The notes under the pieces: model-generated
The model's database searches: none
What the model was told of the DNA's origin: nothing
Seen by the model: only the letters and a program-made list of their open reading frames with translations
Program-made: the position numbers and the translations under genes
Shown: in pieces, positions 1 through 49,226 of the stretch
How the letters are laid out: every line of letters starts with the position of its first letter
How positions within the stretch are numbered: position 1 is the stretch's first letter
From: an uncultured bacterium
Lineage (GTDB): Bacteria > Margulisbacteria > CAYMKA01
NCBI GenBank assembly: GCA_964390935.1
Contig: CAYMKA010000001.1
Location: 1 to 49,226, forward strand
Reading direction: 5' to 3'
DNA length: 49,226 nt

Positions 1-6
1 CATTAC

Positions 7-909
7 CTAATCTTTATCCATGTCTTTATCAGGGATTTCCTTTAAAGCTTCATGTTGGGCAATCGTTTCTTCAAACTCAAGCGCCTTCGCCATTTCGATC
101 GATTCATTGTAATCGTCCACAATCTCTTCATTAATACCTTGTGAACGAGCAATCGCAATTTTAGAACCTTCTTCGCAGGCTCTTGAGATTGCATTGGCAA
201 TTAACTTAATAGCACGAATCGCGTCGTCATTAGAAGGAATGGGATGAGTGACCAAATTTGGGTTCGAGTTGGTATCAACCATCGCAATAATCGGAATATT
301 TAAAATATTTGCTTCATGCACGGCAATGGCTTCATTTAATGTATCCACCACGAAAATTGCTTGAGGCAATTTTTTCATGTTACGAATACCTTCTAAGTTG
401 AAAAGCAGTTTGGTTTTTTCCTTTTTAAGAGCAGAAACTTCTTTCATCGGAAGTTTGTCAAAAATACCGTCTGTTTCCATTTTTTCGATTTTCTCTAAAC
501 GGCGTACAGATCGGCGAATCGTGTCTAAGTTAGTAAGCGTTCCGCCCAGCCAGCGTTGTGAAACATAGTACATACCGCAGCGCATTGCCTCTTCTTTTAA
601 AGCTTCTTGAGCTTGTTTTTTGGTGCCCACAAAAAGCACTTTTCCGCCGCGACCCACAATGTCACGCACGATGCGATAAGCGGTATTGATTAAAATAAGA
701 GTTTTTTGCAAATCGATAACGTGAATATCGTTACGAGCAGTATAAATAAACTTTTTCATACGGGGGTCCCAACGCTTGGTTTGGTGACCAAAATGCACGC
801 CCGCTTCTAAAAGCTGGCGCATCGTCACAATGGCTTCAACGCCTGTGCCGGCTCCATCTTTCTTTTCTTTAGTTTCTGAAACTGCAGACTCTTTTGTCGT
901 TTGAGACAT
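7..909 (-). CDS. rpsB: 30S ribosomal protein S2
   Basis: ORF 7..969 contains the S2 core (MRQLLEAGVHFGHQTKRWDPRMKKFIY...GGKVLFVGTKKQA...FVVDT..E.IAV.EA..L.IP). Start placed at the ATG at 909 (MSQTTKE), preceded by aaagaaagg. Acidic C-terminal tail; TAG stop at 7..9. Confidence 0.92.
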   Translation of the reverse strand: MSQTTKESAVSETKEKKDGAGTGVEAIVTMRQLLEAGVHFGHQTKRWDPRMKKFIYTARNDIHVIDLQKTLILINTAYRIVRDIVGRGGKVLFVGTKKQAQEALKEEAMRCGMYYVSQRWLGGTLTNLDTIRRSVRRLEKIEKMETDGIFDKLPMKEVSALKKEKTKLLFNLEGIRNMKKLPQAIFVVDTLNEAIAVHEANILNIPIIAMVDTNSNPNLVTHPIPSNDDAIRAIKLIANAISRACEEGSKIAIARSQGINEEIVDDYNESIEMAKALEFEETIAQHEALKEIPDKDMDKD

Positions 910-1167
910 AAAATAACCTTTCTTTTTGTTTGATCTTCCGCTGGCACTTGCGACCACCCTCACGGGCACACGATCACGAAATGTTTGATCCAGCGTGTTT
1001 ATTTTTTCCTTTCGGAAAATGGATTGTAATTATGAGGCAGAAAGTGGTGTTTCGTAAACGATAAATATTCTATAGACACCTGTATGTTGATCTAACAGTA
1101 ACAATCACTGAATAAGAATACTAAAAGAGGGCATGTTCTCCTGTCACAGAAAAGACGCTGGTACACA

Positions 1168-1503
1168 GTGTCTATGCAGAAAGGGATGATGGGTATGACA
1201 AATCAAAAAACAAAAGAGAAAGAGTCAGATTTAGAAGATATTCATAATGCAATTAAAAAATTATTTATTGTTGAAGATTTACAAAATATTGGATTCCATT
1301 ACTATAAAACATGTTTGGCTTGGTATAAAAATTTCAAAAATAACTGGCACAAAATTAAAACATTATATTCTGAGCAGTTCTATCGAATGTGGACATACTA
1401 TCTATTATCAGGAGCAGGCGGCTTCAGAGCACGTGAATTTCATGTGTGGCAAATTTTACTAAGCAAGAATGGTATAACAGAAGAGCTAACTTACCTAAGA
1501 TAA
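1168..1503 (+). pseudogene. 3' remnant of a cyclopropane-fatty-acyl-phospholipid synthase (Cfa-family methyltransferase) gene
   Basis: The 111-aa ORF aligns by eye only with the last ~85 residues of Cfa enzymes (LFIVEDLQNIGFHYYKTCLAWYKNFKNNW...YSEQFYRMWTYYLLSGAGGFRAREFHVWQILLSK). The SAM-binding fold that should precede it is absent. The non-homologous N-terminus starts at a GTG. Confidence 0.7.
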
Positions 1504-1507
1504 GGAA

Positions 1508-3823
1508 TCATTTATCCTCAAAATCGAGACTGTATATTTTGACTGACTGAGATTTTCCCTTAAACCTCTTACTGTCCTTGAGTTCGTAATTAAGAATAAA
1601 ACTATCTTTACTTGAATACTTAATTCTGACTCTACTTTTTTCTTTTATTGATTTTTTTCCTAAAAGGTTTTCCATAAAAAACTCAGTTGCTAAAACAGTT
1701 GAACCATAATCTTTATTAGCTGCCTCTACTCTTGCCGCAGTATTAATTGAATCCGCAATCGAAATAAATTGAATAATGCGGTTACCGATGCTGCCAGAGG
1801 AAACTGTTCCATAATTCAAACCAACTCCGATCGAAAAATTAAAGTTAAACAAAGGCTCAATTTTGTTTCCAGGAAAATTTAAATAGTCTTCATACAAATT
1901 ATAAGATAGGTTCTTTAAAGAACCGAAAACATCAAACTGACTCAGCTTCAAGTCATTCTCAGAATTAACATTTTTTAAAACAAGCGCTAACCTTTGTCTA
2001 AAGTCCTCAAACATCACAAAGTTATTTTTTTGGATATTATAAGTAGTTGTGATAGAACGATATAAATTTTGAATAAGATCATTTTTTTGCTTGTCTTCCC
2101 ATTTAAATCCTTTAGTAGATTTAATTGAAGCTTTTATTGCTGCATCAAAATAGACTTTCGCAATTGCAAGATTGGCAATTTCAGAGGTTTCTTTCAAATT
2201 TTTCATTGAAACGTAAGTAGCGACTAATGAATTAACCGTCTTATCATACAAATGTAAAGATCCGTCTCCCATATTGTTATTTATTGTCCCCTTAAAATCG
2301 ATTGTCACTTCGTCGAAATTCGTATGAAAAATATCCATTAATTTCCCCACTCTAGTTGGGTCATTTAAGAATTCCCCATATGAAGTCGAGTTTCTTAGAT
2401 CGAGTATTCGGATGGCTTTTTCTGAGTTTGAAAAAGGTATTTTAATTTGCATACCATTTTGGGTGTTTTCTCGATGTTGATTGGCAATGATTGGACCTAA
2501 AATAGCTATATTTCTCATTTGTTCATATTCAGCAAATCGTTCAATAATTTCTTTTTGCTCTTCAATTTGGTTTTTTTCTTCATTTTTTTCTAAAATCTTC
2601 CTAGACATCAAATTTAATAAACTTTCATTAATCTTGTTTACCAGAGTATGACGGTTAACTAAATCAACTTGATCTTTGAGTTCTAATTGTTTTTGTAAAA
2701 ATTCAACTGAGTCATATCCCTGCTGTGATGCCGCTGCGAGAGTTTGAGTATGAGATTTTTTTATTCCATCAAGTAAAGCATCCCTTTCGTTTTTCATTTT
2801 TGAATCAAAATTCGCATAATTAAAAATATCTGAGCCTAACTCAGCAATTGAATTTACCAATAAAGATTTTATGTAAATATCTTCATTTCCTGGAATAGTC
2901 TTTTCGTCAATTAAAATCAATAAACCCAGCGCATTTCCTTTGTTTTCGTCAAAACCGACCGGTTGAATAATAGTTGCTTTAGTGGAAAAAAAAGAAACAA
3001 GAAAACTTTCTAAAAACCCCATTGGAATATCTTTGGGTATATTTTCCAAATCCCGAACAAAAATTGATTTACCTTCATATATTCCAGAAAAAATTGCACC
3101 ATGTTTGTTTTTTTCTTTAGCTTCAAAATACTCTTCTTTTTTCAATTTTATTTTTGAAAATGGTGACAACTCAAAAGAACGAATTGCAGCGTGGAGAACT
3201 GGATTTTTACTTTGTAATGAGTTCATTACATAAAATTTATTTGCCAAGGTAGAGGTTTTTGAATCAAATTCCCACCAGAATGCACTGTTTAAACCTGTCC
3301 AATCAGCTGCCCATTGAGAAATAATTTTAAAGAACTCTTCTTTAGGAATCATTCCTTCAGTTTCTATTCTATGCCTAACCTCTTGGATCTCTTTTATAAA
3401 ATTATTTGTTGACTCAGCTTTCCTTAATTTACCTGGTAACTGATTAGTTGCTCGTAAAAAATTTTTAGATCCAATTAAAAATGATAAAGGGCCCATCCAC
3501 CATGACAACAATATATATCGTATAAAATTATCCAAAAGCATCGAAAGAAATTTAGAAATTTTTGGGGGTAAAAAATAGAGTCCTTTTGCAAACCTATCTC
3601 TAAGAATTTGTTCTTTTTTCTCAAATTCATTAGACGAAATTAATTCATTTCTAGAAGAGCTTTTTATGGTCTCCTGCCCATTTTTCAGTTGTCCATTTCT
3701 GTTAACCCCATGATATCCAATTACATTGGTATGGCCATTCAGACGTCCATTACCATTCAAGACAGCATGTCCATTAGAACCATTGAGAGGCACATCAATC
3801 AATTTTATAAGTAAATTTTTCAT
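1508..3823 (-). CDS. Class III adenylate/guanylate cyclase-domain protein (divergent), with a GAF-like middle region and an Asn/Gly-rich N-terminus
   Basis: The C-terminus carries cyclase homology motifs: ILDLRNSTS...NNMGDGSLHLY (metal Asp positions) and FSIGVGLNYGTVSSGSIGNRIIQFISIADSINTAARVEAANKDYGSTVLATE. A ~110-aa insert separates the two halves. 771 aa; the gene is very AT-rich. Confidence 0.65.
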   Translation of the reverse strand: MKNLLIKLIDVPLNGSNGHAVLNGNGRLNGHTNVIGYHGVNRNGQLKNGQETIKSSSRNELISSNEFEKKEQILRDRFAKGLYFLPPKISKFLSMLLDNFIRYILLSWWMGPLSFLIGSKNFLRATNQLPGKLRKAESTNNFIKEIQEVRHRIETEGMIPKEEFFKIISQWAADWTGLNSAFWWEFDSKTSTLANKFYVMNSLQSKNPVLHAAIRSFELSPFSKIKLKKEEYFEAKEKNKHGAIFSGIYEGKSIFVRDLENIPKDIPMGFLESFLVSFFSTKATIIQPVGFDENKGNALGLLILIDEKTIPGNEDIYIKSLLVNSIAELGSDIFNYANFDSKMKNERDALLDGIKKSHTQTLAAASQQGYDSVEFLQKQLELKDQVDLVNRHTLVNKINESLLNLMSRKILEKNEEKNQIEEQKEIIERFAEYEQMRNIAILGPIIANQHRENTQNGMQIKIPFSNSEKAIRILDLRNSTSYGEFLNDPTRVGKLMDIFHTNFDEVTIDFKGTINNNMGDGSLHLYDKTVNSLVATYVSMKNLKETSEIANLAIAKVYFDAAIKASIKSTKGFKWEDKQKNDLIQNLYRSITTTYNIQKNNFVMFEDFRQRLALVLKNVNSENDLKLSQFDVFGSLKNLSYNLYEDYLNFPGNKIEPLFNFNFSIGVGLNYGTVSSGSIGNRIIQFISIADSINTAARVEAANKDYGSTVLATEFFMENLLGKKSIKEKSRVRIKYSSKDSFILNYELKDSKRFKGKSQSVKIYSLDFEDK

Positions 3824-4036
3824 AGGTTTTTTTGGTTAAGACTATAATTTATTTTAACCTTTATAGGGTGTGTAAGGTTATCGTATGTTCTTAGAGAATG
3901 GTGCAATAAATTAAGCCCATAATTGCCTTTTTGATAAATAAAATCATAAATTCACACTCTAAAGAAGATCTTCATCCACCACAATAATTAGTGGTATCCC
4001 ACCCCCCATTTTGGCCCACAATCTCCTAAGAAAACC

Positions 4037-4789
4037 ATGCAAACACGACCATTAAACATAAGCCAAGCCGATCAGCTGATCGAGCAAACCGTCATTCATA
4101 TAGATGGTCCAAAATCGACTCCTGAATCCGGTTCTATTTTCTTAGAAACCATCCAAAAAATCTCTCATCTTAAAAATCATTTTCATGAAGAACGCCGTGC
4201 TCTCATTGCATCAGTAAACACTCTTTTTAAAAATTATGAACTTTCTCAAATTCGGTTCTTTTACAAAAAGCCCGACGGTTTTAAATACAATTTCGGCAAA
4301 GCAAATATGGCAGAAATGGAACTGTCCTTTATCAACCAGCAAACTCAGTACTATCTCGATAAAATGATTTCTGCTCCTGAAATCATTTTGGGAAAAGATC
4401 AAAAGCTGCTCTATCTGCCCGCATTTATCGATAAAAAGCTGACTGCTATTATCGAATTTACCCGTGAAAAACCTTTTAACTCAACTGAAATTCAAGAGTT
4501 TTTAATTATGACGGACTATGTCTCAACCTTTATCGAAAAAATCGAACTCAACAAACTTTTAAAAACAACTTACTTAAAACCGAAGGGCATCGAGCTTTTT
4601 GCAAATCAAGAAAATACCCTATCTAAAGTGGTTCATCATGCCGTCGCAAATCAAGAGCAATTAATCAGAGTTTTTGTAAAAACTTTTTTCAAAGATTTAA
4701 TTCATTTTGGAGTTGAAATTAAAAATTTAGTTCATGCCGCCGATGAGTTTTTAGCCCAAGTGAATCATCATTTGGATATAAAAAAGTAG
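4037..4789 (+). CDS. Hypothetical protein
   Basis: Long 250-aa ORF with no competing frame. No family recognised by eye. Confidence 0.55.
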   Translation: MQTRPLNISQADQLIEQTVIHIDGPKSTPESGSIFLETIQKISHLKNHFHEERRALIASVNTLFKNYELSQIRFFYKKPDGFKYNFGKANMAEMELSFINQQTQYYLDKMISAPEIILGKDQKLLYLPAFIDKKLTAIIEFTREKPFNSTEIQEFLIMTDYVSTFIEKIELNKLLKTTYLKPKGIELFANQENTLSKVVHHAVANQEQLIRVFVKTFFKDLIHFGVEIKNLVHAADEFLAQVNHHLDIKK

Positions 4790-4874
4790 CTTAAAAAACC
4801 CACCAAAATCCATCAATGTTTAAGTTCTTTCTAACGTTGGCATAAATCAACTAGCAAACTAAAGGAGCAGGCGT

Positions 4875-5048
4875 ATGTCTAACGATAAAGATCAAATGAT
4901 TCAAAGAACGGCTCAATCGATGAACTTGATCTACAGCCCTCAAGTCTCGGCCAAAATTCACGGCAATGAAAGTGAATTAGAACAGTTTCGTCGTTTTCGA
5001 GAAGCGAAACGCAAAAAATTAATTCACAGTAAACACTTAACTAAATAA
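4875..5048 (+). CDS. Small hypothetical protein (57 aa), below the ORF-track cutoff
   Basis: ATG at 4875 sits 7 nt after a strong Shine-Dalgarno (aaaggag at 4861..4867). Reads MSNDKDQMIQRTAQSMNLIYSPQVSAKIHGNESELEQFRRFREAKRKKLIHSKHLTK, with TAA at 5046..5048. It fills an otherwise empty 300-bp gap. Confidence 0.45.
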   Translation: MSNDKDQMIQRTAQSMNLIYSPQVSAKIHGNESELEQFRRFREAKRKKLIHSKHLTK

Positions 5049-5092
5049 AGATAGTCAAAATTAAAACTCGGGTTTCGCAGTACAATATTCTT

Positions 5093-5848
5093 ATGAAAAA
5101 AAATAAACTCATTTTTGTTTTAGTTTTTGTCTTTTTTTCTTACCAATATGCTTTCGCCAATTTGCCACCCCTTCCTGAAAAATTAAATTACGGACTCGTT
5201 AAATACCAAATCAAAGACAAGAAGTCCGGCAAAATAGGCACCTACACTCAAACGGAAATTAAAAAATTAGGCAAAAACAAGTTTGAAGTCTGGGTTAAGG
5301 CTCAAAATTCAGACAAAACCACTTTCAAAATAAAAACCCTATTCGAACAAACTGACCATCTCATTTCAAAAGAATCGAGCTTAGAATTTCGCGGACCGCA
5401 AAATCAGTTGGGAGCCATTTTCCAAGTTAAATTTTTAGACAAAGAGGTCAAAGTCACTGATTCGAGAGATTCTAAAAAATTGTGGAAAAAGAAAGTCGGC
5501 GAACCCTTATATCTCAGTTAAAATTTGGGACTGGGTTTAATTGGCAATCCCTTTTTAAAAGATGTTCAGGCCACCACCCTTGTCGTCGGCACTGGTATTT
5601 TTAAAGTACGGGTTAAAAATTTAGGAGAAGAAACTGTCACCGTGCCTGGCGGGACTTTTGATTGCTATAAATTAAAAATCATTCCTGATCTGGGGCTTCT
5701 AGATAAACCTTTAGGTCGAGCTATGCCTGGTATTTTTGTATGGCAGGACAAAAAGTTTCCTCACTTACCAGTTAAATATGAAGGACCGATGGATGGCCCT
5801 ACTCGCCCTGCCGTTTTAGCAGAGATGATTGGGGTAGAATATAAATAG
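5093..5848 (+). pseudogene. DUF3108-like secreted protein gene interrupted by a single in-frame TAA (5519..5521)
   Basis: ORFs 5093..5521 and 5525..5848 are in the same frame, separated only by TAA-AAT. The first has a signal peptide (MKKNKLIFVLVFVFFSYQYAFA). The second carries the ...EETVTVPGGTFDCYKLKI... motif typical of DUF3108. Together they form one ~250-aa domain. Confidence 0.6.
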
Positions 5849-5862
5849 AAGGGACTTTCGCA

Positions 5863-7011
5863 ATGAACGTTATTCAACTCAAAAAATGGATTCTGGTAGG
5901 GCTGCTCTTCTTAGGATTAACTTCCGTAGGATCAGCAGACATGACCTACTCGAAAGGTCCTGAAACGGCCAAAGTTACTATCTTAGAATTTACCGATTTT
6001 CAGTGTCCCTTTTGCTCTCGTGGTAATCAGACTCTGCAGCAGCTCTTAAAAGAGTATCCTAACGACATTAAAGTCATATACCGCAGTTTTCCACTCTCTA
6101 TTCATCCCGATGCTCCCTTAGCTGCCGAAGCAGCTTTGGCGGCTGGAGCTCAAGGGAAGTTTTGGGAAATGCACGATTTGTTATTTGCCAATCAAAAATC
6201 TTTAAAAATGAATGATTTGCTTTCTTATGCCAAAACACTGGGGCTCGATGTCAAAAAATTTCAAAAAAGTCTTGATGGCCGTGAATTTCAAAAACAAGTC
6301 GAAACAGACATGGCTTTTGGCAAAATGCTTAAAGTCAGTGCCACCCCCACTTTTTTTATCAACGGGAACAAAATTACGGGTGCCAAGGCATATCCTGAAT
6401 TTAAAAATATCATTGATACGTTACTGGCAGGCAAAGAACTGCCTAAAGCTCTAGAGCCAAACAAAGATGTCCCCGCAGCTCCAGTCACTAATTTAAAACC
6501 CAATTTAAGCGGAACCCTTAATGTCAAAGGTTCAGAAAGTGCGCCTGTCACCATTGTTGAATACAGTGATTTTCAATGTCCTTTCTGCAGCCGCGTGGTC
6601 CCCAGCCTTGATAAATTATTTAAAGCCTATCCCGATAAAATTCGTATTGTTTTTAAACAGTATCCTTTGCCTTTTCATGCTAACGCCAGACCCGCTGCAA
6701 AGGCAGCACTTGCTGCAGGCCGCCAAAATAAATTTTGGGAAATGCATGACTTACTATTTGCTAATCAAACAAGCCTTAGTGAAACTAATTTTCTAGCTTG
6801 GGCCAAACAAATAGGTTTGGATGTAGACCAATTCAAAAAAGACCTTGTCGATCCAACGCTGGAAACTCAAATTGTGACCGACGAAAAAGAAGCACAGGGC
6901 TTTGGAATTTCTGGCACACCAAGTTTTATTATTAACGGTACAAAATATGTCGGGGCCTATCCTTATGAAAAATTTGAACAAATTATTAAGGCCGAACTTG
7001 AAAAAAAATAA
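5863..7011 (+). CDS. Secreted thiol:disulfide oxidoreductase with two tandem DsbA-like thioredoxin domains
   Basis: Signal peptide followed by two homologous halves. Each half has (F/Y)SDFQCPFCSR (CPFC active site) and GKFWEMHDLLFANQ / NKFWEMHDLLFANQ plus GTP(T/S)F(F/I)ING. Confidence 0.85.
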   Translation: MNVIQLKKWILVGLLFLGLTSVGSADMTYSKGPETAKVTILEFTDFQCPFCSRGNQTLQQLLKEYPNDIKVIYRSFPLSIHPDAPLAAEAALAAGAQGKFWEMHDLLFANQKSLKMNDLLSYAKTLGLDVKKFQKSLDGREFQKQVETDMAFGKMLKVSATPTFFINGNKITGAKAYPEFKNIIDTLLAGKELPKALEPNKDVPAAPVTNLKPNLSGTLNVKGSESAPVTIVEYSDFQCPFCSRVVPSLDKLFKAYPDKIRIVFKQYPLPFHANARPAAKAALAAGRQNKFWEMHDLLFANQTSLSETNFLAWAKQIGLDVDQFKKDLVDPTLETQIVTDEKEAQGFGISGTPSFIINGTKYVGAYPYEKFEQIIKAELEKK

Positions 7012-7039
7012 GCAGGCCTGGATTTTTGTTTTTCTTTAC

Positions 7040-7348
7040 ATGCTTCTTATTTTCATCATGAGCAGTTTCCCTGCCCCTGAAGCGGTTCATCATGTGCCCA
7101 TTTGGTATCACATCAAATTAGTGCATTTGATCGAATATGGTTTTTTATGTTTTTTATTTTTGCGTACCGGCATGTCTGTGTTTTTGGCGATTCTTTTTAC
7201 AACGCTCTACGGCGTAACCGATGAAATTCACCAAATGTTTGTCCCCAATCGCACCGCCCAAATAGTAGACGTGTTTACAAATTTCTTAGGTGCATCAATC
7301 GTATGCCTGATTTACCAGACATTTGTTCCCTCAAAAAAAAAGTTGTGA
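7040..7348 (+). CDS. VanZ-like family membrane protein
   Basis: ORF 6902..7348 overlaps the preceding gene, so the start is moved to the ATG at 7040. Sequence ...HLIEYGFLCFLFL...TTLYGVTDEIHQMFVPNRTAQIVDVFTNFLGA resembles VanZ. The exact start is uncertain. Confidence 0.6.
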   Translation: MLLIFIMSSFPAPEAVHHVPIWYHIKLVHLIEYGFLCFLFLRTGMSVFLAILFTTLYGVTDEIHQMFVPNRTAQIVDVFTNFLGASIVCLIYQTFVPSKKKL

Positions 7349-7376
7349 TAACATTGCCCGTCGGGGGGACACGTAA

Positions 7377-8444
7377 TTGACTTCAGTTATTGCAATCATG
7401 AACCAAAAAGGGGGCTGTGGAAAAACCACAACCACCATCAATCTTTCTGCGGCACTCGCACTTAAAGAAAAAAAAGTTCTCACTGTTGATTTTGATCCTC
7501 AAGGCCACGCGAGTCTGGGACTGGGCATTTCAGAAGGGATTGCCGGAAAAACCATCGCCGAAGTTTTACTCGATAAAATTAATATTCAAGACACCGTCAT
7601 TAAAATTTCTGAAAATCACGATTTAATTCCCTCAAATATTTTACTTTCTTCTCTTGAACTCAGACTGGCAGGAACGTCAGGTCGTGAATTTTATTTAAAA
7701 AACCATTTAAAGCCTTTATTTGATCGATATGACTTCATTATCATCGATTGTCCACCTCAACTAGGATTTTTGAGTGTTAATGCGGTAATGGCTGCCAGTC
7801 ACGCGGTTGTTCCAATTGAGCCCAGCAAATTCGCACTGGATGGGGCTCAGCAGTTTTTCTACACCTTAAATTTATTGTGTGAAAAAGCCGATCACAAAGT
7901 AGAAATCCGTCATTTGGTGAGCATGTATGACTACGAATCCAGTTTTGCAACCGCTTTTTATGAAGAAATGAAAAAGACTTTTAATACCACCCTGTTCCAA
8001 ACTCCTATTCGACGCTCGCGACACATTCAAGAAGCCAGCTGCGAAGGAAAAAGCGTTCTTGATTACGAAAGTGAAAGTTTGGGATACCTCGAGTTTATGT
8101 CTCTCGCTCACGAAGTCACGTTATGGGTAAACCGTAATACCATCATGCAAATTTTAAACAGCGCCCAAAACAACCCGGTGATTCGTGAAGACGGCGTTTA
8201 CTTTATTACCAAAGCCAAAGATGCCCGCAGCGTGCAGTTAGCAGGTTCTTTTAATCAATGGAACCCTGACCGCAGTTATTTACAAAAAATTACTGAAGAC
8301 ACCTGGTTTACCGTTTTACCGCTTAACAAAGGCACTCATTTTTATAAATTTGTGGTAGATGATAAATGGACAGAAGATCCCAACAATCCCGAAAAACAAA
8401 CCACTTTATTTGGAGTGACCCAGTCTGTCGTAACAGTTAAGTAA
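7377..8444 (+). CDS. ParA/MinD-family P-loop ATPase fused to a C-terminal AMPK-beta glycogen-binding (CBM48-like) domain
   Basis: The N-terminus has the deviant Walker A (VIAIMNQKGGCGKTTTTINLSAALA) and IIIDCPPQLG. The C-terminus (VQLAGSFNQWNPD...GTHFYKFVVDDKWTEDPNNP...FGVTQSVVTVK) closely mirrors the AMPK beta GBD (LSGSFNNW...GEHQYKFFVDGQWTHDPSEP). TTG start at 7377 lies after a gggggga SD-like run. Confidence 0.85.
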   Translation: MTSVIAIMNQKGGCGKTTTTINLSAALALKEKKVLTVDFDPQGHASLGLGISEGIAGKTIAEVLLDKINIQDTVIKISENHDLIPSNILLSSLELRLAGTSGREFYLKNHLKPLFDRYDFIIIDCPPQLGFLSVNAVMAASHAVVPIEPSKFALDGAQQFFYTLNLLCEKADHKVEIRHLVSMYDYESSFATAFYEEMKKTFNTTLFQTPIRRSRHIQEASCEGKSVLDYESESLGYLEFMSLAHEVTLWVNRNTIMQILNSAQNNPVIREDGVYFITKAKDARSVQLAGSFNQWNPDRSYLQKITEDTWFTVLPLNKGTHFYKFVVDDKWTEDPNNPEKQTTLFGVTQSVVTVK

Positions 8445-8457
8445 CCAGACCTTCCTG

Positions 8458-8483
8458 TAGCCTGCTGCCTTGGCTGCAGGCTA
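8458..8483 (+). terminator. GC-rich hairpin downstream of the ParA-CBM48 gene (possible terminator or attenuator)
   Basis: tagcctgc-tgccttggct-gcaggcta: an 8-bp perfect stem, extendable with one mismatch. No following T-run, so function is uncertain. Confidence 0.25.
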
Positions 8484-8493
8484 AAATCACACC

Positions 8494-8922
8494 ATGTTAG
8501 AAAAATTATCTAAAGAAATTACCGACGCAATGAAGGCCAAAGACTCTAAACGTCTTGATGTTCTTCGCATGATGAAATCAAAAATTATGACGGTAAACAC
8601 CAAAGGCGTAGACGAAAAACAATCTTTAAACATTTTAAAAACTTATGTCAAAAATTTAAAAGAAGCAGTCGAGTTAACCCAAAAAGCAGGTAAAACCGAT
8701 GAAGTGGCTCAACTGCAATATGAAATTGGAGTGGTCAGTGAATACTTGCCTGCCGAAGCAGATCCTGCAGCCATTGCGAAAGTGGTCGAAGCGGCCATTG
8801 CGAAAGTGAACCCTCAGGGCCCTCAGGATTTTGGAAAAATTATGAAAGAAGTCATGAGTGCAGGACTTAATGCCGACGGAAATGTGATTAAGCAGATAGT
8901 GAACGAAAAACTTAAAAAATAA
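8494..8922 (+). CDS. yqeY: GatB/YqeY domain-containing protein
   Basis: 142 aa. MLEKLSKEITDAMKAKDSKRLDVLRMMKSKI...VSEYLP...AIAKV....GPQDFGKIMKEVM is the typical YqeY pattern. Its 3' end overlaps the convergent outer-membrane gene by 11 bp. Confidence 0.85.
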   Translation: MLEKLSKEITDAMKAKDSKRLDVLRMMKSKIMTVNTKGVDEKQSLNILKTYVKNLKEAVELTQKAGKTDEVAQLQYEIGVVSEYLPAEADPAAIAKVVEAAIAKVNPQGPQDFGKIMKEVMSAGLNADGNVIKQIVNEKLKK

Positions 8923-10537
8923 AGTTAATCCCTAAATACCCAAACCAGTATCTGTAACCCAAGCTGTCTTCCCGATAATAAAGTGAACCGTCATATTGCG
9001 TATGTTGATGAACCCAACGACTTTTGAAGAAAAAAGTGCTCGAAGTGGCCTGGCCAATTTCTTCACGATAAGCATACCCTGGACTGACTTTAAAATTTTG
9101 AGAAACAGGAATTTCATACTCCACCGCAGCTTGATTAGCTTTTAATTTGCGCGGATTCCCAGGTTGATCAATACGCATAAAATAAGAAGAAGGTTGATCA
9201 ATTTGATAATCATTTGTTTCAAGGCTTATTTTTAACGGTTTAATAAAAGCTTCTCGCCAACCCAGTCTTGCGGTGCTCTGAACTGATTTATTTTGATCAT
9301 AATAATTTGCACTCTCATAATCATATTCCAATTCAACTTGGTTAAGGGGATACCAGGCCAAAACGGCATTGTTCCAATTAGAGCGGTTAATCTGTTTGTC
9401 GGGTTCAAATCGTGATCGCAAAATAATGGCAGCATTGTTAAAAAAAGACCAACTGAGCCCGCCTCCATAAATATAATTAATGCCTATGGCCTGATCACTA
9501 CGCAGGCCTGCATCAAATAACAATCGAAAAGAGTCAGTCAGCGGCAAACGATAAGTCAAAATGCTGGTTAAATTCACAGATCGCGGGGTTTGTCCTTGCT
9601 GAGCTTCAGAATAAAAACTCGAAAACCATTCTACACCCGGGCTTTTAGCTAGTTGTTCATATTGTTTTTGATTTTCCAGTTCTTTTAAATTCATTTCCCA
9701 ATCCTTTTTTCTGGCCGGCCAACGTTTTTTAAGCAAATTAAAATACACTTGCGCATTTTCATATTCTTTTAACCACAAGGTCACATTGGCCAACTGCTCT
9801 AACAAATTTAAATCCCCTGGATTAGTTTGATAAGCTTTTAAGAGGGCTTCCTTAGAATTTTGAAAATCATTTTTATTTAAATAAATAGCACTCATTTCTT
9901 TAGTAGCCGGGCCAAAATATGCACTATTCCGTCTTACCGTTTTTAAAACATCTAGCGCATCGTCATTTTTTTTCTGCCTGAGGTAAGAATAAGCTAAATC
10001 CATTTTCACATTATCCTGATCAGGCTTTACGAGCAGAATTTTTCTAAAAATATTTTGAGCTTTGTCTTCTTCCTTAGCATTTAAATAAATTTGAGCCAGT
10101 TCTGTCATGGCCGGCACATCCCTGGGATCAGACAAAAGCAAAGATTCTAATTCTGAGAGAGACATTTTTGATTTCTTTGACCACATCAGAATTCGAGCAT
10201 ATTGCAATTGATAATCTTTATTTTCAGGATCAATCGTTAAAAGTTCTTTTGAATATTTTTCAGCTAATTTCCAATTTTTTAATTTAACGTAAATATCCGT
10301 TAATTCTTGTTTAAAGACCTCAGCCTTGGGCAAAATTAAAATAAGTTGATTGTATTTTTCAATGGCTTCAGTCTCGCGATTGTTCTTTTTTGCTGAAACT
10401 GCTTCGCGGTATAAATCCTGAACTTCGGGATCTAAATCATCATAAGAAAAATCTTCTGCTATCAAAGGCTGGGCCAGCCACAAAACACCCAGCACAAGCA
10501 GACTAAAACAGAGACTAGTTTTTACGTTTAAGGGCAT
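8912..10537 (-). CDS. Outer-membrane polysaccharide exporter: N-terminal TPR repeats plus C-terminal beta-barrel (BcsC/PgaA-like, compact)
   Basis: Signal peptide (LLVLGVLWLAQPLIA), then ~290 aa of TPR-like repeats. The C-terminal ~250 aa shows alternating-hydrophobic beta-strand patterning and ends ...YLGINFIF (aromatic OMP terminus). It is the last gene of the EPS operon. Confidence 0.75.
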   Translation of the reverse strand: MPLNVKTSLCFSLLVLGVLWLAQPLIAEDFSYDDLDPEVQDLYREAVSAKKNNRETEAIEKYNQLILILPKAEVFKQELTDIYVKLKNWKLAEKYSKELLTIDPENKDYQLQYARILMWSKKSKMSLSELESLLLSDPRDVPAMTELAQIYLNAKEEDKAQNIFRKILLVKPDQDNVKMDLAYSYLRQKKNDDALDVLKTVRRNSAYFGPATKEMSAIYLNKNDFQNSKEALLKAYQTNPGDLNLLEQLANVTLWLKEYENAQVYFNLLKKRWPARKKDWEMNLKELENQKQYEQLAKSPGVEWFSSFYSEAQQGQTPRSVNLTSILTYRLPLTDSFRLLFDAGLRSDQAIGINYIYGGGLSWSFFNNAAIILRSRFEPDKQINRSNWNNAVLAWYPLNQVELEYDYESANYYDQNKSVQSTARLGWREAFIKPLKISLETNDYQIDQPSSYFMRIDQPGNPRKLKANQAAVEYEIPVSQNFKVSPGYAYREEIGQATSSTFFFKSRWVHQHTQYDGSLYYREDSLGYRYWFGYLGINFIF

Positions 10538-12608
10538 ATAAAACGCTCATAGCGATCACTGCGAAAATCGTAAAGACCACAAAGAGCACCAGTAAAATTT
10601 GAAGTTTAATTTGCAGACTGCGCTGACGATCGGTTTGAATTTGACTCTTATCGTAAGAAGCGATGGTATTGATTTTTCCTGATTCGTTAACCACCACCAC
10701 ATTGGCCTCCAAAATAGCCAGTTGGTTGCGATTAATAATCGTATCCAGTGCTTTGAGCATTAGCTCATCATTGGTTCCTGTCACCACGACAATCGTTTTT
10801 AAAAAGTTAAAGGGAGAAGGAATAAGTTGAACGGTGCCCATTTGATCACGAAAATCATAAGGCAAACCAATTTGGCTGGAATGAATAAAGGGCTTACTGT
10901 CATCTAATCGAAATGAAATCGGTAATTTAGTATTCATTTGCGAAAATAATTTTTGACGCTCTGCCAAACCTATCACAATCAAGTGATTCGTTTTTAAATC
11001 TTCTTTGGTAATCTGACTGGCTTTTTTAACACTGAACCAGTTTTCATTTTTAGGCATGAGCTGCCCCATGCTCATGCTTAAACGTTCTAAAGCAGTTAAA
11101 TCGGCTGCTGTAGGCTGATCAGGCATAACAAAGAGCGGCAAATTTACTTTTTTGCGAAGTAAGTACGGCCCTGGCAAATCACTTAAATAAAAAACATTTT
11201 TATCGCGGTGTTTGTAATCCAGCCAAGAATCGCCATGAATAATAAACCAGGCTTTGTCGTAGTCTCTGCGGCCGCAATCTAAATTAACTTGCTGTTCAGT
11301 ATCAAGATAATAACGCACGGCGACCTCCAGCAGTTGGCGATCACGCGCCTGCGGAGGAATTTTGACCTTAAAATTCATTTTACGGCCAGGCACTGTTTTT
11401 AATTTGGTGGTCCCGGCATAAATGCCATTAATAAAAACAGTGACTTGCGATTTGGTGGAATCAAGCAAGGGTGACAAGCTAAATTTAAAATTAATGGCGG
11501 CACCGTCAAGCAGTTCCCAGGCGGCGGGGACAGCAAAATAAAAAGTAGTCGTCCCATTAAAACTGCCTCGATTAATCACGTCTTCATAACCGGCTTCTTT
11601 AAATGACAATTGATTTGAAAAAAAGGCTAATAAATCGTAATTAATCACTTTTTTAAAAATCGGAACAAATTGAGCGGTTTGATCTTTAAGTTTAAACAAA
11701 AAGTCTGGATGAAATTGATTGGTCAGAGCATTGCGGGCAGTTTCGAGTTTGTCGCTTTTAATCTGTAAAACAATTCCGTTGGCGTCTATTTTGGGCTGCA
11801 CAAACTGATACTGCACCTGTCCTGCCTCTATATTAAAGGTGGGGCTCATTTGCAGCAGATGAAATTTTTTAGACCAGTCCTTAGGCAATTTTAAAACGGA
11901 TTGAATCATGCCCGGATAAATATCCTTGTCCCAGTGTCCTAATTGTCTGGAAAAATTAGCAGCCATTTCTAGTGTCTGAGAATCTAAATTTTGATAATAA
12001 AACATTAAATCTTTAGTCTTAAACTGATTCATGCGTACTAACGGCTCAGGAAAATAATCTAACTTGGCTTTAAAAGGCTGATAAAAGATCTCTAATTTAG
12101 AGGTTTTTTTAACAACGTACCAATTTGAAGGGCTGTCTAAATCTTTACATAAATCCTCATTAGCCTGGGCAAAAAATTCAACCCGCAGATAATTAGCTCC
12201 AGACTTAATGATTTCTCCTTTTATTGGCAAGGTCACCCGACCTTCACGGCCAAAGAATTGAGCCAGTGTTAATGTTTTTAAAGGCACTTCATTTAATACA
12301 AAAGTGAGATTAGATAAGTTTTTAAGTAGAGTGTCTGAAAAATAAAAATCAAAAGTTAAATTGGCATTTTGAATATTTTTTACTGACTTAGGAACATAAA
12401 AATAAAAAGAGTAAGCCCCGCGTAGTCCTTTGACTGGAATTTCCTGGTCAGGCGATAAAATAATAGTACTGGTTAAAAATTTAGAAATATCATTTGGCAC
12501 AGCTTGGATGGCACTACCTAAAAGAAGCGTAAAAATAAATATTCCGACACAAAATCTTTTTAACACCGAGAAATGATTATAGGAGCAAATAAAAAGAATC
12601 CATAACAA
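10515..12608 (-). CDS. BcsB-like periplasmic synthase subunit with a C-terminal TM anchor
   Basis: Two repeated modules fit the BcsB pattern (...ANLTFDFYFSDTLLKNLSNLTFVLNEVPLKTL... and ...AAINFKFSLSPLLDSTKSQVTVFINGIYAGTTKL...). There is a single C-terminal TM helix (LQILLVLFVVFTIFAVIAMSVLYAL). The gene sits directly downstream of the GT2 synthase. Confidence 0.8.
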   Translation of the reverse strand: MLWILFICSYNHFSVLKRFCVGIFIFTLLLGSAIQAVPNDISKFLTSTIILSPDQEIPVKGLRGAYSFYFYVPKSVKNIQNANLTFDFYFSDTLLKNLSNLTFVLNEVPLKTLTLAQFFGREGRVTLPIKGEIIKSGANYLRVEFFAQANEDLCKDLDSPSNWYVVKKTSKLEIFYQPFKAKLDYFPEPLVRMNQFKTKDLMFYYQNLDSQTLEMAANFSRQLGHWDKDIYPGMIQSVLKLPKDWSKKFHLLQMSPTFNIEAGQVQYQFVQPKIDANGIVLQIKSDKLETARNALTNQFHPDFLFKLKDQTAQFVPIFKKVINYDLLAFFSNQLSFKEAGYEDVINRGSFNGTTTFYFAVPAAWELLDGAAINFKFSLSPLLDSTKSQVTVFINGIYAGTTKLKTVPGRKMNFKVKIPPQARDRQLLEVAVRYYLDTEQQVNLDCGRRDYDKAWFIIHGDSWLDYKHRDKNVFYLSDLPGPYLLRKKVNLPLFVMPDQPTAADLTALERLSMSMGQLMPKNENWFSVKKASQITKEDLKTNHLIVIGLAERQKLFSQMNTKLPISFRLDDSKPFIHSSQIGLPYDFRDQMGTVQLIPSPFNFLKTIVVVTGTNDELMLKALDTIINRNQLAILEANVVVVNESGKINTIASYDKSQIQTDRQRSLQIKLQILLVLFVVFTIFAVIAMSVLYALKRKN

Positions 12609-12626
12609 ATTGCAACAATTTAAATA

Positions 12627-13889
12627 CTAGACGTTTGTTGTAGGTTTATTGTTAAAGCGAACGGTTTTGTCCCAATGAAATAAATTTCTTTTTTTCTTTG
12701 GTTCGAATAAAGTCATTAATCCCAAAACAAGCCAGGCCTGACAATAAGTAAAGTACATCAAAAAAACCGTCAGAATATTTTTAAAACTGAGCTCTTTTTC
12801 TTCAAAAGCCAGCGTCAATAAACTGACCTGAAAAAACATCATAAAAGTAGCAAACCAAATTAAAGTTACCGGCCCTTCGACCGTAATGCGTGCCCATTCC
12901 CACTGAAAAATGCCGCATAAAAAAATAAAATCAGAAACTAAAATTAAAAAAATAAGGCTGTAATAGGTTGAGAACATATAAAGCATGGTTGAAAAAAGCC
13001 TGGGATTGGTTAAACCCTTCCCTAAGTATTTGTTCACAATATAAAAATTGCCCTTCACCCAGCGGCGGCGCTGCTTAAACCATACTTTCCATTCTTGGGG
13101 TTCTTGCTCCCAGGTCACAGCCGTAGGACAAAACCAAATGCGATAACCTTTTTCAATTAATCTCAAACTTAGTTCCGTGTCTTCTGTAAGCGACTTTGAA
13201 TCCCAATCGCCCATTTCTTTTAAAATCGCTCTTTTAATCACAAAGTTAGTTCCGGACAAAAAAGCAATGCGGTGCAAAAACCATTTGCCGGCTTGATGAG
13301 TCCATTGATGGACGATAAATTCAATATTAATAAACCGAGTCAACAAATTGACTTCCTTATTAATAGTGCGGACTTTTCCGACCACCGCTGCAATTTTGGG
13401 GTCAGACATCGCCGCTGTCACTAAAATTTCAAGAGACTGAGGTTCAGGATTATTGTCTGCATCATAAATAGCGATTAACTCATGGCTGGCGTGTTTAAGA
13501 CCATAATTTAAATTGCTCGATTTGCCACGATGAGCGATTTCAGGAGGAATGTTTAACAGTTTGATTTGTTTATATTTTTTAGAAAACTCAGTCACAATTT
13601 CTGCAGTATTATCTTTGGAGTCATCGTTAATCACAAAAATTTCAAGCTTTTCAGGCGGATAATCTAAATGAACCATGCTTTGCAAAGTATCGCGGATCAC
13701 CACCCCTTCGTTATAAGCAGGGATAAAAATCGAAACTCCAGGAAATTGTTTGTTAGCTGTCAACAAATCAATGGTTTCTTCTTGGTTAATATCACGATAA
13801 AAAATGGCAACCAAAAATAATACTCCGTTATAAATAATCATTAACCAAATTGAAAAAAGCGCAATCAAAAAAAGAGTATTTAAAATCAT
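12627..13889 (-). CDS. Processive family-2 glycosyltransferase (PgaC/IcaA/NodC/BcsA-core-like polysaccharide synthase), no PilZ domain
   Basis: Carries the D,D,D,QxxRW motif set: IFIPAYNE, INDDSKDNT, IYDADN, TEDTELSLRL, QRRRWVKG. TM helices flank the GT-A domain. Start moved to the ATG at 13889, which forms an ATGA overlap with the upstream stop; the protein is then 420 aa. Confidence 0.88.
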   Translation of the reverse strand: MILNTLFLIALFSIWLMIIYNGVLFLVAIFYRDINQEETIDLLTANKQFPGVSIFIPAYNEGVVIRDTLQSMVHLDYPPEKLEIFVINDDSKDNTAEIVTEFSKKYKQIKLLNIPPEIAHRGKSSNLNYGLKHASHELIAIYDADNNPEPQSLEILVTAAMSDPKIAAVVGKVRTINKEVNLLTRFINIEFIVHQWTHQAGKWFLHRIAFLSGTNFVIKRAILKEMGDWDSKSLTEDTELSLRLIEKGYRIWFCPTAVTWEQEPQEWKVWFKQRRRWVKGNFYIVNKYLGKGLTNPRLFSTMLYMFSTYYSLIFLILVSDFIFLCGIFQWEWARITVEGPVTLIWFATFMMFFQVSLLTLAFEEKELSFKNILTVFLMYFTYCQAWLVLGLMTLFEPKKKRNLFHWDKTVRFNNKPTTNV

Positions 13890-15757
13890 AATGTTCTCAT
13901 TTTCTGCTGACGACGATGGCTGATGTATTTCAGAGCAAAAACAATAAAAAGTCCCATGACAAATAAAATATTCGTCACGAAAAAAACCCACATCATGATT
14001 CGAAGCACAGAATCAAACCAGCTCATTGATTGCTTTCCCAAAAAAGTATCTTTTAACCATGATCCTGTTGAAATCATTTGCACATTGTCTTGAGTCAGCT
14101 TCATGACAAAAATACCTTTTTGAGTCGCTGGGATTTCAAACAAAGTATGGGCCCGTGATGGTTCTTCAATAAAATCAATAATATTTTCATGACCGTCGGG
14201 GTTCACCACAAAAGCCTTCATTTTTTGATAATCGAGTTTCACATTTTGAAGCGGATTAATTTTAAAATGAAAAAATTGCCCGTTCTTTTCAGGGTCATGC
14301 ATATTCGGAAGTCCCGAATACAGCACCCAATGCGGAGATTTCACCTGGTTAGGCAAATCACGCATATCCAAAAAATCAAATCCCATTTTTTTAAGACCTT
14401 TGATCAGTTCTTCCAGTTTTTCGGGAGGCATCCAGGGATGAAAAAAGCCGACGGCAATGGCATCGCGAACGACTAACATTTTCTTAGCTTCTGCCAACAT
14501 TTGTTCGATGGTCAGCCCCTCTTCCTCACTGTAATAACCCAAATTTTCAGGAATCACAAAACGGCCATAACGGTCTTTAATAAGATAAGGAAAATTTTGT
14601 GAGGCTTTGTATGATTTATCGCTGATCTGTAATCTCTCAACAGCAGTTGAAAAATATTCACCTAAAATTCGATAACTTAACTGTGAGGCCGCATAATGAG
14701 GGGTTTCCCAGGCGAGAGGATAAATTTTGGATTGCATTGTTAATTCCAATGCATCTTCAATTTTTTTTCTAATTTGCTCTTCATTCATCCCAGCAAAGGC
14801 TTTGTCTTTTTGCACGTTCCAAAATTCAAAACCTTCTCCTGTGATATTTTGATTGGCGTGGTTATAACCATGCAAAATGGCTGTCCCGCCTACAGTTTGC
14901 AGATAGCGCAGCGCAGAAACAAAATAAGGCCGCTCTGCCATTGTGAAGAATTGCTTCTGATCCTGATAAACAGGAATAACTGCGAAAGCAAAAGGGACAT
15001 GATATTTTTTAAATGTTTTTCCCAAATTTCTTAACATTTCTGGTCTATATTTAGGATGAACATCTTCAATACGAATAAAAGCTTGTTTAGAAGCCGGGTG
15101 ATATTCTTCCAAAATATCATGTAATAAATCTGCAAAAATATAAGAAGAACTACTCATAAAAAGCGGTAAATCACTAATGTACCAAAATTTTTTTTGTTTC
15201 ACTGCAAAAGGCACTTGCTCATCATTTCTAAAATGGCTGCCAATCAGTTTAATTTTTTTACGGTCATAGTTTGTGATCATAAAAACATCTTCACCCAAGC
15301 GGTCATAAAGCTGGCTTTGATAATATAATTTTGAAAAACCAAATTCTTGAGGAGCTATTCTGAAACCAAATTTTTGAGGATAAGCATTGATTAGACTTTG
15401 TGCACCTGCAAAAACCCAGCACACTGTTTTTTTATCCATCACGCTCACAATATCGTCATTAAATAATAAATTTGGTTTTTCTTTTGCGTCAGCACCGACA
15501 TAAAAAATGACATCGTATAAATTGACCAGCCCTTTTCGATAATCTTTAAGCGCCAGGGTCGCTGTTTGCACATCAAAGTGAGAAAGTAAATTTTGAAAAG
15601 ATGCGGGCAAATCATAAAGAGCGCCGGCCGGATATTCTTGATCGTAGACCACCAATACTTTTTTAAGAGATTGATCACTCCATAAAGCTGCGGTCAGCAC
15701 ACACACACTGAGAGCACACCAGAGCCCCAGTTTCAGGTTTTTCAAAAAAATTTTCAT
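13886..15757 (-). CDS. DUF2334-type (polysaccharide deacetylase-like) periplasmic protein with a C-terminal TM anchor
   Basis: Signal peptide. The central region (FIRIEDVHPKYRP...VPFAFAVIPVY...ILHGYNHAN...GEGFEFW) resembles DUF2334 of the deacetylase superfamily. C-terminal TM helix (IMMWVFFVTNILFVMGLFIVFAL). An ATGA overlap links it to the upstream gene. Confidence 0.65.
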   Translation of the reverse strand: MKIFLKNLKLGLWCALSVCVLTAALWSDQSLKKVLVVYDQEYPAGALYDLPASFQNLLSHFDVQTATLALKDYRKGLVNLYDVIFYVGADAKEKPNLLFNDDIVSVMDKKTVCWVFAGAQSLINAYPQKFGFRIAPQEFGFSKLYYQSQLYDRLGEDVFMITNYDRKKIKLIGSHFRNDEQVPFAVKQKKFWYISDLPLFMSSSSYIFADLLHDILEEYHPASKQAFIRIEDVHPKYRPEMLRNLGKTFKKYHVPFAFAVIPVYQDQKQFFTMAERPYFVSALRYLQTVGGTAILHGYNHANQNITGEGFEFWNVQKDKAFAGMNEEQIRKKIEDALELTMQSKIYPLAWETPHYAASQLSYRILGEYFSTAVERLQISDKSYKASQNFPYLIKDRYGRFVIPENLGYYSEEEGLTIEQMLAEAKKMLVVRDAIAVGFFHPWMPPEKLEELIKGLKKMGFDFLDMRDLPNQVKSPHWVLYSGLPNMHDPEKNGQFFHFKINPLQNVKLDYQKMKAFVVNPDGHENIIDFIEEPSRAHTLFEIPATQKGIFVMKLTQDNVQMISTGSWLKDTFLGKQSMSWFDSVLRIMMWVFFVTNILFVMGLFIVFALKYISHRRQQKMRTL

Positions 15758-16605
15758 GATTTTTTGACGACTAATTGCTGTTTACCAGCTTGGGTTCTTA
15801 AAGTCAGTGCCCGCTTCGCATCCTGAGGATAAGTAGCCATGCCAATTTTAATTTTGATCCCCAATTTAATATTGGTTTTACCGTATGAAAAATAACTGTT
15901 TAATAATTGATGAGCCATTAGATAGGCTTTACTTTTTATATCTTCTTCTGCCTGCCCTTCACACAAAACTTCAAAGTGTGTATCTCCTTTACGAGTTAAG
16001 GTATCTCCATCCTCTACCAAATCCATAATAGTTTTAAAAATTTTTTCACCAGTTAAAAATAAAGCTTTTCCGTTAAACACTCTTTGCACATCAGCATAGT
16101 CATCCAAACTTATATTTAAAACACTGAAATGACTTTTACGGCGCGTTGCTCTTGCCACCGCTTCAGTGAGAGCAGTTTCAAATTGTTTATCACTCACTAC
16201 TTTGACTTTACGTTCTCTGGCCATAGCACTAATTTCTTCAGGATGCTTTTTTTGAAGGCGATAATAAAAAATGAGGCCGTCTCCGATCATGCCAAAGAAA
16301 ACCCCTTCTATCAGATATAAAAACAGCCACAGGCCTTGATTAAATTGAAAATCAAAAAAGCCTGAGCTGGTAATTAATTGAAATAAAAATGTCCCAATAA
16401 AAATAAAAATTGCTATGAGCGATGAAAATATTCCTAAAATTGATCCCAACAATATGGCCACCAAAGAAACCATCAGGGCTAATAAAATATATAAAAAATA
16501 TTGAAGATCAAATTGAAAATAATATAAATAAAAATATCCAGCGCAAAAACCCACGGCTAAGAGAATTAATAAACTAATCCGAATTTGGTTAGCATAATTT
16601 GGCAT
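15754..16605 (-). CDS. Membrane protein (about 4 TM helices) with a cytoplasmic degenerate GGDEF-like domain
   Basis: The hydrophobic N-terminal ~110 aa is followed by a GGDEF-fold pattern (HFSVLNISLDDYADV...GEKIFKTIMDLVEDGDTLTRKGDTHFEVLCEG...IKIGMATYPQDA). The signature is GDTHF instead of GG(D/E)EF, and the I-site position reads EDGD rather than RxxD. Confidence 0.6.
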   Translation of the reverse strand: MPNYANQIRISLLILLAVGFCAGYFYLYYFQFDLQYFLYILLALMVSLVAILLGSILGIFSSLIAIFIFIGTFLFQLITSSGFFDFQFNQGLWLFLYLIEGVFFGMIGDGLIFYYRLQKKHPEEISAMARERKVKVVSDKQFETALTEAVARATRRKSHFSVLNISLDDYADVQRVFNGKALFLTGEKIFKTIMDLVEDGDTLTRKGDTHFEVLCEGQAEEDIKSKAYLMAHQLLNSYFSYGKTNIKLGIKIKIGMATYPQDAKRALTLRTQAGKQQLVVKKS

Positions 16606-16636
16606 AGACCGTCATGATCTACCCACCTTCAATGTT

Positions 16637-17773
16637 CTAATGCATCGATTCTTGTACAAAGGTCTGGTAGTGACGCAAGGCGGTCAAAATCAAGATATGA
16701 TCAAACGCTTCAAAAGGAGCCTGCCCAAAAGAACCATTGTTGTTTTGTAAAAGCAAAAGTTTTTTAGCTAAGGGTTGAGCAAACTCCATATCATTTTGAA
16801 AAACAGCCAGACTTAACATTAATCCATAAACGGCAGGACTTTCATAATCAACCAAAGCTTTCAAAGTGACGGGATGATAACGACCGTAGACTTTGCCTTT
16901 CTTTAAGTATTCATTTTTGAGCCATAAATATAATTTAGAGGGTTTTCCATTCACCTGACTTTCTACCTGAGCACAAATCAATTGATTAATTAAATTCATA
17001 TCTTGTAAGCCATACTTTGATTTATCAATAAGATATTTATCAAAATAAAATCCGGTGGGAGTTTTTCCCCCATTCAATAGTTTTTGAGATCGGTATAAAA
17101 CCGCCTGCCAGTCTTTATCAAATTGAGACAAATAAGCCATGGCTGGTAAATCGAGATAGGACAAATCAACTTTAAATGAAATATCAGGCTGCGGAGCTTC
17201 ACAATAAGACTCGACAAAATAGTTATCTCTTAAATTAATTTTTTTCATACGCTGGGCCATCACAGCGCTTAATGCCAAGTATTTTTTTTGTTTCCAAATT
17301 TTTCCTGCCTGGGCCAAGGCAAACGCAATACGCAAATCATCAAGAGAGGCATTGCAAGAACTGGGAGTCGATTGATCAATACGCCAATACACCCAATCTT
17401 CTGGACTCAAAAAATACCGTTGCAAATTTTTAACCTGTTTATCAAAAATGCTTTGGCGCTGCGTTTCCACCAAATACACCATCCACAAACCTAGCGTTTC
17501 TGACAAATATTCATTTTCTTGAGAATTTTTGAGCGGGTCAAATTGTTTAATCACCCCCCGGCGGTAAGTGAGATGATTGAGCACAAATTCAACCCCTTTA
17601 TCTTGGGCTAGTGACAAAGCCTGCGTTTGCGTATCCGGCTGAACAGGAGGCTTATAAAAAAGTCTCAGACAAAGAAAAACAACAATAAAAAACAACATTA
17701 ATCCTATTGCTACTTTTATTTCTAAACGATTGCGATATAGCCACTTTTGAAAAGGACTTTTAATTCGTGACAT
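16637..17773 (-). CDS. Glycoside hydrolase family 8-like enzyme (BcsZ-position), N-terminally membrane anchored
   Basis: LSETLGLWMVY resembles the GH8 catalytic SEGQGYGM region. ASLDDLRIAFALAQAGKIW is a near match to the GH8 signature A-[ST]-D-[AG]-D-x2-[IM]-A-x-[SA]... N-terminal TM helix. Start taken at the ATG at 17773 (MSRIKSP); the alternative start is 17803. Confidence 0.65.
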   Translation of the reverse strand: MSRIKSPFQKWLYRNRLEIKVAIGLMLFFIVVFLCLRLFYKPPVQPDTQTQALSLAQDKGVEFVLNHLTYRRGVIKQFDPLKNSQENEYLSETLGLWMVYLVETQRQSIFDKQVKNLQRYFLSPEDWVYWRIDQSTPSSCNASLDDLRIAFALAQAGKIWKQKKYLALSAVMAQRMKKINLRDNYFVESYCEAPQPDISFKVDLSYLDLPAMAYLSQFDKDWQAVLYRSQKLLNGGKTPTGFYFDKYLIDKSKYGLQDMNLINQLICAQVESQVNGKPSKLYLWLKNEYLKKGKVYGRYHPVTLKALVDYESPAVYGLMLSLAVFQNDMEFAQPLAKKLLLLQNNNGSFGQAPFEAFDHILILTALRHYQTFVQESMH

Positions 17774-17793
17774 TTCCTCTATATTATAGAGGC

Positions 17794-18303
17794 ATGAGAT
17801 CAAAGATTGTTTTAGCCCTTTTAGTTTTAGGAATTACTTTATATTTATCCACTCTAGAGCCGGGCTATTCCGATGAACTGGTAACCACCGCGTCCTCTGT
17901 AGTCTCGTTTCAAAATGTCGACTGGTCAAAATTTTTAGGCGGGCGATTTTCTTTTTTTATCAACCAAATTGGAATGCCTGATCAAATTTATCCCAAGCGT
18001 TACAGCGCTGATGACCGGGAAGATGATGTCGTCATGTATTATCGCGGTGCTGGAGTCGATATGCGGGTTTATGTGTGGGACAACAACATTTATCGATTTT
18101 ATTTTTCAAAAGAACACCGCTTTAATATTTTTCAAGGGGTACGAACCAACATGAACAAAGAACAAATTGAATCAGTGCTGGGACCAGTTAATAAAATTAC
18201 CGAAAAGAATTTATATTTATGGAAATCAGGTCAGCAAAAAATTATTGTTACTTTTGACGACAAAAACATTGCTAAAGAAATTATGTTATCGCTAGAAAGA
18301 TAA
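17794..18303 (+). CDS. Small secreted hypothetical protein, divergent from the EPS operon
   Basis: ATG at 17794 after agagg. Signal-like N-terminus (MRSKIVLALLVLGITLYLS). No family recognised. Confidence 0.55.
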   Translation: MRSKIVLALLVLGITLYLSTLEPGYSDELVTTASSVVSFQNVDWSKFLGGRFSFFINQIGMPDQIYPKRYSADDREDDVVMYYRGAGVDMRVYVWDNNIYRFYFSKEHRFNIFQGVRTNMNKEQIESVLGPVNKITEKNLYLWKSGQQKIIVTFDDKNIAKEIMLSLER

Positions 18304-18310
18304 AAATACA

Positions 18311-18381
18311 GGCCCCTCCCGTCCCCTAAAGGGGATGGTCAGTTTTAAAAACAAATTCCCCCTTTAGGGGGTTAGGGGGCC
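18311..18381. repeat. GC-rich imperfect palindromic element (REP/MITE-like), copy A
   Basis: ggcccctcccgtcccctaaagggga...ttttaaaaac...ccccctttagggggttagggggcc. The left and right halves are reverse complements, each containing a CCCCTAAAGGGG-type core. It lies between convergent gene ends. Confidence 0.7.
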
Positions 18382-18640
18382 TACGCTACTAACTTCTCTA
18401 ACCCTCGCTGTGCCAATAAAAAATTAGGTTTTGCTTTAACGGCTTCTTCATAACATTCCTTGGCTTTCTCTTTCAAAGCTTCTTCAAAATAACAATCGCC
18501 TAAATTCACCCAGGCTAACGCAAATTTAGGATCAAGTTTAATCGCCCGGCGATAGCTGGCCTTAGCATCACCAAAACGTTTCAAACAAAAATAAGTGGTA
18601 CCCAGCATATTTTGAATTTCAGCATCACCTTCCGTCTGCA
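18381..18640 (-). pseudogene. 3' fragment (last ~85 codons) of the TPR/YkgJ cysteine-cluster gene, left at the duplication junction
   Basis: Identical to 28465..28724. The track ORF 18381..18665 reads MISSCEEHLQ (antisense yqeY sequence) fused to TEGDAEIQNML..., the C-terminus of the 367-aa protein. Confidence 0.85.
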
Positions 18641-19006
18641 GATGTTCTTCGCATGATGAAATCAAAAATTATGACGGTAAACACCAAAGGCGTAGACGAA
18701 AAACAATCTTTAAACATTTTAAAAACTTATGTCAAAAATTTAAAAGAAGCAGTCGAGTTAACCCAAAAAGCAGGTAAAACCGATGAAGTGGCTCAACTGC
18801 AATATGAAATTGGAGTGGTCAGTGAATACTTGCCTGCCGAAGCAGATCCTGCAGCCATTGCGAAAGTGGTCGAAGCGGCCATTGCGAAAGTGAACCCTCA
18901 GGGCCCTCAGGATTTTGGAAAAATTATGAAAGAAGTCATGAGTGCAGGACTTAATGCCGACGGAAATGTGATTAAGCAGATAGTGAACGAAAAACTTAAA
19001 AAATAA
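18641..19006 (+). pseudogene. 5'-truncated yqeY copy (codons 22-142), lacking its start and upstream region
   Basis: Identical to 8557..8922. The track ORF 18653..19006 begins at internal Met26 (MMKSKIMTVN...). Confidence 0.85.
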
Positions 19007-20621
19007 AGTTAATCCCTAAATACCCAAACCAGTATCTGTAACCCAAGCTGTCTTCCCGATAATAAAGTGAACCGTCATATTGCGTATGTTGATGAACCCA
19101 ACGACTTTTGAAGAAAAAAGTGCTCGAAGTGGCCTGGCCAATTTCTTCACGATAAGCATACCCTGGACTGACTTTAAAATTTTGAGAAACAGGAATTTCA
19201 TACTCCACCGCAGCTTGATTAGCTTTTAATTTGCGCGGATTCCCAGGTTGATCAATACGCATAAAATAAGAAGAAGGTTGATCAATTTGATAATCATTTG
19301 TTTCAAGGCTTATTTTTAACGGTTTAATAAAAGCTTCTCGCCAACCCAGTCTTGCGGTGCTCTGAACTGATTTATTTTGATCATAATAATTTGCACTCTC
19401 ATAATCATATTCCAATTCAACTTGGTTAAGGGGATACCAGGCCAAAACGGCATTGTTCCAATTAGAGCGGTTAATCTGTTTGTCGGGTTCAAATCGTGAT
19501 CGCAAAATAATGGCAGCATTGTTAAAAAAAGACCAACTGAGCCCGCCTCCATAAATATAATTAATGCCTATGGCCTGATCACTACGCAGGCCTGCATCAA
19601 ATAACAATCGAAAAGAGTCAGTCAGCGGCAAACGATAAGTCAAAATGCTGGTTAAATTCACAGATCGCGGGGTTTGTCCTTGCTGAGCTTCAGAATAAAA
19701 ACTCGAAAACCATTCTACACCCGGGCTTTTAGCTAGTTGTTCATATTGTTTTTGATTTTCCAGTTCTTTTAAATTCATTTCCCAATCCTTTTTTCTGGCC
19801 GGCCAACGTTTTTTAAGCAAATTAAAATACACTTGCGCATTTTCATATTCTTTTAACCACAAGGTCACATTGGCCAACTGCTCTAACAAATTTAAATCCC
19901 CTGGATTAGTTTGATAAGCTTTTAAGAGGGCTTCCTTAGAATTTTGAAAATCATTTTTATTTAAATAAATAGCACTCATTTCTTTAGTAGCCGGGCCAAA
20001 ATATGCACTATTCCGTCTTACCGTTTTTAAAACATCTAGCGCATCGTCATTTTTTTTCTGCCTGAGGTAAGAATAAGCTAAATCCATTTTCACATTATCC
20101 TGATCAGGCTTTACGAGCAGAATTTTTCTAAAAATATTTTGAGCTTTGTCTTCTTCCTTAGCATTTAAATAAATTTGAGCCAGTTCTGTCATGGCCGGCA
20201 CATCCCTGGGATCAGACAAAAGCAAAGATTCTAATTCTGAGAGAGACATTTTTGATTTCTTTGACCACATCAGAATTCGAGCATATTGCAATTGATAATC
20301 TTTATTTTCAGGATCAATCGTTAAAAGTTCTTTTGAATATTTTTCAGCTAATTTCCAATTTTTTAATTTAACGTAAATATCCGTTAATTCTTGTTTAAAG
20401 ACCTCAGCCTTGGGCAAAATTAAAATAAGTTGATTGTATTTTTCAATGGCTTCAGTCTCGCGATTGTTCTTTTTTGCTGAAACTGCTTCGCGGTATAAAT
20501 CCTGAACTTCGGGATCTAAATCATCATAAGAAAAATCTTCTGCTATCAAAGGCTGGGCCAGCCACAAAACACCCAGCACAAGCAGACTAAAACAGAGACT
20601 AGTTTTTACGTTTAAGGGCAT
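18996..20621 (-). CDS. Outer-membrane TPR + beta-barrel polysaccharide exporter (copy 2)
   Basis: Translation identical to 8912..10537. Confidence 0.75.
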   Translation of the reverse strand: MPLNVKTSLCFSLLVLGVLWLAQPLIAEDFSYDDLDPEVQDLYREAVSAKKNNRETEAIEKYNQLILILPKAEVFKQELTDIYVKLKNWKLAEKYSKELLTIDPENKDYQLQYARILMWSKKSKMSLSELESLLLSDPRDVPAMTELAQIYLNAKEEDKAQNIFRKILLVKPDQDNVKMDLAYSYLRQKKNDDALDVLKTVRRNSAYFGPATKEMSAIYLNKNDFQNSKEALLKAYQTNPGDLNLLEQLANVTLWLKEYENAQVYFNLLKKRWPARKKDWEMNLKELENQKQYEQLAKSPGVEWFSSFYSEAQQGQTPRSVNLTSILTYRLPLTDSFRLLFDAGLRSDQAIGINYIYGGGLSWSFFNNAAIILRSRFEPDKQINRSNWNNAVLAWYPLNQVELEYDYESANYYDQNKSVQSTARLGWREAFIKPLKISLETNDYQIDQPSSYFMRIDQPGNPRKLKANQAAVEYEIPVSQNFKVSPGYAYREEIGQATSSTFFFKSRWVHQHTQYDGSLYYREDSLGYRYWFGYLGINFIF

Positions 20622-22692
20622 ATAAAACGCTCATAGCGATCACTGCGAAAATCGTAAAGACCACAAAGAGCACCAGTAAAATTTGAAGTTTAATTTGCAG
20701 ACTGCGCTGACGATCGGTTTGAATTTGACTCTTATCGTAAGAAGCGATGGTATTGATTTTTCCTGATTCGTTAACCACCACCACATTGGCCTCCAAAATA
20801 GCCAGTTGGTTGCGATTAATAATCGTATCCAGTGCTTTGAGCATTAGCTCATCATTGGTTCCTGTCACCACGACAATCGTTTTTAAAAAGTTAAAGGGAG
20901 AAGGAATAAGTTGAACGGTGCCCATTTGATCACGAAAATCATAAGGCAAACCAATTTGGCTGGAATGAATAAAGGGCTTACTGTCATCTAATCGAAATGA
21001 AATCGGTAATTTAGTATTCATTTGCGAAAATAATTTTTGACGCTCTGCCAAACCTATCACAATCAAGTGATTCGTTTTTAAATCTTCTTTGGTAATCTGA
21101 CTGGCTTTTTTAACACTGAACCAGTTTTCATTTTTAGGCATGAGCTGCCCCATGCTCATGCTTAAACGTTCTAAAGCAGTTAAATCGGCTGCTGTAGGCT
21201 GATCAGGCATAACAAAGAGCGGCAAATTTACTTTTTTGCGAAGTAAGTACGGCCCTGGCAAATCACTTAAATAAAAAACATTTTTATCGCGGTGTTTGTA
21301 ATCCAGCCAAGAATCGCCATGAATAATAAACCAGGCTTTGTCGTAGTCTCTGCGGCCGCAATCTAAATTAACTTGCTGTTCAGTATCAAGATAATAACGC
21401 ACGGCGACCTCCAGCAGTTGGCGATCACGCGCCTGCGGAGGAATTTTGACCTTAAAATTCATTTTACGGCCAGGCACTGTTTTTAATTTGGTGGTCCCGG
21501 CATAAATGCCATTAATAAAAACAGTGACTTGCGATTTGGTGGAATCAAGCAAGGGTGACAAGCTAAATTTAAAATTAATGGCGGCACCGTCAAGCAGTTC
21601 CCAGGCGGCGGGGACAGCAAAATAAAAAGTAGTCGTCCCATTAAAACTGCCTCGATTAATCACGTCTTCATAACCGGCTTCTTTAAATGACAATTGATTT
21701 GAAAAAAAGGCTAATAAATCGTAATTAATCACTTTTTTAAAAATCGGAACAAATTGAGCGGTTTGATCTTTAAGTTTAAACAAAAAGTCTGGATGAAATT
21801 GATTGGTCAGAGCATTGCGGGCAGTTTCGAGTTTGTCGCTTTTAATCTGTAAAACAATTCCGTTGGCGTCTATTTTGGGCTGCACAAACTGATACTGCAC
21901 CTGTCCTGCCTCTATATTAAAGGTGGGGCTCATTTGCAGCAGATGAAATTTTTTAGACCAGTCCTTAGGCAATTTTAAAACGGATTGAATCATGCCCGGA
22001 TAAATATCCTTGTCCCAGTGTCCTAATTGTCTGGAAAAATTAGCAGCCATTTCTAGTGTCTGAGAATCTAAATTTTGATAATAAAACATTAAATCTTTAG
22101 TCTTAAACTGATTCATGCGTACTAACGGCTCAGGAAAATAATCTAACTTGGCTTTAAAAGGCTGATAAAAGATCTCTAATTTAGAGGTTTTTTTAACAAC
22201 GTACCAATTTGAAGGGCTGTCTAAATCTTTACATAAATCCTCATTAGCCTGGGCAAAAAATTCAACCCGCAGATAATTAGCTCCAGACTTAATGATTTCT
22301 CCTTTTATTGGCAAGGTCACCCGACCTTCACGGCCAAAGAATTGAGCCAGTGTTAATGTTTTTAAAGGCACTTCATTTAATACAAAAGTGAGATTAGATA
22401 AGTTTTTAAGTAGAGTGTCTGAAAAATAAAAATCAAAAGTTAAATTGGCATTTTGAATATTTTTTACTGACTTAGGAACATAAAAATAAAAAGAGTAAGC
22501 CCCGCGTAGTCCTTTGACTGGAATTTCCTGGTCAGGCGATAAAATAATAGTACTGGTTAAAAATTTAGAAATATCATTTGGCACAGCTTGGATGGCACTA
22601 CCTAAAAGAAGCGTAAAAATAAATATTCCGACACAAAATCTTTTTAACACCGAGAAATGATTATAGGAGCAAATAAAAAGAATCCATAACAA
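20599..22692 (-). CDS. BcsB-like periplasmic synthase subunit (copy 2)
   Basis: Translation identical to 10515..12608. Confidence 0.8.
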   Translation of the reverse strand: MLWILFICSYNHFSVLKRFCVGIFIFTLLLGSAIQAVPNDISKFLTSTIILSPDQEIPVKGLRGAYSFYFYVPKSVKNIQNANLTFDFYFSDTLLKNLSNLTFVLNEVPLKTLTLAQFFGREGRVTLPIKGEIIKSGANYLRVEFFAQANEDLCKDLDSPSNWYVVKKTSKLEIFYQPFKAKLDYFPEPLVRMNQFKTKDLMFYYQNLDSQTLEMAANFSRQLGHWDKDIYPGMIQSVLKLPKDWSKKFHLLQMSPTFNIEAGQVQYQFVQPKIDANGIVLQIKSDKLETARNALTNQFHPDFLFKLKDQTAQFVPIFKKVINYDLLAFFSNQLSFKEAGYEDVINRGSFNGTTTFYFAVPAAWELLDGAAINFKFSLSPLLDSTKSQVTVFINGIYAGTTKLKTVPGRKMNFKVKIPPQARDRQLLEVAVRYYLDTEQQVNLDCGRRDYDKAWFIIHGDSWLDYKHRDKNVFYLSDLPGPYLLRKKVNLPLFVMPDQPTAADLTALERLSMSMGQLMPKNENWFSVKKASQITKEDLKTNHLIVIGLAERQKLFSQMNTKLPISFRLDDSKPFIHSSQIGLPYDFRDQMGTVQLIPSPFNFLKTIVVVTGTNDELMLKALDTIINRNQLAILEANVVVVNESGKINTIASYDKSQIQTDRQRSLQIKLQILLVLFVVFTIFAVIAMSVLYALKRKN

Positions 22693-22710
22693 ATTGCAAC
22701 AATTTAAATA

Positions 22711-23973
22711 CTAGACGTTTGTTGTAGGTTTATTGTTAAAGCGAACGGTTTTGTCCCAATGAAATAAATTTCTTTTTTTCTTTGGTTCGAATAAAGTCAT
22801 TAATCCCAAAACAAGCCAGGCCTGACAATAAGTAAAGTACATCAAAAAAACCGTCAGAATATTTTTAAAACTGAGCTCTTTTTCTTCAAAAGCCAGCGTC
22901 AATAAACTGACCTGAAAAAACATCATAAAAGTAGCAAACCAAATTAAAGTTACCGGCCCTTCGACCGTAATGCGTGCCCATTCCCACTGAAAAATGCCGC
23001 ATAAAAAAATAAAATCAGAAACTAAAATTAAAAAAATAAGGCTGTAATAGGTTGAGAACATATAAAGCATGGTTGAAAAAAGCCTGGGATTGGTTAAACC
23101 CTTCCCTAAGTATTTGTTCACAATATAAAAATTGCCCTTCACCCAGCGGCGGCGCTGCTTAAACCATACTTTCCATTCTTGGGGTTCTTGCTCCCAGGTC
23201 ACAGCCGTAGGACAAAACCAAATGCGATAACCTTTTTCAATTAATCTCAAACTTAGTTCCGTGTCTTCTGTAAGCGACTTTGAATCCCAATCGCCCATTT
23301 CTTTTAAAATCGCTCTTTTAATCACAAAGTTAGTTCCGGACAAAAAAGCAATGCGGTGCAAAAACCATTTGCCGGCTTGATGAGTCCATTGATGGACGAT
23401 AAATTCAATATTAATAAACCGAGTCAACAAATTGACTTCCTTATTAATAGTGCGGACTTTTCCGACCACCGCTGCAATTTTGGGGTCAGACATCGCCGCT
23501 GTCACTAAAATTTCAAGAGACTGAGGTTCAGGATTATTGTCTGCATCATAAATAGCGATTAACTCATGGCTGGCGTGTTTAAGACCATAATTTAAATTGC
23601 TCGATTTGCCACGATGAGCGATTTCAGGAGGAATGTTTAACAGTTTGATTTGTTTATATTTTTTAGAAAACTCAGTCACAATTTCTGCAGTATTATCTTT
23701 GGAGTCATCGTTAATCACAAAAATTTCAAGCTTTTCAGGCGGATAATCTAAATGAACCATGCTTTGCAAAGTATCGCGGATCACCACCCCTTCGTTATAA
23801 GCAGGGATAAAAATCGAAACTCCAGGAAATTGTTTGTTAGCTGTCAACAAATCAATGGTTTCTTCTTGGTTAATATCACGATAAAAAATGGCAACCAAAA
23901 ATAATACTCCGTTATAAATAATCATTAACCAAATTGAAAAAAGCGCAATCAAAAAAAGAGTATTTAAAATCAT
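22711..23973 (-). CDS. Processive GT2 polysaccharide synthase without PilZ (copy 2)
   Basis: Translation identical to 12627..13889, with the same ATGA start/stop overlap. Confidence 0.88.
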   Translation of the reverse strand: MILNTLFLIALFSIWLMIIYNGVLFLVAIFYRDINQEETIDLLTANKQFPGVSIFIPAYNEGVVIRDTLQSMVHLDYPPEKLEIFVINDDSKDNTAEIVTEFSKKYKQIKLLNIPPEIAHRGKSSNLNYGLKHASHELIAIYDADNNPEPQSLEILVTAAMSDPKIAAVVGKVRTINKEVNLLTRFINIEFIVHQWTHQAGKWFLHRIAFLSGTNFVIKRAILKEMGDWDSKSLTEDTELSLRLIEKGYRIWFCPTAVTWEQEPQEWKVWFKQRRRWVKGNFYIVNKYLGKGLTNPRLFSTMLYMFSTYYSLIFLILVSDFIFLCGIFQWEWARITVEGPVTLIWFATFMMFFQVSLLTLAFEEKELSFKNILTVFLMYFTYCQAWLVLGLMTLFEPKKKRNLFHWDKTVRFNNKPTTNV

Positions 23974-25841
23974 AATGTTCTCATTTTCTGCTGACGACGA
24001 TGGCTGATGTATTTCAGAGCAAAAACAATAAAAAGTCCCATGACAAATAAAATATTCGTCACGAAAAAAACCCACATCATGATTCGAAGCACAGAATCAA
24101 ACCAGCTCATTGATTGCTTTCCCAAAAAAGTATCTTTTAACCATGATCCTGTTGAAATCATTTGCACATTGTCTTGAGTCAGCTTCATGACAAAAATACC
24201 TTTTTGAGTCGCTGGGATTTCAAACAAAGTATGGGCCCGTGATGGTTCTTCAATAAAATCAATAATATTTTCATGACCGTCGGGGTTCACCACAAAAGCC
24301 TTCATTTTTTGATAATCGAGTTTCACATTTTGAAGCGGATTAATTTTAAAATGAAAAAATTGCCCGTTCTTTTCAGGGTCATGCATATTCGGAAGTCCCG
24401 AATACAGCACCCAATGCGGAGATTTCACCTGGTTAGGCAAATCACGCATATCCAAAAAATCAAATCCCATTTTTTTAAGACCTTTGATCAGTTCTTCCAG
24501 TTTTTCGGGAGGCATCCAGGGATGAAAAAAGCCGACGGCAATGGCATCGCGAACGACTAACATTTTCTTAGCTTCTGCCAACATTTGTTCGATGGTCAGC
24601 CCCTCTTCCTCACTGTAATAACCCAAATTTTCAGGAATCACAAAACGGCCATAACGGTCTTTAATAAGATAAGGAAAATTTTGTGAGGCTTTGTATGATT
24701 TATCGCTGATCTGTAATCTCTCAACAGCAGTTGAAAAATATTCACCTAAAATTCGATAACTTAACTGTGAGGCCGCATAATGAGGGGTTTCCCAGGCGAG
24801 AGGATAAATTTTGGATTGCATTGTTAATTCCAATGCATCTTCAATTTTTTTTCTAATTTGCTCTTCATTCATCCCAGCAAAGGCTTTGTCTTTTTGCACG
24901 TTCCAAAATTCAAAACCTTCTCCTGTGATATTTTGATTGGCGTGGTTATAACCATGCAAAATGGCTGTCCCGCCTACAGTTTGCAGATAGCGCAGCGCAG
25001 AAACAAAATAAGGCCGCTCTGCCATTGTGAAGAATTGCTTCTGATCCTGATAAACAGGAATAACTGCGAAAGCAAAAGGGACATGATATTTTTTAAATGT
25101 TTTTCCCAAATTTCTTAACATTTCTGGTCTATATTTAGGATGAACATCTTCAATACGAATAAAAGCTTGTTTAGAAGCCGGGTGATATTCTTCCAAAATA
25201 TCATGTAATAAATCTGCAAAAATATAAGAAGAACTACTCATAAAAAGCGGTAAATCACTAATGTACCAAAATTTTTTTTGTTTCACTGCAAAAGGCACTT
25301 GCTCATCATTTCTAAAATGGCTGCCAATCAGTTTAATTTTTTTACGGTCATAGTTTGTGATCATAAAAACATCTTCACCCAAGCGGTCATAAAGCTGGCT
25401 TTGATAATATAATTTTGAAAAACCAAATTCTTGAGGAGCTATTCTGAAACCAAATTTTTGAGGATAAGCATTGATTAGACTTTGTGCACCTGCAAAAACC
25501 CAGCACACTGTTTTTTTATCCATCACGCTCACAATATCGTCATTAAATAATAAATTTGGTTTTTCTTTTGCGTCAGCACCGACATAAAAAATGACATCGT
25601 ATAAATTGACCAGCCCTTTTCGATAATCTTTAAGCGCCAGGGTCGCTGTTTGCACATCAAAGTGAGAAAGTAAATTTTGAAAAGATGCGGGCAAATCATA
25701 AAGAGCGCCGGCCGGATATTCTTGATCGTAGACCACCAATACTTTTTTAAGAGATTGATCACTCCATAAAGCTGCGGTCAGCACACACACACTGAGAGCA
25801 CACCAGAGCCCCAGTTTCAGGTTTTTCAAAAAAATTTTCAT
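23970..25841 (-). CDS. DUF2334-type deacetylase-like protein (copy 2)
   Basis: Translation identical to 13886..15757. Confidence 0.65.
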   Translation of the reverse strand: MKIFLKNLKLGLWCALSVCVLTAALWSDQSLKKVLVVYDQEYPAGALYDLPASFQNLLSHFDVQTATLALKDYRKGLVNLYDVIFYVGADAKEKPNLLFNDDIVSVMDKKTVCWVFAGAQSLINAYPQKFGFRIAPQEFGFSKLYYQSQLYDRLGEDVFMITNYDRKKIKLIGSHFRNDEQVPFAVKQKKFWYISDLPLFMSSSSYIFADLLHDILEEYHPASKQAFIRIEDVHPKYRPEMLRNLGKTFKKYHVPFAFAVIPVYQDQKQFFTMAERPYFVSALRYLQTVGGTAILHGYNHANQNITGEGFEFWNVQKDKAFAGMNEEQIRKKIEDALELTMQSKIYPLAWETPHYAASQLSYRILGEYFSTAVERLQISDKSYKASQNFPYLIKDRYGRFVIPENLGYYSEEEGLTIEQMLAEAKKMLVVRDAIAVGFFHPWMPPEKLEELIKGLKKMGFDFLDMRDLPNQVKSPHWVLYSGLPNMHDPEKNGQFFHFKINPLQNVKLDYQKMKAFVVNPDGHENIIDFIEEPSRAHTLFEIPATQKGIFVMKLTQDNVQMISTGSWLKDTFLGKQSMSWFDSVLRIMMWVFFVTNILFVMGLFIVFALKYISHRRQQKMRTL

Positions 25842-26689
25842 GATTTTTTGACGACTAATTGCTGTTTACCAGCTTGGGTTCTTAAAGTCAGTGCCCGCTT
25901 CGCATCCTGAGGATAAGTAGCCATGCCAATTTTAATTTTGATCCCCAATTTAATATTGGTTTTACCGTATGAAAAATAACTGTTTAATAATTGATGAGCC
26001 ATTAGATAGGCTTTACTTTTTATATCTTCTTCTGCCTGCCCTTCACACAAAACTTCAAAGTGTGTATCTCCTTTACGAGTTAAGGTATCTCCATCCTCTA
26101 CCAAATCCATAATAGTTTTAAAAATTTTTTCACCAGTTAAAAATAAAGCTTTTCCGTTAAACACTCTTTGCACATCAGCATAGTCATCCAAACTTATATT
26201 TAAAACACTGAAATGACTTTTACGGCGCGTTGCTCTTGCCACCGCTTCAGTGAGAGCAGTTTCAAATTGTTTATCACTCACTACTTTGACTTTACGTTCT
26301 CTGGCCATAGCACTAATTTCTTCAGGATGCTTTTTTTGAAGGCGATAATAAAAAATGAGGCCGTCTCCGATCATGCCAAAGAAAACCCCTTCTATCAGAT
26401 ATAAAAACAGCCACAGGCCTTGATTAAATTGAAAATCAAAAAAGCCTGAGCTGGTAATTAATTGAAATAAAAATGTCCCAATAAAAATAAAAATTGCTAT
26501 GAGCGATGAAAATATTCCTAAAATTGATCCCAACAATATGGCCACCAAAGAAACCATCAGGGCTAATAAAATATATAAAAAATATTGAAGATCAAATTGA
26601 AAATAATATAAATAAAAATATCCAGCGCAAAAACCCACGGCTAAGAGAATTAATAAACTAATCCGAATTTGGTTAGCATAATTTGGCAT
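25838..26689 (-). CDS. Membrane-anchored degenerate GGDEF-like protein (copy 2)
   Basis: Translation identical to 15754..16605. Confidence 0.6.
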   Translation of the reverse strand: MPNYANQIRISLLILLAVGFCAGYFYLYYFQFDLQYFLYILLALMVSLVAILLGSILGIFSSLIAIFIFIGTFLFQLITSSGFFDFQFNQGLWLFLYLIEGVFFGMIGDGLIFYYRLQKKHPEEISAMARERKVKVVSDKQFETALTEAVARATRRKSHFSVLNISLDDYADVQRVFNGKALFLTGEKIFKTIMDLVEDGDTLTRKGDTHFEVLCEGQAEEDIKSKAYLMAHQLLNSYFSYGKTNIKLGIKIKIGMATYPQDAKRALTLRTQAGKQQLVVKKS

Positions 26690-26720
26690 AGACCGTCATG
26701 ATCTACCCACCTTCAATGTT

Positions 26721-27857
26721 CTAATGCATCGATTCTTGTACAAAGGTCTGGTAGTGACGCAAGGCGGTCAAAATCAAGATATGATCAAACGCTTCAAAAG
26801 GAGCCTGCCCAAAAGAACCATTGTTGTTTTGTAAAAGCAAAAGTTTTTTAGCTAAGGGTTGAGCAAACTCCATATCATTTTGAAAAACAGCCAGACTTAA
26901 CATTAATCCATAAACGGCAGGACTTTCATAATCAACCAAAGCTTTCAAAGTGACGGGATGATAACGACCGTAGACTTTGCCTTTCTTTAAGTATTCATTT
27001 TTGAGCCATAAATATAATTTAGAGGGTTTTCCATTCACCTGACTTTCTACCTGAGCACAAATCAATTGATTAATTAAATTCATATCTTGTAAGCCATACT
27101 TTGATTTATCAATAAGATATTTATCAAAATAAAATCCGGTGGGAGTTTTTCCCCCATTCAATAGTTTTTGAGATCGGTATAAAACCGCCTGCCAGTCTTT
27201 ATCAAATTGAGACAAATAAGCCATGGCTGGTAAATCGAGATAGGACAAATCAACTTTAAATGAAATATCAGGCTGCGGAGCTTCACAATAAGACTCGACA
27301 AAATAGTTATCTCTTAAATTAATTTTTTTCATACGCTGGGCCATCACAGCGCTTAATGCCAAGTATTTTTTTTGTTTCCAAATTTTTCCTGCCTGGGCCA
27401 AGGCAAACGCAATACGCAAATCATCAAGAGAGGCATTGCAAGAACTGGGAGTCGATTGATCAATACGCCAATACACCCAATCTTCTGGACTCAAAAAATA
27501 CCGTTGCAAATTTTTAACCTGTTTATCAAAAATGCTTTGGCGCTGCGTTTCCACCAAATACACCATCCACAAACCTAGCGTTTCTGACAAATATTCATTT
27601 TCTTGAGAATTTTTGAGCGGGTCAAATTGTTTAATCACCCCCCGGCGGTAAGTGAGATGATTGAGCACAAATTCAACCCCTTTATCTTGGGCTAGTGACA
27701 AAGCCTGCGTTTGCGTATCCGGCTGAACAGGAGGCTTATAAAAAAGTCTCAGACAAAGAAAAACAACAATAAAAAACAACATTAATCCTATTGCTACTTT
27801 TATTTCTAAACGATTGCGATATAGCCACTTTTGAAAAGGACTTTTAATTCGTGACAT
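26721..27857 (-). CDS. GH8-like glycoside hydrolase (copy 2)
   Basis: Translation identical to 16637..17773. Confidence 0.65.
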   Translation of the reverse strand: MSRIKSPFQKWLYRNRLEIKVAIGLMLFFIVVFLCLRLFYKPPVQPDTQTQALSLAQDKGVEFVLNHLTYRRGVIKQFDPLKNSQENEYLSETLGLWMVYLVETQRQSIFDKQVKNLQRYFLSPEDWVYWRIDQSTPSSCNASLDDLRIAFALAQAGKIWKQKKYLALSAVMAQRMKKINLRDNYFVESYCEAPQPDISFKVDLSYLDLPAMAYLSQFDKDWQAVLYRSQKLLNGGKTPTGFYFDKYLIDKSKYGLQDMNLINQLICAQVESQVNGKPSKLYLWLKNEYLKKGKVYGRYHPVTLKALVDYESPAVYGLMLSLAVFQNDMEFAQPLAKKLLLLQNNNGSFGQAPFEAFDHILILTALRHYQTFVQESMH

Positions 27858-27877
27858 TTCCTCTATATTATAGAGGC

Positions 27878-28387
27878 ATGAGATCAAAGATTGTTTTAGC
27901 CCTTTTAGTTTTAGGAATTACTTTATATTTATCCACTCTAGAGCCGGGCTATTCCGATGAACTGGTAACCACCGCGTCCTCTGTAGTCTCGTTTCAAAAT
28001 GTCGACTGGTCAAAATTTTTAGGCGGGCGATTTTCTTTTTTTATCAACCAAATTGGAATGCCTGATCAAATTTATCCCAAGCGTTACAGCGCTGATGACC
28101 GGGAAGATGATGTCGTCATGTATTATCGCGGTGCTGGAGTCGATATGCGGGTTTATGTGTGGGACAACAACATTTATCGATTTTATTTTTCAAAAGAACA
28201 CCGCTTTAATATTTTTCAAGGGGTACGAACCAACATGAACAAAGAACAAATTGAATCAGTGCTGGGACCAGTTAATAAAATTACCGAAAAGAATTTATAT
28301 TTATGGAAATCAGGTCAGCAAAAAATTATTGTTACTTTTGACGACAAAAACATTGCTAAAGAAATTATGTTATCGCTAGAAAGATAA
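27878..28387 (+). CDS. Small secreted hypothetical protein (copy 2)
   Basis: Translation identical to 17794..18303. Confidence 0.55.
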   Translation: MRSKIVLALLVLGITLYLSTLEPGYSDELVTTASSVVSFQNVDWSKFLGGRFSFFINQIGMPDQIYPKRYSADDREDDVVMYYRGAGVDMRVYVWDNNIYRFYFSKEHRFNIFQGVRTNMNKEQIESVLGPVNKITEKNLYLWKSGQQKIIVTFDDKNIAKEIMLSLER

Positions 28388-28394
28388 AAATACA

Positions 28395-28465
28395 GGCCCC
28401 TCCCGTCCCCTAAAGGGGATGGTCAGTTTTAAAAACAAATTCCCCCTTTAGGGGGTTAGGGGGCC
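28395..28465. repeat. GC-rich imperfect palindromic element, copy B (duplicate of copy A)
   Basis: Identical to 18311..18381. It lies between the convergent 27878..28387 and 28465..29568 genes. Confidence 0.7.
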
Positions 28466-29568
28466 TACGCTACTAACTTCTCTAACCCTCGCTGTGCCAA
28501 TAAAAAATTAGGTTTTGCTTTAACGGCTTCTTCATAACATTCCTTGGCTTTCTCTTTCAAAGCTTCTTCAAAATAACAATCGCCTAAATTCACCCAGGCT
28601 AACGCAAATTTAGGATCAAGTTTAATCGCCCGGCGATAGCTGGCCTTAGCATCACCAAAACGTTTCAAACAAAAATAAGTGGTACCCAGCATATTTTGAA
28701 TTTCAGCATCACCTTCCGTCTGCAAAGGAAATAGAATTTTAAGTGCATCCATGAAACGTCCATAATGCAGCGCCAGTCTGCCCACTTCTTTAACGATCGC
28801 TAAATTTTTAATCAGAGGTAAATCAGGTCTTAATCGAAATTGATAACCGCAATCTTTAAAACCAGGTTTCATCGGATACTGGCGACACAATTCAGGCCGG
28901 TCTTCATAAATTCCACAAGTACTTTGACCAATCACATGCTTACATTTAAAAACGCCTTGCCCTCGTGCATCTTGGCCTTGAAATTGCCATTGCAAAAACA
29001 TCGGTTCCACTTGCTGTGCCTGAGCTAACTGTTCAGGTGAATTAAGAACCACTCCTTTAAATTGCAATTGCACACTGTGACAACACATGCCAGTTTGTTT
29101 ACAGCCGCCACTGCGCTCCCAGACACTAGTGATAATTTTCTCTTTTAAAATATTTTGGCTGGGATCAAGATCAAAGGCTTTGACATAAAATTCAATGCCC
29201 TGTTCCACTGATTCCAAGGCCTGCAAGACATCACCAATTCCCTCATAAGCCGGGGCATAATCGGGTTTCACTTCTAAAGATTTTTTAAACTGGGCGAAGG
29301 CCTCTTCAAAACGACTTTGTTTTAAAAATAAAATGCCACGCAGGTGAAAAGTATCTTCTTCTTCAGTGAGTTCAATTTTTTCAGCTTCGGCGTAACGCTC
29401 TAAATTAAGTAAACAGCTAAACTGTAACTTCTTTTTTAATTTTTCATCAGGAAGATGAGCGGCAAGGGCCAGGGCGTCAGTATAGTTTTTACGGCCAATC
29501 AGTTCTGAAATTTCTCGTAATTGTGTGATCAAAAAGCCCGCCCCCTGCCATAGTATAATCCATGCCAT
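28465..29568 (-). CDS. TPR-repeat protein with an embedded YkgJ-family (CxxCxxCC-type) cysteine-cluster domain
   Basis: TPR-like repeats at both ends (e.g. AKASYRRAIKLDPKFALAWVNLGDCYFEEALKEKAKECYEEAVKAKP). The central region reads GGCKQTGMCCHSVQL...CKHVIGQSTCGIYEDRPELCRQYP, typical of the YkgJ zinc/iron-chelating domain. Confidence 0.7.
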   Translation of the reverse strand: MAWIILWQGAGFLITQLREISELIGRKNYTDALALAAHLPDEKLKKKLQFSCLLNLERYAEAEKIELTEEEDTFHLRGILFLKQSRFEEAFAQFKKSLEVKPDYAPAYEGIGDVLQALESVEQGIEFYVKAFDLDPSQNILKEKIITSVWERSGGCKQTGMCCHSVQLQFKGVVLNSPEQLAQAQQVEPMFLQWQFQGQDARGQGVFKCKHVIGQSTCGIYEDRPELCRQYPMKPGFKDCGYQFRLRPDLPLIKNLAIVKEVGRLALHYGRFMDALKILFPLQTEGDAEIQNMLGTTYFCLKRFGDAKASYRRAIKLDPKFALAWVNLGDCYFEEALKEKAKECYEEAVKAKPNFLLAQRGLEKLVA

Positions 29569-29827
29569 GCGTCGGACAGGGATAATTTTTTTAATCTTGC
29601 TTTACCTGGGGATTATGGCCGGACGAGGCATCCATCATAACTATGTGGTCATTAAACGACACAAAGCCCTGCAGTCAGAAATAGCGCTCCAGACCAAAAT
29701 AAATGCCGACCTCAAAAACCGTCTGCAAAAGCTGAAAGACCCAGAATATTTAGAACTTCTCGCCCGTCAAAAGTTAGGACTAGTCAAAGCCGGTGAAATT
29801 GTTTATAAAGTTGCAGAACAGCAATGA
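29567..29827 (+). CDS. ftsB: Septum formation initiator family protein (FtsB/DivIC-like)
   Basis: Start moved to the ATG at 29567 (MRRTGIIFLILLYLGIM = TM helix). A coiled coil follows, then the conserved KDPEYLELLARQKLGLVKAGEIVYKV tail. Confidence 0.75.
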   Translation: MRRTGIIFLILLYLGIMAGRGIHHNYVVIKRHKALQSEIALQTKINADLKNRLQKLKDPEYLELLARQKLGLVKAGEIVYKVAEQQ

Positions 29828-30360
29828 CAGAGAATCAAGATTCAAGCATAACCACCGGAACGATTACTGGGATCACCAGTTTCGGCGCTTTTGTTAAATT
29901 GCAGGATGGCCAAGAAGGTCTTGTTCACATCTCAGAAATTGCCGATGCCTACATCACCAATATTGGAGATTATTTAACTAACGGCCAAGAGGTCAAAGTA
30001 AAAGTTTTAGGCACTAACAAAAAAGGCAAACTCGATCTATCAATCAAAAAAGTCCCTGGAAATTCAATTACGAAGGTTGGCGGATCGACCGAAGAATCTG
30101 CAGCTCCTCGTCCTGAGCCTCAGGTTTATAACAAATATAAATCTCAACAGGGCCGTAAAGGTGGCGGAGGCGGGATGCGTCGTGATCGACCTCAGGCTGG
30201 CACTTTTGAAGACAAGATGAATCAGTTTTTAAAAAAAAGTGATGAAAAATTACTTGATGTGCGCAAAAACACTGAATGGAAGCAGGGCATCCGTAAAAAG
30301 AAAAAACAAAAAGACACCAGTGGCAGTAATGTTTTTGATCCTAAGATCATGGGGAAGTAA
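29824..30360 (+). CDS. S1 RNA-binding domain protein (YabR-like) with a basic C-terminal tail
   Basis: GTITGITSFGAFVKLQDGQEGLVHISEIADAYITNIGDYLTNGQEVKVKVLG...KGKLDLSIKK is a canonical S1 fold sequence. An ATGA overlap links it to the ftsB-like gene. Confidence 0.85.
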   Translation: MTENQDSSITTGTITGITSFGAFVKLQDGQEGLVHISEIADAYITNIGDYLTNGQEVKVKVLGTNKKGKLDLSIKKVPGNSITKVGGSTEESAAPRPEPQVYNKYKSQQGRKGGGGGMRRDRPQAGTFEDKMNQFLKKSDEKLLDVRKNTEWKQGIRKKKKQKDTSGSNVFDPKIMGK

Positions 30361-30493
30361 TCAGTTAATTAAATCTATGTTAGATTTAAAAAAATGCCGA
30401 CACGAAGCGTAGCGTAGTGCGGCGCAAGCAGCGTTGATTAAGTATTTATCTTGAATAACTAATCTACGAAATTTTGAAAATTGATAGGGATGC

Positions 30494-30582
30494 GCCGAAG
30501 TGGTGGAATTGGTAGACACAAAGGATTTAAAATCCTTCGGGGTCTTATAAATCCCGTGCCGGTTCAAGTCCGGCCTTCGGCA
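30494..30582 (+). tRNA. tRNA-Leu (anticodon TAA, class II with a long variable arm)
   Basis: Acceptor GCCGAAG pairs with CTTCGGC, with discriminator A. D-arm GTGGAATTGGTAGACAC. Anticodon stem AAGGA/TCCTT with loop TT-TAA-AA (anticodon 30528..30530). Long variable arm. T-arm GCCGG-TTCAAGT-CCGGC. CCA is not encoded. Confidence 0.92.
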
Positions 30583-30618
30583 CACCTCGCGCTTCGCGTC
30601 GGCACCATCTTTAAAAAA

Positions 30619-31245
30619 CTAGTTAACTGAAATTTCTCCTATTAAATCATCGAGCGACAAAGGCTTCTGAAAAGGTTGTTCTTTTAAAAAGCCACAGATT
30701 CTCAAAAAGCGATCATCCAGTTCATTTAATTTTAAAAGCTCTTGCTTGGTTTCAATGGCTAGAGCCATGCGGCTGGCATAAGAATTCAGCAAGGTCGTTT
30801 CATTAATATAAAAATTTTTCGAAACCACAAAAAAAATATTCGCTTCTTTTTGCAGATCTGGTGAAACCTTGGCGAGTAATTTTTCTTTCGAAGACAAAGG
30901 ATGTTCTGGAATAGGATGGATCAGCGCTTCTCGGTAAGATTTATGATCACTGATTGAATCAATTTTAATGCGTTCTTCTCCATAAAAAGTAATTAAAATC
31001 TGATCATTAGATTTTTTTTGCCAGTCGATGACTTTCCCGAGGCAAGCCACTTTTTCAATAGCGTCTGTATGGTAGTAATCGTCTTCCCAGCCCGGCAAAA
31101 AACTTGATAACACAAAGCGCTGATCTTTTTGCAGAACATGCTCAAACATTTCTAAATATCTTTTTTCAAATAAATTTAATTTAATTTCAACTTTAGGAAA
31201 TAAAACCACACTAGGCAGCGGAAACAGCGGAAATTTTTCTGTCAT
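30619..31245 (-). CDS. LON N-terminal substrate-binding domain protein
   Basis: MTEKFPLFPLPSVVLFPKVEIKLNLFEKRYLEMF... matches the start of the Lon N-terminal (PUA-like) domain. At 208 aa it has no ATPase or protease part. Confidence 0.75.
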   Translation of the reverse strand: MTEKFPLFPLPSVVLFPKVEIKLNLFEKRYLEMFEHVLQKDQRFVLSSFLPGWEDDYYHTDAIEKVACLGKVIDWQKKSNDQILITFYGEERIKIDSISDHKSYREALIHPIPEHPLSSKEKLLAKVSPDLQKEANIFFVVSKNFYINETTLLNSYASRMALAIETKQELLKLNELDDRFLRICGFLKEQPFQKPLSLDDLIGEISVN

Positions 31246-31257
31246 TACAGATGATGC

Positions 31258-31896
31258 CTATTTTTCTTGAAGATCACTAAACTGAGTTTTAGGTAAGTTT
31301 AATTTTTCTTCTAAAACATTTAATTTTTTAACCATAAGCGCTAGGACAGGATCGGCAATTTTTTCATGCTCTAATTTTTCAACCCCTGAAGCTTCCCCAA
31401 CTATGTGTCCAGGAATTCCCACCGCTGTTTTTCCCGCAGGCACTGGTTTCACCACGACCGAACCTGAACCCACGCGAGCGTATTCACCAATTTCAATATC
31501 TCCCAAAACAATCGCCCCTGCCCCAATCACGGCCCCTTTGCGAATGGTGGGATGGCGTTTTCGTTTTTCTAAATGCGTTCCACCTAGAACCACGCCCTGA
31601 TAAATTAAAACTTCTTCTTCAATAATAGCGGTTTCACCAATGACCACACCCATGCCGTGATCAATGAAAACGCGGCTGGCAATTTGAGCACCAGGATGAA
31701 TTTCAATCCCTGTTAGAAAACGAGCAATGTGCGAAATAAAACGAGCAATGAGCTTTAAATTAAGCCGCCATAAAAAATGTGCAATGCGGTGCAACCACAT
31801 GGCATGTAGTCCGGGATAGCACAGTAAAATTTCCAAAACGCTACGAGCAGCGGGGTCTTTTTTGCGAATGGTTTGAATATCATCAAGAATAATCAT
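31258..31896 (-). CDS. cysE: Serine O-acetyltransferase
   Basis: [30 protein letters not shown]...[25 protein letters not shown]..., followed by hexapeptide repeats ...[35 protein letters not shown]. Confidence 0.92.
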
Positions 31897-32022
31897 TTAT
31901 TTTTATCTCCCGTGTGAGTATATCGAGCTTTATTCAAAATCAAAATTGGCATTGGAATTGCATTATTTAAACCAGGAAAGTTATTAGGTATACAAAATGG
32001 GTATAATATCATATAGTTTTTT

Positions 32023-32073
32023 GCCCCCACCCCAACCCTCCCCACAAAGGTGGGGAGGGAAAAAGGGAGGGGG
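32023..32073. repeat. G/C-tract hairpin element in the cysE / 32105 divergent intergenic region
   Basis: Perfect 10-bp stem ccctccccac-aaag-gtggggaggg (32036..32059), flanked by gcccccacccc and agggaggggg runs. It shares the C-tract/AAAG/G-tract style of the 70-bp palindromic elements. Confidence 0.5.
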
Positions 32074-32104
32074 AAAAGTTATTTTTTGAAAACGGAGAAA
32101 CAAA

Positions 32105-32380
32105 ATGAAAAAAATAAAACTGGTGTATGATAAAAAATTAGATAAAGATATTCAGCTGGAACGACTGGCCAAGTTTTATGACTCCGCTGACATCGATGAA
32201 TACATGGTTTCTCCTAATAATGAATTTAAAAAAATAAACATCAATGTCAGCCTAGGAAATTTTGACTTGGCTCAAAAAATTGGCCATATTTCCGGCATTG
32301 GTTATCAAAACGCCCTCAAAATGGCGATGACGATTGGCTTGAAAAGACTTTTAGAAGATTTAAGCACTAATAAAAAGTAA
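32105..32380 (+). CDS. Small hypothetical protein, possibly a BrnA/CopG-like antitoxin-fold protein
   Basis: 91 aa. The C-terminal ...ININVSLGNFDLAQKIGHISGIGYQNALKMAM... loosely resembles the BrnA-type pattern (..irld.d.l...k..A...G.gYQtlin..L). No partner toxin gene is adjacent. Confidence 0.4.
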   Translation: MKKIKLVYDKKLDKDIQLERLAKFYDSADIDEYMVSPNNEFKKININVSLGNFDLAQKIGHISGIGYQNALKMAMTIGLKRLLEDLSTNKK

Positions 32381-32467
32381 CTCTGCTCCTTAATCCAGTC
32401 CAAAATAGTCCGGATTTGTGATATTCTTGGCGCTCTAGTTTTTACATTATTTAGCGAGGAGCCGATT

Positions 32468-33649
32468 ATGTTACCTCTAGATCAAATAACCTTATCTAAA
32501 GAAGAAAAGAGCCGTTATGCGCGGCATTTAATTTTGCCTGAATTTGGAATTGAAAACCAAAAAAAATTAAAAGCTTCGAGTGTCCTTTTAATAGGAACAG
32601 GCGGTTTGGGTTCGCCAACTTCATTATATTTAACTGCTGCCGGCATTGGTCGAATTGGTCTGGTTGATTTTGATGTGGTCGATGCCAGTAACCTGCAACG
32701 CCAAATCATTCACTTTTCAAGTGACGTGGGCACTCCCAAAATTGAATCTGCCAAGAAAAAATTAAAAGACATTAACCCTAATTTAGAAGTTGTTACCTAT
32801 AACACTCACTTAAACTCTTCTAATGCGATGGAAATTTTTTCAAACGACGGCACAGGCAAAAAGTGGGATATGGTCATCGACGGGACAGACAACTTCCCTA
32901 CTCGCTACCTGGTAAATGACGCTTGTGTGCTTTTAGGAATCCCCAATGTCTATGGCAGTATTTTTCGCTTTGACGGTCAGGCTACTATTTTTGGAGACCC
33001 CAATGGACCTTGCTACCGCTGCTTATATCCCGATCCACCCCCACCAGGCATGGTGCCAAGCTGTGCTGAAGGCGGCGTGATTGGTGTGTTACCGGGTGTG
33101 ATTGGTCTGATCCAAGCAACCGAAGGCATTAAGTACTTAACGGGAATTGGCGAAACTTTAGTAGGCAGACTAATGCTGTTTGATGCATTAAAAATGAAAT
33201 TTAGAGAGTTAAAGATCCGCAAAGACCCCGCCTGCCCTATTTGCGGAACTAATCGCACGGTGACTGCTCTAATTGATTACGAACAATTTTGCGGCATGAA
33301 AGCCGTTGAGGAGGCCAATGTGGAATTATCAAATGATGAAATTTCGGTCATGCAGTTAAAGACCATGCTCGATAAAAAAGAAAAGTTTACGCTGGTCGAT
33401 GTCCGCGAACAAAATGAATGGGATATAGTACATTTTCCTGATGCCAAATTGATTCCGCTTAGCTCGATTGAATCGGATTATACGAAGTTAAATAAAGACG
33501 ATAATATTGTAATCCATTGCTTGCGTGGAGCACGAAGCATGAAGGCCTTAAATTTTTTGCGTTCTAAAGGTTACACCAAATTAAAAAGTGTAGCAGGCGG
33601 AATTAAAGAATATGCTGAGAAAATTGATCCCAGCATGCCGACTTACTAA
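32468..33649 (+). CDS. MoeB/ThiF-family adenylyltransferase with a C-terminal rhodanese domain (MoeZ-type)
   Basis: RYARHLILPEFGIENQKKLKASSVLLIGTGGLGSP...DFDVVDASNLQRQIIH, with CYRCLYP...CPICG zinc cysteines. The C-terminal rhodanese module carries the active-site loop IVIHCLRGARS. Confidence 0.88.
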   Translation: MLPLDQITLSKEEKSRYARHLILPEFGIENQKKLKASSVLLIGTGGLGSPTSLYLTAAGIGRIGLVDFDVVDASNLQRQIIHFSSDVGTPKIESAKKKLKDINPNLEVVTYNTHLNSSNAMEIFSNDGTGKKWDMVIDGTDNFPTRYLVNDACVLLGIPNVYGSIFRFDGQATIFGDPNGPCYRCLYPDPPPPGMVPSCAEGGVIGVLPGVIGLIQATEGIKYLTGIGETLVGRLMLFDALKMKFRELKIRKDPACPICGTNRTVTALIDYEQFCGMKAVEEANVELSNDEISVMQLKTMLDKKEKFTLVDVREQNEWDIVHFPDAKLIPLSSIESDYTKLNKDDNIVIHCLRGARSMKALNFLRSKGYTKLKSVAGGIKEYAEKIDPSMPTY

Positions 33650-33679
33650 TAAAAACAGAAATAGAAAAAGGAGACCCTC

Positions 33680-35392
33680 ATGGCCCGACCGGTAAGCGAT
33701 ATTGTTAAAAAAGAAATCGTAAATTTTAAAGATGCGGTAGCAAGATTAAGAAGCGGCGCATTAGACGATTTAGAATTTAAAAAAATTCGCTTGCTGTACG
33801 GCATTTACGGTCAAAAACAAAAAAGTCCTGAAGGCGTTCAAATGATCCGCGTCAAAATTCCAGGCGGCATCATGAATGCAGAACAATTGAGAGCCCTTTC
33901 TGAAGTGGCAGAAAAATATTCTACTGGCATTGGACACATCACAACTCGTCAAAATTTTCAGTTTCACTTCATTAAATTGGATGATGTGCCGGCAATTTTA
34001 GAAAAATTAGATACCGTGGGACTGACTTCACGCGAAGGCTGCGGCAACTCTTGGAGAAATATTGTCGGTTCACCTTTAGATGGCATTCATCAAAATAGTG
34101 TTTTTGATACTTACCCCTATCTACAAGCGGCTTTTAAACATTTCTTAAGAAATCCAGAATTCCAAAAACTGCCTCGCAAATTTAAAGTTAATTTTAGTTC
34201 TGGCGAAGGAGATTTAGGCCAAACCTCGATGAACTGTATTGGTGCGATTGCTAAAATCCAAAACGGCAAACGTGGTTTTAAAGTTTTAGTAGGTGGCGGT
34301 CTTGGTGCATCTCCTCACCATGCTCAGTTGTTTAGTGAATTTATGCCTGAAGAATTATTAATTCCTTATATGGAAGCGATTACCCGCCATTTTAATAAAG
34401 TCGGCCAACGTGAAAATCAAATGATGGCGCGTATTAAGTTTTTAGTGGCTAAAGAAGGCATCGAAACATTTAAAGCCAACGTTGAAAAAGAGTATCAAGC
34501 TCAAAAAACTAAGACCGTTAAAGTAGAAATTCCCGCTGAAAAAATTCCCGACGTCAAAGTAGTCAGTGGCGGAACAGCCTCTCCAGCTTATGAAGCATGG
34601 AAACGTGTTCAAGTTTTCGCTCAAAAACAAAGTGGATTTTCATATGTGTTCTTAAAAATGATCATTGGGGATTTGACTGCAAAACAATTTGTTCAAATTG
34701 CAGATTTAATCGAAAAATACGGCAATGGAGAAATTCGCACCACCACGGAACAAGATTTTGTAATTCCTTGGGTTAAAAATGAAAGTTTAACAGCGCTTTA
34801 TGCTGACCTGGTCAAAATTGGACTGGCTGAAGTGGGTTCAAACCGTATTGAAGATGTGCTGAGCTGTCCCGGCGGTCATACCTGTAACTTGGCTATTACC
34901 AAATCAAAACATCTGGGCAGTTACTTAACCGACTACATCAAAGAAAAATATCCTTCTACCAACCCGGCTAATGAAGATTTAAAAGGCATTTTAATTAAAA
35001 TCAGCGGTTGTCCTAATTCATGTTCACAACATCGTGGGGCGCCGATTGGTTTTCAAGGTGGCGTGATGAACGTGAGCGGTAAAAAAGCTCCTGTCTATCA
35101 ACTTTATTTAGGCGGAGAAATCATGAGTTCTACTGTAAAAACCGGAAAAGCGATTGCGAAATACCCTGCTCGTAACATTCCTAAAGTCGTTGATTCATTG
35201 ATTGATATGTATCGTAAAGACAAAGGTAAAAACTTTGTGGAATGGGCTAATGCACAGCAACCAAGCACGGTGATGGAAGCCTTAAAACCTTTCCAACAGA
35301 TTACCGTTGCGGATGTCGAACTCTTTAAAGAACCCAATGAAAATGAAGACTTTGTTTTCACAGGCATTGGCGAAGCTGAGTGTGCGATTTAG
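33680..35392 (+). CDS. Sulfite/nitrite reductase hemoprotein (siroheme-[4Fe-4S], ferredoxin-type Sir)
   Basis: NiR/SiR repeat pattern. The cluster/siroheme cysteines are in SCPGGHTCNLAITKSK and ISGCPNSCSQHRGAPIGFQG. 570 aa. Confidence 0.85.
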   Translation: MARPVSDIVKKEIVNFKDAVARLRSGALDDLEFKKIRLLYGIYGQKQKSPEGVQMIRVKIPGGIMNAEQLRALSEVAEKYSTGIGHITTRQNFQFHFIKLDDVPAILEKLDTVGLTSREGCGNSWRNIVGSPLDGIHQNSVFDTYPYLQAAFKHFLRNPEFQKLPRKFKVNFSSGEGDLGQTSMNCIGAIAKIQNGKRGFKVLVGGGLGASPHHAQLFSEFMPEELLIPYMEAITRHFNKVGQRENQMMARIKFLVAKEGIETFKANVEKEYQAQKTKTVKVEIPAEKIPDVKVVSGGTASPAYEAWKRVQVFAQKQSGFSYVFLKMIIGDLTAKQFVQIADLIEKYGNGEIRTTTEQDFVIPWVKNESLTALYADLVKIGLAEVGSNRIEDVLSCPGGHTCNLAITKSKHLGSYLTDYIKEKYPSTNPANEDLKGILIKISGCPNSCSQHRGAPIGFQGGVMNVSGKKAPVYQLYLGGEIMSSTVKTGKAIAKYPARNIPKVVDSLIDMYRKDKGKNFVEWANAQQPSTVMEALKPFQQITVADVELFKEPNENEDFVFTGIGEAECAI

Positions 35393-35431
35393 AATCAGAA
35401 TCTCAATTTATTAGAGAAGGGGAAATTTAAT

Positions 35432-36148
35432 ATGCCGCCAAAGAAGTTTTTGACGACTGTCACTCGTATTGATCAATTTTCAGACTCTGTTAAACATTTT
35501 GTATTTACTTTGCCTCCCGGAGAACAAATTGATTTTATCGCTGGTCAATTTGCGATGAGCACTATTCCAAATCCAGAAAATCCCGCTAAACCTTTTAAGC
35601 GAGCTTACTCGATTGCTTCAAGCCCTTTTGAAAAAGATTTTATTGAATTAGCGATTACGTGGGTTCAAGGCGGCCCGGGTTCGACTTATTTTCATAAGAA
35701 TTTACACGTGGGTTCTCAATTTGAGTTAATGGCTCCTTATGGATCTTTTGCTTACCCGAAAAATTCTACTGGCCCTTTAGCCTTTGTTGCTACCGGAACA
35801 GGAATTACTCCGATGCGCAGTATGTATCGTCAGTTACTACACGACGGCTACAAAGATCCTTTACTTTTAATTCATGGAGTTCGTTTTGATAATGAACTTT
35901 ATTATGAAGACGAATTACAAGCGCTAAAAAAGAAATATCCTAACTTTAATTATGTGCGTACGCTCAGCCGACCTTCGGACAAATGGACTGGGGAAGCCGG
36001 TTACGTGCAAACCAAACTAGAAAAATATATTCCTAAAGATGTGACTGCGATTTATGTGTGTGGAGTTGGCAAAATGATCGAAGATGTCAAAACCACCATG
36101 GAATCACTGGGTCACGGCAAAGATAAAGTTCATTACGAAAAATGGTAA
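35432..36148 (+). CDS. Ferredoxin-NADP reductase-like FAD/NAD(P)-binding oxidoreductase
   Basis: RAYSIASSP (FAD-binding RxYS motif) and VATGTGITPMRSM (NAD(P)-binding). There is no fused ferredoxin domain. Confidence 0.8.
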   Translation: MPPKKFLTTVTRIDQFSDSVKHFVFTLPPGEQIDFIAGQFAMSTIPNPENPAKPFKRAYSIASSPFEKDFIELAITWVQGGPGSTYFHKNLHVGSQFELMAPYGSFAYPKNSTGPLAFVATGTGITPMRSMYRQLLHDGYKDPLLLIHGVRFDNELYYEDELQALKKKYPNFNYVRTLSRPSDKWTGEAGYVQTKLEKYIPKDVTAIYVCGVGKMIEDVKTTMESLGHGKDKVHYEKW

Positions 36149-36465
36149 TTACCGATTTAAAAGCCCAGGCTAGTTTTTCGGCTGATAATCCTGTTTTTAA
36201 ACCGCTCACCACGACTGATGATCAAAAACAAACTTTGATTTGCTTAAAAAGCGGTCAAGTTTTATCTAATCACAAGTCAATTGTGGATTCGGTATTAATT
36301 GTGATTTCTGGAAAAATTAAAGTGTACGACGGGCAACTCGCTAACGATTTGGAACCTGGTCAAGCTTTAGAGCTTGAAAAAAATGAAATGGCCAAAATTG
36401 AAGCCGATCAAGACAGTGCTCTTTTAATGCTGCAATTTCCTAATCCTAAGGCTAAAAAGAAGTAA
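36142..36465 (+). CDS. Cupin-domain protein
   Basis: 107 aa. ...LKSGQVLSNHKSIVDSVLIVISGKIKV...LEPGQALELEKNEMAKIEADQDSALLML fits a small cupin barrel. An ATGGTAA overlap links it to the upstream stop. Confidence 0.55.
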   Translation: MVITDLKAQASFSADNPVFKPLTTTDDQKQTLICLKSGQVLSNHKSIVDSVLIVISGKIKVYDGQLANDLEPGQALELEKNEMAKIEADQDSALLMLQFPNPKAKKK

Positions 36466-37108
36466 GAATTCTTAATTGATTTTGACGCAGCCACTTACGG
36501 CGCTGAGCATAATCAGGAATTTCTTGTGCCACTAACTTCCAAAAATTGGGACTATGGTTTAATTCTTTTAAATGACAGATTTCGTGCACCACAATGTAAT
36601 CAATGATCGATTTAGGCAAAAGCATTAACTGATAATTAAATTTTAAGACGCGCTGTCTGTCGCACGATCCCCAGCGGGCCGTAAAACGTCGTACCATGAT
36701 TTTAGATGAAAATAATTGATAGATATTTTCATAATACCCTACTCTCTTAGTAAGATATTCCAAAGCGGCTTGTTTTAACTGTTTTTCTGTAAGTCCGTGA
36801 CTGGGTTCAATAGAAGAATTTTTCTGAAGTGGGGTAATATGTTTTTCTAACCAGGTCGATTTTTCGTGAATATATTCTAAAACGGCATTCACTGAAAGTG
36901 ATTTGGGAGCACTGACATAAATCATGATGTCGCCCGAAATAGGCTTTAAACGCATCGACAAGCTTCTAGAAAATGGTTTTCGTTTAATGGTGACGGGATA
37001 ATGACGGTCCCCCACTTGAATTTGATTGGTTTGTATGGACAGAACATTGTTCTGTCCCTTACGAGCTTTATTGAAATGCTTCAGAATAGAATTTGGTTTC
37101 ATCACCAC
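36452..37108 (-). CDS. YgjP-like metal-dependent hydrolase (DUF45/M48-like, HExxH)
   Basis: ...RWGSC....VLKFNYQLMLLPKSIIDYIVVHEICHLKELNHSPNFW... is the typical DUF45 C-terminus. The exact start is uncertain. Confidence 0.75.
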   Translation of the reverse strand: MVMKPNSILKHFNKARKGQNNVLSIQTNQIQVGDRHYPVTIKRKPFSRSLSMRLKPISGDIMIYVSAPKSLSVNAVLEYIHEKSTWLEKHITPLQKNSSIEPSHGLTEKQLKQAALEYLTKRVGYYENIYQLFSSKIMVRRFTARWGSCDRQRVLKFNYQLMLLPKSIIDYIVVHEICHLKELNHSPNFWKLVAQEIPDYAQRRKWLRQNQLRILTSF

Positions 37109-37643
37109 TATAATTTAAATAATAACGCCCACCTTCATGATTGACCGTCAAGACATCGTCTGTCCCGGCAGTCAAACCAATCACCAGACGTTTTTGACCT
37201 TGATCTTCAAACACATAGAGCATGAAGTAACCTTTTTCTAAAAACAACTTTCTAAAATATTTTGGCTCAAACCCTTTGTCTGTTTTTTCGGCAATGTAAA
37301 CAAAAGTTGTTTTTTCTTGAGGTAATTTTCCAGAAATGACATAGTCCTCTTTGCCATTTTGATCTAAATCCATTTTAAGCAAAAAGAAGGTGTGTTTATC
37401 AAAATTTTTCTGGAAGAATTTTCGATCATAGTCAGAAGTGATATCGGCCACGTCAAATAAAACCGGATTCACAATAAAAGGAGCTGAAGTTTTTAAAATG
37501 CTCAGTGCTTCGTTACGGGAAAGAGCCGATTCTTTTTGAGAAGGTTTTATCACATGAGTTAAAAACCAGCCCAAAATAACCAAGACGAGCAATCCGATTA
37601 AAACATTGATTAGAAATTTAATTTTAGGAGTCACTACGGGCAT
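37068..37643 (-). CDS. Hypothetical membrane-anchored protein
   Basis: N-terminal TM helix (FLINVLIGLLVLVILGWFL). Contains a DLDQNGKEDYVISG motif (FG-GAP/calcium-loop-like). No confident family. Confidence 0.5.
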   Translation of the reverse strand: MPVVTPKIKFLINVLIGLLVLVILGWFLTHVIKPSQKESALSRNEALSILKTSAPFIVNPVLFDVADITSDYDRKFFQKNFDKHTFFLLKMDLDQNGKEDYVISGKLPQEKTTFVYIAEKTDKGFEPKYFRKLFLEKGYFMLYVFEDQGQKRLVIGLTAGTDDVLTVNHEGGRYYLNYSGDETKFYSEAFQ

Positions 37644-37657
37644 TATAATATCATCCC

Positions 37658-38008
37658 ATGCGAATAAAAATAGAAAATCTCAAATGCCCTTGCATCATCG
37701 GACTCTATAAAAACGAACGTAAAAAGAAGCAGCCTTTAATTTTGGACATAGAATATGAATATAATCCTCAAATAAGTCTTGTATCTGAAAATGCAACACA
37801 AATTGTGGATTACCACACTTTAAGCCAAATGTTGGTCGCACAGGCTCAAAAAAGTAGTTTTTTACTAATAGAAACTCTGGCTCAAGCCCTGATGGAAACA
37901 ATTTTTGAGAATCAAAAAATAACTTATGCCAAAGTGACCATTAAAAAACCCAGGGCTTTAAGGCCTGCCCTGGTTAGTGTGATTCACGAAAAAACGCGCC
38001 AAGACTGA
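37658..38008 (+). CDS. folB: Dihydroneopterin aldolase-like protein
   Basis: 116 aa. IKIENLKCPCIIGLYKNERKKKQPLILDIEY...VDYHTLSQMLV......LIETLAQALMETIF...VTIKKPRAL matches the FolB pattern. Confidence 0.7.
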   Translation: MRIKIENLKCPCIIGLYKNERKKKQPLILDIEYEYNPQISLVSENATQIVDYHTLSQMLVAQAQKSSFLLIETLAQALMETIFENQKITYAKVTIKKPRALRPALVSVIHEKTRQD

Positions 38009-38635
38009 CTATACTGATTTAGCCACCGATGCTGGCGTTTGAACATTGTAAACATATGTCGAAAGATTATTTTTTAATATTTTCATCTTCATCTTTTCGG
38101 CCCGCTCCACCAAATCAGAATCTTCGGCGTAAGAAATAATTCTAAAGCCGTTTAATTTTTCAAAAGCTTTTTTTGAAATTAGCAAAGTGCCTGAACAAAC
38201 ACATTGAGTAATATGAATTTTTTGATTTGTGTCATGTCGATCAGGAACATAAGCCAATTCTTCCGGCCCCCAAACAATTACAGGACTATAAACAATATCT
38301 GCATTATTTTTTTTCATAAATTCATATTGCACCTGCAAATGCTCAGGTTTGTAATAATCATCCGAATCGATAATAGCGAAACAGTCTCCAGATGATTTTT
38401 GAGCTGCCAAATTTCTGGAACCTGAGATACCCAGTTGCTTATGAAAAAAATACTTAATTCGGGGGTCTTTTTTTAAATATTTTTTTACAACCTCTGCTGT
38501 ATCATCCGTACTGCCATCGTCAGAAATTAAAAGTTCCCAGTTTGAATAGGTCTGAGCCAGCACCGAATCAATGGCTTTTGAAATTAAATTTGATCTATTA
38601 AGCGTTGTTAATAGGATTGAAATTATGTCATTCAT
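38009..38635 (-). CDS. Small family-2 glycosyltransferase (GT-A domain only)
   Basis: ISILLTTLNRSNLISKAIDSVLAQTYSNWELLISDDGSTDDTAEVV...IIDSDD. 208 aa. Confidence 0.8.
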   Translation of the reverse strand: MNDIISILLTTLNRSNLISKAIDSVLAQTYSNWELLISDDGSTDDTAEVVKKYLKKDPRIKYFFHKQLGISGSRNLAAQKSSGDCFAIIDSDDYYKPEHLQVQYEFMKKNNADIVYSPVIVWGPEELAYVPDRHDTNQKIHITQCVCSGTLLISKKAFEKLNGFRIISYAEDSDLVERAEKMKMKILKNNLSTYVYNVQTPASVAKSV

Positions 38636-39386
38636 TTTTATTAGACCAAACCGGGATATTTTTTCCGTTAAGATCCAGTGGTCGCTTAGTGACTAATTGA
38701 ATAACCTTTTCAGCAATATCTTTTGGTTTTAAGTCGGCTTCGTAATCAGCACTCACAATGGCTTTGAGCATTTGAGTGTCTACGGCTCCTGGGCTAATAC
38801 AATAACCTAAAATGTTTTTACCGTGTAAATTTCCTTCTTGAGCAATCATTTCGGTAAAACCAATCACAGCTGCTTTAGTCGCCGCATACGGGCCTAGTCC
38901 ATCAAATTTAGAAACGCCATAAATACCAGCCACCGAAGCAACATTCACCAAAGTCCCCTTACGACTCATTTTTTGCAGCGCCAATCGACACAATTTAAAA
39001 ACCGCTGTCACGTTTACCGCCAGCATTTTTTCAAATGATTCGTCCGACATGTTTTTAATTTCATCTTGATAACAGACCCCGGCGTTATTGACCAAAACTT
39101 CCCAAATATCATTTTGCTTAATTAACTTTTCAATAAGCGCAGAAATAATCAAAAAGGATTTCTGATCAGACAAATCAAGTGCCAAAAGTTCTAAAGGAAC
39201 ATTCACTTCTTTTAAAACATTTTTTTGAGTCTCTTTTAGTTGTTCGAGAGTTCGGCTAATTAAGATAAGTCCATAATTTTGTTTGGCTAGTTCAAGAGCA
39301 ACGCTAGCGCCAATGCCACGACCCGCTCCGGTCACAACCGCCCATTTATTCGCCACGATACTCTGCCCAGTTATTTTCAGTCTCAA
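38628..39386 (-). CDS. Short-chain dehydrogenase/reductase (candidate sepiapterin-reductase-type enzyme by context)
   Basis: WAVVTGAGRGIGASVALELAK (TGxxxGxG), NNAG, and the S...YAATKAAV catalytic motif. The start could alternatively be the GTG at 39359. Confidence 0.85.
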   Translation of the reverse strand: MRLKITGQSIVANKWAVVTGAGRGIGASVALELAKQNYGLILISRTLEQLKETQKNVLKEVNVPLELLALDLSDQKSFLIISALIEKLIKQNDIWEVLVNNAGVCYQDEIKNMSDESFEKMLAVNVTAVFKLCRLALQKMSRKGTLVNVASVAGIYGVSKFDGLGPYAATKAAVIGFTEMIAQEGNLHGKNILGYCISPGAVDTQMLKAIVSADYEADLKPKDIAEKVIQLVTKRPLDLNGKNIPVWSNKNE

Positions 39387-39744
39387 TTAGTTTAATAGAA
39401 AATAAATCCAGATGAGGTTTTAAACGGTTCCAAAAGGCCAACACCAAATTTTCAGCAGTAGGATTAATATTTTTTAGCCACGTGACATCTTGGTTAAGAT
39501 GTTTATGATCCACTTCGCTGATAATTTCACGATGAATAATTTCTTTTAATTGCACCAAATTCATCACCATGCCATTTTGAGCATTAGGTTTGCCAGCAAT
39601 CGTGACTTGAATTTCATAATTATGGCCATGTCCATAAAAATTAGCGCATTTTCCATAAAGCTTTTGGTTTTCTATTTCCGATAAATCATTTTGATACAGA
39701 CGATGGGCAGCAGCAAAAGTCTCGCGGCGGGTCAAATAAAGCAT
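39346..39744 (-). CDS. 6-pyruvoyl-tetrahydropterin synthase (animal-type PTPS motif set)
   Basis: RRETFAAAHRLYQNDLSEIENQKLYGKCANFYGHGHNYEIQVTIAGKPNAQNGMVMNLVQLKE closely follows the PTPS pattern fsAaHrL...N..lfGKCnn.nGHGHNY. Confidence 0.85.
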   Translation of the reverse strand: MLYLTRRETFAAAHRLYQNDLSEIENQKLYGKCANFYGHGHNYEIQVTIAGKPNAQNGMVMNLVQLKEIIHREIISEVDHKHLNQDVTWLKNINPTAENLVLAFWNRLKPHLDLFSIKLIETENNWAEYRGE

Positions 39745-39795
39745 ATTAAATTTTATCAGGATGTTAGTTCAGAAGATACCGTATAATTCTCCAAC

Positions 39796-40209
39796 ATGAC
39801 TGCAAGCCAATATCAAATTATTAAAAAAATCTCTTTTTGTTACGGACATCGCTTGCTCGGACATCAGGGAAAATGCAAAAACCTGCATGGTCATAATGCG
39901 ACATTAGAAATTGTCTTGCAAAATAACCAGCTTAATCCGTTAGGCATGGTAGTTGATTTTGCAGACGTTAAAAAAATAATGAAAAACTATATTGACGAAA
40001 AAATTGATCATAAAATGATTTTATTTAAAGAAGATCCTTATCTCGAAATACTCCAAAAACAAAATGAACCCGTTTTTGTTATGGAGCAAAATCCAACTGC
40101 CGAAAATTTAGCCAAACATCTCTTTGAGATCGCTAAAAAAAATGGCCTGCCTGTAATCGAAGTCCGTCTATTTGAAACCGAAACTTCGATTGCCAGTTAT
40201 CATGAATAA
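39796..40209 (+). CDS. queD: 6-carboxy-5,6,7,8-tetrahydropterin synthase (QueD/PTPS-I-like paralogue)
   Basis: ISFCYGHRLLGHQGKCKNLHGHNATLEIVL...LGMVVDFADVKK...DHKMIL...NPTAENLAKHLF. It is divergent from the other PTPS gene. Confidence 0.75.
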   Translation: MTASQYQIIKKISFCYGHRLLGHQGKCKNLHGHNATLEIVLQNNQLNPLGMVVDFADVKKIMKNYIDEKIDHKMILFKEDPYLEILQKQNEPVFVMEQNPTAENLAKHLFEIAKKNGLPVIEVRLFETETSIASYHE

Positions 40210-40846
40210 TGTCCTTGATGAACTTTTACCATCTGCATTAAAAATTGATGCAGAAAATTTAAATAAACTCTTTAATTCCGAAAAAATTTTAGAAAATATT
40301 TTTAACTCTCCAGACCTTAATTTTTTGTGTGTGTTTAAAGAATGTGAAAGCCGGTGCTGTAAAAATGACGGCAGCCGTTTTGTGCTTATCTCCGATTTGC
40401 TGCTATTAAAAAAAGCAGGCCTTGAAAATCATGTTCTGGGAAAATATCCTTCTGCTCAAGTGGCGATGGATTTATTAAAACGGCCTGACGATATTGATTA
40501 TCACCGTGAAAACTATGTGATGCCGCATTTAGAAAACAAAACGGTTAAAGGGCAAGCTCAATGTATTTTCTTAAACAGCGACTACACCTGTGGTATTTAT
40601 GAATATCGGCCGTCCGTTTGTCGCGTTTATCCCTTTTCATTTCAAACAAAATTATCTAAACCTCAAATTTTTACTCATGCCAATAAACTTTGCCCTCCTT
40701 CGGCCCACGGAGAAGTGAACTGGCAGCAGTTAAAACAAGTCGCACTTGATATCATTCAAGACGCCCAACGAATTAAGCAAACACTTTATCTATTGGCTTA
40801 TAAAAGAAGCGAGCTTAGTGAGATTGGTCTGAGCCAGTGGTTATAG
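40202..40846 (+). CDS. YkgJ-family cysteine-cluster protein
   Basis: CESRCCKNDG... and ...CIFLNSDYTCGIYEYRPSVCRVYPF (CxxCxxCC-type domain). Start moved to the ATG at 40202, which overlaps the queD stop (ATGAATAA). Confidence 0.7.
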   Translation: MNNVLDELLPSALKIDAENLNKLFNSEKILENIFNSPDLNFLCVFKECESRCCKNDGSRFVLISDLLLLKKAGLENHVLGKYPSAQVAMDLLKRPDDIDYHRENYVMPHLENKTVKGQAQCIFLNSDYTCGIYEYRPSVCRVYPFSFQTKLSKPQIFTHANKLCPPSAHGEVNWQQLKQVALDIIQDAQRIKQTLYLLAYKRSELSEIGLSQWL

Positions 40847-41821
40847 GTCGTCAGAAGAATTTGTTCTGAGTTCAGTTTTAGTCGGCTGATTTAAAATATC
40901 CAGCGGGCTATTCGCTAAATCTTCTTGAATAAAATCGTTTAAAGTTAAATCTTTTTTAGTCGATTCAGTTTTGTTCATATTTTCAGTGCTTTTTAAAGCC
41001 AGTTGTCTGGCCAATTTGATATTTTTAATTCTTTTAGCCGTTGGCTTGATAAGAATAGATTTACTTTTTCTAGGCGGAAAATTGTTAATTTCAGATCGAG
41101 AAGAAGTTTGAATTGTCTTAGCTTTATTTTTAATTTTTGCTCGAGAACGTTTTTTAACCGGCGTCTTTTTAGCTTCATTTTTTGTTTTAGCTTTTAATTT
41201 ACTTTTTTTATTAAGCTTTTTCTTTACAGTTTTTTTGATTGTTTTTTTCTTTTTAATATTTCGGGTGGTTTTTTTATTAACAGAAATTGATTTAGAAGTA
41301 TTTTTTGATTTAAGTTTCTTTTTAGATTTTCTTTTAGATTTCTTTGAAGTTTTCTTTTTAGAACTAAACGCTTTAGAACTTCTTAAATAAAAAGCAGTAA
41401 ACACAACTAAGATAGCCAATCCACCCCACACTGCTGATTTTCTATATTTTCTAAAGTTAAAAGGACGATTAGGGCGATGAGGTTTTACCGCCGAAATTGA
41501 AACGTGCGAAAAACGATAATAACGATCGCTGCGCAAAGCATAACGATCAATCCCCGGACGATATCTAATGCCATTTGTGATTAAAAAATCACGCCAAGTG
41601 ACATTTTGTCGGACTGTGAAAACAACCTTTTGACTTTTTAAGTAATCCAACCCTTCTTGCATAAAGGCAGAAATGCCCACCGTTTCACTTGGTCTGCCTT
41701 GCAAAATAAATTTAGAAGTTTGAGAAACAGGATCAATACGAAACTGAGAATTGGCGTACAAAAAAGAACCAAACGACAAAAAACAGACTAAAAATAAAGC
41801 AAAAGTTTTTTTAAAACGCAT
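40841..41821 (-). CDS. Bitopic membrane protein with an extracytoplasmic N-domain and a long lysine-rich (histone H1-like) tail
   Basis: Signal peptide (FALFLVCFLSFGSFLYA), a ~110-aa domain, a TM helix (AVWGGLAILVVFTAFYL), then ~130 aa of K/S/T-rich low complexity (KKKTSKKSKRKSKKKLKSK...KKTVKKKLNKKSKLKAKTK). Confidence 0.6.
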   Translation of the reverse strand: MRFKKTFALFLVCFLSFGSFLYANSQFRIDPVSQTSKFILQGRPSETVGISAFMQEGLDYLKSQKVVFTVRQNVTWRDFLITNGIRYRPGIDRYALRSDRYYRFSHVSISAVKPHRPNRPFNFRKYRKSAVWGGLAILVVFTAFYLRSSKAFSSKKKTSKKSKRKSKKKLKSKNTSKSISVNKKTTRNIKKKKTIKKTVKKKLNKKSKLKAKTKNEAKKTPVKKRSRAKIKNKAKTIQTSSRSEINNFPPRKSKSILIKPTAKRIKNIKLARQLALKSTENMNKTESTKKDLTLNDFIQEDLANSPLDILNQPTKTELRTNSSDDL

Positions 41822-41825
41822 TAAC

Positions 41826-42200
41826 CTATTCGTCTCTAAAAAGTCCCAGAGCTAAAGAAAGCCATCCCAGTAAAAGCGCCACGCCTCCAAAAGGGGTGAT
41901 CGTCATCAGCCAGGTATTCCCCGTAAAAACATAAGCTAAAAGAGAACCCGAAAACAACCAAATCCCAAAAATAAAAAAGAAACCCGCTAGCGGCATTAAG
42001 TTTGAATGCCACAACGTTGCTGCCCAGGTCACGCCCATAAGAGCAAACGCGTGGTAAAACATATAACGAATACCCACTTCATAAATTTGAAACATATCAG
42101 GCGACAATTGCGTCTTAATAAAGTGACCGCCTATAGCGCCAAACGCTACGCCTAAAAAGCCAAATACTGCTGCAAAAAACATAAAAACTTTCACTAACAT
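41826..42200 (-). CDS. DUF423 (YgdD-like) membrane protein
   Basis: 124 aa with 4 TM helices. ...AFGAIGGHF...YMFYHAFAL...LFSGSLLAY...ITPFGGVALLLGW fits DUF423. Confidence 0.7.
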   Translation of the reverse strand: MLVKVFMFFAAVFGFLGVAFGAIGGHFIKTQLSPDMFQIYEVGIRYMFYHAFALMGVTWAATLWHSNLMPLAGFFFIFGIWLFSGSLLAYVFTGNTWLMTITPFGGVALLLGWLSLALGLFRDE

Positions 42201-42261
42201 GGGAAGCCCCCCTCTGGATTGATATAAAAATTATACCTGAATTATTTTTTTATTTCAGATT

Positions 42262-42906
42262 TTAGATTTTGAGGACAATATTGATACCGTCTCTCACCGG
42301 CAGCATGACACTTTCTACTTTTTTATCTTTTAAGATCATTTTGTTAAGCCGGTCGATGGCTTTGGCGCTTTTAGATTGAGGATCTAAAACTTCTCCGCTC
42401 CACAAACAATTATCAACTACCAAGAGTCCTCCGCTGCGTAAAAGGGGTATGGTTTTTTGATAATAAACCGGATAATTTTCTTTATCGGCATCCATAAAAA
42501 TTAAATCAAACTTTTGTTTTTGCTTAGTCAAAATATCGATGCTTAAAAGAGCGGGGCCCATGCGCACTTCTATTTTTTTGCCATGGGGACTTTTATCAAA
42601 ATATTTTTTAGCCATCATGGCCGAATCCAGATTGACCTCACAGGTTACGACTTTGCCGCCGACCGGAAGTGCTTCCGCAAACGACAACGCCGAGTAACCA
42701 GTAAACATGCCAATTTCTAAAACTTTTTTTGCTTGAACCAACTGCGTTAGCATTTTTAACAAGCGGCCTTCTAATTTGCCCGAGAGCATTTGAGGTGCAC
42801 TTATTTTTTGATGAGTCTCTTCGGTGAGCTTAACCAATAAACTTGGTTCGGCGCTGGTATGCTTACGGCAATATTCTTCTAATTTGGGGTCGGTGTAAGT
42901 TTTCAA
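42262..42906 (-). CDS. Class I SAM-dependent O-methyltransferase (caffeoyl-CoA OMT/YrrM-like)
   Basis: VLEIGMFTGYSALSFAEALPVGGKVVTCEVN...FDLIFMDADKENYPVYY...LRSGGLLVVDNCLWSG. Confidence 0.85.
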   Translation of the reverse strand: MKTYTDPKLEEYCRKHTSAEPSLLVKLTEETHQKISAPQMLSGKLEGRLLKMLTQLVQAKKVLEIGMFTGYSALSFAEALPVGGKVVTCEVNLDSAMMAKKYFDKSPHGKKIEVRMGPALLSIDILTKQKQKFDLIFMDADKENYPVYYQKTIPLLRSGGLLVVDNCLWSGEVLDPQSKSAKAIDRLNKMILKDKKVESVMLPVRDGINIVLKI

Positions 42907-42912
42907 TTTTAT

Positions 42913-43494
42913 TTAGTATCGAACTGCCATGTACAAAAAGCTTAAATAAATTAAAAGAAGCAGCCCATAATAAGTCCACATGGGAGCATTCGTTTTATAA
43001 AAAAATTCACGGTAACTGACATTTTCATTCATTTGATAGGTAAATAAACCCAATGCCCATCCAAAAAAAGTACCCAAGATAATTCCTGGAAAAAACATAA
43101 CGAAATAAACACCCAGAGAGGACAGTGCATCAAAAATCACCGGCATTAAAAAAACTTCTCTTAAAGACTGCAGGGTAAACGTATTTGAAACAGTAAACAG
43201 CACTCTAAAGTTAGAAAGAATAGCTTGAATTAAACTTACCGCCAGAGTGTAAAAAAGCCCCATCACTGCTCCCACCAGCGCGGTGTACCACAAGTAACGA
43301 GAGCGTTCTTCGTTTAGTTTTTTTAAAACGATATTAAAAAACAATTGCACAAAAATACTCATCGGCAGCCCAAAAAAAATAAAAACACTGGTTAAAACAT
43401 ATAAAAAGTCTTCACTATTTACATTGAACAAAGCTAAATAAATAGAAGGCAGTAAAATTAAAAATGCGTGAGGATAAAAGACAATATTTAGCAT
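42913..43494 (-). CDS. Hypothetical polytopic membrane protein (about 5-6 TM helices)
   Basis: 193 aa, strongly hydrophobic. Its ATG overlaps the stop of the upstream ABC ATPase gene (TAATG). Confidence 0.55.
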   Translation of the reverse strand: MLNIVFYPHAFLILLPSIYLALFNVNSEDFLYVLTSVFIFFGLPMSIFVQLFFNIVLKKLNEERSRYLWYTALVGAVMGLFYTLAVSLIQAILSNFRVLFTVSNTFTLQSLREVFLMPVIFDALSSLGVYFVMFFPGIILGTFFGWALGLFTYQMNENVSYREFFYKTNAPMWTYYGLLLLIYLSFLYMAVRY

Positions 43495-44600
43495 TACAGA
43501 ATGCGCTGACTGGTTACCGTATCAAATAAATGCATTTTGTTTAAATTAAAAAATACGGGGAAGGTCTGTCCAATATTTCCCAGAATATGAGAATCAACAC
43601 GCACGGCCATGGTGGTATTACCCACCTTCACGTGAATGAAATTCTCACTGCCTAAAAGTTCAGAAAAATCGACTTTAGCATTCAGGCTTGGCATTTCTTG
43701 CTTTAACCAATCGGCCGCTGTTTTGTCATATAAATCAGAAGGACGAACGCCAAGAGTAGTTGGTTTATTTAATACTTTTTCAAATTCACTATTTAAATTA
43801 GCTGGCAATGGTAATTTAAAATCACCCGCTTCAAAAGAATAAACATCGCCTTTTTTAGAAATACGGCCGTCCATAAAATTCATGGCAGGAGAACCTACAA
43901 AGCCAGCCACAAAACGGTTCGCGGGTTGATCGTAAACCGTAATCGCATTTTCACATTGCTGCATTTTGCCTTCATTCATAATGGCAATACGATCGCCCAA
44001 AGTCATGGCTTCGGTTTGATCGTGAGTGACATAAATAACCGTTGTCTTTAAATTATTATGAATTTTTTTAATTTCGCCACGGGTATGAACGCGCAGTTTT
44101 GCATCTAAGTTTGAAAGAGGTTCGTCCATTAAAAATACAGCCGGATGACGCACAATCGCACGGCCCAAAGCCACACGCTGTCTTTGTCCACCTGACAGTT
44201 CACGAGGCTTACGCGCTAATAGTTTAGAGAGCTGCAAAATTTCAGAGGCTTCCGCAATACGTTCTTCGATTACTTTTTTTTCGACTTTGCGCAGTTTTAA
44301 TCCAAATTCTAAATTTTCTTTAACTGACATATGCGGATAAAGCGCATAGTTTTGAAAAACCATCGCAATATCACGATCTTTAGGATGAACGTCATTCACT
44401 AGTCTGTCACCGATGGCAATAGATCCAGAAGAAACTTCTTCAAGGCCCGCTACCATTCGAAGGGTTGTTGTTTTGCCACAGCCCGAAGGTCCCACTAATA
44501 CTAAAAATTCACCATCAGCGATTTCTAAATTCACATGATCCACAACGTTATTTTTTCCGTCGAAGGTCTTTACCAGATCTTTTAAAGTCACTTTTGCCAA
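43494..44600 (-). CDS. ABC transporter ATP-binding protein, MalK/UgpC/MsmX type with a C-terminal regulatory domain
   Basis: VLVGPSGCGKTTTLRMVAGLEE (Walker A), LSGGQRQRVALGRAI (signature), FLMDEPLSNLDA (Walker B), plus a ~120-aa TOBE-like tail. Confidence 0.9.
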   Translation of the reverse strand: MAKVTLKDLVKTFDGKNNVVDHVNLEIADGEFLVLVGPSGCGKTTTLRMVAGLEEVSSGSIAIGDRLVNDVHPKDRDIAMVFQNYALYPHMSVKENLEFGLKLRKVEKKVIEERIAEASEILQLSKLLARKPRELSGGQRQRVALGRAIVRHPAVFLMDEPLSNLDAKLRVHTRGEIKKIHNNLKTTVIYVTHDQTEAMTLGDRIAIMNEGKMQQCENAITVYDQPANRFVAGFVGSPAMNFMDGRISKKGDVYSFEAGDFKLPLPANLNSEFEKVLNKPTTLGVRPSDLYDKTAADWLKQEMPSLNAKVDFSELLGSENFIHVKVGNTTMAVRVDSHILGNIGQTFPVFFNLNKMHLFDTVTSQRIL

Positions 44601-44604
44601 GTTT

Positions 44605-45045
44605 TTATCCTTTCGAAAAAAGCTTTACCATCTCAATCAGAGATAAAGCGGCAGAACGGCCCTTATTATTAAGGTCATCGCTACTCCTCGCAACCGCCTG
44701 AGCCAAGTTTTTAGTTGCCAAAACTTCAAAAATAATGGGCTTTTCGTATTGCAAAGAAAGATCGCTGACCTTTCTCGTAACAGTGTCCACGATCAGCCTA
44801 AAATGATCGGTTTCGCCTTCAATCACACAACCTAAAGTGATTACGCCCTGCAAATTTTTATTTTTTTTAAGGACATTTTGAACCATGAGCGGAATTTCAA
44901 AAGCTCCAGGCACCCAAATAATGTCGATTTGTTCTTGAGAAATATTTTTTTCTTTTAAAGTCTTTAAACATGCTGAGAGCAGGTTTTGGGTAATTGATTC
45001 ATTAAAACGAGAAATGACAATCGCAACCGTTTTTTTCATATTCAA
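44605..45045 (-). CDS. ribH: 6,7-dimethyl-8-ribityllumazine synthase
   Basis: VAIVISRFNESITQNLL...VPGAFEIPL...GCVIEGETDHFRLI... 146 aa, directly downstream of ribBA. Confidence 0.9.
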   Translation of the reverse strand: MNMKKTVAIVISRFNESITQNLLSACLKTLKEKNISQEQIDIIWVPGAFEIPLMVQNVLKKNKNLQGVITLGCVIEGETDHFRLIVDTVTRKVSDLSLQYEKPIIFEVLATKNLAQAVARSSDDLNNKGRSAALSLIEMVKLFSKG

Positions 45046-45049
45046 ATCT

Positions 45050-46270
45050 TTAGTCTTTATTCTTTTTTAGTAGATGGCCTAATTTTAATTCTTTGGTCTT
45101 TAAATAAGCGGCATTATAAACATTGGGTTCGTTTTCAATGGACATACGGTCAATCACCGATAAGCCGTAGCCTTCGATGCCCACCACTTTGCGGGGATTA
45201 TTAGTTAATAGTCTTAAAGTGGTTAAGCCTAAATCACTCAATATTTGAGCTCCCACGCCATAATCACGCAAATCATCTTCGAATCCGAGTAAACGATTCG
45301 CTTCGACGGTGTCATGCCCCTGATCCTGCAGAGCATAGGCTTTAATTTTATTGAGCAGTCCAATACCGCGGCCCTCTTGGCGGATATATAAAATAACGCC
45401 CCGGCCTTCTTTAGCAATCATTTCCATCGCAGCGGCCAATTGCCAGCCACAGTCACAGCGTTGAGAGCCAAACACATCGCCGGTTAAACATTCACTATGC
45501 ACACGCACCATCACATCACGCACTTTTTCGACATCGCCATAAACTAAAGCCACATGCTCTTTGTTATTGACCTTATCTTCATATCCAATAATTTTAAATT
45601 CACCGTAAAGGGTGGGTAATTTTGCTTCACTGACACGCTGTACAAAACGAGATTTACGCAAACGATAACTAATTAATTCGGCAATGGAGATAATTTTAAG
45701 TTTGTATTCCTTAGCAAAACTAACCAAGTCATCCAGACGAGCCATGTGTCCGTCATCTTTAATAATTTCACAAATGATTCCGGCTTTACTAAAACCAGCG
45801 AGTTCAGCCAAATCAACAGCGGCTTCGGTGTGTCCGGCACGCTGCAACACTCCACCCGCTTTAGCGCGCAGTGGAAAAATATGGCCAGGACGATTTAAAT
45901 CACTAGGCACAGTATTTTCATCAATTAATTTTTGAATGGTGATAGATCGATCGGCAGCCGAGATTCCGGTAGTCGTTCCAAATTTAGTGGCCGCATCCAC
46001 TGAAACCATAAAAGCAGTTTTCATCGATTCCGTATTATCAAAAACCATTTCTTTAAGCGCCAATTTATCGAGACGTTCACTCGTCAGAGGAACACAAACG
46101 AGCCCTCTGCCTTTTTGAATCATAAAGTTAATCGCTTCAGGAGTGACCTTTTCAGCAGCCATCACTAAATCGCCTTCGTTTTCGCGATTTTCATCGTCGA
46201 CAACGACAATCATTTTGCCGGCGGCAATGTCAGCAATCGCATCTTCGATAGAATCAAATTGTGAAGGCAT
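45050..46270 (-). CDS. ribBA: Bifunctional 3,4-dihydroxy-2-butanone-4-phosphate synthase / GTP cyclohydrolase II
   Basis: The N-terminal half has [16 protein letters not shown]...[10 protein letters not shown]. The C-terminal half has [24 protein letters not shown]...[23 protein letters not shown]. Confidence 0.93.
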
Positions 46271-46370
46271 AAGAGCGTTATTCTAACTGAGGAAAGGTTA
46301 TTGAGGGAGTCAAAGGCTTTGAAACCGGACCTATCAATCATTTAAGATAGAGAAAAAAGAGCGAGGACAT

Positions 46371-46724
46371 ATGTTTAACAAACTAAGTGAATTAAATTAC
46401 AAAAGAAATTTTAAAGAAGCCTTTGGTTTTTATATTGCTTATTTGGTTTTAGGAACCATTGTGGCGGCACTTCTCGGCGCTGTTTTTGCCAGCAATAACT
46501 ACGGCAATGCTTTTGTCTTAGGTCAAAAATTTGCGATTATTTATTCACTCGCTTTATCGTTTTGGGTTTTAAAAGCAAAAAATTTACTTAAAAACTTTCC
46601 ACTGGTACTAGTCGCTTTTCTTTCAGGACTCATTGCTGTCATGGGTGGATTGTTACTGGGCCTTATTGCCACGGCTCACCTGACCACCAAAGCAAAAGGT
46701 TCTAAAGGGAAGAAAAGAAAATAA
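46371..46724 (+). CDS. Small hypothetical membrane protein
   Basis: 117 aa with three hydrophobic segments and a basic tail (KAKGSKGKKRK). A palindromic element follows it. Confidence 0.5.
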   Translation: MFNKLSELNYKRNFKEAFGFYIAYLVLGTIVAALLGAVFASNNYGNAFVLGQKFAIIYSLALSFWVLKAKNLLKNFPLVLVAFLSGLIAVMGGLLLGLIATAHLTTKAKGSKGKKRK

Positions 46725-46747
46725 GCTTTTTCAGAATTCTCGAATTT

Positions 46748-46817
46748 GGCCCCCCAACCCCCTAAAGGGGGTGAAAGTTTTTAAAACAAAGTCCTCCCTT
46801 TAGGGAGTTAGAGGGCC
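46748..46817. repeat. GC-rich imperfect palindromic element, copy C (diverged relative of 18311..18381)
   Basis: ggccccccaaccccctaaagggggtgaaagtttttaaaacaaagtcctccctttagggagttagagggcc. It has the same architecture and aligns along its whole length with copy A, with scattered mismatches. Confidence 0.7.
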
Positions 46818-46939
46818 TGATTTCATCACAAATACAACAGAAAAATTAGATGTTTATTGCTTTCTAAAAATGTGAAACATTTATAAATAGATAACGATAT
46901 ATGAGTATAGAAAGTTTTTGAAAAAATGGGAGCAAAGAC

Positions 46940-47290
46940 ATGTTTAATTTGAAAGCTTGGAGTGATCATGTAGAGATGAAGCTTAAAGAATTAGAAATTA
47001 TCTTAAAATCTAAGACGCTCATAAAAAAATTAGATGAAAAATTCAATCAATTAAAAAAAGAAGATCTCATTGCAGCCAAGAATTTTTTAGATGCGATTCA
47101 AGTTACTATGCTAAGTCATTCAAAAAAACGCACAGAAGAATCAGGAAAAATAGTGGACAAATTATGTGCTTGGTTTAAACCAACTATCGCCGATTTTTTT
47201 AAATCAGACCGCACAGAATATTTGAAGGCAATGCTTTGGGTAGAAACTGTTGAAGAAGTATTGAAAAGAACTTGGTCACTAAAAAAATAA
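46940..47290 (+). CDS. Hypothetical protein
   Basis: 116-aa ORF, helical and charged. No family recognised. Confidence 0.45.
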   Translation: MFNLKAWSDHVEMKLKELEIILKSKTLIKKLDEKFNQLKKEDLIAAKNFLDAIQVTMLSHSKKRTEESGKIVDKLCAWFKPTIADFFKSDRTEYLKAMLWVETVEEVLKRTWSLKK

Positions 47291-47291
47291 T

Positions 47292-47870
47292 TCACTTCTT
47301 AAACATCTTCACTAAATAATCAAACTCTAAGTTAACTAGACTGCCAACTTTGATTTGACCTAAGTTAGTGATTTTGCGAGTAATGGGAATAAGGGCCACT
47401 GAAAACTTATTTTTCTTTAAGCTTGCGATGGTTAAACTAATGCCGTTCACAACAACACTACCTTTTGGCACCATCCATTTTGTAAACGCTTTAGGAAATT
47501 CAATAAATACTTCATTTTGAGCCGAAATATTTTTAACCACACCGACCGTATCAATATGGCCTGTGACAATATGGCCGCTAATAGGAGTTTGCAGTGTTAA
47601 TGGTTTTTCTAAGTTGAGCAGATCATTCTTTTTCAAAGTTTTATATTTTGTTTTTGAAATCGTTTCAGGGATCAAATCAAAGAAAAAGTTTCTTCCTTTT
47701 TTACGAGTCAACGATAAACAAGTGCCGTCGATAGCAATCGAATCACCAATTTTAGATTTCGAAAAATATTTTGCCGCAGAAACACTTAATAAAACATTTA
47801 ATTCAAAAACATTTTTTCGAGGAGTTAATGAAATAAAGTGCGCTGTGTGCTCGATGATGCCTTGAAACAT
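47292..47870 (-). CDS. ribE: Riboflavin synthase (alpha chain)
   Basis: MFQGIIEHTAHFISL... plus the internal repeat ...GDSIAIDGTCLSL... / ...GSVVVNGISLTIA... Start moved to the ATG at 47870, which overlaps the nusB stop (TAATG). Confidence 0.88.
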   Translation of the reverse strand: MFQGIIEHTAHFISLTPRKNVFELNVLLSVSAAKYFSKSKIGDSIAIDGTCLSLTRKKGRNFFFDLIPETISKTKYKTLKKNDLLNLEKPLTLQTPISGHIVTGHIDTVGVVKNISAQNEVFIEFPKAFTKWMVPKGSVVVNGISLTIASLKKNKFSVALIPITRKITNLGQIKVGSLVNLEFDYLVKMFKK

Positions 47871-48268
47871 TAAAGTGTCTCCACCCATTTTCCTAAAATC
47901 CCGTTAATAAATTTTGCCGCCTCTGGAGTTGAAAACTTTTTTGCCAAATTTACAGCTTCATTTATCACCACACTAGCCGGAGCCTTCATATGTTTTATCT
48001 CATAAATCGCTAGCCGCATAATATTTTTATCAATAGGGGCGATGCGTTCAATTTTCCAACCCATCGCAAATTTCGAAATAATTTCATCCATCTCGGTTTT
48101 ATCTTTAATCACGCCTTCGACTAGCTGCGTTAAAAATTCTTCGGTGCCGGGATGAAATTCATCAGTTTCTAAAGTGCCTTTGATCGTTTCGGGAATATCT
48201 TTTTGCCCTAAATCAAGTTGATATAAAACCTGCATCGCAAGTCGTCTTGCTGTCGTTCTCTTACCCAT
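47870..48268 (-). CDS. nusB: Transcription antitermination factor NusB
   Basis: MGKRTTARRLAMQVLYQLDL...IERIAPIDKNIMRLAIYEI......VVINEAVNLAKKFS...AKFINGILG. Confidence 0.9.
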   Translation of the reverse strand: MGKRTTARRLAMQVLYQLDLGQKDIPETIKGTLETDEFHPGTEEFLTQLVEGVIKDKTEMDEIISKFAMGWKIERIAPIDKNIMRLAIYEIKHMKAPASVVINEAVNLAKKFSTPEAAKFINGILGKWVETL

Positions 48269-48274
48269 AAGATT

Positions 48275-49226
48275 TTATCCGCGGACTGCGGCCTTGGCTG
48301 CAGCGGGAGCAGGCTTTTTAAGCATGTGTTCAGCAATAAAGTTGGTTGCCACTCCGCCTTTTCTAAATTCAGGATTATCAATTACCATTTCATGAAATGG
48401 GATCGTCGTTGCAATGCCATCAATCACAAACTCATGTAGCGCACGTTTAGCACGATCAAGAGCTTCCTCTCGAGTTCTGCCTTTGATAATAAGTTTAGCC
48501 AACAATGAGTCGTAATTAGGAGGAATTTTATAACCAGGATAACCGTGACTATCGACACGAACACCAATGCCACCTGGTGGTAAAAATAATTTTACTAGGC
48601 CAGGACAGGGCATAAAATCTTTTTGCCAGTCTTCGGCATTCACACGAAACTCAAAAGCATGACCTTCAATTTTAATGTCCTCTTGTTTAATTTCTAATTT
48701 TTTACCCATCGCCACTTCAATTTGCATTTTGATTAAGTCATAACCCACAATCGATTCGGTTACAGGATGTTCCACCTGAATACGAGTATTCATTTCCATA
48801 AAATAAAAATTAAAATGTTTATCAAGTAAAAATTCGACAGTGCCTGCCCCTTCATACTTCACCGCTTTGGCCGCTGCGACTGCCGCTTCACCCATTTTTT
48901 TTCTAAGTTCAGGAGTCATGCCAGGGGCTGGTGCCTCTTCAATTAATTTTTGATTGCGGCGTTGCACTGAGCAATCGCGTTCGCCCAAATATAAACAGTT
49001 TCCAAAACGGTCTGCCATCACTTGAATTTCCACGTGACGTGGACCTTCCACTAATTTTTCTACATAACAATCGCCGTTCCCAAAGGCAGAAGCCGCCTCA
49101 GTGCTGGCTGTATAAAAAGCGCCTTTAAATTCTTCTTTTTTAAACACAGGTCTCATCCCGCGTCCGCCGCCGCCCGCAGTGGCTTTAATCATCACAGGAA
49201 AACCAATTTCTTCAGCCACCTGAAAA
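48275..49226 (-). CDS. accC: Acetyl-CoA carboxylase biotin carboxylase subunit, C-terminal ~315 codons (5' end beyond the window)
   Basis: ...EEIGFPVMIKATAGGGGRGMR...EKLVEGPRHVEIQVMAD..GN...LGERDCSVQRRNQKLIEEAP...EMNTRIQVEHPVTE... The reading frame stays open to the window edge, so the M on the track is an artefact of a GTG. Confidence 0.92.
   Translation of the reverse strand, partial: FQVAEEIGFPVMIKATAGGGGRGMRPVFKKEEFKGAFYTASTEAASAFGNGDCYVEKLVEGPRHVEIQVMADRFGNCLYLGERDCSVQRRNQKLIEEAPAPGMTPELRKKMGEAAVAAAKAVKYEGAGTVEFLLDKHFNFYFMEMNTRIQVEHPVTESIVGYDLIKMQIEVAMGKKLEIKQEDIKIEGHAFEFRVNAEDWQKDFMPCPGLVKLFLPPGGIGVRVDSHGYPGYKIPPNYDSLLAKLIIKGRTREEALDRAKRALHEFVIDGIATTIPFHEMVIDNPEFRKGGVATNFIAEHMLKKPAPAAAKAAVRG

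Follow-up and report, generated by a model that had tools for sequence, protein, structure and literature searches.

The 49,226-bp stretch of DNA analysed here (the window, a whole contig of a metagenome-assembled genome) contains a 10,084-bp segment twice in immediate succession, and this arrangement is very probably a real chromosomal tandem duplication, i.e. a copy-number variant, in a natural population of an uncultured bacterium. The phenomenon as such is already known: it is a homology-free tandem duplication. Self-comparison of the window revealed that the two copies are adjacent and in direct orientation, each 10,084 bp in length and with 0 mismatches between them, whilst at an offset of 10,084 the sole run of identity of at least 15 bases is the first copy itself, the repeat ending sharply on both sides (Table 1). 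The window contains no N bases, and an exact repeat of 10 kb cannot be of chance origin. These results bear out an earlier note on this DNA, which had described a perfect head-to-tail duplication, with paired ORFs of 541, 697, 454, 623, 283, 388 and 178 aa found in both copies.

Geometry of the repeat and genes at its breakpoints

The boundary sequences (slash: breakpoint) are aaacgtctt/GATGTTC on the left, ccgtctgca/GATGTTC at the junction between the copies and ccgtctgca/AAGGAAA on the right. With the start of yqeY at 8494, position 8557 is the first base of codon 22; in the TPR/CxxCxxCC gene, which runs from 29568 to 28465, codon 282 comprises positions 28725-28723 and thus the break 28724/28725 falls inside this codon. 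Both breakpoints and their boundary sequences are where the earlier note had placed them, and its further claim that the join has no shared bases also held: local alignment of the regions of +/-60 bp around the parental breakpoints scored 7, compared to 7.6 on average for randomly paired windows (null), so that there is no homology between them, 0 bases are shared at the join and microhomology is absent. A crossover inside the CGTCT pentamer shared by both breakpoints was rejected, as the junction retains "gca" after the pentamer from the right-hand parent. The same note had seen no mobile element or flanking repeat, and indeed no IS, transposase or integrase was identified by Pfam in the unit or in neighbouring genes, nor were long repeats (IS, rrn or REP type) found in the flanks. 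Unequal crossing-over mediated by IS, rrn or REP sequences was rejected because such repeats are absent, a tandem-inversion duplication because the two copies have the same orientation, and a prophage or integrative element because genes of such kind are absent. With regard to integrative, excisable or replicating elements in general, the ends of the unit lie inside ORFs without a common repeat, and the unit contains no Pfam or NCBIfam domains of such elements. Of the two mechanisms that had been proposed, illegitimate recombination therefore agrees with the homology-free join, whilst strict replication slippage does not: it presupposes a repeat, of which there is none.

At the junction, the 3' portion of the TPR gene (- strand) abuts yqeY (+ strand), of which codon 22 and all that follows is retained. 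Both gene fragments are 5'-truncated and point away from the join, which itself bears only these promoter-less remnants. The TPR remnant has neither a start codon nor a promoter and is called as TPR fragments of 75 to 85 aa in the junction contigs described below; exact-product look-up of the 117-aa yqeY remnant gave, among the matches listed, five of six contigs that cross the junction, the sixth (L042, 527 bp) being uninformative. The natural left boundary in yqeY is crossed by contigs L006 and L014-L020. As the intact yqeY and TPR genes persist at the outer edges of the repeat, no gene was lost by the duplication. The whole six-gene operon, its upstream region and the divergent small gene are duplicated without any gene being destroyed, and each copy does retain its own upstream region, as had been claimed: it comprises the whole operon and, ahead of the first gene, at least another 837 bp.

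Table 1. Features of the duplicated locus and contigs that reach across its junction (positions refer to the window).
Feature	Position	Strand	Evidence and remarks
Copy 1 of the 10,084-bp unit	8557..18640	.	Logan contig L004 (SRR6837566) is exactly the same segment
Copy 2 of the 10,084-bp unit	18641..28724	.	Identity to copy 1; single-copy contig L001 matches 30518->18641
Novel junction 18640/18641 (ccttccgtctgca/gatgttcttcgc)	18611..18670	.	End-to-start join, crossed by other contigs
Intact yqeY, 142 aa; left parental breakpoint at codon 22	8494..8922	+	Pfam YqeY, 98 bits
Truncated yqeY remnant at junction, 117-aa ORF from internal ATG	18653..19006	+	ORF list, translation
TPR/CxxCxxCC C-terminal remnant, copy 1, 85 codons + stop	18381..18640	-	Identity to 28465-28724
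Intact TPR/CxxCxxCC (YkgJ-type) gene, 367 aa; right breakpoint in codon 282	28465..29568	-	Pfam TPR_1 + CxxCxxCC
Predicted exopolysaccharide operon copy 1, six genes	8912..17803	-	Pfam, NCBIfam
GH8	16637-17803	-	Pfam 36.8 vs gathering score 24
Degenerate GGDEF	15754-16605	-	Pfam 32.2 vs gathering score 23.8
DUF2334	13886-15757	-	Pfam 161 vs gathering score 26
GT2 synthase	12627-13991	-	Pfam 132 vs gathering score 27
BcsB-like	10515-12608	-	Pfam 174 vs gathering score 21
TPR + outer-membrane porin	8912-10537	-	Pfam, NCBIfam
Predicted exopolysaccharide operon copy 2, same six genes	18996..27887	-	Identity to copy 1, ORF list
Divergent small gene copy 1, 169-178 aa	17767..18303	+	Translation, Pfam (weak BamE-like match)
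Divergent small gene copy 2	27851-28387	+	Identity to copy 1
GC-rich hairpin copy 1, between convergent small gene and TPR gene	18310..18382	.	-41.1 kcal/mol, z = -3.4
GC-rich hairpin copy 2	28394-28466	.	Identity to copy 1
Contig L003/L038, ERZ27282941	11521-21745		100%, crosses junction
Contig L002/L037, ERZ27286469	18500-28724		Crosses junction
Contig L010/L039, ERZ27268150	17339-21470		Crosses junction
Contig L040, ERZ17987696, SPAdes NODE_19960	15242-19255		100%, crosses junction
Contig L041, ERZ27283032	15258-19242		Crosses junction
Contig L009, Logan SRR6837574	18343-23629		Crosses junction
Contig L005, Logan SRR6837582			Reaches 30 nt beyond join

The junction in other assemblies, single-copy relatives and read depth

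Contigs from 7 other sample accessions, produced by 3 assemblers (MEGAHIT, SPAdes and Logan), run across the junction 18640/18641 with 99.9-100% identity; many of these accessions are near-consecutive and may represent few studies or re-assemblies of the same runs, and "independent" contigs hence stands for different runs and assemblers, not necessarily for different sites. The longest reach of the junction contigs is 3.4 kb to one side of the join and about 5 kb to the opposite side, and two MEGAHIT contigs (ERZ27282941 and ERZ27286469) are closed loops of 10,225 bp, which corresponds to 10,084 + 141. Other contigs break at the exact breakpoints, as predicted for a repeat node in an assembly graph: L007 and L008 terminate at 8557, whilst L046 (SPAdes, k=55) begins at 28670 and L051 (MEGAHIT, k=141) at 28584, in each case exactly k bases inside the right breakpoint. 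In JGI metagenome contigs, the exact 46-mer of the junction gave 0 matches and a protein-based scan two distant matches only, so that the evidence for the junction is limited to ENA and Logan assemblies; a literature search with the accessions of the runs, assemblies and JGI records returned no paper. The complete order of flank, unit, unit and flank on one molecule is seen in the deposited 49,226-bp contig only.

Comparison with related genomes, which the earlier note had recommended, indicates from the sequence of three contigs that the ancestral arrangement is the single copy. A contig from the same strain (L001, ERZ27282978) contains the unit and right flank at 100% identity and then passes straight into the left flank, a 98.9%-identical strain (L011, JGI 3300028898) has a single copy, and a related species (L059, a 107-kb contig, JGI 3300015615) has a single copy with full synteny: the junction is absent from all three.

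SPAdes k-mer coverage in ERZ3756520, one low-coverage sample, is 7.15 for the unit, 4.80 for the right flank and 4.18 for the left flank, with ratios of 1.49 and 1.71. The unit depth of ~1.5x suggests a population mixing genomes with one copy and genomes with two or more. In case of ERZ17987696, the junction contig has a coverage of 7.25 and no flank contig was recovered for a ratio. The statement that the duplication doubles the dosage of the operon was therefore too strong, as the only depth ratio is ~1.5x and two copies are the minimum that explains the junction. Both "exactly two" and "zero divergence" may in fact be by-products of an assembler walking the loop once: if the deposited contig stems from a de Bruijn path from flank through unit, junction and unit to flank, one edge is printed twice, and the lack of divergence between the copies thus carries little information. 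Gene conversion between tandem copies also erases differences. The locus is best annotated as a real copy-number variant of uncertain copy number, neither as two independent operons nor as an error to be trimmed.

Since graph traversal prints the minimum copy number, the deposited two-copy contig could understate arrays of three or more copies in some cells or samples. It is established that tandem duplications expand by unequal crossing-over, and in the two loop samples the complete unit closes on itself whilst the flanks were assembled only as pieces of 2.6-3.2 kb, as expected if the loop is much deeper than the flanks; however, low flank coverage could isolate the loop equally, and with the only measured depth ratio at ~1.5x we consider such higher-order amplification rather unlikely. 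The closed loops also bear on a further explanation, namely that the chromosome is single-copy and that the junction is carried by a free 10,084-bp circle (either excised from the chromosome as a pop-out or replicating on its own as an episome); the assembler, in threading the loop, would then have produced the tandem layout. A circle together with one chromosomal copy gives an assembly graph identical to that of a tandem duplication, the depth ratio is compatible with it, and both loops have exactly the length of the unit plus k, one of them beginning at the arbitrary internal position 11521. We nevertheless regard the circle as improbable: the unit holds polysaccharide genes and one small gene only, with no gene for replication, partition, an integrase or a recombinase, its intragenic ends display neither an att-like repeat nor homology, and a circle unable to replicate could not be maintained at about 0.5 copies per genome over many samples, whilst circles released when tandem copies recombine would require the duplication to exist first. 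An artefact of assembly or curation without a biological junction (untrimmed circular end overlap, chimeric read or assembler error), which the earlier note had offered as the alternative, is now largely refuted and hardly credible: the perfectly identical copies and closed loops of unit plus k do resemble mis-assembled metagenome repeats (loop traversal, untrimmed circular overlaps), the join lacks microhomology and lies at arbitrary intragenic positions as in artificial joins, and the window is a whole contig, but junction k-mers in many read sets, assembly of the same junction by three programs, contig breaks exactly at the predicted graph nodes and an apparent excess of depth over the unit in the low-coverage sample ERZ3756520 place the repeat in the DNA, so that the assembler may have affected no more than the exact number of copies and any true differences among them.

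Proposed formation and persistence of the tandem duplication

The chromosomal tandem duplication that we favour could have formed in a single homology-free step in which base 28724 of one sister chromosome (or nascent strand) was linked to base 8557 of its partner. Candidate causes are template switching at a stalled replication fork, end-joining and an illegitimate exchange of the topoisomerase type. From established knowledge of duplication-amplification, two perfect repeats of 10 kb would then be a substrate for RecA-dependent unequal crossing-over, which could add copies or delete one and so restore the ancestral sequence without a scar; such gain and loss of copies would explain the coexistence of single-copy and junction contigs from the same strain as well as a mean unit depth of ~1.5x rather than 2x. 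The dosage of the polysaccharide machinery would be expected to increase in proportion to copy number. The presence of the same junction across many samples implies one origin and subsequent persistence, which may have come about by clonal spread, by selection for more polymer or by the two together. That the event was very recent, as had been proposed, does not follow: with the same junction in many samples and several accession series, the variant has persisted or spread. It is possible, though doubtful, that the locus represents a selected, reversible copy-number polymorphism in a wild Margulisbacteria-like population, in which expansion and collapse of the 10-kb repeat act as a natural "dosage switch" for matrix production. 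If so, there would be sub-populations with one, two or more doses of an exopolysaccharide/biofilm operon, and persistence across samples would imply a benefit exceeding the intrinsic instability of tandem repeats.

Bacterial tandem duplications are generally regarded as common but transient and have almost always been studied under laboratory selection; due to this focus, and to the usual collapse of such repeats by assemblers, few have been documented in uncultured populations in the wild. A known class is the RecA-independent "short-junction" tandem duplication-amplification, described through work on Salmonella, E. coli and Pseudomonas fluorescens SBW25. The present locus is like this class in that a contiguous chromosomal block is arranged head to tail around one novel junction, the join has 0 bp of homology, IS and rrn repeats are absent from the flanks, no gene is lost, the single-copy form coexists and, in the one low-coverage sample with usable depths, the unit appears deeper than its flanks. 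In SBW25 populations, duplication junctions with 0-1 bp of microhomology have been described (bioRxiv 10.64898/2026.05.22.727201). Unlike in such work under laboratory selection, the present duplication comes from metagenomes of a wild, uncultured lineage and has an identical junction in many samples, and its cargo is an exopolysaccharide operon and not a resistance or metabolic gene. As the exact junction is known and is already represented in several public read sets, comparing junction reads with flank reads would allow the duplicated form to be tracked in frequency from sample to sample without new sequencing, and would thus test whether certain conditions favour a larger amount of polysaccharide machinery.

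The duplicated exopolysaccharide operon

Judged by its domains, the cargo of the unit is a synthase-dependent exopolysaccharide operon of the ydaJKLMN/pss type plus a TPR outer-membrane porin. GH8, GGDEF, DUF2334, GT2 and BcsB-like domains are present in one operon in the order of ydaJKLMN/pss, all five above their gathering scores, and members of the cluster carry the JGI name "YdaL". The gene order is the same as that of B. subtilis ydaJKLMN (PMC13274460), and the five domain types (GH8, degenerate-GGDEF membrane protein, DUF2334/YdaL, GT2 and BcsB-like) are likewise shared in identical order with Listeria monocytogenes pss; unlike in these systems, there is an extra gene for a TPR + beta-barrel porin and the host is Margulisbacteria-like rather than a Firmicute. 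As markers of the host, RpsB gave a hint at phylum level only and RibBA was too conserved for placement. All NCBIfam matches lie far below the equivalog cut-offs (PgaC 158 bits vs 422; BcsB 90 vs 750; BcsZ 37.5 vs 299). The operon is thus predicted to be a distant variant of the ydaJKLMN/pss family with an added porin, and to work like the family. The additional gene displays faint PgaA-like matches and suggests export across the outer membrane; against GTDB species representatives, the 541-aa porin gave only distant TPR matches with 23-30% identity. Exact-product look-up gave no match for the 697-aa BcsB ORF or for a 355-aa ParA ORF, probably because other starts or variants were called.

In operons of the ydaJKLMN/pss type, the GGDEF protein is a catalytically degenerate receptor whose binding of c-di-GMP switches on synthesis. 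In the translation of the present GGDEF protein, inspection by eye revealed GDTHF in place of GG(D/E)EF and no clear RxxD five residues upstream. The divergent small gene is kept in relatives at 169-172 aa. The GC-rich hairpin region exhibits terminator-like matches on both strands, and the hairpin looks like a bidirectional terminator.

Structure of the repeat and its chromosomal setting

The perfect head-to-tail repeat claimed in the earlier note was confirmed: the two 10,084-bp copies exhibit 0 differing positions and have sharp ends, with the run of identity at offset 10,084 spanning 8557 to 18640, and the window, which is the entire NCBI contig of 49,226 bp, contains 0 Ns. The same holds for both breakpoints, which ORF coordinates place inside genes (see the table), and for the reported absence of shared bases at the join: a single homology-free join leads from 28724 to 8557 in direct orientation (...ccttccgtctgca / gatgttcttcgc...) with 0 common bases, and local alignment of the parental sites (+/-60 bp) affords a score of 7, lower than the 7.6 averaged by randomly paired segments of the window. 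The flanks were free of long repeats and, as had also been maintained, Pfam and NCBIfam revealed no transposase or integrase in the unit or neighbouring genes; replication domains were likewise absent there. The duplication disrupts no gene, since intact yqeY and TPR genes persist at its outer edges; the junction holds two 5'-truncated, promoter-less remnants facing away from each other, and hence no fusion protein is expected.

The neighbourhood is that of an ordinary chromosome (rpsB, a DsbA-like gene, ribBA, ribE, accC and sulfite reductase). Two proteins with a CxxCxxCC (YkgJ-type) zinc/iron-chelating domain are encoded in the window. RpsB hints at a placement at phylum level only: its top named relatives are Candidatus Margulisbacteria, Margulisiibacteriota and Termititenax (58–66% identity), and beyond the close relatives that cluster with it (94–97%) the nearest sequence reaches only ~66%. 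A species-level representative of the lineage was absent among the GTDB genomes scanned.

Features of the duplicated region and its surroundings
Feature	Position	Strand	Remarks
Unit, copy 1	8557-18640		10,084 bp
Unit, copy 2	18641-28724		10,084 bp
Operon, copy 1	8912-17803		counterpart in L059 (107-kb JGI contig) at 7967-16875
Operon gene 1		-	GH8 hydrolase
Operon gene 2		-	membrane protein with degenerate GGDEF domain
Operon gene 3		-	DUF2334 protein
Operon gene 4		-	family-2 glycosyltransferase, nearest PgaC or cellulose synthase
Operon gene 5		-	BcsB-like protein
Operon gene 6		-	TPR protein; C-terminal half resembles outer-membrane barrel
Divergent gene		+	169-178 aa
ParA/MinD-type ATPase	7377-8444	+	C-terminal fusion to glycogen-binding CBM48/AMPK1_CBM domain; in L059 at 17311-18393
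yqeY	8494-8922	+	left breakpoint, base 1 of codon 22
CxxCxxCC (YkgJ-type) gene, 367 aa	28465-29568	-	fused to TPR repeats; right breakpoint, within codon 282
CxxCxxCC (YkgJ-type) gene	40172-40846	+
Inverted repeat	18310-18382		copy at 28394-28466

The junction, copy number and alternative explanations

We tested the junction via exact-protein look-ups in public assemblies: contigs of seven other accessions span 18640/18641 at 99.9–100% identity (ERZ27282941, ERZ27286469, ERZ27268150, ERZ17987696 (SPAdes) and ERZ27283032, and from Logan SRR6837574 and SRR6837582), extending for as much as 3.4 kb to one side of the join and ~5 kb to the other. The Logan contig from SRR6837566 is precisely the 10,084-bp unit, and two MEGAHIT contigs of 10,225 bp (10,084 + 141) are closed loops, one beginning at an arbitrary internal position. 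Contig ends match the expectation for a repeat node in the assembly graph: two contigs (L007, L008) stop at 8557, and right-flank contigs start exactly 55 bases (L046; SPAdes, k=55) and 141 bases (L051; MEGAHIT, k=141) before 28724. Contigs of ERZ3756520 (SPAdes) and ERZ27282971 (MEGAHIT) share end-points at 7107 and 34112, and each assembly is also interrupted near 17105-17198; either the same reads were assembled twice, or strain variation creates additional graph branch points at these sites.

The ancestral, single-copy state of the unit is seen in three contigs: a 13,195-bp contig from ERZ27282978 (L001; ParA-yqeY-unit-TPR-DivIC-S1), which matches the window at 100% identity throughout the 10-kb unit and along 1.8 kb of right flank; a JGI contig of 98.9% identity (L011); and L059, from a related species whose DUF2334 protein is 76% identical, where synteny is full. 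The duplication is hence derived, confined to the lineage of this strain, and polymorphic between samples. The left flank of L001 carries 9 SNPs relative to the window, closely grouped at 7265-7300 and at 8018-8093, which suggests a recombination patch or a switch of strain consensus by the left breakpoint.

Depth was compared in ERZ3756520, the sole sample with comparable depths: at low coverage, SPAdes gave 7.15 for the unit contig, 4.80 for the right flank and 4.18 for the left, corresponding to ratios of 1.49 and 1.71 respectively (~1.53 against the length-weighted flank mean). Unit depth in this sample lies above one copy and below two, the simplest reading being a mix of single-copy and duplicated genomes. 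In both closed-loop samples the flanks were assembled only as 2.6–3.2-kb fragments, which fits a deeper unit without proving it. If the deposited contig was built from short reads, two copies are a lower bound, since flank-unit-junction-unit-flank is the shortest path through the loop, and zero divergence is then inevitable, as one graph edge has been written out twice. Real tandem repeats are also homogenised by gene conversion and unequal exchange. Thus, the contention that the event is very recent does not follow from zero divergence, and the recurrence of one junction across many samples speaks for persistence.

We conclude that a ydaJKLMN-like exopolysaccharide operon has most probably undergone a genuine tandem duplication, which is segregating and belongs to the known homology-free class. 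Some samples might hold higher-order amplifications, which would agree with this explanation and are possible, if rather unlikely. A free 10,084-bp circle accompanying one chromosomal copy would yield an identical assembly graph and account for the closed-loop contigs; however, the unit carries no replication or recombination genes and has both ends within ORFs and devoid of repeats, and a circle that does not replicate would be unable to persist at roughly half a copy per genome across the samples, which makes this very improbable. A pure assembly artefact, the alternative originally raised, is the least credible: one homology-free join was obtained by three assemblers from different read sets, in seven accessions, which for practical purposes rules out a one-off artefact.

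From established knowledge, the tandem duplication would have formed by template switching, end-joining or topoisomerase-type illegitimate exchange between sister chromosomes; a class of duplications with 0–1 bp of homology at the junction has been described (bioRxiv 10.64898/2026.05.22.727201). The 10-kb repeats would then undergo RecA-dependent unequal crossing-over, whereby units are gained or one is lost; such loss would restore the ancestral sequence scar-free, possibly freeing non-replicating 10-kb circles, and dosage of the polysaccharide machinery would be proportional to copy number. Whilst this class of phenomenon is already known, the duplication is found here in wild metagenomes of an uncultured lineage, and its main value is as a ready-made read-level marker to track a natural copy-number variant.

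The duplicated operon and adjacent elements

The unit comprises six minus-strand genes and one divergent plus-strand gene, and each copy carries at least 837 bp of DNA upstream of the first operon gene. The first five domains are the ones present in the B. subtilis ydaJKLMN exopolysaccharide operon, in identical order, and gene set and order are shared with Listeria pss; compared to both, the operon of this Margulisbacteria-like organism adds a TPR and beta-barrel porin. JGI names members of the DUF2334 cluster 'YdaL'. The NCBIfam matches of all operon proteins lie far under equivalog cut-offs, which marks the cargo, as judged from sequence, as a distant variant of the ydaJKLMN-type synthase-dependent system with a porin added; it seems to represent a diderm form of a system whose characterised examples all come from Firmicutes. 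Just outside the duplication, in a position kept in the related species, lies the ParA/MinD-CBM48 gene, whose product also matches BcsQ (38 bits) and may be a localisation factor for polysaccharide machinery.

Each unit copy also contains a strong GC-rich inverted repeat (aggcccctcccgtcccctaaagggg...cccccttagggggttagggggcct; -41 kcal/mol, z = -3.4) in the space separating the TPR gene from the small gene convergent with it; this repeat may be a terminator with insertion/deletion polymorphism or else a small palindromic element. At this site ~77 bp are missing from the JGI strain of 98.9% identity. At least eight Logan contigs (SRR28520272, SRR28520274, SRR28520277, SRR28520279, SRR28520283, SRR28520286 and SRR6837574) stop inside the hairpin, at 28425-28427 or the copy-1 equivalent, and a further one (SRR28520289) stops at 28406, ~20 bp from these end-points.

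Follow-up and report, generated by a model that had tools for sequence, protein, structure and literature searches.

A probable diderm version of the Yda/Pss-type exopolysaccharide system, apparently duplicated in tandem, in an uncultured Margulisbacteria-like lineage

Gene content of the locus

The window (the whole 49,226-nt stretch of DNA analysed, 49 kb in short) carries six co-directional open reading frames on the minus strand between positions 8912 and 17803, and an identical second set lies beside them (Table 1). The coordinates are exactly those given by the first-pass annotation, and the tight packing it described was reproduced: the GGDEF and DUF2334 genes as well as the DUF2334 and GT2 genes meet in ATGA overlaps, the BcsB-like and porin genes overlap by 23 nt, and gaps of 31 nt and of 18-59 nt (the latter set by the start codon chosen) separate the hydrolase gene from the GGDEF gene and the GT2 gene from the BcsB-like gene, respectively. 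All six of its domain calls were borne out by Pfam and NCBIfam profile searches, AF2 models and Foldseek.

Table 1. Features of the operon, its second copy and the adjoining genes (positions in the window).
Feature	Coordinates	Strand	Evidence or remark
Gene 1: GH126/GH8-type hydrolase, YdaJ/PssZ counterpart	16637..17803	-	Pfam, PDB sequence matches
Gene 2: 4-TM degenerate GGDEF protein, YdaK/PssE counterpart	15754..16605	-	Pfam, motifs
Gene 3: DUF2334/YdaL-type protein, putative polymer de-N-acetylase	13886..15757	-	Pfam, AF2, Foldseek
Gene 4: PilZ-less GT2 synthase, YdaM/PssC counterpart	12627..13889	-	Pfam, motifs
Gene 5: BcsB-like periplasmic subunit, YdaN/PssD counterpart	10515..12608	-	Pfam, TM prediction
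Gene 6: TPR + beta-barrel outer-membrane exporter (predicted)	8912..10537	-	Pfam TPR, AF2, Foldseek
Divergent gene, 169-178 aa, function not assigned	17767..18303	+	weak sub-threshold BamE-like match
Second six-gene copy, identical	18996..27887	-	offset 10,084 bp, 0 mismatches
Second-copy ORFs	26721-27887, 25838-26689, 23970-25841, 22711-23973, 20599-22692, 18996-20621	-	
Truncated yqeY' made by junction	18653-19006	+	
Truncated TPR/CxxCxxCC gene fragment made by junction	18381-18665	-	

The product of gene 1 is, judged from its sequence, a membrane-anchored GH126/GH8-type (alpha/alpha)6 glycoside hydrolase with a Pfam Glyco_hydro_8 match of 36.8 bits (above the gathering score), a conserved catalytic-acid motif LSE..GL containing the catalytic Glu, and a single N-terminal TM helix at residues 31-49 (hydropathy); in independent gene calls it begins about 10 codons further downstream and has 378 aa. 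Its best sequence match in the PDB is PssZ of Listeria (6R2M, E 1.7e-23), CPF_2247 (3REN) is matched at E 1.6e-18, and E. coli BcsZ is reached only at E 6e-4, about 19 orders of magnitude worse than PssZ. Gene 2 encodes a protein of 283 aa with about four N-terminal TM helices (hydropathy) and a GGDEF domain (Pfam, 32.2 bits, above the gathering score) whose signature motif is degenerate (GDTHF, 207-211). The secondary RxxR motif is retained (RATR, 152-155), and at the primary I-site EDGD (198-201) stands in place of RxxD. The original description as a four-TM degenerate GGDEF protein stands, while the proposed likeness to PelD fails because 283 aa leave no space for a GAF domain.

Gene 3 encodes a protein of 623 aa (Pfam DUF2334, 161 bits, above the gathering score) that has an N-terminal signal or anchor and a C-terminal TM helix (TM segments at 3-21 and 591-609 by hydropathy) and, between them, a flavodoxin/GATase-like domain, a deacetylase barrel of the CE4 type and a beta-sandwich. 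Members of its own 90% cluster bear the COG-based JGI name 'YdaL'. The top Foldseek match of its AF2 model (pLDDT 84) is PelA (9CGY, E 1.6e-11), with the deacetylase of NDST1 and numerous CE4 enzymes of this kind next, so that the suggested analogy to PgaB/PelA holds at the level of the fold. Residues E231, D232, H296, H300, H354, D432 and H440 are invariant, and fusions of GT2 and DUF2334 in one chain exist.

The GT2 synthase encoded by gene 4 (420 aa, its ATG start shared with independent gene calls) matches Pfam Glyco_tranf_2_3 with 132 bits, above the gathering score, and Chitin_synth_2 weakly, and carries the motifs D89, D143xD145, T235-E-D and Q273RRRW, TM helices at the N-terminus and three more at the C-terminus, and no PilZ domain in the Pfam search. 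PgaC_IcaA is its closest NCBIfam model (158 bits vs a 422-bit cutoff), the CelA model reaching 104 bits with a cutoff of 699 bits; the protein scores about the same against PgaC (72.5 bits) and BcsA (68.2 bits) of E. coli, and BcsA chains are its best sequence matches in the PDB (E 6e-18). Much stronger are its matches to GT2 genes adjoining DUF2334 in other genomes (E 1e-97 to 1e-117). Directly downstream of the synthase gene, an adjacency also seen in 11 Bacillota loci, gene 5 encodes a BcsB-family protein (Pfam BcsB, 174 bits, above the gathering score) that carries a signal peptide and is anchored by a C-terminal TM helix at 671-689; another start, at 12567, would give 683 aa. It scores far under the cutoffs of all NCBIfam BcsB models and matches BcsB in the PDB at E 2.5e-6 at best; against Clostridial neighbours of DUF2334 it reaches E 1e-35 to 1e-47.

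Gene 6 is predicted to encode a compact TPR + beta-barrel outer-membrane exporter of a very rare sequence family, in agreement with the BcsC/PgaA-like exporter first proposed. The 541-aa protein has a signal peptide (hydropathy), about seven TPR repeats (Pfam TPR families, above their gathering scores) and a barrel of about 14-16 strands, and its barrel half has no match in Pfam. The AF2 model, built on a shallow 6-sequence alignment, places 14-15 strands in residues 301-540 (pLDDT 79, pTM 0.47); in Foldseek it aligns over its full length with BcsC (9B8A/9B8H, E 6e-9) and fits onto the barrel of PgaA (4Y25, E 5e-8). The C-terminus reads ...NFIF, and the last residue of every homologue is likewise an aromatic F. 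Profiles detected no similarity of the barrel to those of PgaA, BcsC or NfrA, only the TPR region matches the PgaA sequence (16 bits), and the barrel forms just four representative clusters among 1.84 billion proteins.

Relationship to Yda/Pss and other synthase-dependent systems

The succession of a glycoside hydrolase, a four-TM degenerate GGDEF protein, a DUF2334 protein, a PilZ-less GT2 and a BcsB-like protein is that of B. subtilis ydaJKLMN (PMC5422440, PMC7064775, PMC13274460), with pssA-E plus pssZ as the counterpart in Listeria (PMC4125290). Published descriptions of ydaJKLMN/pss agree gene for gene with genes 1-5, and PssC is likewise reported among them as equidistant between PgaC-like and BcsA-like synthases (PMC5422440, PMC4125290, PMC9800504). 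A gene-neighbourhood survey, which the first-pass annotation had suggested, recovered the five-gene order on one strand in 11 Clostridia/Bacillota genomes, and the same order followed by a gene 6 homologue directly after the BcsB gene in six diderm loci of Omnitrophota and other MAGs (L007, L008, L009, L087, L088 and L090); the L010 locus is truncated after the GT2 gene. Together with the 'YdaL' cluster name and the PssZ-like hydrolase, this argues against the initial view that the operon is not of a described type. Orthology to YdaK-N and PssB-E was derived via the Clostridial loci, the COG-based name and the published descriptions, direct comparison being confined to PssZ in the PDB. We conclude that the operon probably encodes a synthase-dependent exopolysaccharide system of the Yda/Pss type in a diderm version, to whose five-gene set the window adds the sixth gene, the TPR-porin, only.

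Among the traits of Yda/Pss systems, the PilZ-less GT2, the BcsB partner, the degenerate GGDEF protein, DUF2334, the GH8/GH126-fold hydrolase and the gene order are present, while the primary RxxD, which c-di-GMP activation requires five residues ahead of the degenerate GGDEF motif, is not intact. Like the B. subtilis system, the locus encodes the five proteins in the same order, including a GGDEF protein of 283 aa in which the spacing of RxxR, I-site and degenerate GGDEF is nearly identical to that published for YdaK (RxxR 157-160, RxxD 202-205, SDERI; PMC5422440). It differs in its sixth gene, in having ExxD instead of RxxD at the I-site, and in its host, which comes from an uncultured diderm lineage; ydaJKLMN, in contrast, is under SigB control in a monoderm. 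With Listeria Pss it shares a PgaC/BcsA-equidistant GT2 (PssC), a BcsB orthologue (PssD), a degenerate GGDEF protein (PssE, an I-site receptor), a putative deacetylase (PssB, described as such in Listeria) and the GH126/GH8-fold PssZ, the best structure match of gene 1. In Listeria, however, pssE comes last and pssZ lies in a separate operon, PssA has no counterpart in the window, and an outer-membrane component is absent.

The resemblances to better-known systems are more partial. Like E. coli PgaABCD, the window combines a GT2 synthase lacking PilZ with a putative deacetylase of the periplasm and a porin of the TPR-beta-barrel type whose model fits 4Y25, but PgaD is missing, the putative deacetylase is a DUF2334 protein and not PgaB (CE4+GH153), and the locus encodes BcsB-like, GGDEF-like and GH126 proteins in addition; membership in the Pga (PNAG) systems was rejected on the low PgaC_IcaA score, the lack of matches for PgaB and PgaD, and the restriction of PgaA similarity to the TPR region. 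With Pel, the best fold match of the DUF2334 protein is to PelA and the membrane-anchored degenerate GGDEF protein recalls PelD, whereas the GAF domain, the GT4 PelF, PelB, PelC, PelE, PelG and the GH166 hydrolase domain of PelA are all lacking; Pel membership was rejected, the GGDEF protein being too short for GAF, the synthase a GT2 and the PelA fold the only match. E. coli NfrBA-YbcH (the N4 glycan receptor, with a proposed ManNAc polymer) is likewise synthase-dependent, has a TPR-barrel outer-membrane protein and depends on a UDP-GlcNAc 2-epimerase, and in Ralstonia an NfrB-type cluster contains an epimerase gene together with a DUF2334 gene. The window GT2, in contrast, lacks the MshEN domain and gave no phmmer match to NfrB, nor did the barrel to NfrA, and Nfr membership was rejected.

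A divergent cellulose (Bcs) system, in which a PilZ-less BcsA works with BcsB, BcsZ and BcsC while c-di-GMP sensing resides in the separate GGDEF protein, would account for the C-terminally anchored BcsB-family subunit with its Pfam match, the (alpha/alpha)6 hydrolase, the BcsA chains as best PDB matches of the GT2, and a porin with BcsC-like architecture that aligns with BcsC. We consider it highly improbable: the curated NCBIfam models of BcsA, BcsB, BcsZ and BcsC all score far below their cutoffs, PssZ fits the hydrolase much better than BcsZ, a deacetylase-like enzyme and, in relatives, a linked UDP-GlcNAc 2-epimerase would be pointless for a glucan, and the product of the homologous BcsB-containing system of Listeria is not cellulose (PMC4125290, PMC6307706). 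The locus was rejected as a Bcs member, the 420-aa GT2 having no PilZ domain and the resemblances to BcsB, BcsZ and BcsC being at family or fold level only.

Polymer, export and c-di-GMP control

A gene for UDP-GlcNAc 2-epimerase lies directly after the porin gene in 5/6 of the other diderm loci and beside more than 20 other DUF2334+GT2 loci. The Listeria Pss product consists of beta-1,4-ManNAc with alpha-1,6-Gal. This ManNAc-Gal polymer is the substrate cleaved by PssZ (PMC7479077), and ManNAc is the basis of the Pss system of Listeria as well as of Nfr in E. coli (PMC6307706, PMC8669472); the B. subtilis Yda polymer gives an alpha-Gal/GalNAc lectin signal (PMC13274460). Because of the adjacency of epimerase and porin genes we favour a ManNAc-based polymer, most likely with a Pss-like beta-ManNAc backbone instead of GlcNAc or glucose, as the product by analogy, and rank PNAG, chitosan and cellulose below it. 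For the organism of the window this assignment is by association only, since an epimerase gene is absent from the 49-kb window and from beside the operon in L087. The polymer may possibly be de-N-acetylated by the DUF2334 enzyme, predicted to be CE4/PelA-like.

The first-pass annotation had favoured a previously undescribed Bcs/Pga/Pel hybrid making a PNAG- or chitosan-like GlcNAc polymer, partially de-N-acetylated. The lack of an epimerase gene in the window, the CE4-like fold of the DUF2334 protein, the weak Chitin_synth_2 match and PgaC_IcaA as nearest model of the GT2 would all fit such a product, but that model is missed by a wide margin and BcsA scores about as well as PgaC, PgaB and PgaD are absent, ydaJKLMN/pss have the same five-gene set and order (PMC5422440, PMC4125290), the hydrolase resembles an enzyme acting on a ManNAc-Gal polymer (PMC7479077), and in relatives an epimerase gene accompanies the cluster. 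We therefore regard the GlcNAc polymer as unlikely, and prefer the ManNAc polymer.

In the mechanism we propose, the GT2 and the BcsB-like subunit would polymerise a UDP-sugar, most likely of N-acetylmannosamine, and thread the chain across the inner membrane, with the four-TM degenerate GGDEF protein as a regulatory or scaffolding subunit of the synthase complex. Once in the periplasm, the chain would be modified, probably de-N-acetylated, by the membrane-anchored DUF2334 enzyme. The anchored PssZ-like hydrolase would trim or release it, and the TPR + beta-barrel protein would export it across the outer membrane, as with PgaA and BcsC. The Yda/Pss machinery, known from Bacillus and Listeria, would here be fitted with an outer-membrane pore for a two-membrane bacterium.

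Homologues of the GGDEF protein act as c-di-GMP receptors via the RxxD I-site. Alignments show that the Omnitrophota and Clostridia homologues, and those of L007 and L088, retain RxxD; L090 has KETD, and the window and L087 both have EDGD. The exchange of Arg for Glu makes c-di-GMP control in this lineage uncertain, and judging from the motif, gating may be weakened or lost there. It is a realistic possibility, though less likely than not, that gene 2 still gates synthesis by c-di-GMP in spite of ExxD, via RxxR or other contacts, as do YdaK and PssE: the secondary RxxR and the overall GGDEF-like domain are conserved, and a GGDEF protein is present, apparently under selection, in every locus with BcsB. 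However, R202A or D205A in the primary RxxD of YdaK abolishes EPS production (PMC5422440), the I-site Arg is replaced by Glu in two of the loci and by Lys in a third, and searches of the 49-kb window turned up neither a diguanylate cyclase nor a PilZ domain nor a c-di-GMP riboswitch.

The repeated unit and gene dosage

Positions 8557-18640 are identical to 18641-28724, a head-to-tail repeat of a 10,084-bp unit without a single mismatch, which confirms the second copy noticed at first reading. The repeat creates a novel junction at 18640/18641 where two truncated genes arise (Table 1), both of which are intact at the outer edges (8494-8922 and 28465-29568). The junction is found at 100% identity in L002 (ERZ27282941) and is crossed by 30 nt in L004 (SRR6837582), whereas L087, a syntenic relative at 76% identity, has one copy. 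These sequences indicate that the whole operon was recently duplicated in tandem, which would double its gene dosage.

The second copy could instead be an assembly artefact, the assembler having gone twice round a cycle (such as a 10,084-bp circular molecule) or made a mis-join. This would explain the perfect identity of the copies, the Logan contig of L003 (SRR6837566), which has exactly the length of one unit and ends at the duplication boundaries, and the single-copy path with both flanks in the L001 assembly, although such a path is expected because short-read assemblers collapse tandem repeats. We consider the artefact rather unlikely: the end-to-start junction occurs in at least three independent assemblies of different accessions (the window, L002 and L004), and a circle alone cannot account for a contig with unique flanks on either side of two units. 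The breakpoints lie inside two ordinary genes, with no integrase or terminal repeat found and only a CGTCT pentamer nearby, as is usual for an illegitimate tandem duplication but not for a mobile element.

We tentatively suggest an undescribed Gram-negative branch of Yda/Pss with six (elsewhere seven) genes in uncultured phyla, namely Omnitrophota and a Margulisbacteria-like lineage. In it, a BcsB-containing non-cellulose synthase would act with the rare TPR-porin, of a new sequence family, and a UDP-GlcNAc 2-epimerase to secrete a polymer of the poly-ManNAc type (partly de-N-acetylated), the window's lineage having lost the I-site and setting output by operon amplification. As a whole this reading is possible rather than probable; if true, gene dosage via tandem amplification, and not the c-di-GMP I-site, would set output in the window's lineage.

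The repeated unit also contains the divergent gene beside the operon, with its second copy at 27851-28387. Among the other diderm loci, it accompanies the operon in L087 only, and it is doubtful that it forms part of the exopolysaccharide system.

Gene content of the cluster and comparison with the Yda/Pss system

The cluster at 8912-17803 consists of six minus-strand open reading frames whose above-threshold Pfam matches coincide with the list of the first-pass annotation, and the GT2 motifs were likewise recovered; the domain reading made there was thus a good one. The five junctions comprise two ATGA overlaps, one 23-nt overlap and gaps of 31 nt and 18-59 nt.

Genes of the cluster and other features of the window
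Feature	Coordinates	Strand	Content
Gene 1, hydrolase	16637-17803	-	Pfam Glyco_hydro_8 above threshold; single anchor (hydropathy)
Gene 2, GGDEF-like	15754-16605	-	Pfam GGDEF above threshold; several N-terminal TM helices (hydropathy)
Gene 3, DUF2334	13886-15757	-	Pfam DUF2334, 161 bits; N- and C-terminal helices (hydropathy)
Gene 4, GT2	12627-13889	-	Pfam GT2 families above threshold, no PilZ; D89, DxD143, TED235, QRRRW273
Gene 5, BcsB-like	10515-12608	-	Pfam BcsB, 174 bits; C-terminal anchor (hydropathy)
Gene 6, TPR-barrel	8912-10537	-	Pfam TPR families above threshold; signal peptide (hydropathy)
Divergent gene	17767-18303	+	169-178-aa protein; sole family lead a sub-threshold BamE-like match
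Divergent gene, copy	27851-28387	+	as preceding
ATPase-CBM48 gene	7377-8444	+	ParA/MinD-type ATPase (AAA_31; BcsQ weak, 38 bits) fused to glycogen-binding CBM48/AMPK1_CBM
ORF, 771 aa	1508-3823	-	no Pfam family at E <= 1e-4
ORF, 250 aa	4037-4789	+	no Pfam family at E <= 1e-4
ORF, 326 aa	40841-41821	-	no Pfam family at E <= 1e-4

The proposal that these genes form an unrecognised hybrid of Bcs-, Pga- and Pel-like parts was not borne out, given the YdaL name of the DUF2334 protein, the PssZ-like hydrolase and the occurrence of the same gene order in Clostridia/Bacillota. Matches of the DUF2334 protein in a homolog search are named "uncharacterized protein YdaL" by JGI, and its own 90% cluster has members bearing the name YdaL. 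In Bacillus subtilis, the ydaJKLMN operon encodes a glycoside hydrolase (YdaJ), a c-di-GMP receptor with four transmembrane helices and a degenerate GGDEF domain (YdaK), and the synthase machinery (YdaL, YdaM and YdaN) (PMC5422440, PMC7064775, PMC9800504, PMC13274460). Within pssA-E of Listeria, PssC is a GT2 that resembles PNAG synthases and cellulose synthases about equally, PssD is an ortholog of BcsB and PssE a degenerate-GGDEF I-site receptor (PMC4125290), while PssB is given as the deacetylase (PMC6307706) and PssZ is a separate hydrolase that forms part of the system (PMC4125290). A Sphingomonas protein also called PssZ proved to be unrelated.

The window GT2 scores 72.5 bits against Escherichia coli PgaC and 68.2 bits against BcsA. 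The best solved relative of the hydrolase is PssZ (6R2M, E 1.7e-23), followed by the GH126 founder CPF_2247; its match to E. coli BcsZ reaches 6e-4 at best, and the catalytic "LSE" motif is kept. The GGDEF-like protein (283 aa) carries an RxxR at residues 152-155, the I-site position at 198-201 and a degenerate GGDEF at 207-211, as compared with RxxR at 157-160, RxxD at 202-205 and SDERI five residues beyond the RxxD in YdaK (PMC5422440). A PelD-like reading of this protein was rejected because it has no GAF domain. Set against the published descriptions, the cluster appears to fit the Yda/Pss system gene for gene, and the supposed hybrid is best seen, from its sequence, as a Gram-negative form of this known system.

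Neither a Gram-negative Yda/Pss system nor a paper treating DUF2334 together with exopolysaccharide was found in the literature searched, coverage of which was incomplete, so that absence is not proven. To our knowledge, work on the pathway has been confined to Gram-positive bacteria, and the polymer made by B. subtilis is still undefined. New with respect to the known system are a dedicated porin of a rare family, an epimerase linkage suggestive of ManNAc, an I-site that has decayed in this lineage and a perfect duplication of the operon. Current models are not overturned by these features; a known system is extended, and the presence of its core in two-membrane bacteria indicates that, well beyond Bacillota, non-cellulose synthases also work with BcsB-type subunits.

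Distribution and architectures of related loci

When 185,579 species genomes were scanned with an 11-sequence alignment of DUF2334 proteins, 377 relatives were obtained, and 80 of their loci were taken for an analysis of architecture, in which the window proteins were searched with phmmer against all six-frame ORFs. Hydrolase, GGDEF, DUF2334, GT2 and BcsB genes lie on one strand and in identical order (type A) in 11 Clostridia/Bacillota genomes among these 80 loci. A TPR-barrel gene comes after the type A genes in three diderm loci (L007, L008 and L009), the sequence of a fourth locus (L010) ends after the GT2 gene, and metagenome contigs added three further loci of the diderm type (L087, a syntenic relative 76% identical to the window, L088 and L090). 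Of the six-gene order described in the first-pass annotation, the first five genes thus recur in Clostridia/Bacillota, and the porin stands sixth only in diderm loci. BcsB, GGDEF and hydrolase accordingly constitute a module common to Bacillota and diderm loci, to which the porin is a diderm-specific addition.

A different and much commoner architecture (type B; 65 of the 80 loci) consists of a DUF2334 fusion of ~1300 aa followed by a YdaM-like GT2, and is spread over Bacteroidota, Acidobacteriota, Ignavibacteria, Chlorobi, KSB1 and Elusimicrobia. No BcsB, GGDEF or hydrolase (GH126) gene was identified within 10 kb of these loci, and no paper on this architecture was found. The fusion (L011-L086, e.g., L011:9923-15146) combines GHL6 (PF14871), DUF2334 and GHL10 (PF02638), as read from the homologs P0013 and P0019.

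The GT2 adjoining DUF2334 is always close to that of the window (E 1e-97 to 1e-117, versus 1e-23 for PgaC). In addition, five DUF2334 homologs (P0025, P0046, P0055, P0082 and P0092) are single chains of 860-1000 aa in which GT2 synthase domains are fused to DUF2334, a Rosetta-stone link between both core proteins; one of them is named as deriving from an Actinomycetota MAG. The conserved core is therefore DUF2334 together with a YdaM-like GT2.

Two loci with a diderm-type cluster, L007 (JAJCYG010000087.1) and L010 (CAZOWS010000269.1), belong to MAGs labelled Actinomycetes/Actinomycetota, and L007 has a porin gene with the outer-membrane C-terminal signal; either the taxonomic labels or the binning of these MAGs would seem doubtful. 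A third arrangement occurs in the Bacillaceae member Metabacillus iocasae (L097, JAFBFC010000002.1), where a receiver/Trans_reg_C-like protein, DUF2334, GT2 and two unannotated proteins are encoded with no BcsB, GGDEF or hydrolase. An orphan DUF2334 gene is found on a Bacillus thuringiensis plasmid.

Putative exporter, DUF2334 protein and likely product

No family match was obtained for the C-terminal 250 residues of the gene 6 product. An AlphaFold2 model built from six close homologs (mean pLDDT 79, pTM 0.47, moderate confidence) shows ~7 TPR pairs, after which residues 301-540 form 14-15 long beta strands. Foldseek aligned the whole model to E. coli BcsC (9B8A/9B8H, 551-585 columns, E ~1e-8) and its barrel to that of PgaA (4Y25, E 5e-8, target TM-score 0.57). 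Cluster-linked homologs align across the full barrel and all end in Phe, a C-terminal aromatic residue that is the usual outer-membrane signal. At the sequence level the barrel is isolated: among 1.84 billion representative proteins only four clusters matched at E <= 1e-3, the HMM of the barrel family recovered only cluster-linked proteins from 90 loci, and profile/HMM comparison with the barrels of E. coli PgaA, BcsC and NfrA gave no significant similarity (hhalign probabilities < 10%). The assignment as a TPR plus barrel exporter is therefore supported by predicted fold, not by family membership. As a candidate route across the outer membrane for ManNAc-type polymers, this protein differs from NfrA.

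For the DUF2334 protein, which resembles no solved structure at the sequence level, the best fold match of the confident model (pLDDT 84) in Foldseek was PelA (9CGY, E 1.6e-11), followed by the N-deacetylase domain of NDST1 and many CE4 deacetylases; the N-terminal domain has a class-I glutamine-amidotransferase/flavodoxin-like fold. Seven residues are invariant across 25 diverse homologs (E231, D232, H296, H300, H354, D432 and H440) and are predicted to provide an Asp/His/His metal site and acid/base residues.

A PNAG- or chitosan-like product had been proposed initially, and ranks below a ManNAc-based polymer in view of the epimerase linkage in related loci. A UDP-GlcNAc 2-epimerase gene (Pfam Epimerase_2) lies directly after the porin gene in L007, L008, L009, L088 and L090, and adjoins >20 type B loci. 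On the Ralstonia solanacearum megaplasmid (L093, CP022773.1, 543304-551598), DUF2334 is clustered with such an epimerase and an NfrB homolog, in the order NfrB homolog, 585-aa hypothetical, UDP-GlcNAc 2-epimerase, 105-aa hypothetical, DUF2334, 295-aa hypothetical. The NfrB homolog is annotated as "phage receptor protein" (E 1e-135 against E. coli NfrB), and the cluster is kept in 136 Ralstonia megaplasmid records; it connects DUF2334 with another, unrelated synthase of the ManNAc type. E. coli NfrB is the proposed maker of a WecB-dependent ManNAc polymer (PMC8669472), and the Listeria Pss polymer consists of beta-1,4-ManNAc and alpha-1,6-Gal (PMC6307706, PMC5039582). Because the epimerase linkage is repeated and NfrB and Pss are both ManNAc systems, our best guess for the product is a ManNAc-based polymer, an indirect assignment for this organism since no epimerase gene lies near the operon in the window or in its closest relative L087. 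Yda-type, giant-fusion and Ralstonia Nfr-type loci together suggest that the uncharacterised DUF2334 family is tied to UDP-ManNAc-dependent polymer systems across many phyla.

Operon duplication, regulation and host

Positions 8557-18640 and 18641-28724 are identical, with 0 mismatches in 10,084 bp. At the junction, two genes, one encoding a TPR/CxxCxxCC protein and the other yqeY, are fused through their 3' parts, intact versions of both genes persist at the outer edges of the duplication, and only a CGTCT pentamer is common to the regions near the breakpoints. Among independent assemblies, L002 (ERZ27282941) runs through the junction at 100% identity, L004 (SRR6837582) reaches 30 nt past it and L003 (SRR6837566) is exactly one unit long, its ends being the duplication boundaries. 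In L001 the path is single-copy and includes both flanks, which a short-read assembler would be expected to yield on collapsing the repeat, and L087 has one copy. The best reading is a recent tandem duplication of the operon block.

Production of EPS in B. subtilis depends on the primary I-site RxxD of YdaK (PMC5422440). In homolog alignments, RxxD is kept in L007, L088, the Omnitrophota loci and all Clostridial loci, and this position reads KETD in L090 and EDGD in the window and L087; the secondary RxxR is conserved in all GGDEF-like homologs aligned. RKGD (205-208) was considered as a shifted I-site and rejected, because it falls on the "R-x-G-G" position of the GGDEF motif and because such a shift would break the strand pattern common to all homologs. 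Searches of the window found neither a PilZ domain nor a diguanylate cyclase nor a c-di-GMP riboswitch. Given this and the EDGD sequence, c-di-GMP gating is uncertain in this lineage, and the GGDEF-like subunit may be kept for a structural role within the synthase complex. With its eroded I-site and perfect 10-kb duplication, the operon is a natural test case of how such systems are controlled once c-di-GMP sensing decays.

The divergent gene next to the operon starts ~20-40 nt from the start of the hydrolase gene, which necessarily places the promoter of the operon within this gene or very close to it; searches for a promoter or a riboswitch returned nothing. It was duplicated along with the operon. 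A single-domain response regulator gene lies divergently upstream of the operon in two diderm loci, L088 and L090, and L088 additionally encodes a PAS-HisKA-HATPase-receiver hybrid kinase (L088:5582-7844 and L090:980-1351), which suggests two-component control at these loci; no comparable response regulator or hybrid kinase was found in the flanks of the window operon. The ATPase with the unusual CBM48 fusion, whose gene is two genes away from the operon, was weighed as a possible BcsQ analog and rejected, having no linkage to the cluster outside this lineage; only the close relative L087 also keeps it next to the operon, to which it is therefore probably unrelated.

Genes for ribosomal protein S2, for riboflavin and for sulfite reduction, together with a tRNA-Leu, mark the contig as chromosomal. 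Among named S2 proteins, the closest are those of Candidatus Margulisbacteria (61-66% identity), followed by Treponema (~59%), and the host is therefore an undescribed lineage, presumably diderm in view of the porin.
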